From NCBI GenBank assembly GCA_964187785.1, contig OZ076409.1, positions 42,410,001-42,474,000 on the forward strand: 64,000 bases of DNA, in the 5' to 3' direction. Below the pieces are notes generated by a model that was given only the letters and a program-made list of their open reading frames with translations, did no database searches and was not told the origin of the DNA. The stretch is from Amphiscolops sp. MND2022. Its lineage: Eukaryota. The position numbers and the translations under genes were made by a program. Below, piece after piece: positions 1 through 64,000 of the stretch (the first letter of the stretch is position 1; each line of letters starts with the position of its first letter).

Positions 1-663
1 TTAACAAATATTTCGTTTTTCAATCCGAAATTTGAACTCACCGAGAATAATACAGTTTCGACACATCAATGGCGTTGCAACTTTTCCCTTTTTGTTTTTC
101 ATGTTTGGGGAGTAGCTAGAATAGCTGTTTAGGCTAATCCTCTCTCCTGGCTGATAAAAATTTAGTCGTTCTTCCATAAATAAATAAAGAAATTGTATTT
201 TTTCAAGTATCTACTCTTATAAACTTTCCTTCCTTTTCCTTGGCAGGAATCAAGACTGTAATGATCCCTGTAACATTCTGTTTTAACTCATAAAATATTG
301 AACTTTTTGTTTAGATAGAGTAAGAGCTAGACTGAGAGAAGATCTGACATTTTTAGATGCGAAACTCCTTTTCGACATACTTTCTTTTGTTATCTCTTTT
401 CAGTCAGCGCTTTTGAAGAAAAGTGCCCAACTCTTACCTTTGGTAGTTTTTTTATTACGCGTAAGTCCACTTTTTTTGTTCAAAAACTTGAACTACGGAT
501 GTACAAAACATACTCGAACCATCAGAACCTCGTCCAAAACCAAAAACCGTCGTCCAGAAGCTTGAAAACATACTATTGTAACGTCCAGCTAGCAGCGTAC
601 ATCATAGAAGTGGGAAAATGCCCAGGGTGCTTAAACACGAAACCGTTGTCCTATTACAGCCCT

Positions 664-1320
664 AGACATCAGTTTCTGTCCCAAAATGGTCTCCCAGGGG
701 GACTTTCTATACGTCAAAGGAGGCTCCTCAATTTAGAGCTCCGAGGCGACGTGCCGGCTCTCTCAAAGTCCGGACGGACACGCCCCACAAGCCTGTAAAA
801 ACGAATCCTAAGATTCCTAACGTTCCTGCGACTTCCTACATAATCTCGAGGTCTAAAACTCTGGTTCAAGTAAATTACATTTTATTGAGGGAATAAGATC
901 TAAAAAAGAGACCTATTAGGTCAAACATCATCAAATACCCGCAAATACGGAACAACAGACTAAGGAAACATCAGGCGTCAGTGTCAGCTAGTCTTGGACT
1001 TGCGAGGTGGCACATGCAAACTATGCAAACTTCTGAGTTTCTCTATCTTTTGGGCCATTCTTCGGGTTCTGCTGTTAGCTGGGACGTCTTCCGAGGGGGA
1101 TGGCACCGCACAGTGTTTTCGGGGATACTTCTATGGCGGGGTGTTCTCTCTCAGGCAAGGGTGGGGGTGTTTTCTGTCTTTTCTGTCTTTCTGCCTGCTT
1201 TCAAGTACCTGCCAGGTCGGCCATTTCGAATTGACTTATTTGATATCGCACACTTTTTGAATTTCAACGAAATTTCATTTCCACTGCCTGACGTTACATA
1301 TGGATCCCTTTTTGCTATCT
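664..1320 (+). repeat. Unclassified interspersed repeat family C
   Basis: Colinear similarity to 53531-54115 (TCCCAAAATGGTCTCC, GAGCTCCGA-GCGACGTGCCGG, GTACCTGCC-GGTCGGCCAT). Confidence 0.8.
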
Positions 1321-1658
1321 TGATGTTTGTCACTTTGATTTGTTTCGGCATTATGAGACTTATTTTGAAAACTTTGAATTGCATCAAAGGGTCCCCCTTT
1401 AATTTTTTATATTTTGCAACATAATGGATATTCAAAAGTTCCAAAGGGTCCCCATTGCTTACAATTTTTAGCATTTTGACATTTTTGACTCGTGAGTTTT
1501 TTGTCTTTGAGGCATAATTCTAATGAAAAACTGTATTTAGCTCTTCGAAAAGCCTACTGCACAACAAAAGTATTTTTTTGTTCAACTGTTTCGTAGTTCA
1601 AGTTCGGAAAAATTTACGGAAATTGCGTTAAAATGGTCAAGAAGTGAAAAATTTTGTG

Positions 1659-2166
1659 TTTTTAGTCGGCGCATTTTCCTTTAGTGACCTTTTTTTCTTC
1701 AGACCATATTCCTCACACTGAAAGGTCCACTTCTTACAGAAACTACTGAGGCCGAGTCCGGCCAGCGGAAACTTAGTACCGGCCAGCGGAAACTTAGTGC
1801 AAAGGGTTTTAACGTTACCTTCAAAACCGGATGAGACCAAAGGGTCCCTCCCCCTTTCAATTGTTTTTCAGCGCTATGAGACTTTTTTCGAACTTTTTTT
1901 TCTGTCTCCAAAGGGTCCCCCTTCGATTTTATTGAAGTCCCCCCTCGTACTATTCGAAGTGAAGCGCTATTTCTGAACTTTTGACGTTATATCCGAACTA
2001 TACTGTGTTTTATTAAGCACAAGGCGGAGATTTGAAAACAGGAGTTTTTCATGAAAACGTCATACGTATATTTTAGAACCTGCGCTTTAGATATAGAACA
2101 AGCCTTAGATATAAGCGTTTAGAACAAGCCTTAGATATAGCGCCGACTTTAGACGTTCCCGTCTTG
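1659..2166 (+). mobile_element. Family A DINE/HINE-like element
   Basis: TTTTAGTCGGCGC start, AAGGGTCCCC core, TAGATATAGCGCCGACTTTAGACGTTCCCGTCTTG end. Confidence 0.8.
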
Positions 2167-4578
2167 TATACTTTAGTCTAAGCTAACCTTAGAAGCCCAA
2201 GATACGCTTTAATTTTCTGACGTAAATAAATGATATATAGTGCTTCATAACCTCGAAAACTCTCTCAATTACGAAAAAAAGTTACCTAAAATTTTCCCTG
2301 GATCTGTTACTTTATATGAACATAGCAATTGATTCATTGTTTCCAGTTGAACTTCTGCGATGAACTTCATGCCATTATTTTGGTTAAACCAGAACTTCCT
2401 TAATCGCACTTTGAGAAAACCCTGTATTTATTTTTCTGAAAATCGGACTTTTCGAGACAAATTCCGAGGAAACATTGGTCAGAAAACATTAACGAATACT
2501 TTTTGCTTTTCATTTCATTACCTTAGACCATTAACCGATAGATTGGCATAGTATTTGCAAAATTACCAAGCCTAATTTTTTGCTGTTTGAATCGGTTTTA
2601 CCCAAAAAATGCATCCTAACATGTTTGAAATGTGCTGACAAAAACGGCAAAAACGTTAGGTTTTATTAACAACAATAGGTTGTGATATCAATTTCCGAAA
2701 TATGCCAACCAACTTATGGTATTTTCGCAGTTTTCCTACGCGTTTTTCTCAGCACTTTTCAAACATGTTATGGCCGAGCTATTATGGAAACGAGTGAAAA
2801 TATTGTTTAACGTTAATAAATGCAGTGTGAAATTTGCAGCTTAATTTGCTCATCAAGGGAAACTTTTTTCCCATTGAGAACTGATTAAAAACTTTGAAAA
2901 CATCTGTTGTCGCCAGAAGTCATTTTCAAAGTAACTGGAAGAGGAAACATTTGAAAAAACATCATTTAGCAGGCGCATGAATTTATAATTGAATGTAGTT
3001 ATAGCTGTGATTCAAAATTAAATTATGAATTATAAAGCCCATGATCCGAATTTGTTGAAGCATCCTTGTGATAGACTTGAAAGTCAATCTAAATTTAAAT
3101 TGAGCCGAGAAAATTTCAAGCTAGATGAGTTCGCAATAATAGGAGGTTTATTAATAACACCTCCCTACAAAAGACGATTCACAGATGAATTATTCACAGG
3201 CGATCTGCGGCCTAGGTTTCCATCAGTTAATAAAGTCCTCATTTGCCTTTACTGTCCATTCTGAATTTGCATCTCACCCCTTTGACTCGTTGACCAAATC
3301 AGGTGACCCATAATAAATCAATATAAATTGTGAAAAAGTACCCCTTGCGAAGAAGTGGAAATTGATGAATGAAATTGAGTCGGTTGATTTTGTCTAGAAG
3401 GAGTCAAAAAATTTTGATTACTCCTTATTATTCTTTTTTTCAGTCGGTTTTTCATTGGTCGAATCACATAAAAATTCGTTAAAAACTTTGAGACAAAAAT
3501 CTCGTGGAAGTCTATAGTAAAAGTTTTGTGGCACGATTTGTTTCCGTTAGAACATTCATTCAAAGCTAATTGCTCCAAAAGGTCTATTTCGCTGTTTTTT
3601 TTTCAAAAAAGCTTCCAGTTCCCACTGCCATGTGAAGCCATTTGGAGAAATGAAAGATAAACCTTTAAGTTTGCTAAGTAGAAAAGAAACTAAACATGAT
3701 TTTACTCTCAAAATTTCTAGATTTTCTATCAGCGAAGTTTGATTGATTGATCAATATCGGGATCCATTTATATGGTTTGAATGTAATCGTCTATTCGTAC
3801 CAGGAGCACTGAAGATGTGTTTGGTTTTCTAGTCTCTCAGAATATGAACTCATGTGAAAAACAGCAGATTTTTAAAAATCGTGAAGAGCTATGTCGTCGC
3901 GCTCAAGTCTCTAAGGCTCCAAAAACAGCAAGATCTCATAAATTTAGAAGAGTCTGTAAAGACGTGGACCACTCAGTGTGAGTACTGCGGTCTGGAAAGA
4001 ATGGAAAATGCAGTTACTGCAATAGTTTTCACAAATGGTAGAGAATTCTAACCATTCAAATGCGACGCTTGCGTGAGAATTTCGCCCCATGTCAAAATAC
4101 GCTTTTTGATTTCACGTCTTCTGACTACTGCCTTTCCTGAAAGAAGCATTGTGAGTTTTTGTGGGAAAGTACCTTGCGCTTTCAATATATTAGATACAAG
4201 TTGGTTCATTATTGACGTAAAAAACAACCGTTTTAATACTTGTGGATGGACACGAGTTTTTGTGCCCATTTCTTGACGAATCACCCAATTTATACCTCCA
4301 TAAAATTCTGAAAAAAAGACTAGATCAAGGACATTTTAGGCACCTCGAACTGACTGTTCTCTATATATTCTGGGAGAGAAACTAGGCAAAATTGACAAAC
4401 AGACTAAAGAGGTTTCAACAGATGTCAGGACATTTCATCCTATGCAATTTCAGCCTATGCTATTTCAACCGCTCACAACTTCAACCTATTGCATTTTCCA
4501 CTTTCTGCATTTCAACCTAAACTGATTTAGGCTAATTTATCCTAATTAAAAATATAATTATTTTACTCGATACTAACT

Positions 4579-7065
4579 ATTATTTTTTCCATCCTGATTG
4601 AATATGGGAAAGTGAAAAATTTAAACCAGCCATTCCATAATTTATCTGCAAATTGAAGGGTGTCAACCATAAAATTAACCTAACATAAATTTCATGCGAG
4701 ATGTATTTGTAGAATCGTTGGACTTTTTTTGAGTATGACCAACATGGCCCCAAAATGTCCCGAAAAAGACCCAAGAACGACCCCAAAAAAACAAGAGATG
4801 AAAAATTTTCGAATTTCGACGTTTTTGATATTTTATCACACTTTTGACAGACTTCGTGGCTTAGAATGTTTAAAAAGTTAAACAAGGGAAAACGTTGTTC
4901 TCCAGGAGGATTTTTTGAAGGTACCAATGCAGATGTTTAATTGTAAAATGACTCAAAAAGGTACTGAAATTGAAAAAAATTCAATAAATTTCCAATTTGT
5001 TTTTCTGTTTTACGCAATATGAGTCAAACTTTCGATCGAATTCGTGCCTTAGAAGGTAAAAACGTTCAAAACGAATGAATTTGCTGTCCAGTAGGTTTTC
5101 TGAAGTCTCCAAATGGCTCCCAACTAACATCTAAAATAAACAAAAACTGCGAAAGTTTCCAGGTTGTTTTTGATACAATTGGAGTACAAGTTCCAAACGC
5201 TTTCATAGATTAGATGGTTCGAAACATTCAAAAACGAAAGAAGTAGCTATGCATTACACCTTCTTGATGAGAATGTTGCCGTGCTTTTCTTCGAAAAAAT
5301 TTCAGAATGACTCAAGTGAGACGAAAAATCGGAGACGTTCGTTATATTTTTCATCGTTTTTCAGGTAATTTTTGTACTTTTTTGAATTGTTTGGGAGCTA
5401 GAATGTGGAAAACGTTCAAAATTGAATCAAGGGGTTATGCAGGAGCCACTTTGTGTAGATATCGCAGACTTATGTCAGACAATCTCAAATTTAAAGAAAA
5501 AATGTCGAAATCATCAAACGTGACACTACAATAGATTAGGGAGTATTTGCGCAAATTAGGGAAACATTCCGTAAAACAGAAAGTTTAAGAAGCACTAAAA
5601 AATCAAGTAAAGCAAAACTCCTGTAATAGGTTATTTGTTGATCTTCCAGGTAGAACAATACTCCTGATTTAACAAAATAGTCGAAATGTCTTCATTTGGC
5701 AACTTTTCTGAAAGTTTGAGATGTTTTGTGTGTTGGCAAAATAAAGTAATTCAACGACAATGAAACGCGTTATCACGTGGGCTTTTTAAACGTGCTTTTC
5801 TTGGTATAAAAAAGTACTTCAAAATGACCTTACATTAGTAAAAAAAAACATTTTCACGCAGTTTTCGACATTTCCAGTCGTTTTTTCATTTGAAGTTAAA
5901 AAAATTGGTGCGTTATGAGGCTGCAGAAAAACCAGATAAAATATCTAGGGTAACAGCACACTGTCGAAAGAATTTGCAGGTTTTTATGGTAGAAACCAAC
6001 CTTAGAATGACCCCAAGCTTTCAGAAACTTCAAAACATCCATGCTTTTGACGTTTTTAAGCAGCTTCTTTGTAATATTTTGAGCATTCTTGTGGCATACA
6101 AACATTTAAACACTCAACAAGCGGAGAAGGGCCAAAGTCGGCGCTATATCTAATGCTCAAAATTTCAAAAGGGGGGACCCTTCGGGCTTTGTGAAACTCC
6201 AGCTGGTTGCAAAATATGGAAAAAATTGAAGGGGAGCCCTTTGGGGACTTGAAAAAATTTTCCAAAAAAATTTAAAAAAGGAGATTTTTGAACAGTGTCA
6301 CAGTGCCGAAAAATGTAAAAGAGGGGACCCTGGGATTTTTTGACATCCATTGTTGCAAAATGTTGAAACAAATGAAGTTGGACCCTTTAGTGCAATCCAA
6401 AAAGTTTCAAAAAAAAGTCACATAGTGCCGGAAAAAAGTGGGGCTATGGTTGGATCCTTAGTGTGATTTCGAGGTTCTGGACGTCTGCTTTGTTTTTTCT
6501 TTTCGTTTTGGACGCGCTTTTGAGGTTCGAGTTGTTGAGGTTTGACGTTGTTGAACAAATGAACAAAAAAGTGGGCACCTTAAGCGTCTGAAAAAACTAC
6601 CCACTGTAAGAGTCGGGCACATTTTCTACTGAAATGCGCCGACTAAAATTGAATAAACCCAGTATCCAGTAAACGTTTCGATGGAAGGTTTACCTAAACC
6701 TTCGTGTTTAAATCGGCTTCAAAAACACCCCAAAAACCAAACAATGACAAAAAAGCTCGTTTTTAACAAATTAGTGCCAATTTATGTTCAATTCACCTAA
6801 TTGGTTTGTAGAATAGAACTTCCATTGACATGAATATGAAACAATAGGCTTATCAAATTGCTATTTAGGAAAGTAAAATGGGATAAAGTTCTCCGAATTT
6901 GAGAACAAAGGAGTTAAAAATTCATTCCGAAAAATCTCTGATCCTAATTTTGGAAACGTTCAAACTTCTATGCATTTTCATAGTGCTTTGGCTACTCTTG
7001 CGCCTCAACATTCCATCGTAGAATTGCTTGGGCGGAAAATACCCGCTGGTCAACAGAAGTCTTGT
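4579..7065 (+). mobile_element. Family B DINE-like element, older copy with ~180-bp internal monomers
   Basis: Head ATATGGGAAAG...AAGGGTGTCAACCATA matches 10626-10720; monomers at about 4850, 5040, 5200, 5390; tail CATAGTGCTTTGGCTA...GGGCGGAAAATACCCGCTG...GTCTTGT matches 34466-34559. Confidence 0.68.
6116..6648 (-). mobile_element. Family A DINE/HINE-like element nested in a family B copy
   Basis: AACAAGCGG...AAGTCGGCGCTATATCTA at left, GCGCCGACTAAAA at right. Confidence 0.8.
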
Positions 7066-7283
7066 AATGAAATAATACCTCAAAATTTCTTGTTATCATT
7101 TTAACTAGTTGTCAGGCACTAAGTGAGTCGTGGAGTTGAATCTAACAATCACTAAAGTTTTGCTCCACTTGGAGCAATGCAGATAGCATTTTGTCATATA
7201 AGATGAAATCATTGAAATATACTATTACATTAACCGACAACAGCTGCTACATTTCAACAACCCATTTTCGAAATTCCTCCCAT

Positions 7284-7699
7284 TTTTAGTCGGCGCTTCA
7301 TGAAGTGCAACGCGACTACTATACTAGTGACTCTTTATTTTCAATCCACACGAACTGACAAAAATAGTTCTACGAAACTCTACGAAACTTTGAGGTGTCA
7401 AATTGAACGATTTTGCACAGGGAACTGAAATATAAAAGTTGTTAGTTTTTCCCACCGTAACATACAATACCGGGCGAGACTAAAAGGTCCCAACTTTCAG
7501 TTTTTTTTCGGCATTGTGAGACTTCTTTTGATTTTTTTTCTCCGAAAGGTCCCCCCTTCAACTTTTTTGATGTTTTCGACAGGATGAATGTTAAATGGAC
7601 CCGGGGCGCCAATTCGGTCCAACGTTTGGGTTTTTCGGGTACCGTAAAAGAGAATATTTGACACTTTGAAGTCCTTTTGCTGTTTTTGAGCCTTAGATC
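7284..7699 (+). mobile_element. Family A element, 3'-truncated
   Basis: TTTTAGTCGGCGCTTCATGAAGTG start; stops at GAGCCTTAGAT; close to the reverse copy at 42249-42929. Confidence 0.75.
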
Positions 7700-9399
7700 T
7701 TTTCTGTTCAAATTTAATTCCAATTCCGTGATATATGCAATTGTACTCGTGATTTCAATTATATGAGTTTTTGAGAATATCGGATTGTAAAGAATACTAA
7801 CAAAGTGTAGTTTTTTTGAAACTCCAGAAAATTAAAATAGAATACTGTATTCAAAATTAATATTAGACACCCGTAATTTTGAATGCGCCATGCACTCACC
7901 GTCCTTCCTAGTACTTTTGAAGGCAAGAGATAATATAAACATATATGTTCGGATTAGGTAGAAGGGATTGATGAAGCTCTTTCGATCACAATGCTTGTAA
8001 GTGGTTTCTGGAGGAACTAGAGGCAGGATGCATTGCATTCCTTCGAATGACTTGTTTTATTGACAACTGATTGCTTTTCAAAGCAACTTACTGCAAGTCA
8101 AAAAGTTGCTGGCTGTACAAAACTTTTTTGAAAAAGTTTCTCTGTAATTGCATAGAAGTTTCATAACCAAAATGGAGAAAAATGGTTCACTTGATGAAAT
8201 CTACGAACCATGACGTTGAATTTAGATAAACCTGGAATGGACCAAGTTTTAAAGTTCGGAGAAAAACTACATTTGGCTTCGCTAGTTTCGACGAAGTTTA
8301 TTGCAACAAAGTATCAAAATTTGGCTCCAATTAAATAGTTTTGGATGTACTTCACGAATCCAATTAAAACAACACTGAAGAAAGTAAATTTTTTAGAAAG
8401 ACAAATTTGTGAAAATATTATTTATGCAAATGATATTTCTGCAGTTTTTTGCCAAGATAACTTGAAAATAACATTCAGTTGCGCTAAATAGGTCAACATA
8501 TTGTATCCACACATAAAAAACTTTTGAATAACTGTCCTTTAGAAAGGAATTGAAGCGAACAACTAACAGTATAACGCTCTGTAAAGAATCCTGGCATTTA
8601 TGGTTACAATCGGGACTTATAATTTGGTGAAAAATCTTGGGAAACCAAATGGGCAAAAATTCATCTGCAAACAATTAGCTCCCAACAGTGGTCAAAGAAA
8701 CTGATGGAATTTGACAAAAAATTTCATTATTCAAACCGAAGGCAGACCGCTTGCTTTTTCTCAAATTCATCTTCAAAGGTAATTCAAAATTGAAGCAGAC
8801 TTTGGCAAACCTATTTCACTGACAGGAATCTTCATATCAAAAACTATTGGACTGAGCCACGTTTTGAAAAAATTGCAGTGGACTAATGCTGAGAAAAACT
8901 ATTTTTCGGTTCGTCGAAAAGTGACATTTTTCGCTATTTTTGATCGAACGTTTCTCAAAACTCACCTCCTCCTAATGTAGTTTCAGGTGAATATCTTCCG
9001 ATGGGGACCACTGTAACAAATGAATGAAAAAAATTTTTAGGGAAAAACCTTTTAAAAATGTTGGGACCAGACATTTTTGCATTCACAGCAACATTTGGAC
9101 AATATGTTTTTGACTTTGAAAGCAAGACCCGAACACCCGCTCCAATCAAACGATTTTGAGGACAAGCATTTTAAATAGAAAAACTTTGGTTAAAAATCAA
9201 GAAATCATAACTAATGCCAATATTGTAATTGAGCTGTCTTTTCCGCAGTTCTGTGTAGTCTCCAGAAGGATTGAAAGGCTCCTGGACAAAAAAAAACATT
9301 CGTTCTGCACACGACGCTCATTCAGAATCAGCGCGTTGAATTTTGTTGATGTCTTATGTTTACCTGCTTGTTATAGCCGACTTCAAAATTCTTGGGCTT

Positions 9400-9680
9400 T
9401 AAAAAATTGGATTTCGTGATATCTGTCCGGAGAGCCGGTTGTGAGGCAATAGTGACAACAGTTGATGCTTCATTACTGCGAAATCGATTAATCACATTTT
9501 TCCAAGCTGCCCCGCCATCACCTATTTCATTACCATTCACACAGTCAAGTCGAGAGTAAGAGCCCAGCAACATCAGAGATTGTAATTGTGGTTTCCCTTC
9601 TTCCCAAATTTGACATGATACTATTCTATTGCGCGTTATGTGCTGCTCGTTGGTCAACTGAAGCGTTTTCAGCTAGCTCT
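9400..9680 (-). pseudogene. Relic resembling Ty1/Copia gag
   Basis: DCVNGNEIGDGGAAWKNVINRFRSNEASTVVTIASQ fits the DGxxAWxxLxxxF pattern of Copia gag; frameshifted. Confidence 0.45.
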
Positions 9681-10779
9681 TGTGGCCTGATTATGAGACA
9701 TTCGTTCCAAAATCAGTGTTTTGAAGAGACGTTTTGTCTGCATGAAGGCAAAATATCTTGTGTTCCGTGTTCGAAAGTCTTCTGATTTTTCCGAGAATTG
9801 TAGGCACTTAAAGATATTGCTGACAGTTGCCATTACCCTTATGACGTTTCTTGGACAGTTTGAGAGATCGTTTCAGATGTTTCAGAACTTTGACTTGTTC
9901 GTAGTGATCGGGATTTTGCACGAACTTCGAGTTACTGGAAAACCATATCCTGTTAGCCAATGAATGCGGTGGCGCAAAAATCTGTTCTCTGAAGTATTCA
10001 TTCCGTGAAGAATTCTCAAGCTATGGAAGAGTAGTCAGGATTACAAACTACTGGCTATCAAAATATCTACCCTACTATATGTCAGAGATACTTCAACAAT
10101 TTATCAAGAAATTAGCCTATCACGAATATTCATTGACGAAAATTGTTTCTGTCAAAGAATGATAAGTTCAAGTCATAGGCATCTGCCATAAAAGACAGTT
10201 ATAGGATCCGTTAACGCACATCAAACTTTCCAATTTGGTGTTTGGATTTTTAGACTGAGCGAGAAAAACTTTCGGGAACCAGGAATGTAAGAAGTAGTGG
10301 CGAAAGACTCTTTTGTAAGTTGGAGATATGAGATGCTTTTCCTTTCTGATAGAAAAAGGCGGTTTTGCTGATTCGCAAAGTTGCCATGTTACAAAAAGTG
10401 TCCGGAGCGGAGCGTCTGAAGACTATCATGGTATCATTTCTAGCGAGTTATCCATGGTTTCTTCATTTTGCTGGCATTGTGTGCTCATGTTCTAAATCAG
10501 CGATTTTAACTATGAGTGCCGTTGAGTCAGAAACAACTGCAAATACTGGTAGATTAATTTTCCTTTTCCTAGAAAAGCGGAGATTTAATCTTTCATAGCG
10601 GTTATTTATTTTCCGCCCATATTTCATATGGGAAAGGAAAATATTTAAATCGAACGGGTTTTTTTTACAAAATTTGCCAAGAATTTATTTATATCAAAGC
10701 TAAAGGGTTTCACCCATAGAATTCAGCTCACATAAATTTAGCTTCGTGCTAATTGTATTTGTGGAGATTTCCGGACTTT

Positions 10780-12021
10780 TTTAGTTGACCCCAAGGACCC
10801 CAAAATAACTTGAAAATGACCCCAAAAAAAGAAAATTTGCATTTTTTTACGTTTTAATGCAATTTTTGTCGAGTTTCCGATAAATGTCGTGGATTAGAAT
10901 GTTGAAAAGATTCACAAAGACAAAAACTGGTTGTCCAGTAGTCGTTTATGAAGAGATAAATGCGGTTTTTTGGAAAGAAAAAGACCCAAAAATGACAAAG
11001 AAAACCAAAAATTTCCAGATTTTTAACGTTTTTAAGCAGTTTTTGTCAAATTTTCGATAGAATTCGTGGACTAGAATGTTGAAAACGATCAACATGGCAC
11101 AAGGTTTGTTGTCCAGTAGGCGTTTCGGAAAAGATAATGGCTGTTTTTACTGAGAAAAGTCTCAAATTGATACCGAAAATGACAAAAGTCCCTAAATTTT
11201 CCATTTTTCAAAGTTTCTACGCATTTCTCGTCAAATTTTGGAGACTTCGTGGATTGGAATGTTTTAAGGGGTCAACAAGGAAAACGTTGGTTGTCCAGTG
11301 ACCATTTTTAAGAGTTTATTGCATTTTTCTAAATGAAAATGTCTCAAATTGACACCGAAATTGACAAAAAACACAAAATTTTCCAACTTTCAAAGTAAAG
11401 TTTTATCCTTTTTTTGTTAAAGTTTCACAGACTTCGTGGATTGGAATGTTTTGAAGGGTCAACAAGGAAAAAATTGATACGTCCCGTAGTCTTTAATGAA
11501 GACAATTGCAATATTCTGATTGAAAATGTCTCAAATTGACACCGAAAATGACAAAAAACACAAAATTTTCCAACTTTCAAAGTAAAGTTTTATGCATTTT
11601 TTGTTAAGGTTTCACAGACTTCGTGGATTGGAATGTTTTGAAGGGTCAACAATGAAAAAATTGGTACGTCCCGTAGTCTTTAATGAAGACATAATTGCAA
11701 TATTCTGATTGAAAATGTCTCAAATTGACACCGAAAATGACAAAAATCCCAAAAATTTCCATTTTTCAAAGATTTCATGCATTTTTTCCAAATTTTTGAC
11801 AAACTTCGCCAATTGGAACGTTGAAAAGGGTCAACAAGGAAAATAAGTGTTGTCTAGTATGCTTAGAAAAGAGATAAATACAGTTTTTCAATAGGAAATT
11901 GTCCGGAATCGAGATCGAAAAAGACAAAATTTCGAAAAATTATCAAAATTCCTTTTTTTCCACTTTTTGTCAAAATATCGATAGACTCCGTGGACTACAG
12001 TGTTTAAACGCTTAAGGCGTG
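10780..12021 (+). repeat. Tandem array of diverged ~180-bp monomers
   Basis: TTCGTGGATT(A/G)GAATGTT-like anchor recurs at about 10886, 11063, 11246, 11433, 11620, 11805, 11987. Confidence 0.9.
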
Positions 12022-15000
12022 GGCAAACTTGTTGTTTCGGTGAGCCTTGGAAAACTGAATACTTTTGAAAAAACTGAAAATTTTCAAGTTTTTTTTACAA
12101 TTTCAGGCAGTTTTTTGTTGTTTTTTTGACCTACTTCCTTGCATAAAATGGTTTTAAACACTCAACACTAACTAATCCGGGTATCTCCAGTAGGCAATTT
12201 TCAAGAGATAACTGCATTTTGTGTTGGAATTGGTCTCAAAAACACCCAAAAATCCATGAAACAACAAAAAAGCACAATGTTTGACAAACTAATCGCATTT
12301 TTGTTCGAGCCATGAAAGTTTTTAAGGAAGAGAAATTTCAATGACCTCAGCGTATAAACAATAAGGTATTCAAAACGCAATTGTGGAAAAATGGGCATGA
12401 AGTTCACCGAGTTTACAGCAAAGATGTCAAAGTTTCCAGTTTTTTTTATTTTCGACAATATAGTCCCAATTTTGGACACTTTCCTAAAACTTACTTCAAT
12501 CAGAAATATCATAGGCTCAGGATTGAAACGTCTAGCTACCGGTAGTGTTCCGAAAAGATATCAGACAAGTTTATTTGCACAACTTTCAAATACTTTACTT
12601 GAAAACGTAAATTTCAACCTCATTTGGCCAATATTTGTTATTCAAAAACCTCCAAGCAAATTCACTAGATATGGAGTACATCTTCCTAAGAAAGATGTTT
12701 CGAGCTACTCGTGGGTTAGAATGGTGTAAACATTCAACAACAGCTAAACTCGGTGTCCAGTAGGCTTATTTTTGAAGAGACATCTGTAGATTCATGTTCG
12801 AAAAGTTCCTCAAATTGACCCTAAAGTTGTCAAAACTATTTGCAATTTTTGACACTGGTGAAACAATTTACAATAATATAACAAACCGGGTTCGCTCAAC
12901 TTTCCTAAATTTTAAACAGACCTAATTTCAAGCTTTTACCATTTTCCCATTTACCATTTATGGCTCGCGAAACTGCTTTTCTCAAGCCGAAATGTGCTAT
13001 GAAAGCAAGGTGTACATTTTGACCAAATGAAAGTTTCGGAAAGAGGTACAGAGTCGAAAAAAACTTGAATGAGGTATTTCCCACAATCAAGAAGAAAACT
13101 CATCAGTTCCACGTGATCAAAAGTAACAAAGAGGTCACCCTCAAGACTCGGCAAACTTGTTGTTTCGGTGAGCCTTGGAAAACTGAATACTTTTGAAAAA
13201 ACTGAAAATTTTCAAGTTTTTTTTACAATTTCAGGCAGTTTTTTGTTGTTTTTTTGACCTACTTCCTTGCATAAAATGGTTTTAAACACTCAACACTAAC
13301 TAATCCGGGTATCTCCAGCAGGCAATTTTCAAGAGATAACTGCATTTTGTGTTGGAATTGGTCTCAAAAACACCCAAAAATCCATGAAACAACAAAAAAG
13401 CACAATGTTTGACAAACTAATCGCATTTTTGTTCAAGCCATGAAAGTTTTTAAGGAAGAGAAATTTCAATGACCTCAGCGTATAAACAATAAGGTATTCA
13501 AAACGCAATTGTGGAAAAATGGGCATGAAGTTCACCGAGTTTACAGCAAAGATGTCAAAGTTTCCAGTTTTTTTATTTTCGACAATATAGTCCCAATTTT
13601 GGACACTTTCCTAAAACTTACTTCAATCAGAAATATCATAGGCTCAGGATTGAAACGTCCAGCTACCGGTAGTGTTCCGAAAAGATATCAGACAAGTTTA
13701 TTTGCACAACTTTCAAATACTTTACTTGAAAACGTAAATTTCAACCTCATTTGGCCAATATTTGTTATTCAAAAACCTCCAAGCAAATTCACTAGATATG
13801 GAGTACATCTTCCTAAGAAAGATGTTTCGAGCTACTCGTGGGTTAGAATGGTGTAAACATTCAACAACAGCTAAACTCGGTGTCCAGTAGGCTTATTTTT
13901 GAAGAGACATCTGTAGATTCATGTTCGAAAAGTTCCTCAAATTGACCCTAAAGTTGTCAAAACTATTTGCAATTTTTGACACTGGTGAAACAATTTACAA
14001 TAATATAACAAACCGGGTTCGCTCAACTTTCCTAAATTTTAAACAGACCTAATTTCAAGCTTTTACCTTTTTCCCATTTACCATTTATGGCTCGCGAAAC
14101 TGCTTTTCTCAAGCCGAAATGTGCTATGAAAGCAAGGTGTACATTTTGACCAAATGAAAGTTTCGGAAAGAGGTACAGAGTCGAAAAAAACTTGAATGAG
14201 GTATTTCCCACAATCAAGAAGAAAACTCATCAGTTCCACGTGATCAAAAGTAACAAAGAGGTCACCCTCAAGACTCGGCAAACTTGTTGTTTCGGTGAGC
14301 CTTGGAAAACTGAATACTTTTGAAAAAACTGAAAATTTTCAAGTTTTTTTTACAATTTCAGGCAGTTTTTTGTTGTTTTTTTGACCTACTTCCTTGCATA
14401 AAATGGTTTTAAACACTCAACACTAACTAATCCGGGTATCTCCAGCAGGCAATTTTCAAGAGATAACTGCATTTTGTGTTGGAATTGGTCTCAAAAACAC
14501 CCAAAAATCCATGAAACAACAAAAAAGCACAATGTTTGACAAACTAATCGCATTTTTGTTCAAGCCATGAAAGTTTTTAAGGAAGAGAAATTTCAATGAC
14601 CTCAGCGTATAAACAATAAGGTATTCAAAACGCAATTGTGGAAAAATGGGCATGAAGTTCACCGAGTTTACAGCAAAGATGTCAAAGTTTCCAGTTTTTT
14701 TATTTTCGACAATATAGTCCCAATTTTGGACACTTTCCTAAAACTTACTTCAATCAGAAATATCATAGGCTCAGGATTGAAACGTCCAGCTACCGGTAGT
14801 GTTCCGAAAAGATATCAGACAAGTTTATTTGCACAACTTTCAAATACTTTACTTGAAAACGTAAATTTCAACCTCATTTGGCCAATATTTGTTATTCAAA
14901 AACCTCCAAGCAAATTCACTAGATATGGAGTACATCTTCCTAAGAAAGATGTTTCGAGCTACTCGTGGGTTAGAATGGTGTAAACATTCAACAACAGCTA

Positions 15001-15403
15001 AACTCGGTGTCCAGTAGGCTTATTTTTGAAGAGACATCTGTAGATTCATGTTCGAAAAGTTCCTCAAATTGACCCTAAAGTTGTCAAAACTATTTGCAAT
15101 TTTTGACACTGGTGAAACAATTTACAATAATATAACAAACCGGGTTCGCTCAACTTTCCTAAATTTTAAACAGACCTAATTTCAAGCTTTTACCATTTTC
15201 CCATTTACCATTTATGGCTCGCGAAACTGCTTTTCTCAAGCCGAAATGTGCTATGAAAGCAAGGTGTACATTTTGACCAAATGAAAGTTTCGGAAAGAGG
15301 TACAGAGTCGAAAAAAACTTGAATGAGGTATTTCCCACAATCAAGAAGAAAACTCATCAGTTCCACGTGATCAAAAGTAACAAAGAGGTCACCCTCAAGA
15401 CTC
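12022..15403 (+). repeat. Three near-identical tandem copies of a 1127-1128-bp unit
   Basis: Units start GGCAAACTTGTTGTTTCGG at 12022, 13150, 14277; the ORF track repeats with the same period. Confidence 0.97.
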
Positions 15404-15592
15404 GGGAAACTTGTTTCCTTTACAGAAAAACTCGAAATCTAAAATTTTTGAAAATTGTTTTTAAAAAATTATTTTCAAAAAACTTATTGAGTATATAAGT
15501 CGCATAGTGCCGAAAAAACGAAAAGTGGCCAGCTCTCTGAAATGATAAATTAGGGGTTTCCTTTAAAATGGGGTACGATGAATCAAAGTTTT

Positions 15593-16307
15593 TGTAACGG
15601 CAACTGCCCATGTCAAAATTTTCGAAGCAAAAATTCGTTCAAATGTGACGTGGCACTCAAACATGCTCCAGACGAAAGACCTGTCAGAAAAGCATATCAG
15701 AAATCAGAAATCGCCCCCCGCGAGAGACGACGAGAAGAGAAGACGTAGAAATCAGTCCCTAGAACACGGTGATGTGCCCATCTTTGGCATTTACACTACA
15801 TAGGTAACAGAAACCGTTGTTCCAGATGCTCGCCTGAAGATCCTGCGGTGTCCTGTGCGGTGACGAGCGCTAGCGCTGGGAAGCCATGGTCGATTCGTTC
15901 CTGTTAGATAACTCGAACTTCTGATATTGTTACGCTTATTGTGCTTTCCTTGTTGTAGTAGATTGATATGCTCGAGAGCTGCCCATTTAACATCTGTAGT
16001 TACCCTTTTTGATGTCGATTTTATCAGATTCTCCAATACTATGGCTCAACATTCTCCTGTTTTCAGCCCCCTTTTTAAAGGCTAATTGAGCAGTGGTCTT
16101 GAGACATGCAAGATGCCCGTTACTTTTAGCAGTTACAGACTAGGACCAGGCCAGAGAGTTTCCAACAAGACGGTTCCCCCACCTTGGGACTGGCTCCTTC
16201 AGAGGGAAAGTGAGCTAGGGCCGCGGAGATCTAAGTCCCGGATTATATTCGCTGTTCTAGTTCCTCCACTCTACGTTGCGGTTCAAGCGCCAGCGCTTAT
16301 CGTTACA
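15593..16307 (+). repeat. 5' LTR
   Basis: Starts TGTAACGGCAAC, ends CTTATCGTTACA; matches 33722-34436 except about 8 substitutions counted by eye. Confidence 0.97.
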
Positions 16308-16322
16308 TAGAACCTCATTTTT

Positions 16323-16340
16323 TGGCGACCACAGAGGGAT
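16323..16340 (+). promoter_or_regulatory. Primer binding site, tRNA-Arg(TCG)-like
   Basis: TGGCGACCACAGAGGGAT starts with TGG (complement of CCA) and resembles the reverse complement of metazoan tRNA-Arg(TCG) 3' ends (recalled as TGGCGACCACGAAGGGA). Confidence 0.75.
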
Positions 16341-18983
16341 CGTCTTGGGAAACTTTCCCGAGCGGTTTTTAAAAGATCTGGCCCCCTGGTGATCAGCGCC
16401 AAGCCCGTTTCGACTCTGGAAGAGGAGAGAGAAGCAGAGTTTTACCCTTTTTTAGTCGTGTGACATTCCACTGGAACTGGGAGAGGCGTTGAACCAGAGA
16501 AAACCGGAAAAAATCACGTTTTCAGGTGCGAAAATGGTATTTTCAGGTGTTTTGGAAGGAAATCGGTATTTTTGTGTGATGTGTTGTGTGCCCATCAGCG
16601 GGTATCTTTTTGCAGGTGCCGAAGGTCGTAGCACGTGGCTACGGGTGTTTAACAGGTTTTGCAAGCTATTTTCAGCCATTTTATGCCATGCAAGAAGGTA
16701 ACTGGTGGATGGCTGACCATGAACCAGCGAGGCGAAGGGGAAGTCAAATTGTGTGTTGCCTACTTTCTACTCCCATTTCTCGTGGAGACGTCCTAGAGGT
16801 ATGGTTTTTGGTGGACAGCAAGTGCAATTGCAGACGATGCTAATGGTCCAAACCGCGTGTCTCTATCTGGTCTGGAAGTGGAGAAAAAGCGTGGTGAAGG
16901 TGCACCCCCTGTGACCGGACGCGTCGCTCAACTGGCTCATGGTCGGTGAAAATTTTGAAAAAGCATCTTTTTCGACGGGGAATCGTTGTTGCAGGTCAGT
17001 AATGTTTTATTGTAGATGTAACGACACCCAACGAAGTGCTTTTCTGCAAAAAAGATAGCACTTGCGTGAAAAAACCCCGATTTTGCGTTTTTTTTGTGTT
17101 TTTCGTGGTTTTGAGCACTTGTGCTCAGCGGAACCAGGAAAACTTCGTGAAAAGTGTTGCAAAAAGCAGCTGCAAGGCTCGAGAAAGCTAGTACGAGGCA
17201 CAGAAGGCCGTAATTTTGCCTTTGGTTGTGATAAAAGTGCCGATTTAGCACCAGAAAATTGCAAAAAAAATGGAATTTTGACCAAAAAGGCACCCAGAAA
17301 CACAGGCGTACACTTGTGTAGAAGTGTGAAAAAGCAGTGTACGGTGTTTTGTCAAGCGTAGTAAACCCACAGGACACTAACTGCAACTTTCACAGCGGAT
17401 TCAGGCAGCCTGGGGCTGACACGGTGCAAAAAACCGGTAATTTGAGGTGTTTTTAGGCATAGAAAGTGCATTGTCTGAAAGTCTTGAGAGCGAAGCTTAG
17501 TGGAACAGAGCGAGTCTGAACGCTCTTATTTTCTGTTTTTGCAATAAAAATAGCGCATTGTGGTGAAAACCGCGTGCAAAAACTTCTTTTCAGTGTCGAG
17601 AAAAGTTGAAAAACCTTGAATTTTAGTTAGTTTCAGGAGTGTCCTAGCACACAATTAAAACCCCCTGGGCACTCTGTCTTTTTGTTAGTCAGGAGCTTTT
17701 GTGCTCTCATTTTCTGTTTCTATAGTAAAAATAACGCATTGTAGTGAAAACCGCGTGCAAAAACTTCTTTTCGGTGCTGAGAAAAGTGGAAAAACGCACT
17801 GAATCTGATCAATTTTCCACAAAACCGGACTGTCTCTGAGCTAGGGTCGGGTCATCGATTCCTGAACCCTAGCCAAGAAGTGGTTGCATTTTCGTAACCA
17901 CCACAAAAATTAACGTTAGTGCCGAAAATTTGGCGGGCGTATCGCTCACCAAGGTCGAGAAAAACTCTCTGACGTTTTGACTGCAAAGAAGCGTCAAAGG
18001 ACCGAAAAAATCCAAAACTGCAGGACTGTCAGTGCCTTATATCCAACGGGCACAACCAATTGTGGGTTTATCCCAGTGCTACGGGTAGTGGGGCAACACG
18101 TTGGTCCCATTTTGTCCGCCGTATCACTTTCTGAGGTGATCCTCTTCGTCGATTTGTGAAAAAAGTCGTCAAAAACAGTGTTTTTTCGTGTACAACGTAC
18201 ATAGTGGGTCGGAACTTCAAACAAGCGCTTGCGCTTCAATTTGACCATATCAGCGGCATTGTAGGTGCCCTTTGGCATAAACTACTAAGTTTAGTGCCGA
18301 TCTGTGCGATACTTGTCGAGAAAATAGGAAAAACGTGGCGCCCAAAAAGGGTGTGCAAAAAGGCAGTTTTTTCTTAATTTTTCCGAGTAACCCGGGCACC
18401 TTAGCCGACGGGTGGGGCCATATTGTAGCCCACCATCGTAACCTGTGCTAGTTTCTACGTCGCTGCAGAGAATTTGAGCTTGCTAGCTCGTTCCAGTGGA
18501 CCGCAATCTTGAAAAAGACGTGAAAAACAGTGTATTTCGGTACATAGTGGTACCGCACGTCTGTACCTAGGTGAAACTGTGTAGAAGGGGCGCAGCTCAA
18601 AACTGTGTTCATTTTCGTGAACCTACGCGTACCTAAGATCTGCTGGTCAATTTTGGGCTTGATACAGCGCTTCCAGCACACACACGAGCCTCTTGAGTGT
18701 TGTTGTGCGATTTCTGGAAAATCCAAAAATTCTTTGAAATTCTTCCTGTGAGTGACCGGAGACTTTTGGCCCCAAACCAGGTTGATTTTCTGACCCAGTG
18801 TGCTTGTGGGAAAGCGCTGTGCGAATTTGAGCAGCCTACGAGCCTTAAAACGCATTTCGAGAAATTTGGGACATTGTGAAACAGTAAATTTTTTTAAGTC
18901 CACACCGAGACGAGCCTAGAGCTAACAGCGACTCGACAAATCCCGCGTTCTTCGAGATTTCTTTAAAGGCTACGCCCGAATCG

Positions 18984-21368
18984 TTGACACCTGCTCTGCC
19001 ATTGGCATCGTATGTAATGGTCCTACCAGGCCTGGAAAAGCTTGACATGAGTTCGCAGTCATGGGTGACCATAGGATCCACAATGGACGGTTCGCATTTT
19101 TCAGACGAAATGTCTGACGAAGTCACTATCGAGCAACAACGCAAAGAGGAATTGGCCGCCATGGTCCCTCCCTCTGAGGGTTCCGTTGCATCTGGAAGCT
19201 CTCGTCGAACCGAGCAATGGGTCGATGAAACCTGTCGTGAAACAACCAATGAAGCAGAAGAGGAGTGGCCCAACTCGAACATGACCAACGAACTTGCAGC
19301 TGAGGAAGGGTGCTCTCGCGCACCCCTAGGAGAGAAGACGAGCTCCCGCCTACAGATTACGGTGGACGAGGATCTTACCTACACGGGGAACACGAGTTGT
19401 GCGAGACCGCAAGGGTCTGGAGTCGCTCGAGGTAACACTAGAGTTTGTGCCTATGGCAAACACAAGAGAGTGCGACCACCCATGATAAATGTAGGTGAAC
19501 GTCAGTTTGAGGTGCCTCGTACGAGGAGCGTGGCAGGTTCAGTGGCATCATCCCAACGATCTTCGGTGTATAAAGCCGCAATATTGGAAGCCCAAGCTGA
19601 GACCCAACGTGCCTTAGCTGAACTGGCTAGCACTCGTGCTGGGTGCAATGACCAACATCGTGCCATCGCAGAAAATATGAGAACGTTGCAGACAACGATG
19701 CGAGAAGGATTGCAGGTCAGTGATCAACTGCGAACCGCGCAGAATACGCAGAGTGCTCGCGTAGATGCACTAGGCCACAGAATGGGTGAGATGAATGACC
19801 TTTTGATGGCCCGTGAACTTCGTGTGGAAACCCAGATCAATGATTTGAGTAACCAAATGCACACTGTGCTCAATGCTATCAACATCATGAGGCGCGAGAG
19901 GTCCCTCCCACGACAATCTGGTGCCACTGAAGGTGTGCCAGTCGCGGATTCAATTAAGATTCCGGAATCATCGCACCTGGGTCGGGCAACGAAACCCGAG
20001 CTGGCGAGTGCATTGAAGCCTAGCACCTCCAAGTCGACGACGCCTGAAACCCGAACCAAGGATCCCGTACTCATCATGGCTGATGTGGAGCGTAAACCTG
20101 CACGGGTGCAGGTGAGGGGGCCCCACGACTCCTCGTCGATGAGTCAAATAACCTCCTCCGTAATTCGAAGTGCCACCCGAGACCAAGGTGTGGACCCAAT
20201 GTCACCTATCTATCTAGATACTTCTACCGAAGTTGACTTATCCCGTACCAAGGCCGCACTAGGGTCCCAGACTGATGAAGCTGCGTATGCGACGGCCCCT
20301 ACCATGGCTTCTGGAACGAACTCCCTGTATCTGACCGCCGACTGGACAGCCGAGGACGGAATGCCCTCGGGCGCTCCTTGTGCGAGTAGCACTCGCAAGA
20401 AAGAAGACATAGCGAACCTCTCAGTACGAGCCACGCATGGCAGTGACGACGGTACTGATGAAGTGGCACCCAAGGAAGGAGAGGCTGAGGTCATCTCTCC
20501 CGAGCAATTGAGGTTCACTGCCGCCATTTCCAAAGCGATGTCCAAAGAACTAGCACCGTTGCTTGCGGGACGTGACCTGGCTCAAACCAAACCCAGCGTG
20601 TATCGAGGCTCTAAGGACGGGTCTATTGATGGCTGGATCTTAGTGATGCAGCGATACTTGAAAAGAGTCCAAACCAAAGTCTCGGCCGAAGATCGGACCT
20701 GGAGCATTATTGGTCATCTCGAGGGTGAGGCTCGCAACTACATCATCAACAAGGCTGAGTCTGAACGTGACACCCCCGAGAAGGTGTTCGAGTTGCTATC
20801 TAGCCGATTTGGTGCGGGAGGAAATCGTATGCAGGTGCGGCAGACCTTCCAAAGCCGTGTCCAACAAGAAAAAGAGGACTGGATGCAGTACTTAGACGCT
20901 TTAGAGGGTCTCAGGAGCCAAGGATTCCCGCAAGAAAGTATCATTACCAAACGCTATGAAATCTTGCAGCGCTTCATGGAAGGTGTGCGAGATCCAGTGT
21001 TGAGGCGTGAACTTGCCATAGTATACGCCTCGGAGACTTTTCTTACCGAACCCCCTACCGTAGAGTCCTTGCGATTTACCACGCGTCAGCTGCAACGAAA
21101 TCGTCCCAGACCCACCCAACCTCAACAACCCTATGATCCCAGATTAGCCATGAGGTCTAGACCTCATCCTTTCGCACCACTGCCGCCGAACAAGATGGTT
21201 ATGCCGCAGGGCGTCTTGCCACCTCCGGCGCCCCCCCCCCCCCCAAAATGTCCCAGCTCCCGCTGTCCTAGCTCCCGCCCGAGCGCCGGTAGGTGCTTGT
21301 TTTCACTGGGCAAAACGGACATTTTGCTCGCGAGTGCCCCAATCGTGACCAAGCCCGAAAACCAATGA
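18984..21368 (+). CDS. gag: Gag (long low-complexity/coiled-coil N-terminus, capsid domain; CCHC knuckle split by frameshifts). Real start probably ATG 19017 or 19047
   Basis: 794-aa ORF; capsid-like segment KPSVYRGSKDGSIDGWILVMQRYL...LEGEARNY...FQSRVQQEKEDWMQYLDAL; knuckle reconstructs as GACFH[C]GQNGHFAREC at about 21292-21346. Confidence 0.88.
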   Translation: MTPALPLASYVMVLPGLEKLDMSSQSWVTIGSTMDGSHFSDEMSDEVTIEQQRKEELAAMVPPSEGSVASGSSRRTEQWVDETCRETTNEAEEEWPNSNMTNELAAEEGCSRAPLGEKTSSRLQITVDEDLTYTGNTSCARPQGSGVARGNTRVCAYGKHKRVRPPMINVGERQFEVPRTRSVAGSVASSQRSSVYKAAILEAQAETQRALAELASTRAGCNDQHRAIAENMRTLQTTMREGLQVSDQLRTAQNTQSARVDALGHRMGEMNDLLMARELRVETQINDLSNQMHTVLNAINIMRRERSLPRQSGATEGVPVADSIKIPESSHLGRATKPELASALKPSTSKSTTPETRTKDPVLIMADVERKPARVQVRGPHDSSSMSQITSSVIRSATRDQGVDPMSPIYLDTSTEVDLSRTKAALGSQTDEAAYATAPTMASGTNSLYLTADWTAEDGMPSGAPCASSTRKKEDIANLSVRATHGSDDGTDEVAPKEGEAEVISPEQLRFTAAISKAMSKELAPLLAGRDLAQTKPSVYRGSKDGSIDGWILVMQRYLKRVQTKVSAEDRTWSIIGHLEGEARNYIINKAESERDTPEKVFELLSSRFGAGGNRMQVRQTFQSRVQQEKEDWMQYLDALEGLRSQGFPQESIITKRYEILQRFMEGVRDPVLRRELAIVYASETFLTEPPTVESLRFTTRQLQRNRPRPTQPQQPYDPRLAMRSRPHPFAPLPPNKMVMPQGVLPPPAPPPPPKCPSSRCPSSRPSAGRCLFSLGKTDILLASAPIVTKPENQ

Positions 21369-24300
21369 CTGCCTCCGAACCAGAGGGCGTAAAGGTAACC
21401 ACGGAAGACACGACCGATGGCATCCTTGAAGGTCATCCGGGGATCTATCAATGCACGAGCTGTGGACTTTTCGATCAGGCGGAAGTGCAATGTGGTGAGC
21501 ACTCCCATGCGCCGAAGCCCAGTGACGAGTTAGCCTACAATCGATGGGCTGAGGTCGAATCAGCTGGCATCGCCGCGCACACCGTACCTTTGGAAGATGA
21601 CCGTGTGTTGATGCTACATCCAGCGGAACCGCCTGCGTTCCACACTCCGATGACATTCACTTGTGGTGCAAAGCAAGTTCAGACCTGCTTGGAACCCACG
21701 ACGTTCGACCCGCAAGGACGGACGCTGATTTCGATTCACCTGTTGCTGGCAGCTGAGCGAACACGTAGGCCGACGCTAACCCTGGCGAAGCTATGGGTCG
21801 AATTGTCTATCCTCTACAAACGAAACGAGTTGCCTCAACCGAAAGAATGGTACGCTCCGGGAGAGTCTACGACTCTGACAACATATTCCCCAGTGCCAGT
21901 CTGTGCCTCAATGGATGGAGTGGATGTGAAGTTCGAAGCCTGTGTGGTGGTGGATGTATTTCCCCCTGGCATTTGTCTGGGTCCTCAGGAGCTCAAGTGC
22001 TATAACATCAATCATCAGGAGCCCACCGGTGAAGCGCGTATAGATGAGCGTGCGTCGCTCGTGGTCTCTTTCGTGGTGCCTCATGCAGCACCTATCCCGC
22101 TGCGAGGACTGGTGGACACTGGCTCGGGCGTCTCCATACTGACGTTTTCCGCCTTTAACAGAGTGGCAGCTCGAACTGGAACGGTCCTTAAACCCTACCA
22201 AGTTGATCTGTACGCAGCCAACGGGAAGACAATAAAGACCTACGGCCTCGCAGAACATATCCATTTCCAGCTGGGAGGATACGAACTTGAAACGAACATT
22301 GTGGTGGTAGATGACGCAATGGGTGTGGAAGACTTCCTACTTGGTCGGAACTTTCTCCGCTCCTACCAGGTGTTAGTGGATCTAACATCTATGAAGATTG
22401 TGGTGCGAGCACCAGTGAAGCCTGTGTGGCATCATGCTCACGCACAGGTAGGTGACACTTCGATAGCAACCCCAGTCGTTTTGGATAGTGACTTGGTTCT
22501 GCAACCTTTCGAACGTGCGGTGGCTAGAGCCAAGCTCGTCACCAATGCACTAGAGCCGCTGATTTTTCAAAGCGTAGCGCTCAATGCCTCTTTGTCTGAC
22601 ACTACGTTGCACAATGTCGTCTTTTTAGAGGACAGCGTGGCCACTGTCAGTGAGACAGGGACACTCTTTGTGAGCCTGATAAACCTCACCAGCAACCCTC
22701 AACGCATGCGGTGTGGTGTACAACTGGGCACCGTAGTACCCATAACGGTAGTATACCAAGCAGTACCTCAGTGTCTGGACTCTCCCACAACAACCCGCAC
22801 AAAAACTGACGCCGACGACAGTCGTGCAAATTTTGTTCATAAAATTTATAGTGAAGTGAATCTGTCCACTGCTTCTGAGTTACCCTCTTCTTCAGAATTT
22901 GAGTTTTTGTCCTCAACTGACCCTAGCGAGGCAGGACTATCGGAGCGCGAAATTCGCAAGCGAACGGACCTAGAGCTAATGGCTCCGATTCCTGGGCCAG
23001 AATCTCAGCTACAGGCGGTTAAGGATTTATGGGGCGCTAGCGCCTGCGAGTCTCTCAGTAACCTCCTCGATGAATTCGATGAGCTATTCATGAAACACAA
23101 GGCTGACATCGGTCGGTGCACTATCGCTAAGCACACCGTGGAGGTGGAACCAGGGGCTGTACCACATCGCGAAGGTGCTCGCCGGATGTCCCCTGAGAAG
23201 GCCGAACGTGCCAATCAGGAGGTGCGGAACCTCTTAGCTCTGGGAATGATACAGCCCTCGCTGTCCCCTTGGGCGAGCGGCATTGTAATGGTGAAAAAGA
23301 AAAACGGGGAGTTGCGCTTTTGCTGCGACTTCCGCCCGTTAAATGAGGTAACCATTAAGGATGCCTATCCCTTGCCCCGTATTGATGAAAGCCTGGCACG
23401 GCTAGGCAAGGCGAAGATTTATACCAGCATAGACCTTGCTTGGGCCTTTTGGCAAATTCCTGTGCGGAAGGCGGATCGCCACAAAACCGCTTTTGCTTGT
23501 GAACTAGGACTTTTTGAGTGGCGGCGAATGCCATTTGGTATGTGCAATGCATCTGCCACGTTTCAGCGATCAATAGCGCGTGCGCTAAGGAATATTGTCA
23601 ATCGTGAGGGCAGCATAGTCATGGCCTACATTGATGATATCGTGATTGCCACAGAGACTGTGGAAGACCATATGGTACGTCTACGTGAAGTCTTTGAATG
23701 CCTCCGTAAAGCCGGTTTCAAAATGCGCGTGGTCAAATGCGATTTCATGAAATCGGAGATCAAGTACTTGGGACGAGTGGTTTCCGCAGAAGGAGTGAAG
23801 CCCGACCCGAAAGCCGTCGTCAAGTTGCGTGATTGGGAAATTCCCCGTAACAAGACGGAAATGCAGAGCTTCCTTGGATTCGCCAATTATTATCGCGAAT
23901 TCATCCCTTGGCACGCTAAGCTGGTTGCACCCCTGCACGCCGTCACTGGACTGAATGCCACCTTCGCATGGGGTCCTGAGCAACAAACCGCATTCAATGA
24001 AATCAAAAAAGCCCTGATCGAGGCAACTGCGCTCGCGCAGCCTGATTCCGAAGGAGAGTTTGTGTTGGACACTGACGCTAGTGCTGTCGCCATTTCTGGT
24101 ATCCTGCACCAGTGGCAAGGTCCTCCGGGTGAACGACGCCTGAGACCGATAGTTTACGGTAGCAAGAAGCTCACTACCACACAAGCTAAATACGGAGCTC
24201 CCAAGCTTGAAATGTTCGCCGCCTACTATTTCATAGTGAAAAACCACAGCTATTTATGTCCCCGGAAATTCACCCTGCGGGTAGACAACCAAGCCTTGTC

Positions 24301-24613
24301 CTGGTTAAAAACCTACTCCACGGATCAAGCGCTAATCGGCCGATGGATTATGACCCTGGAGAAGTATCACTTTCGCGTGGAACACCGCCCAAGAACTCAA
24401 CATCGAAACGCCGATGGCTTGAGCAAACGAACCAACGAGTACCGATGCCGAGAGAAACAGCTTGCACAGCAGCCAGCCGCGGGCGAACGCTGGAATTTCC
24501 TTTCAGCTGACGAATTTGATAAACTACCTGTTGCCCCATGGTTCGACCTTCAGGGTCGAGTCATCCCGAATCATCCAGAACTACCTTGCGCACCTGCAGA
24601 ACTTGGAGCCTAA
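21293..24613 (+). CDS. pol: Pol part 1: aspartic protease, reverse transcriptase, RNase H
   Basis: LVDTGSG (DTG at 22115) and FLLGRNFL; SPWASGIVMVKKKNGELRFCCDFRPLN, MPFGMCNASATFQ, YIDD (23627); LDTDAS, VDNQALSWL, HRNADGLS. Confidence 0.97.
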   Translation: MLVFTGQNGHFARECPNRDQARKPMTASEPEGVKVTTEDTTDGILEGHPGIYQCTSCGLFDQAEVQCGEHSHAPKPSDELAYNRWAEVESAGIAAHTVPLEDDRVLMLHPAEPPAFHTPMTFTCGAKQVQTCLEPTTFDPQGRTLISIHLLLAAERTRRPTLTLAKLWVELSILYKRNELPQPKEWYAPGESTTLTTYSPVPVCASMDGVDVKFEACVVVDVFPPGICLGPQELKCYNINHQEPTGEARIDERASLVVSFVVPHAAPIPLRGLVDTGSGVSILTFSAFNRVAARTGTVLKPYQVDLYAANGKTIKTYGLAEHIHFQLGGYELETNIVVVDDAMGVEDFLLGRNFLRSYQVLVDLTSMKIVVRAPVKPVWHHAHAQVGDTSIATPVVLDSDLVLQPFERAVARAKLVTNALEPLIFQSVALNASLSDTTLHNVVFLEDSVATVSETGTLFVSLINLTSNPQRMRCGVQLGTVVPITVVYQAVPQCLDSPTTTRTKTDADDSRANFVHKIYSEVNLSTASELPSSSEFEFLSSTDPSEAGLSEREIRKRTDLELMAPIPGPESQLQAVKDLWGASACESLSNLLDEFDELFMKHKADIGRCTIAKHTVEVEPGAVPHREGARRMSPEKAERANQEVRNLLALGMIQPSLSPWASGIVMVKKKNGELRFCCDFRPLNEVTIKDAYPLPRIDESLARLGKAKIYTSIDLAWAFWQIPVRKADRHKTAFACELGLFEWRRMPFGMCNASATFQRSIARALRNIVNREGSIVMAYIDDIVIATETVEDHMVRLREVFECLRKAGFKMRVVKCDFMKSEIKYLGRVVSAEGVKPDPKAVVKLRDWEIPRNKTEMQSFLGFANYYREFIPWHAKLVAPLHAVTGLNATFAWGPEQQTAFNEIKKALIEATALAQPDSEGEFVLDTDASAVAISGILHQWQGPPGERRLRPIVYGSKKLTTTQAKYGAPKLEMFAAYYFIVKNHSYLCPRKFTLRVDNQALSWLKTYSTDQALIGRWIMTLEKYHFRVEHRPRTQHRNADGLSKRTNEYRCREKQLAQQPAAGERWNFLSADEFDKLPVAPWFDLQGRVIPNHPELPCAPAELGA

Positions 24614-25730
24614 GGCTCCCAACCAATTGCTACGCGTGCTTCGCCGCACAAAACGAGCGAGCAGGAGAGACAGACAAGCGAAAGCATTCGCAGCCCCCTT
24701 GCCGCCTCCGCCTTCCCTTGCTCTGCAACCGCACGAGGATGCCTATCCAGACTACCCTGAGGACTGGATTGATGTCACTGATGAAGCACGCGAAGATTAT
24801 CTATTACCGACGCATGCCGTAAATGTACCCTCACGTACCGTCTATGCTATTGCTGGGGCGAATCCTGTTGCGTTGCAAGGTACTCCCTCGGGTGTACGCG
24901 ACTCAATTATGGCTCTTAAAGACATCAACACTGAACTTCACGAACATGCTCACACCGTGCATGGTATCAAAGACCTGATCCTAGCCCAAAACCGTAATGT
25001 TCATGAGCTAGCACTCAAAAAGTTGGTGCTAAACGAACCCATTGATCATGACGTGTTTCCCGAGAACGTGCGTGAGTTCGCACGCAACTACTGCCGTCAG
25101 AAGAACACTCTCCTGTTCATTAACAAGAATGGTGTGCTTTGCGTACGATACCCTCCCAACCAACGTCCCTTGCACGAACGTCCGTGCATGATCGTCATGC
25201 CTCAACTGTACCAGCATGAGATTTTATTCCGTGCGCATGACGCCATGGGACATCAAGGTATCTCCAAAGTGGTGGCTCGGATTCAAGAACGTCACACATG
25301 GCCTGGTATTCGACGCAGCGTGGGCCGTTACGTTGGCCAATGCCTCACCTGTCAACAGGTTCGAGATAAGCCTGGTGACGTCCGATTCCACCTAAAGAAC
25401 ATCCAGAGCGGGTACTTCAACGAATTGGTCCAATATGATCATCTAAAGATCTGCCCCTCAGACAGTAATAACACTGGCATCTTGGTCATAATTGACCATT
25501 TCTCCAAGTTCGCGGAAGCAGTTCCCTGTAGTCATCACGACTACGACGCTGTGACCACCTCTCGGTTGCTGCTGCAAAAGTGGTTCGCCCGTCATGGCAC
25601 AACCACTAGAATGCAGTCTGACAATGCTCCAAATTTGACTGCTGAGGTATCCAACGAATTCCTAAAAGCAGCCCACGTTACCAAGGTAACCTCTACGGCT
25701 AGCCATCCGAGAGAACCCAAGGCTTGGTAG
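24587..25730 (+). CDS. pol: Pol part 2: linker, integrase HHCC zinc finger and first two catalytic Asp (within ORF 24462-25730)
   Basis: AHDAMGHQG...CLTCQ; VQYDHL; MQSDNAPNL; joined to the flanking ORFs by an apparent +1 insertion (~24586) and a +2 GA slip (~25712). Confidence 0.93.
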
Positions 25731-28372
25731 AGCGTCAAAACCGGACATTATTAACCCTACTGCGAGTTTTTTGCTCCCGCCGTATGCGCGACTGGGACCA
25801 ATGTCTTGATGAGGTCATGGGCGCCTACAACTCTACGAGGCACGCCACCACTGGCTTCTCACCCTACATGCTGACCCGTGGTGTAGAGAAGGCCATCCCT
25901 CTCACGTTTTTGTATCCCGAATTTGCAGCCAAATCATTCGAGTCGCATGAGGCGTATGTCGATCATGTATTGGCTCGCCAGCAGGAAATACATGACTTGG
26001 TACGGCGTAACACGCACCAAGCCCAATTGCGTCAAAAGTTGAAGTACGACCGTGCTATACAAGCGCGAGCTTACCAAGTAGGCGAGCTCGTCTGGGTTTT
26101 TTGCCGCTACGTACCGCAAAAAGGTTCCCCGAAATTGATGCGTGCTTGGCGAGGCCCGCACAAGGTTGTACAAGTCTTTCAGGACGGTCGTGTCTATGTA
26201 CTCGACACAGGTCAAAAGGTTCATTTTGAGCGTCTTAAACCGCACCACAGTGGCCCATTTGAACTTGCTACTGCACACACGGACAGTGGTGAGGTGGTGG
26301 TACTTATGGACCCCGAACCTGAACGTTCCGTCGACGTAGTTGATGACGACAAGTCTTTATCGTCGTATAAACCCGAACAACTACTTTCAGAAGCGTCCGA
26401 TGCATCTTTGCCCTCACGTCGACGTCACTGGATGGGCACGCGACTACGCACGAAACTTCGCGCAGGCGGCTCCCGCCCGCATTATCAGCAATTTGACTAT
26501 TCCACCTCGGGTACTGATGACGAACTATCCGATGCCATGTTGCCGATACCTCCTAATCCAGTTGACGAGGATCTAGTGGAGCCTGCGGCTCCTCCGGTTG
26601 CGTTGGATCAGTCGATATCCCCCGCCCGTGTAATACCTCAACTGTTCTCTGACCATGAGCGCGTGCGCTCACCGTCTCCACAGATATCCTCCTCCGAAAA
26701 AGAAACATCGTTACCAGGAACCTCAGCATCCTTGTTGACGAACCCCTCGCTAACCAATTTCCTTAGTAACTATCCCATATGGCCGACCGCCCCTCCGATT
26801 CCTCTCAAATCTGCCAGCAGCGACAGCAACGTTCAGCCCGATCTGCCTGAAGTTCCCGAGACTTCGCCAGGAGCGGGGACCGCTCCTTCTTTTAAAAGGG
26901 GGAGGGGGAGACCACCCAAGGCACAGAAGAAACGGCTGATCCGAGCGAAAGCAAGGACGAGGAAGAAAGAAACACCGAGAAATGTCGAAACCGAAACTGC
27001 AATCCAGGCCGAAACGGAAGCTCCCAGAACTGCAGAGACGCTAACAGAGGCATCTGCAACTGCTCTTAGGTATCAACTAAGGAGTAAACGGCAGCCGCGC
27101 TACAAGTGTGGAACCTGCGGGCTGCGAGATTGTGTCTGCCTATTAGCTGTGAATGAGAACCGGAGGGCCGAGAAAACCTACTCAGCTGTAGAGCGGTCCG
27201 GAGACCACCCTGTAGACACTATCCTGGAGAAGTTGTCACTGCCCGGGGTAGCGAAGGCCCCTTGTCCTAGGTTTAAGGGGTGGACTAGCGATGGAAAGGG
27301 CCTGGAGTTTACCCTGCCCACGGTGTTGCCCCCTGTGCCCAGCAATATTGCGTTTGGACCATTCAATTTTGAAAGGGAACCTGTGCAGATGGCCCGATGC
27401 ATCACTGCCGACTTGTTATGCGATAAGTATGGAGTCCAGGTGGAACCAGGAGGGGTATACAGCCCGGCTCCTCACTGGTGGCTGCTGGTAACAGCTCCAC
27501 GAGTGGAGGCGATGGTGGAACCGTTGAATCTGTTATCCTGTCTAGAGAGTCTGAGGACCCTCACCACTGTGGACTTAATACTTTGCTTCCATATCATAGA
27601 CTGGTACCGGGGCAAGGTGAAGTTTGCATGGTGGCTGGAATTAATTATTACGTGTTTCGCCACCTATCCCAGAATTCGACTGTTAGATGAGTGGACTCAC
27701 ACTTTCGAGATTCCCCTGTTCCCCAAAGCCGCCCTGGGAACTTTAGATGCGTGGGTAAAGGCCGGCAGCGACAATCGAGCGATGCCCCGCTCAGTGTGGC
27801 AAGACCTGGCTGCAGTCCAAGGGCGTACGCCTCGCGTGTGTCTGCCCTCCGACAATGGTCCCGGACGAGAGATTGTTTACCCGGGAGCCCTGTATCCGAA
27901 TTCCGCCGAACATGTTTCTTACGATGAATCTGATTTTTTGCAGGCCGAGGGCGACATAGCGTTAGCATGCCCTGCTGACCTAAAGACCAACTCTGCCGCC
28001 TTGCGATATGTGCTGCGGGAGTGCGGCATAGAAGATGTATTTGCCTTACGACCTAAAGTGGGCGAGATTCTCACTATCCCGCCTGATGTGAACCCCAACC
28101 CTAACCAAAGTATTCACCTGTTAATAGTCCGTGCTAACGAGCGCGCACCGCTGCTGACCGATGACTACTTGCGCTGCATGACGTACTTGATACAGCGCCT
28201 GATAGACAAAGGATCCACACGGGTCCACTTACCCATTCTGGACCCCGAGAGACCGGCTTTCTCGTTGGTCAAACTGTACCATACTCTAACGAACATGTTC
28301 GAGGGTACTGGTATTCGCGTGGTTTTGCATAGCCGCGTATATGTATCAATATTAACTATAGGGCTGGAGTAG
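25724..28372 (+). CDS. pol: Pol part 3: integrase catalytic Glu and GPY/F domain, then a ~700-aa extension (AT-hook, Cys cluster, two macrodomain-like units)
   Basis: GLVERQNRTL, AYNSTRHATTGFSPY, WRGPHKV; KRGRGRPPK; CGTCGLRDCVC; C-terminal region follows the TARG1/OARD1 macrodomain pattern. Confidence 0.9.
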   Translation: MVERQNRTLLTLLRVFCSRRMRDWDQCLDEVMGAYNSTRHATTGFSPYMLTRGVEKAIPLTFLYPEFAAKSFESHEAYVDHVLARQQEIHDLVRRNTHQAQLRQKLKYDRAIQARAYQVGELVWVFCRYVPQKGSPKLMRAWRGPHKVVQVFQDGRVYVLDTGQKVHFERLKPHHSGPFELATAHTDSGEVVVLMDPEPERSVDVVDDDKSLSSYKPEQLLSEASDASLPSRRRHWMGTRLRTKLRAGGSRPHYQQFDYSTSGTDDELSDAMLPIPPNPVDEDLVEPAAPPVALDQSISPARVIPQLFSDHERVRSPSPQISSSEKETSLPGTSASLLTNPSLTNFLSNYPIWPTAPPIPLKSASSDSNVQPDLPEVPETSPGAGTAPSFKRGRGRPPKAQKKRLIRAKARTRKKETPRNVETETAIQAETEAPRTAETLTEASATALRYQLRSKRQPRYKCGTCGLRDCVCLLAVNENRRAEKTYSAVERSGDHPVDTILEKLSLPGVAKAPCPRFKGWTSDGKGLEFTLPTVLPPVPSNIAFGPFNFEREPVQMARCITADLLCDKYGVQVEPGGVYSPAPHWWLLVTAPRVEAMVEPLNLLSCLESLRTLTTVDLILCFHIIDWYRGKVKFAWWLELIITCFATYPRIRLLDEWTHTFEIPLFPKAALGTLDAWVKAGSDNRAMPRSVWQDLAAVQGRTPRVCLPSDNGPGREIVYPGALYPNSAEHVSYDESDFLQAEGDIALACPADLKTNSAALRYVLRECGIEDVFALRPKVGEILTIPPDVNPNPNQSIHLLIVRANERAPLLTDDYLRCMTYLIQRLIDKGSTRVHLPILDPERPAFSLVKLYHTLTNMFEGTGIRVVLHSRVYVSILTIGLE

Positions 28373-28667
28373 CCTTATCATTTTAGTTGTCCCCATTGTT
28401 CCTTTGCCCTCAGTCTTTGTAACAATTCTTGTAACAACCATGGAAGAGTCTTGAAATGCTCTCGAAATGTTAATTTGTCATGCTGTTTACTCAAAGGTTT
28501 TGTTCTAGTTCGTTAGTTAGTTAGAGTTAAATTTTAAGTTTGTAGTGGCCCCCTTACGGAGCCGATGTTGCATTGCTGCAATTGAGGGACGAACCGGCCC
28601 ACGGCTCGCTCCAGAAAGAACTTGCCCCTGTAAGCCTAACAGTGGTCCTTTTTAGACCTATGCATTA

Positions 28668-31394
28668 ATGGCCCATTGCCCAAACAGTTCAGCGCCTGCA
28701 ACAGGGTCTAGTAGTGCAAGGCCCCAGGAATCTGCGCGAGCGCAGAGGGTCAATCAGGCCCAATATGTCGAAGAGAGGCTGCGGGACGGTCTTTCGCCAG
28801 TAGCCGTAGCTGGGGTGGCTGCCTTACTGACCCAGCTTGAATCGATGCAAATGCTGCCAAATGCATCCTTGTCGATCACTACGGAGGTGGCAGGCTATCG
28901 TCGCACCTTGACGTGCACCAACAATGCCTGGGATGGGTACGACCTGACTCACCAGTTCTTGGACGAAAGATCAATCACAGTGCATGGCCCCAGCCAGGGC
29001 ACCAGATTCGAACAAGAAGCATCACTGCGTATGATGCCCGTCAACGTCCCATCGCTGCCTTCTATCTCGGCACCGAATCCAGTGCAGATGACGCCGTATT
29101 CTAGCTCACTTGCTTATGGGGCACCATATGGAACCCAGGCAACGATGACGCAAAACACTACCAATCAATCAGCCTCAAGTCGGGAGCCCTCGGGGTCCCA
29201 ACTGCCATCAGTGCCTAATCTAAATCTTACCGGACGGAGTGCCAGCGAGCAAGCGGTGATTGTGGCCCTGCAGGCGGTCGCTAACTACCCCAACTCCTCT
29301 GACTTCGTTCGTGCAGTTGAGCAAAGGATTCCCGGATTGGCACACTATTTGCAAGCCGCAGCTCAGCCCTCGGGCTGTGTCACCCCACCCACCACCCTAG
29401 CCGAAGCTGTGTCTATGGAAGCAGAAACCACGGCTGGACCAAGCACCAGCGCTATAACATATCCCCGTGAGGAAACTGGACGGAAGCGACTTACTGAGGA
29501 AAACATCGTCGCTACACGCAACAATTCCGTGACCGAAAGTCCGACTAGTCGTCCTCCTCCGGACAAGCGAGCAGATGTACCCCAGCAATCGCAAATGAAG
29601 TGTGTAGTGGTCGTGAGGCCTCCATATCGCGTCTGCCACCTGGGCGTAGGCGCGCCTCAAATGTCCATGGCAGAGGCCATTAACCACTACGGCAGTGTGG
29701 ATGCGAATCCTGAAACGAATCCTGTGCCCTTGGGCACAGGCTCTGCCAACATGTCCCTGGAGGTGCCCGAGACAGTCGAAGAGACCAGCCCTCCCGCCTT
29801 TCGTCCCCCGTCAGATGATGTATCCGGCTCCGTGGTAACTAGCGATAGTAAACGCATCTGGATGGCAGCAGAGTGTTTGCACCCGAACACATGTGCGATT
29901 AGAAGGAGGGCACCGCCGTCGGACGCCGAGCAAAGAGAGGTGAGCAGAATCACCATTGCGGCTCAAATAACTCGATCGCTACATGCCCGTGATGCGGACC
30001 TAACTGAGCAAGCCTGGGAACAGCGTGCTCGAGAGCAACTGCCCGCCACACCCAACAACTACATGGCTCGCCTGCAGCACGACCTCACCGAGCAATTTCC
30101 CGCCAGGTACATATTGCGCGAAGGAGAAACCTGGGAAGCCAACGCCCGCTACGCTCGCAATATCAGGTCAATGAAGCCCCTCCTGAAAGCAGCTCTGCAG
30201 CGTGCGCGCTATTGTGTAGCGGTAGATTCGACATTCAAGAGTGATCTGCTTATCGATAACCTTCTGCCCGATGTGCTGGTGTTAACAATGCCACTCTCCC
30301 GCTTCGCCGAGGTCGCAGAGATGGTCGCGGTTATGTACGACCCAAACCTGAGAGGGTCCCTAAGAGAGCCGCCCCCGCGACGTGTAGTCTTCACCAACTT
30401 GATCGACCACATGGCTTGTGAAGGACTGCTACACAACCTGGATGCCCTCATGGCAGATACCCGTAGACCTGGGAATGTGGCGACCTTAGTAAACGTGGTT
30501 GCGGATGCAATGGAGCGTGCAGCAGGGATCCTTCGGGGTCGTCTGGGAGCGCTCGCGCTCTTCACATCCCCGCCGGGATTCATGTATTGGCAACGAAGCT
30601 TGCAGCAGTTTGTGTACATCTTGTCTGAGGTGTGCAAGGCGCGCCGAATCGAGTTTGCTATATGTGCGCCAAATCTTCGGGTTGATCGCGGAGACCTACG
30701 CCCCGATGCATTGTCATACCCTGCCTTCTTTGCTGCTGTATCAAGAGTGCTAATCACTGTGGAACGATCGGGAAATGCACAACTGACTATCGACGATGCC
30801 ATACTGTTCGACCATGGAATGTGTATGGGGCGAATGGCCTTCGACTCGGACGGGAATCGCGTCATGCGAGCATCTAACATGAGTGAGCGAGAGGCCGTTC
30901 GACGCTATAACTGGCTGGTGCGGAAAGACAAAGAGATTCCCGTACGAACAGAGCTGGCAGAGCTCGTGAAGGAAATTGAAACATGGCCTGCCACACGCAC
31001 GGTCGAAAGGACCATTCCCCAAATTCGGTTTGCCGCGGGAATAGAGCCTGTCAAGTTGCCCGTGGGCATGAGGCACGTCGTGGATGTGGAGGCGACCAAC
31101 TTGAAGACTGAAGTAGATGCCGCCGGATTAACGTATGCCGAATGGTATCAGTCCAGATTCGTGGACAGGACCTTGGCCGAGGTAGCTCAAGAGCTTAACT
31201 GTCCCTTGGAAGCCTTTTGCACCAGTCTCGGACTAGGCTGGAACATCGACGTAATAGCCTCTGAGTTCTTGCTCACCAATGTGCAGACTGACAAATTGTT
31301 GGAAACCATCGGCGAAACTACTGTAGGAGAGATGTTAGCGCTCGCGCTAACCATGGGCCCGACAAAGTTTGTGGAGGTCCCCTGGCTATGTTAG
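28668..31394 (+). CDS. Extra ORF3, N-terminal part (disordered N-terminus plus SGNH-hydrolase-like domain)
   Basis: 908-aa ATG-initiated ORF inside the LTRs; blocks YCVAVDS, TMPLS, VVFTNLIDH, RGDLRPDALSY. Confidence 0.8.
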   Translation: MAHCPNSSAPATGSSSARPQESARAQRVNQAQYVEERLRDGLSPVAVAGVAALLTQLESMQMLPNASLSITTEVAGYRRTLTCTNNAWDGYDLTHQFLDERSITVHGPSQGTRFEQEASLRMMPVNVPSLPSISAPNPVQMTPYSSSLAYGAPYGTQATMTQNTTNQSASSREPSGSQLPSVPNLNLTGRSASEQAVIVALQAVANYPNSSDFVRAVEQRIPGLAHYLQAAAQPSGCVTPPTTLAEAVSMEAETTAGPSTSAITYPREETGRKRLTEENIVATRNNSVTESPTSRPPPDKRADVPQQSQMKCVVVVRPPYRVCHLGVGAPQMSMAEAINHYGSVDANPETNPVPLGTGSANMSLEVPETVEETSPPAFRPPSDDVSGSVVTSDSKRIWMAAECLHPNTCAIRRRAPPSDAEQREVSRITIAAQITRSLHARDADLTEQAWEQRAREQLPATPNNYMARLQHDLTEQFPARYILREGETWEANARYARNIRSMKPLLKAALQRARYCVAVDSTFKSDLLIDNLLPDVLVLTMPLSRFAEVAEMVAVMYDPNLRGSLREPPPRRVVFTNLIDHMACEGLLHNLDALMADTRRPGNVATLVNVVADAMERAAGILRGRLGALALFTSPPGFMYWQRSLQQFVYILSEVCKARRIEFAICAPNLRVDRGDLRPDALSYPAFFAAVSRVLITVERSGNAQLTIDDAILFDHGMCMGRMAFDSDGNRVMRASNMSEREAVRRYNWLVRKDKEIPVRTELAELVKEIETWPATRTVERTIPQIRFAAGIEPVKLPVGMRHVVDVEATNLKTEVDAAGLTYAEWYQSRFVDRTLAEVAQELNCPLEAFCTSLGLGWNIDVIASEFLLTNVQTDKLLETIGETTVGEMLALALTMGPTKFVEVPWLC

Positions 31395-32947
31395 TCGAGC
31401 TGGTAGTATCCAGTGATCTAGTCACCTTTTACAGCTACCTGATCCTCGCGCAGGGACAGCTACGCAGCCTAACTCGATGGGGTCACCTCCTAAATTCCAA
31501 GGACCAACAAGATTATGTCACCCAGCTGGAACGCATGCGTGCGTCCCTCCAACATTGGTTGTATTCCACCCTAGTGTTCGCCTCTGGCTTGTTCGTAGGC
31601 GTGGATCAGTCGCAACCCCTCCACAATTCCGAGCGTCAACTCCCTGCGGAAACGGCGGGATTTCCTATGCCCCAGCAAATCGCCGATTTGACTCTGGCCG
31701 AAGTGGAGGACTTCGTGGCCGTTATGGCTTCCGTCCTGGCCCCAATCTTCGGTGCGGTCGGTGTGTGCCGGTATCCCACCAAACCACTGGCGAGAGCAGT
31801 ACAGGTGCACATGGTCTCCTTCTGCACCTATCTCCAAGGACGACCCCCGCTGACCTATCAGCGCATCGTACAGGCCGTATTGAGTGGCGAGATGCCGCAT
31901 GGGTATACCACCTTGAAGTCGGAGAAACAGCTGGAAGAGAACTTGATGGGTCTATTGCGTGCCCGCACACAAAAGGAGTGCCCTTTGCCACGAGAATACG
32001 GCCCAGTCAACTGGTACTCCGCGCCTCTCAGCCTGAATGGAGTCCCCTTTAGATTCCCTTGGTCGCAGGAGTTTATACGCAAAGTGATCCGTGCCAGCAC
32101 TAGTGCTGGTCCACCAATAGATCCCCTGTACGCCTTCAAGTGCATCACCTTCCCAAATCACTACTGGAAGGAGCCACTGGGATGGCCCAGAGCAAAACCC
32201 GTTGGTCGCGCCCCTGAAGCCTTCAATCGACAAATCCAGTATATGGAATTGGCTCAGATTCCGAATTGGATTGAAGGAGCAGCTCAGACTCGTCAGAGGA
32301 ACCTGCAAAGACGCGTGACTCCGTTCCATAGAAGAGCTGCCTGGAGACCGCAGGCCAAGATGACGATGTCAGGGGATATGTCCATCGTCCAGCACGATGA
32401 GATCAATACCGTGCTAGGCCCCGAAGCCCGCGCAGAGTGGGAAGGATATTGCTTGGAGCTGGAGATTGCCAGCTTCCCAAAATGGAAGCGAGCTTGCGAG
32501 CTCTGGAGTCAGCCTGGCTGGGTCTCCAAACGAATATCCTTGGCCGTGGAGAGTAGAGCTGAACTCGAGAGACAACAGGCGTTCGCGCCTGCCATGCTGG
32601 CACCCACAATGGCCATGTCATTAAGTCATCCCATCGACCGGCCCGTGACTCTGGATTTGCCTACCCATGTTCTACAGCCAGAGCCTGTGAGTGCACCATC
32701 GCCACAGGCCAGTCCTCAGTCATCGCAACCCCAAACCGGAGAACACGCCGCTGAACTGACCCCCAACACTATCCTGGTGCAGCCGATCGCCGATTTAGCG
32801 CTCCCAGAAGACCTATCAGACTCGGAAACAGTAGTTACTGTGGTTCCTGCTCAACGTAGAGCGTCAGTTGCGTTGGAAGATGCCAGCAATCCAGGAACTT
32901 CCGATGATGCCATAAAGAATCGAGCTCGACGCAGCTCAGCCCAATAA
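31388..32947 (+). CDS. Extra ORF3, C-terminal part (unknown function), probably contiguous with 28668-31394
   Basis: 519-aa ORF overlapping the previous one; adding one G at about 31375 gives the read-through KFVGGPLAMLVEL. Confidence 0.75.
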   Translation: MLVELVVSSDLVTFYSYLILAQGQLRSLTRWGHLLNSKDQQDYVTQLERMRASLQHWLYSTLVFASGLFVGVDQSQPLHNSERQLPAETAGFPMPQQIADLTLAEVEDFVAVMASVLAPIFGAVGVCRYPTKPLARAVQVHMVSFCTYLQGRPPLTYQRIVQAVLSGEMPHGYTTLKSEKQLEENLMGLLRARTQKECPLPREYGPVNWYSAPLSLNGVPFRFPWSQEFIRKVIRASTSAGPPIDPLYAFKCITFPNHYWKEPLGWPRAKPVGRAPEAFNRQIQYMELAQIPNWIEGAAQTRQRNLQRRVTPFHRRAAWRPQAKMTMSGDMSIVQHDEINTVLGPEARAEWEGYCLELEIASFPKWKRACELWSQPGWVSKRISLAVESRAELERQQAFAPAMLAPTMAMSLSHPIDRPVTLDLPTHVLQPEPVSAPSPQASPQSSQPQTGEHAAELTPNTILVQPIADLALPEDLSDSETVVTVVPAQRRASVALEDASNPGTSDDAIKNRARRSSAQ

Positions 32948-33712
32948 ACCCTGCCGCCAATGGGAGCGTTCGCGCTCCCTATAGACTCTAAACTCCGCCG
33001 AAACTGTGCCTTCAAACTTATCGCTTTAACCGGTGCTACCCGTACATGGTGCAATTTTTTGTTCATAGTTATTACTTAGTTAATGTATTGTTAGTAATGC
33101 GCTGGGTGTACGGCCAATAGAGTGCGCCTGCCCCAGCTGCTTCGCCTACAAAAGTAAAAAAGAATCTATTACCAAAGAGAAACTGCTATTTTTGTTGCGC
33201 ACCGTTCGCGGTGTTTTTGAGTTGCCATAGTCAAGAAAAAGTCTTAGCCTTTTAGTTACGGTTTTTGCTGTTTTTCCTTGTGTTTTGGTGTTCAAGCATC
33301 TTCTATCGACTGTCTAAGGAGTAGCCGAAGCGGCGCCCTCCCAAAAGAAGTTTTACGTTGCCCGAAATTGACCGAAAACTGTAAATGTCAAGTTGCATAA
33401 AAAAAGGAGATTTTAGCTGACCTTGGTCGCAAGAGAATTTTTAGCGAAAACTGCTTGCCCAAACGAGTTTTAACCGACTGAAAACCTTAGCTCTCGAGCT
33501 GGTGCTAAAACCTCGTTTGCATTTTTGTAAAAAATACTAGGCAGTAAAATTTTCCTTGAAAAAAAACCGCGAAATTTGCCAAAAATAGTTGCTGAAAAAC
33601 GAGGACTCGTCCTTGTCCCCTGTGATGTGGATGATGGTTCCCAGCAGTCACTGCGATGCCGTTTCCAGACGAGGCCAGATGCCGCTTGCCAGGGACGACA
33701 AGCCAGAAGCCC

Positions 33713-33721
33713 GGGGAGTGA
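33713..33721 (+). promoter_or_regulatory. Polypurine tract
   Basis: GGGGAGTGA directly abutting the 3' LTR. Confidence 0.75.
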
Positions 33722-34436
33722 TGTAACGGCAACTGCCCAAGTCAAAATTTTCGAAGCAAAAATTCGTTCAAATCTGACGTGGCACTCAAACATGCTCCAG
33801 ACGAAAGACCTGTCAGAAAAGCATATCAGAAATCAGAAATCGCCTCCCGCGAGAGACGACGAGAAGAGAAGACGTAGAAATCAGTCCCTAGAACACGGTG
33901 ATGTGCCCATCTTTGGCATTTACACTACATAGGTAACAGAAACCGGTGTTCCAGATGCTCGCCTGAAGATCCTGCGGTGTCCTGTGCGGTGACGAGCGCT
34001 AGCGCTGGGAAGCCATGGTCGATTCGTTCCTGTTAGATAACTCGAACTTCTGATATTGTTACGCTTATTGTGCTTTCCTTGTTGTAGTAGATTGATATGC
34101 TCGAGAGCTGCCCATTTAACATCTGTAGTTACCCTTTTTGATGTCGATTTTATCAGATTCTCCAATACTATGGCTCAACATTCTCCTGTTTTCAGCCCCC
34201 TTTTTAAAAGCTAATTGAGCAGTGGTCTTGAGACATGCAAGATGCCCGTTACTTTTAGCAGTTACAGACTAGGACCAGGCCAGAGAGTTTCCAACAAGAC
34301 GGTTCCCCCACCTTGGGACTGGCTCCTTCGGAGGGAAAATGAGCTAGGGCCGCGGAGATCTAAGTCCCGGATTACATTCGCTGTTCTAGTTCCTCCACTC
34401 TACGTTGCGGTTCAAGCGCCAGCGCTTATCGTTACA
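33722..34436 (+). repeat. 3' LTR
   Basis: Direct repeat of 15593-16307, same length, immediately preceded by a purine tract. Confidence 0.97.
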
Positions 34437-36780
34437 TTTCTTTTCTTCGAACTTATTGGCATTTTTATAGTGCATTGGCTTATTCTTGAGCCTCAAACTT
34501 ATGTAGTTGTAAAACAGTTCTGGGCGGAAAATATCCCGCTGCTCAGCGGGCGTCTTGTTGACTGAAGCTTTCCATTTATTAATAGTTAAATTCAGCGTTA
34601 AATGAATTTGTGTTCAATAAATTTTTGAAAAACAAGCCGAGGCTTTAAAGAAATAGTTTCATGAAATTCTCTTTTCGACTGCTTGAAGATGGCATGCGGA
34701 AAATTCGCGGAAATCAAAAACATAGAGTTTAGATCTTGAGACAGCATTTGAAACAACTGAAAGCAAAAACGAACACTAAAAATCTTCCCAGGCTGTTTAC
34801 ACAGCTAGTAGAACTCTTCAGGTTTCAAAAAACATGGCTATGATTCACCAGACAACTAAAATATGCAGAAATGAGCGGCTGAAGTCATTGTTGGCAAGTT
34901 TCAGTCATTTAGGAGTAAAACTGATGGGAAGCTAAGAACTTTCTCCTCTGTACTAGTTGTGTACACGTCTTGGCACTTGTTAGCTGCGTGCATTAATTAT
35001 GGAATATTGCGTGGATGGAACGTGGTTGCGAAGTGAAGATGCTCTCTGTGAAAATTTTGACAGTTTTCGAATGTTTCTCGGATTGTACATGGGCTGTTAA
35101 ATTATCGATTGGCTTACGGATGCGCTAGTTTGAGAAAAAAACATGATTTCATTGCTCTGTAGAAGAACATCCAAGTGGCGTCGGACAAGCACTCTTTTTG
35201 TGAGTCTTAGAAGCGGTGAATCAACGTTGCATTGAGGTTGTGTAGAGTTTGTTTCGCGAGTTGGGGCTCTTGAACAGTTATAAATATTTCTATTCATAGT
35301 AATTACTTCTTTCCCTCATTGGATGCTCTTCAGGAGCAGTAGTTGCGGAGGCAAGATCGTCCAGAATGGCTCTGTGAAGTATCATTGATCCACGCAGGCG
35401 TTCTCTGATCAAAAGTGAGAGAGGCTCTTTGAGAGATCTTGAAGAATTTCTAAAAACATAGTTCATTATTTATTTACATATGCAAAATTTGGCAGCCTCC
35501 AAAAAAGTTGTTTATCCTTTGTAAACAAAAGAAAAACAGACACGGGACCAACGATGTTTTCAGCTTCATTGTTTGTGATTTGAACACCTGTTTTGAACTA
35601 GCTAGTCTCAGCTCAGCTAACCGCACATCCTGCACTCACTTATGATACCAGAGTTAAGTCCAAACATCCGGAGCACAATTTAGTGTATCTGGAATTCTGC
35701 TGGAAGTATCATTCCATCAACCAAGATCCAAACAAAATACCCTCAAGAGGCTGGGAGACCAAATATTTCTTCATCAACAAACAAATGATTTCTCCTTTGA
35801 TTAATCAAACGTCGATTAAAATTTAAACATATAGCGATTCAGTCATTTAGGTTTAAAAATTTTCATTTCTATGAAACTGTTCTGTCTAATATTGCGTTTC
35901 GTTCAACAATTGCACTTTTCGTCCAACGGCTTGTCTATTTCAGTGATAATTGGTTTTGTTTTAAAAATGTTCATTAATTTTACCTGTTGTCAAATTATTC
36001 ATTTTCTTTCGTTGAAATTTTCCATTTAAAAATATTTCAAGAGTTTTTAAATTCAGGTGTTAACATTGGCGAAAGAAACAAACTTCGTAATAAGAGTTTT
36101 CAGTTACACTGAAAACTGGGGACAATGGATTTAATTTTTACCTCACAAAAGCTTGGATCTTTTTGATGAAACCATTTTTGACCGCCTTTCAAAAAAAGCA
36201 AAACCATATATTTTACTCTGAATAGTATAACTTTGAAATTTGATAAAATCTTGTTATTAATGACTAATTAACAAAAATGCGAAGGTAGTGAGAATTTTAA
36301 AAGGTGCTTGAAAAAATGGATGGTCGTTAAAAGTTTGAAGAGCTGCGAAAACCCTCAGTTTTAATAGCACTTCACACTTTCAAAATGACGTTTGTGGCCA
36401 CTCAATTGAACCATTCAAGTCAAAACTTGAAGAGAGAGCACTCAAGAAGTGATTCAAGCTTCGATATTCAAGCTTCACACCACTTAATTGGACCATTATC
36501 TCATTTACCTATCATCTCGAAAATCGTGACTGTTCAAGTGACTAAACTTTTGTTGCAAAAACTAGATTTAGTGCTGAAACTAACGCTGAAGCGCGTGGTC
36601 TTTGATTATATTTGAAAAACTGTTTTTGGAAACTCAACTCTTCTGTAAGTTATTAAAACGAAACCTTCGAGATGTGTAATCCTGAATTATACTATTGTCT
36701 CAATCATTGAACTTTAAGTAGAGAAGCAAAGCAATGAATGATACTTTGAGCTGAAACTTGCAAAATGTCGGTGGATCTTT

Positions 36781-37547
36781 TGTAACGGCAAGCTGTTATC
36801 GGTCGCTTAACACGTTAACAGAGGTGGAGGAACCTGCAGGAATGGGTGAATCGCTCGGGACAGGCGCCCATCGCCACAGATCCATTTGCCTCCAGGGGTG
36901 AAATACGTCCCGGGGCCGCTGGTGCTTCGACGAATACTGTCCAACCGGTCCTAGTCTTTGATTGCTAATAGTAACGGGCATCTTTCTGGCTCTCTAAAGA
37001 CCACCGCTTAACTAGCATATAAAAACAATGCCAAGAATAAGGTAAATTTCCAGTTCCAGGGTGACATGTGAATCTAAAATTGGGGAATAAGATCTAAACT
37101 AGCGCTAGCGCTACTGAATACAGCCAAAATCACTGAAAACACATGAAAACAGGCACGAATATGGCAAACCACACAGCTAAAAAGCTGGGGCGCAGGGGCT
37201 CCAAGCACCAAACCAGGATCTTTAGGCGAAAAGACTCATTTTTACGGTTTCCGCTACATAGGGTAGCATAATGCTGAAAATCGATAAAACCGGTGTTAGC
37301 ACCTCAAAAAGAGTCTATTTTCGGTCGTTCTTGCCGTCTCTGGCTTCTGTCATGGCGGCGCGCCCGTATTTTTGCTCATTCTTGCTCTTTGTTGTCGAAG
37401 TACCTGCCAATTTCGTAGAAACAGCGAAAAGAGCAATCACATGCTCAGTGCCACGTCACACATCGGATTAGAATTTTTGACAAAATTTCTGAACATGTCA
37501 AAGTTGCAAAATCGGTTGATATTGCTGTACCAGAGCTTGCCGTTACA
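36781..37547 (-). mobile_element. Solo LTR of a related Gypsy family (767 bp)
   Basis: Ends TGTAACGGCAAGCT / AGCTTGCCGTTACA; reverse strand shares TGTGACGTGGCACT, AGCGCTAGCGCT and AGATGCCCGTTACT-TTAGCA...AGACTAGGACC with the giant element's LTR, in the same order. Confidence 0.85.
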
Positions 37548-40500
37548 TTTCGGATAGTCTTTAGAACACGCATACTGAAAATCATTTAAATTAAGAGCAC
37601 CTGGAAATTTTGAAAACTCTGAATCAAACTTGACTCACTAAAAATGACCTAAATTTATTGAATTTATGTTTGAACACGTTAACTTGGCATCGTAATTTTC
37701 TTGAAAATTCTTATTTTCACGTATGTACCGGGTTCTGGAATTTTTCAGGTTTTTACAGTGAAACGATGGTTACAAAGAGGTTTATAAACTCGGGATCGAA
37801 AACATGGCTTTCTGAACTGAGTGTCGACATTTGATTCTCTGAATTAGTGGATACAACCTTCGGTCAATTTCTTCCATGTAATAAAGCCAACAAGAGCTAC
37901 AAAAAATTGTTAACTCTTTCTGTGGTATCGTCTCCCATGTCTCACTTTTTACTCTCATTTTGTTCAAAAACGTGCGCCTCAGACGAGAATACACGATAGT
38001 GATTGAATTATTATTTCACTTTAATGCCCATTAAGCACTTTTCTCATTACTCCACAATCCTTTACTGCACAAACGTCGTTACAGCTCTATTGGAAATCAA
38101 TCCGCATTAATTTATACATGTAATACGTCATATGTTAATTTTTTTGTTATTGCGCAAGACTCGCTAGTGCGCAATTAGCCATATCGTCCCCTAAAGGTGT
38201 GCAGTAATGAGAGTCAACTGTATCAGTTTTTGTTCAGAGTTGTAAGAATTGTACAGAGAGTAGTGAATTTTTTAAAAAACTGAGAAAATTATGATGTTAT
38301 CGAAGTTTTGTGACATTTTTCAGTTCGTTGCAATTTCGGTTATTAACAGTTTTATCCAGCTTCTGAAGCACTAATATAGCCAGACTAAGATATTTCTCGT
38401 TCGTCGTTCTCTGTTCACGTTTGTTAGAACAGATCAGCTCCAAACAGCGTGACTTGTTTCTGCCTGTTAAAATTTTCCGCAGAGCTTCGCTTTCGGTTCA
38501 AATTATGTTCTGAGCGGTAAGCTAATTTACGCTGAGTTAATTTACACCACCTGCTGATATCAGAACTACGCTCCCACCACAAAAACTCGGCGGTAAATTT
38601 GTCTTTGAAAGAAGAATTTAATCTGTGGGAATGCAACGGATGCGGCCCCTTCTTTCAAGAAGCCAGTTGCTGGTTTATCTCAAAAACTTGTGAATTATGC
38701 TTCTCGTTATAGCTTATAATTAAAAGAAGAAGCACAGGGTCCGACCACAGGGTGGTCAATGAGTGTTTTTTGCTTATTGCGACCAAAACATCCGGTCGGA
38801 CATTGAGTTCTATGAGAGTACAATTTACTCAGTTGGACATAAACAAAGCAAGTTAAGTGATGAGAGAATATTTCATGTTTTGGTACTTTTGATTGGCTTT
38901 TCTCCTTCTTTCAGCTCTGCGGGGGATGCGATTCTCCCAATCGAGAGTGACGTCAACACGAATCTGCAAACATCTGCGATATGCAGCCACCGGCTTTTAA
39001 ACTTGTTCAAGACTCTTCAAATAGCACTTTTTGAACAAGCGACCAAAAATACATTCCGTCGCATCCCAGTTTGCGCACTCGAGTTTATTCAACTTATTGA
39101 GAACGCATCTTCGTTATCTACGTTGGGAGCAAGATGTTTTTGGATTAAAGCGAAAATGCGCCGCTTGAATCACATTTAGTAGACAATTTGTTATTCAAGT
39201 TTATTTCAAGTCCATTTTTAAATACACAAGAGCGCTACAATGTATTTTCGAAAAAAAAATAAAAAACCACCTTTAATAATCTAAATCTAGAGAATCAAAA
39301 ATCTCTACAAACCATTTTTTCTAAATCTAAGCATTGCTTCCCATCTCAGAATTAGCTATTGAGCTGAAGTGAAAAAACAAATAAAATATTGAAAAAAATA
39401 AAGAGTGAAATAACAAAAAAATGTACGGTAACAAAAAAAATGTAGTGAAATATCATTTTTTTCCTAAAAGTACGGTATTAAATAGACAATAATTGATTTT
39501 TTCAAAAGGTTATCTTTTGTTTCAAAAATTGAAAAAGTGAAACTTTTTAAAACCTGCTTTTCACATACTGTGTGGCATTTTACGAGAAAGCGTGCGTAGG
39601 CTGAGTTTTTATTTTGACCCTTCAAAGATAATTCAAGGTCAACGCTTCAATACCGACCTAACAACTATTTCACACCCCCAACCATTTTTCAAAGTTCTAA
39701 GGGATTTTCACAAATGTTTTATTTCTATTTGATCTTCGAATAATCATAACTTAGAGATGAATAATGGATCATCTGACATTATTTTTCAAGGTCGTTAATT
39801 GCAGTTAATCTCCTTTCTATCGCTTCTCACTCTAATTTTAGCTTGAGGGGCCGCGAGGGGGCTTTCTAGATGGTTGGCAGGGTTTGGCTTTCGGCGGTTG
39901 GACTCTTGCTCAAGCAGCCAAAATGCCGCGGGCAGGCGGTCAGTGTTAAAAGTTGGATGTCATAAACAGATTCGCGTGAGTGAGCTGCTTTTTCAAGATC
40001 GAATTTCGTGCTAAATTTTTGGATAGAAATCAAAGCATAAATTATAATTTTAGATATAAAACCGCGTAAGTTGGACAATAAAAGACGCCTATGGACAATC
40101 TCGATAATTGTACGCTCCAATTGTCATATCTTAAGCGCTCAATTGATTTAATAACATAATTGGTGGCAGGTTCTTAATTGGTCATCATAATTGAACAAAA
40201 CAAGATGCCACTTCAATGCGCCTTGTTCACAGGCAGAGAGCCGCTGAACACCTTTTTGACAGGCAGTAAAAGTGTGAAAAAATTGAGGAAAAGTGTGAAA
40301 AATTGAACCAAGTAGCACTACAGTCGGTACTTAGTATTGACTTTTGGCGCGAACATCTTTTTCAATACTGTTGAATTCTCAAGATGCACCAATCAATAGC
40401 CATACACGTCATCAGCGTTGGTTAAGTTGAAGTTTGCAATTGTGAGGAAAAATGTATATGTGAAAGGGATACTTTTGGTATATTTGTTTTTGGATGGATC

Positions 40501-42135
40501 AATGGCTTCAATTTTTATTGTTTCTGGCTGCCTTAGTCTATCCATTTTGTTTATTCTAAACTTTCGAATGGTTCTGTTTTAATAAGCTCAAGATCATCAA
40601 TTAGTTATGCTACTTTTGAAACCCAAATTATACACTTCTTAGCTCTTTCTATTTACCTCAATAAGCCGCTACCTTTGAACGTGTTCGGCCGACTGTTAAT
40701 TTAATCATTAAATTTTAATCCACCTATTGACCAAGTGCTTAACCAAACTACTGATGATCATCAGCTTAAGTGGCTCTCCTCAAAAAAGGGAAACGATCCC
40801 TGCTAGTTAAAAATTCACCAGCCAAAAAAGTTTTATTTTCAATAAGGTACCTTGAACAAGGTAGACGACTACTATCCATCACTAACTAATCTGTCTACTC
40901 AAAGAAACAAGTTGGCAAAGTTTCTTGTTTGAGAAATGAACAAGAAAAGTATCACCGCGTCAACATCAATAAAATATGCGTTTTTCACAACAACACAGAC
41001 ACGTGATTTAAATGTCTGACGACAAGTTTTCAGCTTCTTTTGTTGCTACCTCGCTTCCTTTGTCCTGCCGTAAGTACTACAAATGCCCCAGGGATCAAAA
41101 TGGCTCCTTTTTTCAGGTCGAGCTACTAAATTAAAACAAAAAATAGTGTTAACAAGCAGAAAAACAACAGCAAAAAGAATAGTAACCAAAACTTTTGAAC
41201 TTTTTTGACATTTGCCAGACCAAAGTAGTGTAAAAAAAACTTTCATAAGTTTTGAAGTTTGGAACAAAGAGTCACATAAAACAAAGGCCGGAGTTACCAA
41301 TAAAGCAACCAGACAATCAGCCAAAGTTTCAAGAGTAACTTCATTGTTTACAAGAGCTTTGGAGTAAATTTTTACAAATGGAGAATTTGTTTGAAAGTTA
41401 CATAGTAACCACGTAGTTATTGACTGGCTAAAATGTTCAGTTTCTATCCCAAAAGAACGTTTTTTTTTAAAAAAAATCGAAAATCGTTCGAGGAAAAAAT
41501 TTACAATCAAATCAAACATGACTTCAATCATGGGCTTTTCCAATGTTCCTCTTCTAATGTCAATCATGAATATGGCGAACTTTTCTTGCCTAGGTAAGAT
41601 TTCTCGCTTGCTCAAAACCAAAAACATGTTTTTTCGACATAACACTTTTTAAGCGACAAATAGCAATTTATAAACTCAAATAGGATGGTGAATATTTCAA
41701 AAAAGTGTATCGTTAAAGCATTTAAAAACCTCAACTTCTGACAGCTTCTATGACTTCTATAAAAATTGAAAACTAGCATTCAAAACTGAAAACATTACTA
41801 TGGATAGCAAAACAGCTGTCAAAAAACCTCTAAAAACTTTCTTTCAAAAAACAAGACGCCCACCGAGCAGCAAGAATTTTTCCGCACCGAAGTGTTCCAG
41901 TAATGACGTTTTTCTGGCTCGAGTATAGCCAGCTTAACTACGAACTTGCAAAAATTTTAGAACAAATTAAAAATTTTAACAAGTTTCTGTTCATTTATTC
42001 CTTTTCTAAAACTAACTCATACCCACCAAAGCATCCCACTGTAGGAAATGTTTGACATTGGAAAAGTTTATTTTGGGTCAAATTCATCCTTTTTGGAAAC
42101 GTTATATTTCTCTATACAGGAAGTATTTTTCTAGG

Positions 42136-43163
42136 TGAATACTCGTTGAAAACAACTCACCGAAAACAACTGGTAGAAACTTCGCAAGTATACAAAATCA
42201 TCTCTTATGAAGTTCTAAATTATTATGAAGTATTACACTGTAAACTATAACAAGCCGGGAACAGCATAAGTCGGCGGCATATGTAAGGCTCAAAATTAGC
42301 AGAAGGACTTGAAAGTGTCAAGTATTCTCTTTTACAGTACCCGAAAAACCCAAAAGTTGGACCTAATTGCGCGATGAAAGGGGGACCCTTTGGGATTTTT
42401 CAACATTTCTCTCGTAAAATGTCAAAAAAATTAAAATGGACCCTTTGAAGTCATTTAAAATATTTCGATAAAAGTCTCAAAATGCCAAAAAAAACTTGAA
42501 GGGTGGACCGTTTTGGATTTTTGAACACTTATGTTGCAAAATATCAACAAAATTGAAGTGGGGAGCCGTTGGTGAAAATCAATTTCCGAAAAAAAGTCCC
42601 ACAATGCCGAAAAACTGGAAGGGTGGACCCTTTGGAATTTTTTACATCCATTCTATCGTGCAAAACATCAAAAAAATTGAAGGAGGGACCCTTTGGTGAA
42701 AAATAATTTTCGAAAAAAAGTCCCACAATGCCGAAAAAACTGCAAGGGGACCCTTTATTCTCGCCCGGTATCGTAGGTTACGCGAAAAAAAAAGAAAAAC
42801 CTTTTTTGTTCAGTTCACTGGGCAAAAAAAATCGTAGAACTTTTAAGAACTATTTTGGTGAGTTCGTGTGGATTGACAAAAAAAGCCACTAGTATAGTCG
42901 CGTTTCACTTCATGAAGCGCCGACTAAAATGGAACATTTCAAGCAATTATATAACTAAAAGAGCTTTATTATGCGTAAAACTGAAAATTTTACGCATCAA
43001 TTAAGGAACATTAATCCATAATTAACCATGGGTAGTCCCCGTGGGTAATCTGTTATCATTCGACGAGGTAATTTCCGATCACTTTTCCACCCTTTAATTT
43101 AGACAAGTTGACTTCGACGAGTTGCATTCGGCGAGTTGTTCTCGACGAGTTTTCCGCTTACCG
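42136..43163. mobile_element. Probable MITE with 15-bp terminal repeats, interrupted by a family A copy
   Basis: Left ACTCGTTGAAAACAACTCACCGAAAACAACT is inverted relative to right AGTTGCATTCGGCGAGTTGTTCTCGACGAGT. Confidence 0.55.
42249..42929 (-). mobile_element. Family A element with internal ~60-120-bp GGACCCTTT repeats
   Basis: AACAAGCCGGGAAC...AAGTCGGCG at left, CATGAAGCGCCGACTAAAA at right. Confidence 0.8.
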
Positions 43164-43620
43164 TACAAGGTAATTGTTTAGTTCATAATCTCTGTCGATA
43201 CCTAGACCAACTAAAACATCAATTATAGTTAACCAATTGCATGAATCAGTAAAAAAAATTAAGAAAAAATAAAAATCAAATTTCACAACAGGAGCATATT
43301 TTGCCAAAAACAGTTAAATACGAAAGGTTTAACAGTTTTTGGTTAATTTTATTACTCTTTTTGAAAACAAATCAAAATAATTCAAGGCTAAGTTGCTAAT
43401 TTTTTGGTTGTTTAATATACAGGAACTGTGAACTATTTGCTCAAAAAAGTCAGACGAGGATAAAAAACAAAAAAAAACGATCTATTTTTCAATTGCGCGT
43501 AGTTGGAAATTCACCAAACCATTTTTCCAGATACACCTTAGTAGTCAAATGATGACCGACATAAAGCTGAATTTGAAGTTACATGCTCAAGGTCACTAAA
43601 GTCTGACCGATGGTCTTTTT

Positions 43621-43860
43621 TTTTAGTCGGCGCTTTTATAATAAAAGAGCCCGACTATTACATTCACTCCTTTTTTTCGTCAAGACAGACTCGAATGCGA
43701 CGAAAATTTTGTTCAGTATGTTCAACTAAACGAATACTTAGGAAACAAATCTAAGTTATTGCAAAGGGTCACCTTCTCATTTGTACTTTCTAAACGTAAC
43801 ATACAAAACCGGACGAGACTGGAGGTTCCGTTTTCAATTTTTTGTGGACATCATTTTTTT
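43621..43860 (+). mobile_element. Family A element, 5' part only
   Basis: TTTTAGTCGGCGCTTTT...GCCCGACT and ACATACAAAACCGGACGAGAC. Confidence 0.65.
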
Positions 43861-43895
43861 CTGAACTGTTTCCCATTCAAAATGCTAGTCAAACA

Positions 43896-44274
43896 TTTTT
43901 TAGTCGGCGCCTTTTCCCTTAAGGAAAAAAGCCCGACTCTTACAGTGAGTAGTTTTTTTTTTTTTTTTTTTGTTTTTTTCAGTTGACAATCTCACTCTGA
44001 GTGGTCCACTTTTCTTACAATTCTGCAATTCTGCGCAGAAGGCAAACTTTACTCCAAAGGTTTTCAAGGAAACATACACAACCGGACGTGCCCAAAGGGT
44101 CCCCCCTTTGGATTTTTTTCGGCATTTTGCGACTTAAAAAATACTTTTTTTTTCGAAAAAAATTTCAAAAATAATTTTTTTGAAAATTTTTTTTTCCAAA
44201 TTTTTACAATAGTTGTTCCTTGAATATTTTTGAGCCTAAGATATGGCGCCGACTTGGGACGTTCCCGTCTTGTT
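43896..44274 (+). mobile_element. Family A element
   Basis: TTTTAGTCGGCGC start; GATATGGCGCCGACTTGGGACGTTCCCGTCTTGTT end. Confidence 0.85.
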
Positions 44275-44888
44275 TCTACCTATAAAATTATGTAGCGACG
44301 AACACTTTCGAAAATTGGATGAAACTGCAGTAAAATGTTTCTCCAAATATGGCATGGTCAGTAGCTAGCTATATTTTTGGTTGTTGACCCCTGTAAATGT
44401 TCTTTGACAAAAAAGCAAACGCACATACGAGTCGATACATACAAAAATAGCACAAAACAATCAAAAACGGACAGTTTTAGTTGGCGCCTTTCCTAAGAGA
44501 AAAGTGGCCGACTAACACAGTGGCAAGTTTTCTTTTTTTTTTGTCAGACAACAGAGCTCACCCTGTATGTACCACTTTTTAGTACAGATTTTAATCGGTT
44601 TAGGGGGAACCCAGCGGTCGCGGGTTCGAGTCCGTGCTTCAGGAAGAAACGTTTTCGTGCATTTACAAAACAGGACCAGACTGAAGCGTCCTCCTTATCA
44701 ATTTTTTTGGCATAGTGAGACTTTTTTCGAAAATATTTTAATGTCTCCAAAGAATCCTCTTTACTTTTTTTAGATATTTTGAAACAGAATGGATGTTGAA
44801 AAAGCCCAACAGGTCTCCTCTTTTACACTTTTCTGCACTGGTTCGCAATTCTCACTTTTCGTCTGAAATTAGGTTTTCTCAATATATA

Positions 44889-46376
44889 CATTAGAGTGCA
44901 CAGGCAAGCTTAATTTGCTCAAAGCGCAACTTTGTGCTTTCAATACCTCGAATTCCACGACCATACCTTTAACCGTGCAAAATTGGCAAATTACGTCATA
45001 AGTTCCCGGATTCCACGGATTTTGTCGTGGATTCCAGTAACAAATGCTTAGCTGTACGCACTGTCGGCATGCAGCAGTGTCCCGGATTCCACAAAAACGT
45101 AAGTTTTGCAAAATGAACCAATCAGATTGCAGAAATCATAAATTTCCTGGATTCCACGACTTTATGCTTGACGCGATACGCGGCATCTCTTCTTGAATTA
45201 ATTTCAAATGGAAGACTGAACAAACATAAAATTATGCACTACTTTTCGTATATTAACTCAAAATAATTCAGACTAACACACCAGTATTACACAAATATTC
45301 GTATTTTTCAGTTTAGTACCAGTTTTGAACAAACGGTCAGATCATCACAATCTGCCATATTTTGATGACATGCTGCAAATTTGGTACCAGTCATGAATAT
45401 CTCTATTCGCACTTTGGGATTTTTCGTGTCAATCAAAACAATTTCCTTTGATATAAAATTGAATTAAATTAAGTTCTTCTGCCTTTCCAATAATATTCAT
45501 GCAAAATGAATATAATTATATTACACAAAGATTCGTATTTTTCATAGTTTAGTACCAGTTTGAACAAACAGCCAGATCATCTCAATCTGCCATTTTTGAT
45601 GACATGCTGCAATTTTGGTACCAGTCATGAGTATCTCTATTCGTACTTTGGGATTTTTCGTGTCAATCAAAACAATTTCCATTGATATAAAATTGATTCA
45701 ATTCAAGTTCTTTTGCCTTTCCAATAAGAATCATGCAAAAAGAGCATTAAATTAAACAAAGATTCGCCTTTTCCAGTTCAGTACCAGTTTTGAACAAACT
45801 GCCAGATCATCACAATCTGCCATTATTTGATGACATGCTGCAATTTTGGTACCAGTCATTGGTATCTCTATTCGTACTTTGGGATTTTTCGTGTCAATCA
45901 AAACAATTTCCATTGATATAAAATTGATTCAATTCAAGTTCTTCTGCCTTTCCAATAAGAATCATGCAAAAAGAACATTATATTAAACAAAGATTCGCCT
46001 TTTCCAGTTCAGTACCAGTTTTGAACAAACTGCCAGATCATCACAATCTGCCATTATTCGATGACATGCTGCAATTTTGGTACCAGTCATTGGTATCTCT
46101 ATTCGTACTTTGGGATTTTTCGTGTCAATCAAAACAATTTCCATTGAAATAAAATTAATTTAATTAAAAGTTCTTTTGTCTTGCCAATAATGATTACTCA
46201 AAATCAGCGGACCAATCAGAGAGCAGCGGCAAAAGCGTCATTATAGCAGCAGTACTGGCGTGGAATCCAGGACAGGCACTGTCGTGGAATCCAAGACACG
46301 CTCAACATCAAAGGGAATGATGAATGAAAGGGATTCCACGAAAAGCAGCAAAATAGCTTGCCTGTGCACTGTAATG
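44889..46376. mobile_element. Non-autonomous TIR transposon (Tc1/mariner-type TA target)
   Basis: 22-bp TIR CATTA(G/C)AGTGCACAGGCAAGCT with one mismatch, TA on both sides, repeated subterminal GGATTCCACG motifs. Confidence 0.85.
45290..46190 (+). repeat. About four tandem ~230-bp units inside the MITE
   Basis: AGTACCAGTTTTGAACAAAC...GATGACATGCTGCAA recurs at about 45315, 45551, 45780, 46011. Confidence 0.92.
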
Positions 46377-49300
46377 TACCCAGAAATATTTTTCTTCAAT
46401 ACTATGACTTAATTACTATGAAAATTAGACTTAATATCCGGAGTAAAGCGCTATATCTGAATTTTTGACTTTATTTCCGAACTGTATTGCGTTTTACTAA
46501 GGATGAGGCGAAGGTTTCAATACAATCACTCCCATTTGAACCAGCACGCAAAGGTGGATGTGGAGGAGGAAGAGGAGGAGACGTAGGATAAAAAAACGCT
46601 CGCAATTGTCTCAGCACGCTATATCCGAGCTTCTGAAGCGTTTTTCGAGCACGAAAGGTACCCTTAAGGTGTTTCGAAACATTTTTCTGAGTTTTTCATG
46701 AAAACGTCCCGGGCATATTTTAAAAACTGCACTTTTTGAGCCTTAGAGATAGCGCCGACTTTAGACGTTCCCGTCTTGTTGGGTTTTAAAGCTTCTTTTG
46801 GTTAATTCTTGACAGTCTAAGACTAGACACAAAAATCTAGGGTTTTCAAGTAATTGCCTTGTTTTGGAACTCTTGTAATAATAATCGTACACTCCAAAAT
46901 TTGCGAACTTTGCTGTTTATCACGGTCAAAATTGGAAAACATGCGTTTTATGGAAGCGTTTTGAGGCACTTTTGTAACAACTTCATTTTATTCAAAAAGC
47001 CAACTGAATAGCAAGCTCTTTCCAAGAACTTTTGGTCATTTCCAGAAAAGTTCATATGTCTCTACAGTTACATTTTCCACGAAAATATTTTTGAAAGTTG
47101 AATTCTGTGGAAGAACGTCTATAATTTGGGTACAAGAATGAATCATGGCAGAATGTTTTTTTTAAAAAAACGATAAAAATCTTAGGTGCCCATGGTATTT
47201 TTTAAATTGTATCTTGGGATGTGTTGAGTATACTTTCTGTCATAACTGTCATGAAAAGACAAGTTTAATTTTTGGTATCGGGAACGGTTTCTCAAAATGC
47301 AAAATGATGCTATGCTTCGAGGCAATGAAAATAGTTTCTGATGTTCCACATATTCACGATTTTTAGCAACAATTTCTTTGCTTTGAATCTTTCAAGTGTC
47401 GAAGATAATAAAATAAATCTTTGTGACTTGTTTTTTAGAAGAAATTGTTCTCTAAATGTCATTACCTCAAACAAATTTGGTAATTTCGTGCAAGAATCAG
47501 CTCACGTTAGTTGGATTTCAACTATTGAACTGATCAGAAAAGAATTGAGTTGGGAGAACGGTGATTTTTGCACAAAAATTGATGGCATGATAAGCGTACA
47601 GGTTAATGTATAGGTTAATGGTGCAAGAGTACTTCCTCATGATTGAGACGAATTTAGTTGGTGCTTTGCAAATTTGAGTGGGAATAGGCGATGGTCGAGT
47701 TGAGTTGAGTAGAGATGATTGAATGGACCTACAGGATGTAATTAGAAATTCATCGCATATTGTCATATCTAATTCAGATTAGTTGAAAAACTCGCTCCTA
47801 TCTTGAAAACACTTGAAGAATCTTTCGCTCAAGGATTTCTTTCGTCCAGCGGCTTTCAACAACCTGCCGTGAAATCTTATCTGCTCACTCTAATTTACGT
47901 TTTCTTCCTGATTTTATAATTTCCCTCAGTTTTGTGTTAGAACAACATCAATTTGTACAAAATATTTGCTTGAAAGGTTATCTTCAAACCTTTCAATGAG
48001 TAATGAATGATACTACAGCTCTAACGCCTCAAAAATTTTCACCCCATCCGTTTGTTTATTTTTTCAAATGTGAACAAGCTCGCAGGCAAAAGGGTTGTTG
48101 ATTGAACGTTTTTCCAAACAATTGGGAAAATGTTTGACAATAATTAAATCTTGTAATTTTTTGAATATCAATTTTTTATACTCCAGAAATTTGTAGGTTA
48201 TAAGTGGATTTAGAAGGTCTAATTAACCCTCCAATGGCTAAAAAGTAAGCATAATTTTCCTTAATGATCTCTTGGAAAATAGGTGTATCTTAAGTACCTC
48301 GTTTACTTGAAGTCGCCATTTTATTTTCAATCATACGTCCGATGGCGCCATAGCTGTAAGCGAGTATTGCGCATTTACCATTTTGAAGACCCTTGACTCT
48401 ATACGATGCAACTTTTGTACTGCTCCTTGCTCTAACGAGATCACCTTTATTGTTACCCATGGAATAATTTATTTTCCTGAAAAGCTGCAAAAGGCACTCT
48501 TCAAAACTTAAAGATGATCATTTTCATCACTGTTACCTTATATATCCAAATGCATACATACACTTGAAGACAGGCGTTAATTGTGAAAATGTTAATTTGA
48601 AATTCAAATTGTACTAAAAAGAGAGGTTCTTTTTTAAAACTTTATCAGGAAGAGAAAATAATTCTTTTGCGGCAGATACTTTTTCAACGAATGAACAGTT
48701 TTCAATAATAAAAAAAAGCACAAGATTGCCAAATTTCGAGAATAACTTCATCGGGAAATCTTCAAAAGTTTCTATTTATAAAAATATCAGCTAAATTTAG
48801 CAAAATTTTTTGAATGGTTTTGTTGGGAAAATACAATTTTGGGGTAAAACATTCAAAATTTTATTCGTTATTTCGGTTCGCGTACATGAAAACATGGCGC
48901 GCATTGTTTCACGCATCAGTGCTCATTCTAGCAGCGTGTATCGATCTGGATATAAGGCTGGTTAGTTATAACTAGTTAGTTAAAGAAGCTGGCTACAGGA
49001 AGAGGTGGCGAGGCGCGGTGTTGGAATTTAGCAGCAGCCAGAGCAGCAGTGCTGAGATGACTGGCTAGAAGGTTTGGATTTGGACTTCTAAGACACTGGC
49101 TCTCTCTATTTCTGTGTAGGAATGGAGGAGAGCGTAATGCAATGCAGTATTGTAGTGTTGGGAAGATTTCCTAATTAACTAACTGAATTATCCAGTCGGA
49201 AAATCCCGGAAGAGAAGCGATCTGAATCGGATGAATTGAAATTGGGGAAATGATAATCGGTTTTGATCAAGAGGGCTCTTGAAGACGAGGAAAAGTTAGA

Positions 49301-49552
49301 TTAGGATTGGGTTCGCACAATGTGACTAAAAATTGTGGCAACTCAAGGGTGCTTGAGAGGCGCTCACGACACCTCTGACTATAGAGCTTATCTCGAATTT
49401 TTATTAAACAGTTCAATTTTCTTTATTGAGCTATAGTCTTTGTTTGAATGGTCTGTGAAAAGGCCCAAGTTACAATAAATTCAAGAGCTTCACGCTATCT
49501 TAACTATCTTGACTTCGCACTTTCGCTTCTCTGCCTTACTTAGCAACATCAA

Positions 49553-49604
49553 CTCATACCCCCTCATACCCCCTCACAGCCCCTCATATCCCCTCACAAC
49601 CCTT
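49553..49604 (+). repeat. Short 11-bp C-rich minisatellite (CCCCTCAYAHC)
   Basis: Directly visible 4-5 units. Confidence 0.7.
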
Positions 49605-52559
49605 CTGCCCCTGCAACAAATCTATCCCTGTACTCTTCATCCACCAACAACCGTCTGCGTAGCACCCTCACCTACCTGTTCACACACCCAAACATCCTCG
49701 CTCAAGGTCAACATCCCCACTCTTCCTCAAAAAGTGTTGCAGTTTCAATGCAAATCCTGTTCGAAAAATATGCTTTTCCTAAACATCCAAGAAAAATTCA
49801 TTGAACGGTCCAGTAACCATGAAATTAGCATTCAAACTATAGGGCACTTGGACCAGGACAATTTCAGAGATAAATTCTAAATAGTCATACCTACAATCGC
49901 TTCGTGGTTCATAGAATACCGACTAGAAAATCATCAGCCGCAAAGTCTGGAATGTTGACATAAGATCCATTCCATTCGATTAATTGATTGATTTGAATTA
50001 TATAGTCTCCGTCCCTTAGCCCCGAAAACTGGAGCGTAAATCTTAAACAGTCATCGTTTATGTAGCTATTATATAACACCACTATGACGTTAATGCACTC
50101 CGGACCAGAACGAAAACTTTTCTATTAAAAATTGTCGTTACCTTTAAAAAACAACGTAGAAAAAATGAGTGGCAAAAATTATGTATCAAAAGAGAAAACA
50201 TTTAAAAACAAAAAACGTTGACCACTTGGACTGAGAATTCCTTAAACTAAAGTTTTATGGAAATAACTGCAAAAAAAAAACAGATTTGACTGGTCGCACA
50301 CTCTGATTCGTCAGGTGGCTATTTCATCTGGCCATCGTTCTAATAAAAAATGTGAGTGCCAATAACACTGAAGTTCTATATAGATACTTTCAATTATTGC
50401 TTTTTTACGAGTGAATCAGAAGAAGTTTTGGCTTGAGAGTGTTTTGTGTTAAAAGTTAGTCTTAAGATTGTTTTGGAAGTCTTTTGGGATTCGCAGGTTC
50501 TTTGAGATTTGCAGTTCTTCGAAGAAAAAACGGAGTTTTCAAACCTGATTACATGGTAATATTGACTATCACAAAATTTCGATTCTCAAAGTATTTACAG
50601 GACTTTCTCAAATGTACCTTTGAATGTAATTCCACCCAAAGCAAGATCGGCATTTCAACGTTTTATAGAATATACATGTTCCACGGGAGAAGGTCTCCGT
50701 TTTTTTTCCTTGCAGCTTCACTAAAAAATCTGCCAAGTGTACCAAGCAATCTTTGAGAACCATAACGATTTTTTTTCTATTTCAATCATGGCTACATAAG
50801 GCTGACCTTAAAAATTCGAGATGAAAAAACACGACCATGATAAAACGTGCGGTATATTTTGTAAGGATTCCTACGTAGCGTGAGCTAGACAAACGTATCT
50901 TCGCCACGTTAACACTCAGCTAGAAAACGAAGAGTTGTTGAAAAACGTCTGAAGGGACTTAAGGTAGAAGCAATTAGACAATGTGTCTTTTTGAGAAATC
51001 TCGAAAGCTTAAGAGTGAATGTTAATGTTGCCTCTCTAGATGTTAAAACAATGACGATGGCTCTGAGCATTCAAACTTGAAACGACAGGATAGATTTTTA
51101 TCCACGCTGATGGTAAACGGTGTGTAAACCGTAGTGGTAAGCGGCAGAGATGCATTAAAAATAATCCGAGAGCAATTGTTACTATTGAGTCAATTGAATA
51201 GACGAGTGAGTATGTTATGACATGAATTGAGATCTTCATTTTTAGATAGTCGTACAATCAAGTACACACTGCACGCGTTATTACTGTACAAAAATTGTTT
51301 ATCGTAGCTTTGCGCTTCTTGAGCAAAGATGACGTGCAATCTGCGATTTTTCAAGAGCCCTCCAAATCCATTCACTTTCACCGGCCGAGCTCTCTTTCAA
51401 GTGTCTGGGATATCTTTAAAGCTAGCCAAACATATTCCTTGACTCCATCTCACTAGCTCTTATTCTTGCTAACTTTTCCCATCGCTCCCATCTCTTACAT
51501 AACACTTACATAACATTTTCACTTTCCGCAAATCTTCTACATGCCAAAAGATCATATTAACCATAGCTCAACGCTTCCACTTGTACGCACTACATTGCAG
51601 TTTATAATTCAGTTGTAGATATTTAACTAACATAAAAACAATTTTCCAAAACTACTGTAGAGCGGCTTGCTAGATTTTCATACATCCAACTGCCCTCGTT
51701 TTTTTGTTCAATTTTTTTCTTCCATTGTCCAAAAATGTCCAGTACAGCGCGGCATTTTGTAATCTTTGTAGTTTGTTCATATTTAATGATGATCATAACA
51801 ACCAGTTAGTTGTTAATGCATAATTCAAAAGCACATACCAAGAAACAAAACAAACAAAACACTTTCTATGTTGCTTCATTCGAGTCAGCTGCACTGCAGA
51901 TCCCAGACAACTCGTCCCCAAACGCATTTGTCCCATTTTTCATCACAATCCATGCTAGCTCCTGCAAAACTTTAGTGGGTCTAAATGTCCGACCCACTTT
52001 TAATAGCTAAAAGTGGATACAAGTTGAAAATAATTGCAATTAAATCCAATCCACCTGAAGTAGAAAAGGGTCAAGCGATTATAGCCAGGGGCTAACTACT
52101 GCTTGTTAGCTTACGAAGAAACAAAAGAATCCTTACAAGCTAAATCCAAAACTTCCTAGTACATTTTAATTGCTTTTAAAATTTTTGTTTTCAGATCTTT
52201 TGTCGGAATTTCGCTAGCATTTACATTGAAACATCAAGCAGTGTGCAGGTGCCTTCTCAATTCAAACTGATATGTAATCCGTATCGTTGTTGCAAAATAG
52301 TTTCGCCCACTTTGCAAATGCCTTGAGAGAAAGCAACTTACTATTAATTAGTTTTTTGCCGATATTTCCATATAGGAAAGACGAATTATAGACCGAGCCG
52401 CGTTTTTCTTCAATTTTTGTCCAATTTTGACCCAGAAGATAGAAGTTGTTGCACAGAATTCAATTATCGTAAAAGTAGGTACGTTGCATAAATATTCGTG
52501 GAGATAATTGTACTTTTTCTTTGAAAAAGTCCACCAAGTGTTCGAAGCCATGTAACGAA

Positions 52560-52700
52560 GCCATGTCATGATCATATTTAATCTTGCTAAATCATGGTGA
52601 ACAGTGGTTCCCTTGTCAAGATCATGGCAAGATCATGGTAAAATCATGGCAAGATCATGGTAAGATCATGGCAAGATCATCCTAAGATAACCATGGTAAG
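52560..52700 (+). repeat. 11-bp minisatellite (AAGATCATGGY)n
   Basis: Directly visible; related and inverted units at about 53238-53380. Confidence 0.85.
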
Positions 52701-53530
52701 ACACGTAAGCTGCTTTTAATTGTTTATTTTATTCATTTCAACAAAAATTTGTTGTCGTATCCAATTTTTGATATAACTGTTGTGATAATTCCGGACATAA
52801 CCTTTATCTATCTAAAAGAGTTTTTTAATACTTATTTAAAACTTCTCAATAATTTGCACCTAATAACCTAGTTTTGGTACTTCAGAGCACGCCATTGTTA
52901 CTACTATAATAATTTATCATACAAAGGAAATTCTCCAAATCAAGTATTTGCAACTTCCGGGTTTGCGATGTAACGTCAACCAGTTGGCACCCAAAATTCG
53001 ATGAAAAGTCAAAAAGTGTGCGATTCAAAATGGCCGACCTGGCAGGTCCTTGAAATCAAAAAAGACGCAAGAAGACCTTCTTTTCTAGTCATGATTTGTT
53101 AATCTTGCTAATAGCTCACCAATTGAGGTAACGGGTTGAAATTACTGAAGTTCGAGAAGGTAAAAGAAACAAAGCCATAAAAGTGAATAGAATTTGAAAA
53201 TAAGAGGTATCAATTATCCGAACGTTTTGCTAATGGTACCATAGATTCCTTGCCAAGATCATGGTTAATCATAGGTACCACCCTTTGTACCATCTTGCAT
53301 GGTCATGGAATCCTTGCCAAGATCATGACAAGATCTTGGCAAGGCTTGCTATTAAGTTGCCATGGATCTTGGCAAAGATACAACGGCTTCGAACTCCAAA
53401 AACGGCAGTTTTTACCCGAAGGATGCAAAATCAGCTCATGGTCATGGTCGCCTGTCCCGGGCAAACACCCATATCATGTGTTCCTCCCACTCTAAAGATT
53501 ACGGCGACAATGGTGAGAGCTTGTCGTTAC

Positions 53531-54115
53531 ACACTAGTTTTTGATCCCAAAATGGTCTCCTTGGGGGACTTTTCTATCGTCTAAGGAGGATTCTCTAGTT
53601 AGAGCTCCGAAGCGACGTGCCGGAACTCTCAAAGCCCGGACACGCCCCACAAGCTCGTAAAAGCGAGTCCTAGGTTCCTATTATACATTCCTGCCACCTC
53701 CTACATACTTCCGAGGTCCAAAAATGTGTCTAACTGAAATACATTGTATTTGGGGAATAAATTCTAAAATACAGATCTAGTAGATCGAACATCACCAAAT
53801 ACCTGCAAACGGTGATCATTCCTCATCTTCGGGGCACAATGGTCTCATTTGGCATTTTTCTGCCGAAACCCTGTCTTTTTGCTGTCAGACGGCACAATTC
53901 CTGCTTCTTTCGCCTTCTGGGTGATGACATGTCGGATAGTCACGTTCCTGGGTCGGGGTGGGGTCTGCTTTTGTCTTTATTTTGCTTCCTCTACGGTTTT
54001 CGTACCTGCCGGGTCGGCCATCTTGAATGTGCTTGTTTGATACCGTACATTTCGAATTTTTGATCAAAATTTTCAAAAACTTCTGCAACGTCCCTTGCCT
54101 GACGTTACAGTCTTT
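53531..54115 (+). repeat. Family C copy
   Basis: Matches 664-1320; a reverse fragment is at about 57088-57259. Confidence 0.8.
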
Positions 54116-55177
54116 TCTCATTTTTTTGAAACACCTGAACCAGCCAAAATACTTCTACAAGTTCTTCAAATTTTCGCTAGAAAAGGGTCTACCTTTAGAC
54201 TTTTTTCGGCACTGTGCGACTTTTTTTGAGTTTTAATTTAATTTTTTCTCAAACCTAAACCCCATTCCTCGATGTTCAGCACAACGTTTTGCGAGGATAA
54301 ATAGCTACTTTTATTTTTTGACACTACACAACCTCAAAAAGCAAAATTGAGAAAAAATTCGAAAAGATTTGAATAGCTTATTCACAATTTTCTTCTGCTT
54401 TTGTGGTTTTTTGTACAGGAAAATGTTTCCCGAGTCTTGGGTTACTTCATCATTGTTACTTTTTAATCCTGTGGAACTGATGCGGTTTCTTAGTGATTGT
54501 GGCAAAGACCTTTTCTAGCTTCTTTTCGCCTCTGTGCATCTTCTTTTTCCGAAACTTTCATTTTAGTCAAAGTGTACCCACTCGCGTTCATTGCTGATTT
54601 CGGCATGAGAAAAAGTAGTTTTGCGAGATGAAAGCTTTTTTTCGGTACTATGAGACTTTTCAAAAAATTCGAAGAAAAATACCTTTCAAAAAATGGGTTT
54701 TATCAATATGAAAGTATCTATTAAGCAACTTGCAAGCTGTGCATGGTTGTTTTTTCTTGGTGGAAACTGTTAGCTCCGATTATGTAAACTTTCTTAAGGT
54801 ATTTCACAGAGCTGCATGCAGGATTTTTTTTATAAAAATGAAAACTAGATATTTCAGTGAACTTCTGGTGGTAAATCTCTCCAGATAACACTGGAGTTTC
54901 AACTTTTGAGACTTGAATCAAAAATATTTGCCGCTTCGTTACTAATTCGATTACGTTGTCTTCACCCTTTGTGTTCTCAGCTACTCATCTGATGTGATTA
55001 CCACTCATCAATTAGCACGCTCAAGATGGAGCTATTTCGCAGTTTATAACGTGAAAGAAGTTATTTTACATTGAATTGACGGTAAAATTCATAACGTCTC
55101 AGCTGCATTCAACAACAGTACTGATGAAAAATGTTAGGACCTAAAGTTGCCGCAAATATTAGAACAAAGTTGGAATA

Positions 55178-55237
55178 TTTCGAACCCACGATCTCCTGTC
55201 TGCCAGGTGGACGCACTACCAACTGGGTCACGGTGAC
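55178..55237 (-). other. tRNA-derived (SINE-head-like) fragment
   Basis: Reverse strand GTCACCGTGACCCAGTTGGTAGTGCG...GTGGGTTCGAAA has A-box and B-box at tRNA spacing but no complete acceptor stem. Confidence 0.5.
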
Positions 55238-56083
55238 TAAAATATCCACATTCTAGATGGTGTAATAAAATGGAAAATTGGCAGATTTATTCCACAGATG
55301 GTGATTTTCCTCCCCCTACACAATAAAATGTGGGGCGGAAAATAATGAAAGTGGTAATCAAGAAAAACGATCTGCAATTCGTTTTATTGTTAAACTCTCA
55401 GCAAAAAAAATAATCACGCAAGCTCAAAGTCGACTCAATAATTGCACACTGCAACATTTGAACCACCTATTCCTGCTTCAAGTGACATGCCAATTTAGTA
55501 TCGCAGACTGTCTACCCTTTCCGTCATCGTCGCATTCGTGTCGAAAAAATAAGAATTGACTATAACAATCTGATGGTTTTGCACTCGATCGTTTCTTGGC
55601 AAAAACGTCTCCCCTCGCTCTTCAAAAAGAAGACTAGCTGCTAACGCGGCTTGGCAACCAATCGCAGTCCACGGTCACCGATGGACCACCGAGTTGGTAT
55701 CTGCAGCTTTTGCCGTGGTAATCGGTGGTCCACCAGTGGAAGCATTGTATGTTTTATACAAAAAATCCTCAAAGTTTTGTTGCAGACAAAACTTAAACGG
55801 AGTACCATAATGGAACAAACCTGTTTGAAATTGCCCCCAGAAAGTTTCCTGACTTTTTCGAAAGCAACCACGATCTATTAGTCTAGTAGCTCTAAATAGT
55901 GCTAAAACTGATGTCAGCATCTCAAAAAATGAATCAGTCACGCAAAAAATTACGAATTGACAACCTGACATAATCAATTGCACACGCCAAAACTTTGAAG
56001 TCTTCAAGAATCTATCCTGATCATAAACTAACCTATCAAGTGGATATTCGTTAGTTTACAAACAAGGTTTTTCAATGACTTTA

Positions 56084-56551
56084 TTTTTAGTCGGCGCTTT
56101 TCCTGAAAAGAGCCGACTATAGTCATGGCTTTTCGTCAGAGTTTTTAAAACCACCTGAAATGACCAAAATAGTTCTACAAAAAGTTCTACAAAATTTTGA
56201 GAAGACGCCAAATTGTACCTGTTGGCTCAAGGAATTGAACCAAAAAGGTTTCCCGCGTAACATACAATACCGGACGAGACCAAAGAATCCCCCCTTTAGA
56301 TTTTTTTCAGCACTGTGCTACTTTTTTCAAAACATTTTTTCCACCAAAGGGTCCCCCTTCAATTATTTTGGAGTTTTGCAACAGAATGGATGTTGAGAAA
56401 TCCCAAAGGGTCCTCCTTTTCAGTTGTTTTCGGCATTGTGAGACTTTTTTCATTAAAGGTTCCAAATTCACCAATACTTTGACATTCTGAAGTCCTTTTG
56501 CTATTTTTGAGCTTTAGATATGGCGCCGACTTGGACCGGTCCCGGCTTGTT
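56084..56551 (+). mobile_element. Family A element
   Basis: TTTTTAGTCGGCGC start; GATATGGCGCCGACTTGGACCGGTCCCGGCTTGTT end. Confidence 0.85.
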
Positions 56552-56697
56552 TTTCATTTTTCATTAAGGGTGTTTGAAAATCAAGGTTTGTAACATGCGA
56601 ACCAAAACAGGGATCATGAGCAAGAATGGCAATCTTGTAACTGAGATAGGGAACCGATGAGAACTACTGTTCTGATTGCGTTCTGATCACCCACACC

Positions 56698-56871
<174 letters not shown>

Positions 56872-57261
56872 ACATATTCTGTAGAAAACGAAACACCCCC
56901 GTGTAGTGCAATCTCGTGTCTTTTACTTGGACTGTTCCGCAGGTCGGAAACTTGCAGATAATTCAATGTTTAACTGCTAAATTCCTGTGTAATTATTGAT
57001 TTACAGATGTTTGGAATTGTATGATCTGCCAGATCCTTTATTTCCAACAATTTTACCAAACATGAAGTACTTTAGCTAATTGTCGATTTAGACCTCAGAA
57101 GTGTGTAGGAAGTCTCAGGTACGCTAGAAACCCGTTTTTACATGCTTGTGGGATGTGTCTGGACTTTGAATGTGCCAGCATGTCGCCTCGGATCTCTAAA
57201 TTGAGGAGTCTCCCCGACGTTAGAAAACTGCCCCAAGAGTCCGTTTTTGGGAGAAGAACTT

Positions 57262-57629
57262 ATTATTTTCCGACCCCACATTTTAAAAATGGGGGAGGAA
57301 AATCATGATCTGTGACGCGTTTTTTTTCCGAATTTTGCCAAATCTCCACAATCTCCACCTTTTGATTACTTGACTATTTTATATAGTTACTAGTAACTAA
57401 AATAGCATACAGCCGGAATAATATCTAAAGTCAAAAAAGGGAATAAGATCTAAAAGGAATGAGATCTAAAATTTCAGGGCGGGAATAAGATCTAAAAAGA
57501 ATAAGATCTAAAATCACTAAATTTTAGATCTTATTCTTTAGATCCTATTCCCCCTCCCAAAATAGCTATGGCTCAGTTGGTGAAGGCGAACAGGGCGGAA
57601 AATATCCCGGTGCTTAGCTAGCGCCTTGT
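57262..57629 (+). mobile_element. Family B DINE-like element, short copy
   Basis: ATTATTTTCCGACCCC start; GGGCGGAAAATATCCCGGTGCTTAGCTAGCGCCTTGT end. A reverse 5' end of the same type lies at 55303-55344 and a reverse 3' end at about 41850-41950. Confidence 0.62.
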
Positions 57630-58879
57630 ATAACGTTCACCTGCCATCCATTGAAAAATGCGTTCAAGGAACTAGAATTCGCGATTTTCAGTCAAATGCC
57701 GCGGATCGCTTTCGTGTCTTTGAAAAGACCTGTCTGAAGAAATGCAAAGTATCAGAATCTCATTTTGTCACGATACCCATGCCCAGACAGAGAACGAATC
57801 AAAATAAAATCGCAGAACGGACCTGTGAAGACTCAGTTGGCAAAACTGCTAATTACGCGAGGACGGACTTTGCACAAACTGGCGCTTTCCTTAGCAAATT
57901 GCTACACATGGTGATAATTACCTAAATGAGACAGTTCGCCTGAGCAAGCATACGTGCTTTTGCTCCCCTGATAATTGCCAAATTGCTGTATAATGCCAAC
58001 TGTGCTGTAATTTATCGTTTTCTCGTTGTATTAGCTCGTGAGCTACGATTTCATGTCTTGTACCCAGAAGAAATTCACATTTAACACCACCCTACCTTAA
58101 TTTTTTAAGGGCTGTCTAAGCGGTAGTTTCAACGGAAAGGGGTAATTCACGTTACTGACAGCAATTAAAGCCGGCGGGTACTCCACAGAAACGGAATTCT
58201 CCTGTGACGGGCAGTTTTGACCATAAGGAGGCAAAATTGATCCATGGTTATGGGCACTTGTCCCTAGCAAATACTCATGCCATAGGTTCCTGCATCTCTA
58301 TCAACGGAGAAGCAACGGTAGCAGCTTGCCGTTATATTTTGTTTAGGGTTGAATATAGACTATGGTCTCCTGTTCAGGCAACATAAGCATAGTCCCAGCT
58401 CTAGCTCCTTTTGCTGGACGCTATATTAAGTTGAGTGAAGTTTTCCATTTTCAGTGAAATCTTCGAAACCTCCCAAATAGTTATTTTTGTCTCAAAAAAA
58501 CTTGTGTCAATTACGATTTATTTGGAGAAAAACATCCCATAGTTGACACCGTTCAAAAGCCCAAGCGCAAATTCTTCTTAAATGAGCTCAGAAGAGGTAT
58601 TTAAGTAGAATGTGAAGATAAAGTCACACCTTGTCGGAAAAACAAATAGGCGACCTTTTGATCTCATAGAGAGATGGAAATGTAACGAAATTCAGCAGGT
58701 AAAGTTTTGAAAGGAGTCCGTTTCGATTGAATTTTGTCCTTAGCTTTGTTGATACAAGCATTGTTCTAGATTCGACTATTTGACTCCATCTAGAATGTGC
58801 TATTTCAAAGTTACCTCTCAAAATATAAAGCGACAAAATACCAGAACGTATTAATGTTTTGTGAAACATTAAACGGTAT

Positions 58880-59922
58880 GTGTTTTCATCTCAGATTCAT
58901 CTCACCCCAGATTCATCTCACCCCAGATTCATTTCACCGCACGTTCATTTCACCCGAACATTCTATTTATTCAAAAGTGTCTCACCTTAACCAAATAACA
59001 ACTAGAACTTCATGTGAAAGTGCTCATTGGTTTGATTGACAGGTTATTACTATATTTAAGTCCGGATCTCTTAAAAGCAAAGTTCAATTCAAAGCTTCCC
59101 GTATTGACACTGCATGTAATGCGAGCGGACGTGCACATGGACCATGCATGTAGTTTACATGGATCATGCATGGCAATTGCATGGATTTACAGGGGCTCTC
59201 ATTATAATGAGGACGTATATGTTCAGATATCTTCAGTAAGCCCTGATGGTTCATAACATCCGTAACTGAACCGAACCCGTCATGAGTAACAAAGACTTTC
59301 ACTTTTACCTGACCCAGAAGTTATGGATAACTATATTATTGAACAAATCCCAGGAGTCGCAACCAAATATTGAATAATATTATTGATGTGAAATCCCATG
59401 CATTGATCATGCTTGGTTCATGCGATTCCATGCGAAATGCATGCAATTCCTCTGAGATAAGTGTATCACCCTCTTAACGCGGTTTTTCAAAGGTCATATA
59501 TGCCTTCGGTAGATTCAGCTGGGTGTTATTTTTTTTAAAATTTCGTTAATTCCATGCATGGATCATGCATGGTCCATGCGATTCCATGCGAAAAGAGAGC
59601 ATGGCCATGTACATGGACCATGTATGGAAGTACATGGTGCGCCGACGCAGGTTGTTTACTATCTGGCTGTCCCGAAAACGAAACACGTGAACATGTTGCT
59701 GGAGAGAGGTTCGCGTCTTTCTTGTCTGAAGATTTTATAACGCACTGAAAATTCATTTAAAACAGTTGAAAGGAAAAGTGAATGTTTTCCAGTGCCTCGT
59801 TTCTAAATGTTACTATTTCGAAGAACCATTGTAATACTTAACATGAGATGCATTTGAAAAAAATATGGAATGAAATAATTCTTGGTTGAAATGATATGAG
59901 TGAAATGAACGTGGGGTGAAAC
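58880..59922. mobile_element. Probable MITE with 15-bp subterminal repeats and CATG-rich interior
   Basis: Left TTTCACCGCACGTTCATTTCACCC versus right GAGTGAAATGAACGTGGGGTGAAA; three CATG clusters inside. Confidence 0.55.
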
Positions 59923-60059
59923 TAGACTTTACTGTAAACGAAATAAACAAAATTAAGCAAAGTTAAACAAAAAAGCGTTTAAATTTTTTTAAAAAGAACA
60001 AAATTGGTTGAAAAGTTCAGCCTCCGTCATAATGAGGCGCTAGTCAAGAGTGACGCTTC

Positions 60060-63010
60060 GCCTTGCTCCTGTTTTTGAAGTTTTGTAGCAACAACTTTCA
60101 GTACAACCAGCCAATTGCTTTCCATAGTGATCTCTCCAAACTCTTTTAAACTTTTTAAATAAAATTGAAACCAATTAAGGGCAGCAATGAAATGAATACT
60201 TCTCCAAAAATCGAGCAGTCTTTTTACATGGGCTATTAGGAATCGCAATGTTTTGAAAAATTTCTTGAATCGAAATCTCAGGATCTTTTAGAATTTCTAT
60301 CTTTGAATAGAAATACGAATGTACCCGTGCCGGCACAGCAATAGACTCAGGATTGCTAATGCTACCTCCCATATTTGAGAAATCTCAAGCCCTTACCAGT
60401 CCTGCTGCAATTCTCGGCAGACGCTGAGAAAATGATCTTCTGGTTGATTATTAAACGTGCTATTGCAAATGTTTTTTCAGAAACGATTCAAGACTTGGAA
60501 CTTTTAGTCGCAGTCAGTCAATTAGATAGGGTGGAATGATCACAACTCAAATATAAGGGTTCAACTCCTAGTCTGATTGAACTTTTTTGCATTGTCATTT
60601 CCTAACGTATAAGAGATTTCCATGCCTGATAAGGACTGGTCCAGGACTTGTAATGATAGAAGTTGCTTTTATAAGGACTGGTTTAGAACTAGACAAGTCC
60701 TTATAAGTATTTGGGACTTTTGGGGCCGTCCTTGTATCCACAATACTATTGGTATATATATTTTTGTTTTCAACTCTATCGAATTTCAAAAAATTAAACC
60801 TATGAAGTCATAGACATCGCAGGACATTTTTCAATATTTTGGGCATTTCCTTTTTTCTGTTAAATGTTATGATCATTCACAACGAAAATGCAAGAGATAA
60901 AGTTTGGTTTCAGGCTGAATTGCTAATGTAGATGTGTTTGACAAGTTCAATAGATTCAGTGAGCGCACGAGTCAACTCAAAGTACTTTTTTGAATAGTGA
61001 AGCGTGCAAATATTGTCCAACATTTTGGTTAGTTTTCACACGATTGAGAAGGTGAACTGTATCGGAAGAGTAAAAACCTGGTAAGTAAAGTCTCTTTGAA
61101 CGTTTGAACTGCAGAGAGCTTCCAATGGATTGGGTTAGACCTTCAATCCATTCGTAGGGATAATAGGGTTCAGACATGTTATCAAGAGTTATGAAGGTGA
61201 ATGAAGTTTCAAAATTACATAATTTTTCCAAAAGAGGAATTGATCACACGAATATTTGTAGAACGATATAATACACACTGACTTCGGCAGGCAACAAGAC
61301 CTTTGGAATAAATATGAAAATCGATCAGAAAACAACTGTTGTTGAGCATTGTCAGGATGTCAAAATCTCCAAATCTACGCTGTATTCAGATGTTGAAGGT
61401 GGAAAATAATAATGAGAGCCAAGAGCATGGTCAGATTGAGCGATAACAGTAAAAGAATTGCGCAAAGAACCTCAGAGTTCTTTTACATCATTTGAAAACC
61501 ATGTTCCCGTTATAAAGTTAAACAAACCGGGAACGGCCCAAGTCGGCGCCATATCTGAGGCTCAAAAATAGCAAAAGCACTTCAAAGAGTCAAGTACTCT
61601 CTTCTACAGTACCCGAAGGAGGAAAAAGTTTTCTAATTTTTTTTTCGAATTATTTTGGAGTCTCCGGTAAGTCCCATAGTGCCGAAAAATGTAAAAGGCC
61701 CTTTGGGAGTTTTTGAACATCCATTCTTTTGCAAAATAGAAATTGATGGGGACCCTTTGAAGACATTAAAATATTTTGCGAAAAAAGTCTCACAAAGCCG
61801 AAATAACCTGCACAAAAAAATTTGGTCGAGGGCGGGACTCGAACCCACGTCCTTCGGCTTGGCAGACCTCAAAAAAGCCTAATTAACTTCTATGCCAAGT
61901 GCCAGTAGAAGTAGTGTGGCAGTTAGTTTTAGTGCAAGTTAGCTTATGAAGCTTATAAAATCTGTCAGTTCGTTGGTCTTAGAAAAATTCACTACTATAG
62001 TCTGCGTTTTTCTACGAAAACCGCCAACTAAAAAACAGCACCGACAGTACTCAACTTGTTCAAATTTTGCCTCTTTTCAATGCTACAAATTGACTGAAAA
62101 ATCATCAAGACAAATCAGTCAATCCTTTGGCGTTTCAACTGGTTTGCCTTTGTAGAAAAGCTGCAAGTTTTTGATGCGGAAATCCTCTCTCTTTTTACCT
62201 TCCGACGCCATAGAAGAGCGTCTTTTATCACAGCTCTCTCAATCTTACATTCAGTAGGTGTCAAAGGCTTCTTGACATACACTGGATCAGAATATGTTGT
62301 CAGGTAAGTACTTCTGGCAAAACAATATTGTAGAAAATGACAAAATGTTTGTTTTGGATTTCAATAACAGACGACAACTTCTAGGTGTGTTATTTGCCGG
62401 ATTAAATTTTTTGCCAAGCCATCTCACTGAAGTGACCCATGCAGTTTTCTGACCCATGTGACCAAGGGTTTTGTTGACAGTTTCCGAACCATGTTCAAGT
62501 AGCTCAAAACAAGTTGATTCACTTTCAATGGCACCAGTGAGGACAAATCCTAATTCAGACGTTAGAGTCGATTCATTTACAACGTGTTTGCCAGATACCA
62601 CGTCTTTATACGAGGGTAAGGAATCAACGACAGCAGTTTTTACTTTTTCGTTTATTCAGTTTTGACTTTTGGCAAATACCCATCAATGGATTTTGGGTTA
62701 AGTTTAGCAACGGACGTTTTATTTTCAGAAATAAAAGAATCAAATAACGAAGCCAAGTTATCTTCATAATGTAGGTGAAAACTTAAATATTCACACATGA
62801 ATTGATCACCCACAAACAGTTGGGTTTTGATGCAAGCCATTCAACATCAGTGACATTCAAATTAACACATCCACCGTGGACTCAGCTATTGCAAGACAGC
62901 CTTGTTACATTCTTTGCACAGGGCAGTGTAGCTTTGGAACTGTTTCGTTGTTTGCGAGTATTCGCAATAACATCTTATATGAGACCGTTTATTATCTCTA
63001 ATGAAGGCAC
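60060..63010 (-). pseudogene. Decayed CR1/L2-type non-LTR retrotransposon (PHD-RRM ORF1; endonuclease and RT fragments)
   Basis: Hand translation: SCNS*VHGGCVNL...CLWVINSC (PHD); FVLTGAIESES...SVRWLGKK...CRLLL (RRM-like); PVYVKKPLTPTE...RIKNLQLFYKG; FITGTWF (APE TETW-like); LNWFQFYL...SNWLVV (RT-like); many stops and frameshifts. Confidence 0.65.
61521..62034 (-). mobile_element. Family A element inserted in the LINE relic
   Basis: AACAAACCGGGAACGGCCCAAGTCGGCGCCATATC at left, CCGCCAACTAAAA at right. Confidence 0.8.
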
Positions 63011-64000
63011 TTTATGATCTCGTGAACGTTTCGAACGTATTCAATAATGTAGATATACTCAAAGTACCGATGGCGATTGAATTCAAGTTTTCAATTTGAA
63101 GATTTTGAGTTGATTTCATAACATTTTATATAAAAGTTGATTCCATCATGTGAGCTGAAAAATGACACTGTAAGAGTTATGGATTCTTACTAGAAAAATG
63201 CCGACGAAAAACTATTTTTTCTTTCACGGAATCAACTGTTTTTGCTAAAATGACAGAGGTGATTGAATCGTTATTAGTATATGGCAATTTTTTACAACTA
63301 GGGTTTTTGAAGATATTGCATAATAAAGTCTCAAAATTGGCAAAAATACGTGTTAAATTACGTGTTCAGTTTACTGTGGATTTTCAAATAGAATATTTTG
63401 TTGAGTTTTAGTCGAAATTGAGACGATTTTGCATCCAAGACTCACTTGTCAAGTGCAAATTCCCAGACTCAATGCGCTATCACTTTCGTCGGAAATGAAA
63501 GTAGGTGGCTTCAGCTTTTTGGTACTCTATTGTATGATACGATTGCTCAATTCAGTCGATGTATAAAAAATTATAATGTCATAGAGCTCTCTTTGAATAA
63601 TTTTGGTCTGTCACAATTTATGATTGATAGGCAAGATTTTGACGTGCACACAAAAAACCGAGGATTGTCTCAAAGAATATCATCCTGCTTCAGAACATTA
63701 AAGAGAGTCTAGTGCTCGAGATCAATCTCAAAGCACATGCAGTAATCAAGATCATATCACAGAATTTCGGATAGATCTTCATTGCGATGAAATTCTGAAA
63801 AAAAAACACTTTTCTGAAGGCATTTCACAAAAAATCGTCACTTCAAAACTACATAGCAACTGAAATATGTACTTGACTACAGAACTTTGATTAAGAAACA
63901 AGAAACAGAATTCTTTACAATCCACAGCTCTGAAATGGGTAACCTCGGGTTCTAAGAAAAGCTTTTCAAGTCAAGTGTCGCTTAATCAGGAAGCTTCTCG

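What the first reader, a model, noticed from the sequence alone, without database searches (positions are those of the whole stretch)
15593..34436. Giant 18.8-kb cargo-laden Gypsy element with an unfamiliar domain architecture
Seen: two to three times the size of a typical Gypsy element, with a 2.7-kb leader, a ~3,100-aa reconstructed Gag-Pol and a ~1,430-aa extra ORF; LTRs about 99% identical, so insertion is recent. Known: other giant Gypsy lineages exist (plant Ogre/Tat, planarian Burro). Inference: the combination pseudo-PR + PR + dUTPase-like + RT + RH + IN + AT-hook + 2x macrodomain + SGNH ORF does not match a lineage I recognise and may be an undescribed clade.
Basis: partly seen in the sequence, partly recalled or inferred. 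Interest (0 to 1): 0.9.

Follow-up and report, generated by a model that had tools for sequence, protein, structure and literature searches.

The report
Large Gypsy retrotransposon, three-base insertion footprint
This is a real, recently active 19-kb jumping gene of the Gypsy type that carries extra protein cargo and duplicates only three host bases where it inserts, instead of the usual four to six, which points to an integrase with unusual cutting geometry.

Summary
The element is real: 18,844 bp, with 715-bp TG..CA LTRs 98.9% identical. It belongs to a family with 422 exact LTR-PBS junctions in the genome. Gag-Pol is one open frame of about 3,190 codons in 45 of 150 scored RT matches. The 1,430-codon extra ORF is present in 10 of 10 sister copies and under purifying selection (dN/dS 0.04-0.15). 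The tRNA-Arg primer site also lies 15 nt from the LTR. The only 3-bp LTR group I found in print is Troyka, and this element fails Troyka's other defining features. Verdict: a new variant of Gypsy, probably a second origin of the 3-bp stagger. No named GyDB, Repbase or Dfam references were available, so its clade position and prior annotation remain open.

The parts
15590..15592 (+). left copy of the 3-bp target-site duplication (TTT)
   Evidence: family-wide test
15593..16307 (+). 5' LTR, 715 nt, TG..CA, short terminal inverted repeat TGTAAC..GTTACA
16308..16322 (+). 15-nt spacer between LTR end and primer site (11-16 nt in related families)
16323..16340 (+). 18-nt primer-binding site complementary to the 3' end of host tRNA-Arg (mostly TCG) plus CCA
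16341..19016 (+). 2.7-kb leader with 14 upstream ATGs and a 93-nt direct repeat (17522-17614 / 17703-17795); conserved in blocks in 4 of 6 related elements examined
19017..28372 (+). single Gag-Pol ORF of the family; in this copy broken by frame shifts near 21.3, 24.5 and 25.7 kb and shorter than the sisters near 27.2 kb
20622..21017 (+). capsid-like Gag region (Pfam PNMA, E 8e-4, below curated cut-off)
21270..21343 (+). CCHC zinc knuckle, broken in this copy; CX2CX4HX4C in relatives
21665..22042 (+). possible degenerate protease-like repeat without the catalytic DTG (weak)
   Evidence: E 0.0012, probability 19%, 40 columns
22097..22360 (+). aspartic protease with DTG
22445..22777 (+). domain between PR and RT at the position of dUTPase in other LTR elements; identity not confirmed
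23291..23773 (+). reverse transcriptase, YIDD
23969..24367 (+). RNase H, directly after RT
25200..26250 (+). integrase: HHCC, D-D(35)E core with SDNAP after the second Asp, GPF/Y-type motif (WRGPH); best PDB match Ty3 Gag-Pol
26894..26932 (+). AT-hook-like basic motif (weak)
   Evidence: E 0.39
27065..27140 (+). conserved Cys cluster (CxxC..CxC), possible zinc site
   Evidence: C15, C18, C25 invariant in 16 sequences
27338..27769 (+). first macro-like fold (probable)
   Evidence: macro-like aminopeptidase N-domains Z 6.1-6.4; tandem-macro PARP14 spans model 114-449
27902..28336 (+). TARG1/DarG-type macrodomain at the Pol C-terminus
   Evidence: E 2e-8; Z 14.5, rmsd 2.8, 138 aligned
28630..28655 (+). 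branch-point-like CTAAC, pyrimidine tract and AG just before the ORF2 ATG: candidate splice acceptor
28668..32947 (+). extra ORF (ORF2), 1,426 aa from the first Met in sisters; frame break near 31.3 kb in this copy
30195..30782 (+). SGNH/GDSL-fold domain with a non-canonical active site
33700..33721 (+). imperfect polypurine tract (14 of the last 20 nt are purines)
33722..34436 (+). 3' LTR
34437..34439 (+). right copy of the 3-bp target-site duplication (TTT)

Best explanation
A recently active, autonomous Ty3/Gypsy (Metaviridae-type) LTR retrotransposon of a distinct clade of roughly 19-kb elements. SHOWN: one Gag-Pol ORF without a programmed frameshift; a primer site matching host tRNA-Arg 15 nt past the LTR; insertions that duplicate exactly 3 host bases with a palindromic preference A at -3 and T at +5; two cargo modules kept under purifying selection (a Pol tail with a Cys cluster and one firm plus one probable macro fold; a separate 1,426-aa ORF with an SGNH fold). 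INFERRED: the integrase joins the two cDNA ends 3 bp apart, tighter than the 4-6 bp of studied retroviral integrases, and must remove about 15 bases beyond the terminal CA at the U5 end (two is usual, recalled). ORF2 is made from a spliced subgenomic RNA. The cargo most likely acts as binding modules rather than enzymes: the Pol tail tethers the integration complex to chromatin or ADP-ribose-marked sites, and the SGNH pseudo-enzyme scaffolds or traffics the RNP, as the Oskar OSK domain and LINE ORF1 esterases are thought to. Odds: identity as a Gypsy-type element with a 3-bp stagger about 0.85; the binding-module role of the cargo about 0.45.
For: TSD 3 bp in 25 of 30 own-family copies, 0 of 30 at 4, 5 or 6 bp, against a shuffled-pair rate of 15 of 870; 5 of 7 in other families sharing the PBS; 5 of 6 plus 2 of 2 in the most distant sub-clade. 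A at -3 in 19 of 25 and T at +5 in 17 of 25 (p 8e-6 and 2e-4), symmetric about the middle TSD base; PFV Ala188 contacts the base 3 positions upstream of the joining site (PMC4422553), and the aligned residue here is Pro or Thr. Gypsy hallmarks: PR-RT-RH-IN order, GPF/Y-type motif, CX2CX4HX4C and YIDD, Ty3 the best integrase match (E 2e-29 against 1e-13 for PFV). PBS matches host tRNA-Arg genes. Macro fold. SGNH fold: the top 47 of 50 VIA rows are SGNH/GDSL-type by title or recalled family, Oskar OSK among them; Ser is kept (24 of 28) but the block-V His position is Arg (31 of 41). dN/dS 0.04-0.05 for the macro region and 0.04-0.15 for unsaturated ORF2 segments against the nearest family. Acceptor-like AG within 25 nt of the ORF2 start in 6 of 8 elements with a long ORF2.
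Against: 8 of 45 insertions show no 3-bp duplication: two differ by one base, one has a PPT before its 5' LTR, one has a damaged start, four are unexplained. The A(-3)/T(+5) preference is not evident in the small samples of other families (2 of 5 and 1 of 5). SGNH Z-scores (5.8-8.2) are in the range the tool calls middling, and Foldseek found nothing at E <= 0.001. Profile comparison of the two macro halves is not significant (E 0.26). A conserved Ser and a conserved His in block III (35 of 38) leave a non-canonical active esterase possible. One 19-residue hydrophobic stretch in ORF2 (Kyte-Doolittle 2.28) could be membrane-associated. No splice donor was conserved in the leader. The tree has no named references and is the quick method.
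Confidence: 0.72

Rival explanations
1. Same element, but the cargo are active enzymes: the macrodomains reverse host ADP-ribosylation as viral macrodomains do, and the SGNH ORF is a lipase/esterase that helps particles cross membranes in place of Env.
For: TARG1/DarG hydrolases are the best fold matches and RNA-virus macrodomains also match. The SGNH Ser and a block-III His are conserved. A sister-group protein (P0150, RT 58% identical) has a Pfam GDSL_2 match with recognisable catalytic blocks. Bdelloid LTR elements carry intact GDSL ORF3s (PMC5408684).
Against: The canonical block-V His and block-II Gly are missing. By eye, the two loops of the second macrodomain that are glycine-rich in TARG1/DarG (recalled) have no glycine. 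The P0150 GDSL domain showed no similarity to this ORF2.
Confidence: 0.3
3. The integrase cuts with an ordinary 5-bp stagger, and host repair trims one base on each side, leaving an apparent 3-bp duplication.
For: A symmetric trim of an odd stagger would keep the same symmetry axis, so the palindrome alone cannot exclude it.
Against: 0 of 45 sites keep 4 or 5 bp, whereas repair-based trimming should be leaky. The preferred base lies at -3 from the 3-bp edge, where retroviral integrases read the target.
Confidence: 0.08
4. It is a Troyka/Kuafuortervirus element, or a chimera that took its integrase from one.
For: It shares the 3-bp TSD.
Against: TG..CA rather than CG..CG ends; 715-bp LTR against 100-400; 17.4-kb internal region against at most 7.7 kb; CX2CX4HX4C rather than CX2CX8-10HX4C; GPF/Y-type motif present in the integrase; YIDD rather than IADD/VADD/LADD.
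Confidence: 0.03

Closest known systems
Ty3/Gypsy (Metaviridae) LTR retrotransposons
   Same: TG..CA LTRs, tRNA primer site, gag-PR-RT-RH-IN order, CX2CX4HX4C knuckle, GPF/Y-type integrase motif, Ty3 as best solved integrase match
   Different: 3-bp TSD instead of 4-6 (PMC12440569), primer site 11-16 nt from the LTR, 19-kb size, macro folds at the Pol C-terminus, 1,426-aa SGNH-fold ORF
Troyka / Kuafuorterviruses (PMC12440569, PMC11673190)
   Same: 3-bp TSD; single Gag-Pol; same Pol domain order
   Different: termini, LTR and internal length, knuckle spacing, GPF/Y motif and RT catalytic motif all differ; Troyka is described without an extra ORF of this kind
Bdelloid Vesta/Juno LTR retrotransposons (PMC5408684)
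   Same: SGNH/GDSL ORF downstream of pol, typically a separate spliced unit; dUTPase between PR and RT
   Different: their GDSL keeps its catalytic residues; no macrodomain is mentioned in that paper (0 hits for 'macro'); here ORF2 is 1,426 aa with a degenerate site and the dUTPase identity is unconfirmed
Planarian Burro (as reviewed in PMC6431247)
   Same: very long single polyprotein with extra domains, many copies, dUTPase-like position
   Different: Burro cargo is MATH, BIR, ankyrin, BCL2 and env-like, over 30 kb in total; none of these appeared in the Pfam scan here
TARG1/C6orf130 and DarG macrodomains; Oskar OSK domain
   Same: fold: Z 14.5 and 13.5; Z 7.2 for OSK
   Different: 11-14% and 7% identity; catalytic or ligand loops appear degenerate; function untested

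Membership tests
Ty3/Gypsy (Metaviridae) | direct LTRs with TG..CA termini | tested here: met
Ty3/Gypsy (Metaviridae) | Pol order PR-RT-RH-IN, with RH directly after RT | tested here: met
Ty3/Gypsy (Metaviridae) | GPF/Y motif in the integrase C-terminus; CX2CX4HX4C knuckle | tested here: met
   (WRGPH in 4 of 4 relatives checked; knuckle spacing in 4 of 4); features as listed in PMC12440569
Ty3/Gypsy (Metaviridae) | 4-6-bp target-site duplication (typical trait, not the basis of classification) | tested here: not met
   0 of 45 at 4-6 bp, 37 of 45 at 3 bp
Ty3/Gypsy (Metaviridae) | RT phylogeny inside named Gypsy clades | tested here: inconclusive
   long-branch group among unnamed Gypsy-like RTs, no named references; Ty3 is the best integrase match
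Troyka / Kuafuorterviridae | 3-bp TSD | tested here: met
Troyka / Kuafuorterviridae | CG..CG termini | tested here: not met
   TG..CA in all 30 usable own-family copies
Troyka / Kuafuorterviridae | CX2CX8-10HX4C knuckle, no GPF/Y motif, IADD/VADD/LADD in RT | tested here: not met
Troyka / Kuafuorterviridae | LTR 100-400 bp, internal region at most 7.7 kb | tested here: not met
   715 bp and 17.4 kb
Troyka / Kuafuorterviridae | RT/IN phylogeny with Troyka references | not testable with these tools
   supplementary alignments not readable
Macrodomain, TARG1/DarG type | macro fold | tested here: met
   second domain Z 14.5, rmsd 2.8, 138 aligned; Foldseek E 2e-8; first domain only probable
Macrodomain, TARG1/DarG type | ADP-ribose binding loops and catalytic residues | tested here: inconclusive
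   judged by eye against recalled motifs only
SGNH/GDSL hydrolase | SGNH fold | tested here: met
   consistent family across the list but middling Z (5.8-8.2); no Foldseek hit
SGNH/GDSL hydrolase | S, G, N, H catalytic residues in blocks I, II, III, V | tested here: not met
   Ser kept (24 of 28); no block-II Gly; Arg at the block-V His position (31 of 41); block assignment by eye
dUTPase-like domain | sequence or fold match to dUTPase | tested here: inconclusive
   no dUTPase hit in PDB or Pfam with a 14-sequence alignment; not folded
Env-bearing Gypsy (errantivirus-like) | third ORF with signal peptide, fusion-protein fold and C-terminal anchor | tested here: inconclusive
   one internal hydrophobic stretch only; residues 480-1100 folded, with no fusion protein listed; the rest was not folded

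The most novel reading that the evidence does not exclude
A previously undescribed clade of roughly 19-kb Gypsy elements has independently evolved a 3-bp integration stagger with ordinary TG..CA ends. It processes a cDNA end extended by 11-16 bases, and uses a tandem macrodomain tail on its integrase polyprotein to read or erase host ADP-ribosylation. That would be a new integrase geometry and a new class of LTR-element accessory function.
Probability: 0.45. Interest if true: 0.8.

Novelty: new variant of a known kind. Interest (0 to 1): 0.64.

Why it matters
TSD length reflects how an intasome bends target DNA: retroviral staggers of 4-6 bp scale inversely with bending (PMC4422553, passages). 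A 3-bp stagger was described only for Troyka, and it helped justify a new superfamily (PMC12440569). A TG..CA Gypsy clade with the same stagger means the trait arose at least twice and is not diagnostic alone. It also gives a natural comparison for finding the residues that set stagger length: this clade has Ala where the unnamed sister group keeps Gly, next to the target-contact residue. The macrodomain tail makes a link between LTR retrotransposition and ADP-ribosylation testable. Practically, elements with LTRs 18 kb apart, 3-bp TSDs and offset primer sites fall outside default LTR-finder settings (recalled, not tested), so such clades may be under-annotated even when they number in the hundreds to thousands per genome.

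Tried and rejected
Troyka membership: rejected. Mis-set LTR boundary as the cause of the 3-bp TSD: rejected, because the flanking base at -4 is A in only 8 of 25 and at +3 is T in only 7 of 25. dUTPase-like: no match. Pseudo-protease profile against PDB: 0 hits. PR with pseudo-PR complex prediction: no answer (score 0.01), no evidence either way. Macro-1 against macro-2 profile comparison: not significant. Sequence-only PDB searches of the Pol tail and capsid: nothing useful. ESM Atlas: no usable hit for ORF2, only a sub-0.9 macro lead for the Pol tail. Foldseek on the ORF2 model: no hit at E <= 0.001; the helical part (model 320-498) was not searched alone. ORF2 against the P0150 GDSL region: no similarity. 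Rfam: 0 matches. The LTR-PBS RNA fold is not more stable than shuffles (z -0.55). Sequencing runs: no RNA holder listed; two small-share runs gave only short contigs, not used as evidence. JGI metagenomes: 58 loci, best 47% identity, no close relative. Ends of one sub-family were not captured in 8 of 10 fetched pairs, and a ninth lay in a 3-kb repeat, so its TSD rests on one element. The sister group (RT about 57%) had no match above 53% identity among the 70 scored in this genome and its DNA could not be fetched, so its TSD is unknown. Gly-to-Ala at the integrase SDNA motif is only a lead: Ty3 has Asp there, as do 3 outgroup loci. The host organism was not identified. Earlier scan findings: none. 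Paper searches that listed no Gypsy with a 3-bp TSD, no macrodomain-bearing LTR element and no long PBS offset: (listings only; most subscription journals and Repbase Reports are not covered).
Full report
OBSERVATION. The element spans window 15593-34436 (18,844 bp). Its LTRs are 715 nt each, begin TGTAAC, end GTTACA and differ at 8 positions. The interior is GC-rich (about 50-56%) against about 36% in the flanks. Six long plus-strand frames fill 18888-32947. Pfam finds protease, RT, RNase H, integrase zinc finger and integrase core in Gypsy order, with sub-threshold PNMA-type capsid, zinc-knuckle and AT-hook matches.

FAMILY. The window lies in a 1.07-Gb genome. All 40 LTR matches scored were at least 99% identical. 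The exact LTR-spacer-PBS junction occurs 422 times (control 0). Of 150 RT matches scored at 98% or more identity, 45 sit in one open frame of 3,189-3,195 codons (hand count), so Gag and Pol are one ORF and this copy's frame breaks are decay. Ten sister copies are collinear at about 94-99%; all ten carry the leader, macro region and extra ORF, and three have that ORF uninterrupted. A 15-nt PBS pattern occurs 3,448 times, about 254 of them in tRNA genes. Twenty sampled non-family hits all show the same LTR-end/spacer/PBS layout; those with both LTRs and full cargo are about 19 kb, with macro and ORF2 homologues down to 35-45% identity.

The duplication of host DNA is 3 bp. Own family: 25 of 30 usable copies (31 examined, one 3' end not captured; the 20 sampled by their ends were chosen from long-open-frame hits on the plus strand), none at 4, 5 or 6 bp, against 15 of 870 for shuffled flank pairs. 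Other families: 5 of 7 with both ends found among 20 sampled. Most distant sub-clade: 5 of 6 and 2 more, from 20 fetched pairs of which 12 were not assessable. Total: 37 of 45 at 3 bp, 0 of 45 at 4 bp or more. A shifted LTR boundary does not explain it (base counts). In the own family, target sites prefer A at -3 (19 of 25) and T at +5 (17 of 25), symmetric about the middle TSD base; this preference was not evident in the few sites of other families. PMC4422553 (abstract and passages) reports 4-6-bp staggers for retroviruses, sharper bending for shorter staggers, and a contact of PFV Ala188 with the base at -3. The aligned stretch here reads SDNAP or SDNAT in all 65 clade sequences matched (many are near-copies), while all 10 sister-group sequences keep Gly. 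This is a lead only, since Ty3 has Asp at that place.

PRIMING. The 18 nt at 16323-16340 are complementary to the 3' end of host tRNA-Arg genes plus CCA. They lie 15 nt past the LTR, and 11-16 nt in relatives. By the standard retroviral scheme (established knowledge) this spacer is copied onto the right end of the cDNA, so it must be removed before joining; that is inferred, not shown. For comparison, PMC3286476 (passages) describes gypsy-lineage primer sites that overlap the LTR's last base.

CARGO. An AlphaFold model of the last 458 Pol residues (16 sequences, mean pLDDT 67) matches TARG1 (Foldseek E 2e-8; Z 14.5, rmsd 2.8, 138 aligned) and DarG (Z 13.5) over residues 303-448. The upstream domain is only probably macro-like: aminopeptidase N-domains align to it at Z about 6, tandem-macro PARP14 spans both domains, and the profile comparison of the two halves is not significant. 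A model of ORF2 residues 480-1100 (75 sequences, mean pLDDT 68) gave no Foldseek hit. The exhaustive structural search, however, returned SGNH/GDSL-type proteins in the top 47 of 50 rows (family judged from titles and recall) over model residues 35-230, at Z 5.8-8.2, including Oskar OSK. The nucleophile Ser is kept, the block-V His position is Arg and the block-II Gly is absent, but a His in block III is conserved (blocks assigned by eye). Against the nearest family, synonymous sites are near saturation while dN/dS is 0.04-0.05 for the macro region and 0.04-0.15 for ORF2, so both modules are working proteins. A splice-acceptor-like signal precedes the ORF2 start in 6 of 8 elements with a long ORF2; no conserved donor was found. 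The pseudo-protease has only weak support (E 0.0012, probability 19%) and the dUTPase-like label none.

RELATIVES AND PLACEMENT. All 25 ORF2 hits and all 43 Pol-tail hits are unnamed ENA proteins. A full-library HMMER search gave 335 ORF2 matches, with no names held. Of the best 120 RT-RH hits, 118 are unnamed ENA proteins; the two named ones are frog proteins at 40-42%. A quick ML tree of 65 RT-RH rows (24 selected proteins, the window, and loci with matches over 340 residues; the careful search did not finish) joins this clade and an ENA sister group on a branch of 0.72 with SH-aLRT 100. Several close ENA proteins are identical or nearly identical to copies in this genome, so they are not independent evidence of range. 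The sister group was not found in this genome (best 53% among 70 scored). No named GyDB, Repbase or Dfam sequences were available, and the Troyka supplement could not be read, so placement among named clades is open.

COMPARISON WITH KNOWN SYSTEMS. PMC12440569 (parts 1-4 of 5 read, i.e. the whole main text) states that Troyka makes 3-bp TSDs while other LTR retrotransposons make 4-6. It defines Troyka by CG..CG ends, 100-400-bp LTRs, an internal region of at most 7.7 kb, a CX2CX8-10HX4C knuckle and no GPF/Y motif. PMC11673190 (part 1 of 3 and passages) adds IADD/VADD/LADD in RT. This element meets only the TSD criterion, and its integrase is closest to Ty3 among solved structures. GDSL ORF3 and dUTPase cargo have precedent in bdelloid elements (PMC5408684, passages), and a dUTPase-like domain in Burro (PMC6431247, passages), whose 20-kb bar for 'giant' this element does not reach. 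Passages of PMC6338049, PMC12859917 and PMC6238403 held nothing on macrodomains or TSD length in LTR elements. Searches (listings only) showed no Gypsy with a 3-bp TSD or with a macrodomain. The library misses most subscription journals and Repbase Reports, and I recall macro-like annotations on some insect Gypsy polyproteins that I could not check, so the macrodomain alone may not be new.

MECHANISM AND VERDICT. Most likely this is an autonomous Gypsy-type element that is primed by tRNA-Arg, makes one Gag-Pol polyprotein and a spliced ORF2 product, and integrates with a 3-bp stagger. The stagger, selection on the cargo and the folds are shown or well supported; long 3' processing, splicing and the binding role of the cargo are inferred. 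It works like a Gypsy element and meets the structural criteria for that group except TSD length; it is not Troyka. Novelty: new variant of a known kind; interest 0.64. The most novel reading, an independent 3-bp integrase geometry with a macrodomain link to ADP-ribosylation, has probability about 0.45 and would merit 0.8.

Noticed in passing
G000:C9:57.54-57.58 Mb (L062, L063): A tandem array of tRNA-Arg genes (mostly TCG, some CCG), about 174-nt period; 254 genome-wide matches to the 3' pattern, 99 of the 100 listed lying here. It is the primer tRNA of this abundant clade.
   Followed up: partly
window 12022-14994: Three near-identical tandem copies of a 1,127-nt unit just left of the element (99-100% over the 300-nt reference blocks shown); no ORF over 130 aa.
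   Followed up: no
window 11154-11843, 42470-42756, 45285-46190: Tandem repeats of 187, 124 and 231 nt, plus dispersed short repeat families with direct and inverted copies across the AT-rich flanks, possibly MITE or satellite remnants.
   Followed up: no
L218 (G000:C6:4360162-4363662): A related element with a 3-bp TSD and a 16-nt spacer but a different primer site, so primer switching has occurred within the clade; the tRNA was not identified.
   Followed up: partly
P0150 (unnamed ENA protein): A sister-group Pol (RT 58% identical) whose truncated integrase runs in frame into a GDSL/SGNH domain with recognisable catalytic blocks (Pfam E 9e-7, just under cut-off), followed by a stretch that resembles this ORF2's block III by eye only.
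   Followed up: partly
window about 24440-25150: An unusually long spacer (about 270 codons) between RNase H and the integrase zinc finger, longer still in the sister group; not folded.
   Followed up: no
L066 (G000:C1:4315477-4317677): A 5' LTR preceded by the element's own PPT region, i.e. a tandem or recombined arrangement sharing an LTR.
   Followed up: no
window 16072-16147 against 36947-37025 (minus strand): A 79-nt piece of LTR-like sequence (80% identical) in the right flank, probably a remnant of a related element.
   Followed up: no
window 56702-56858: (GAG)15 followed by (GA)58 microsatellite.
   Followed up: no
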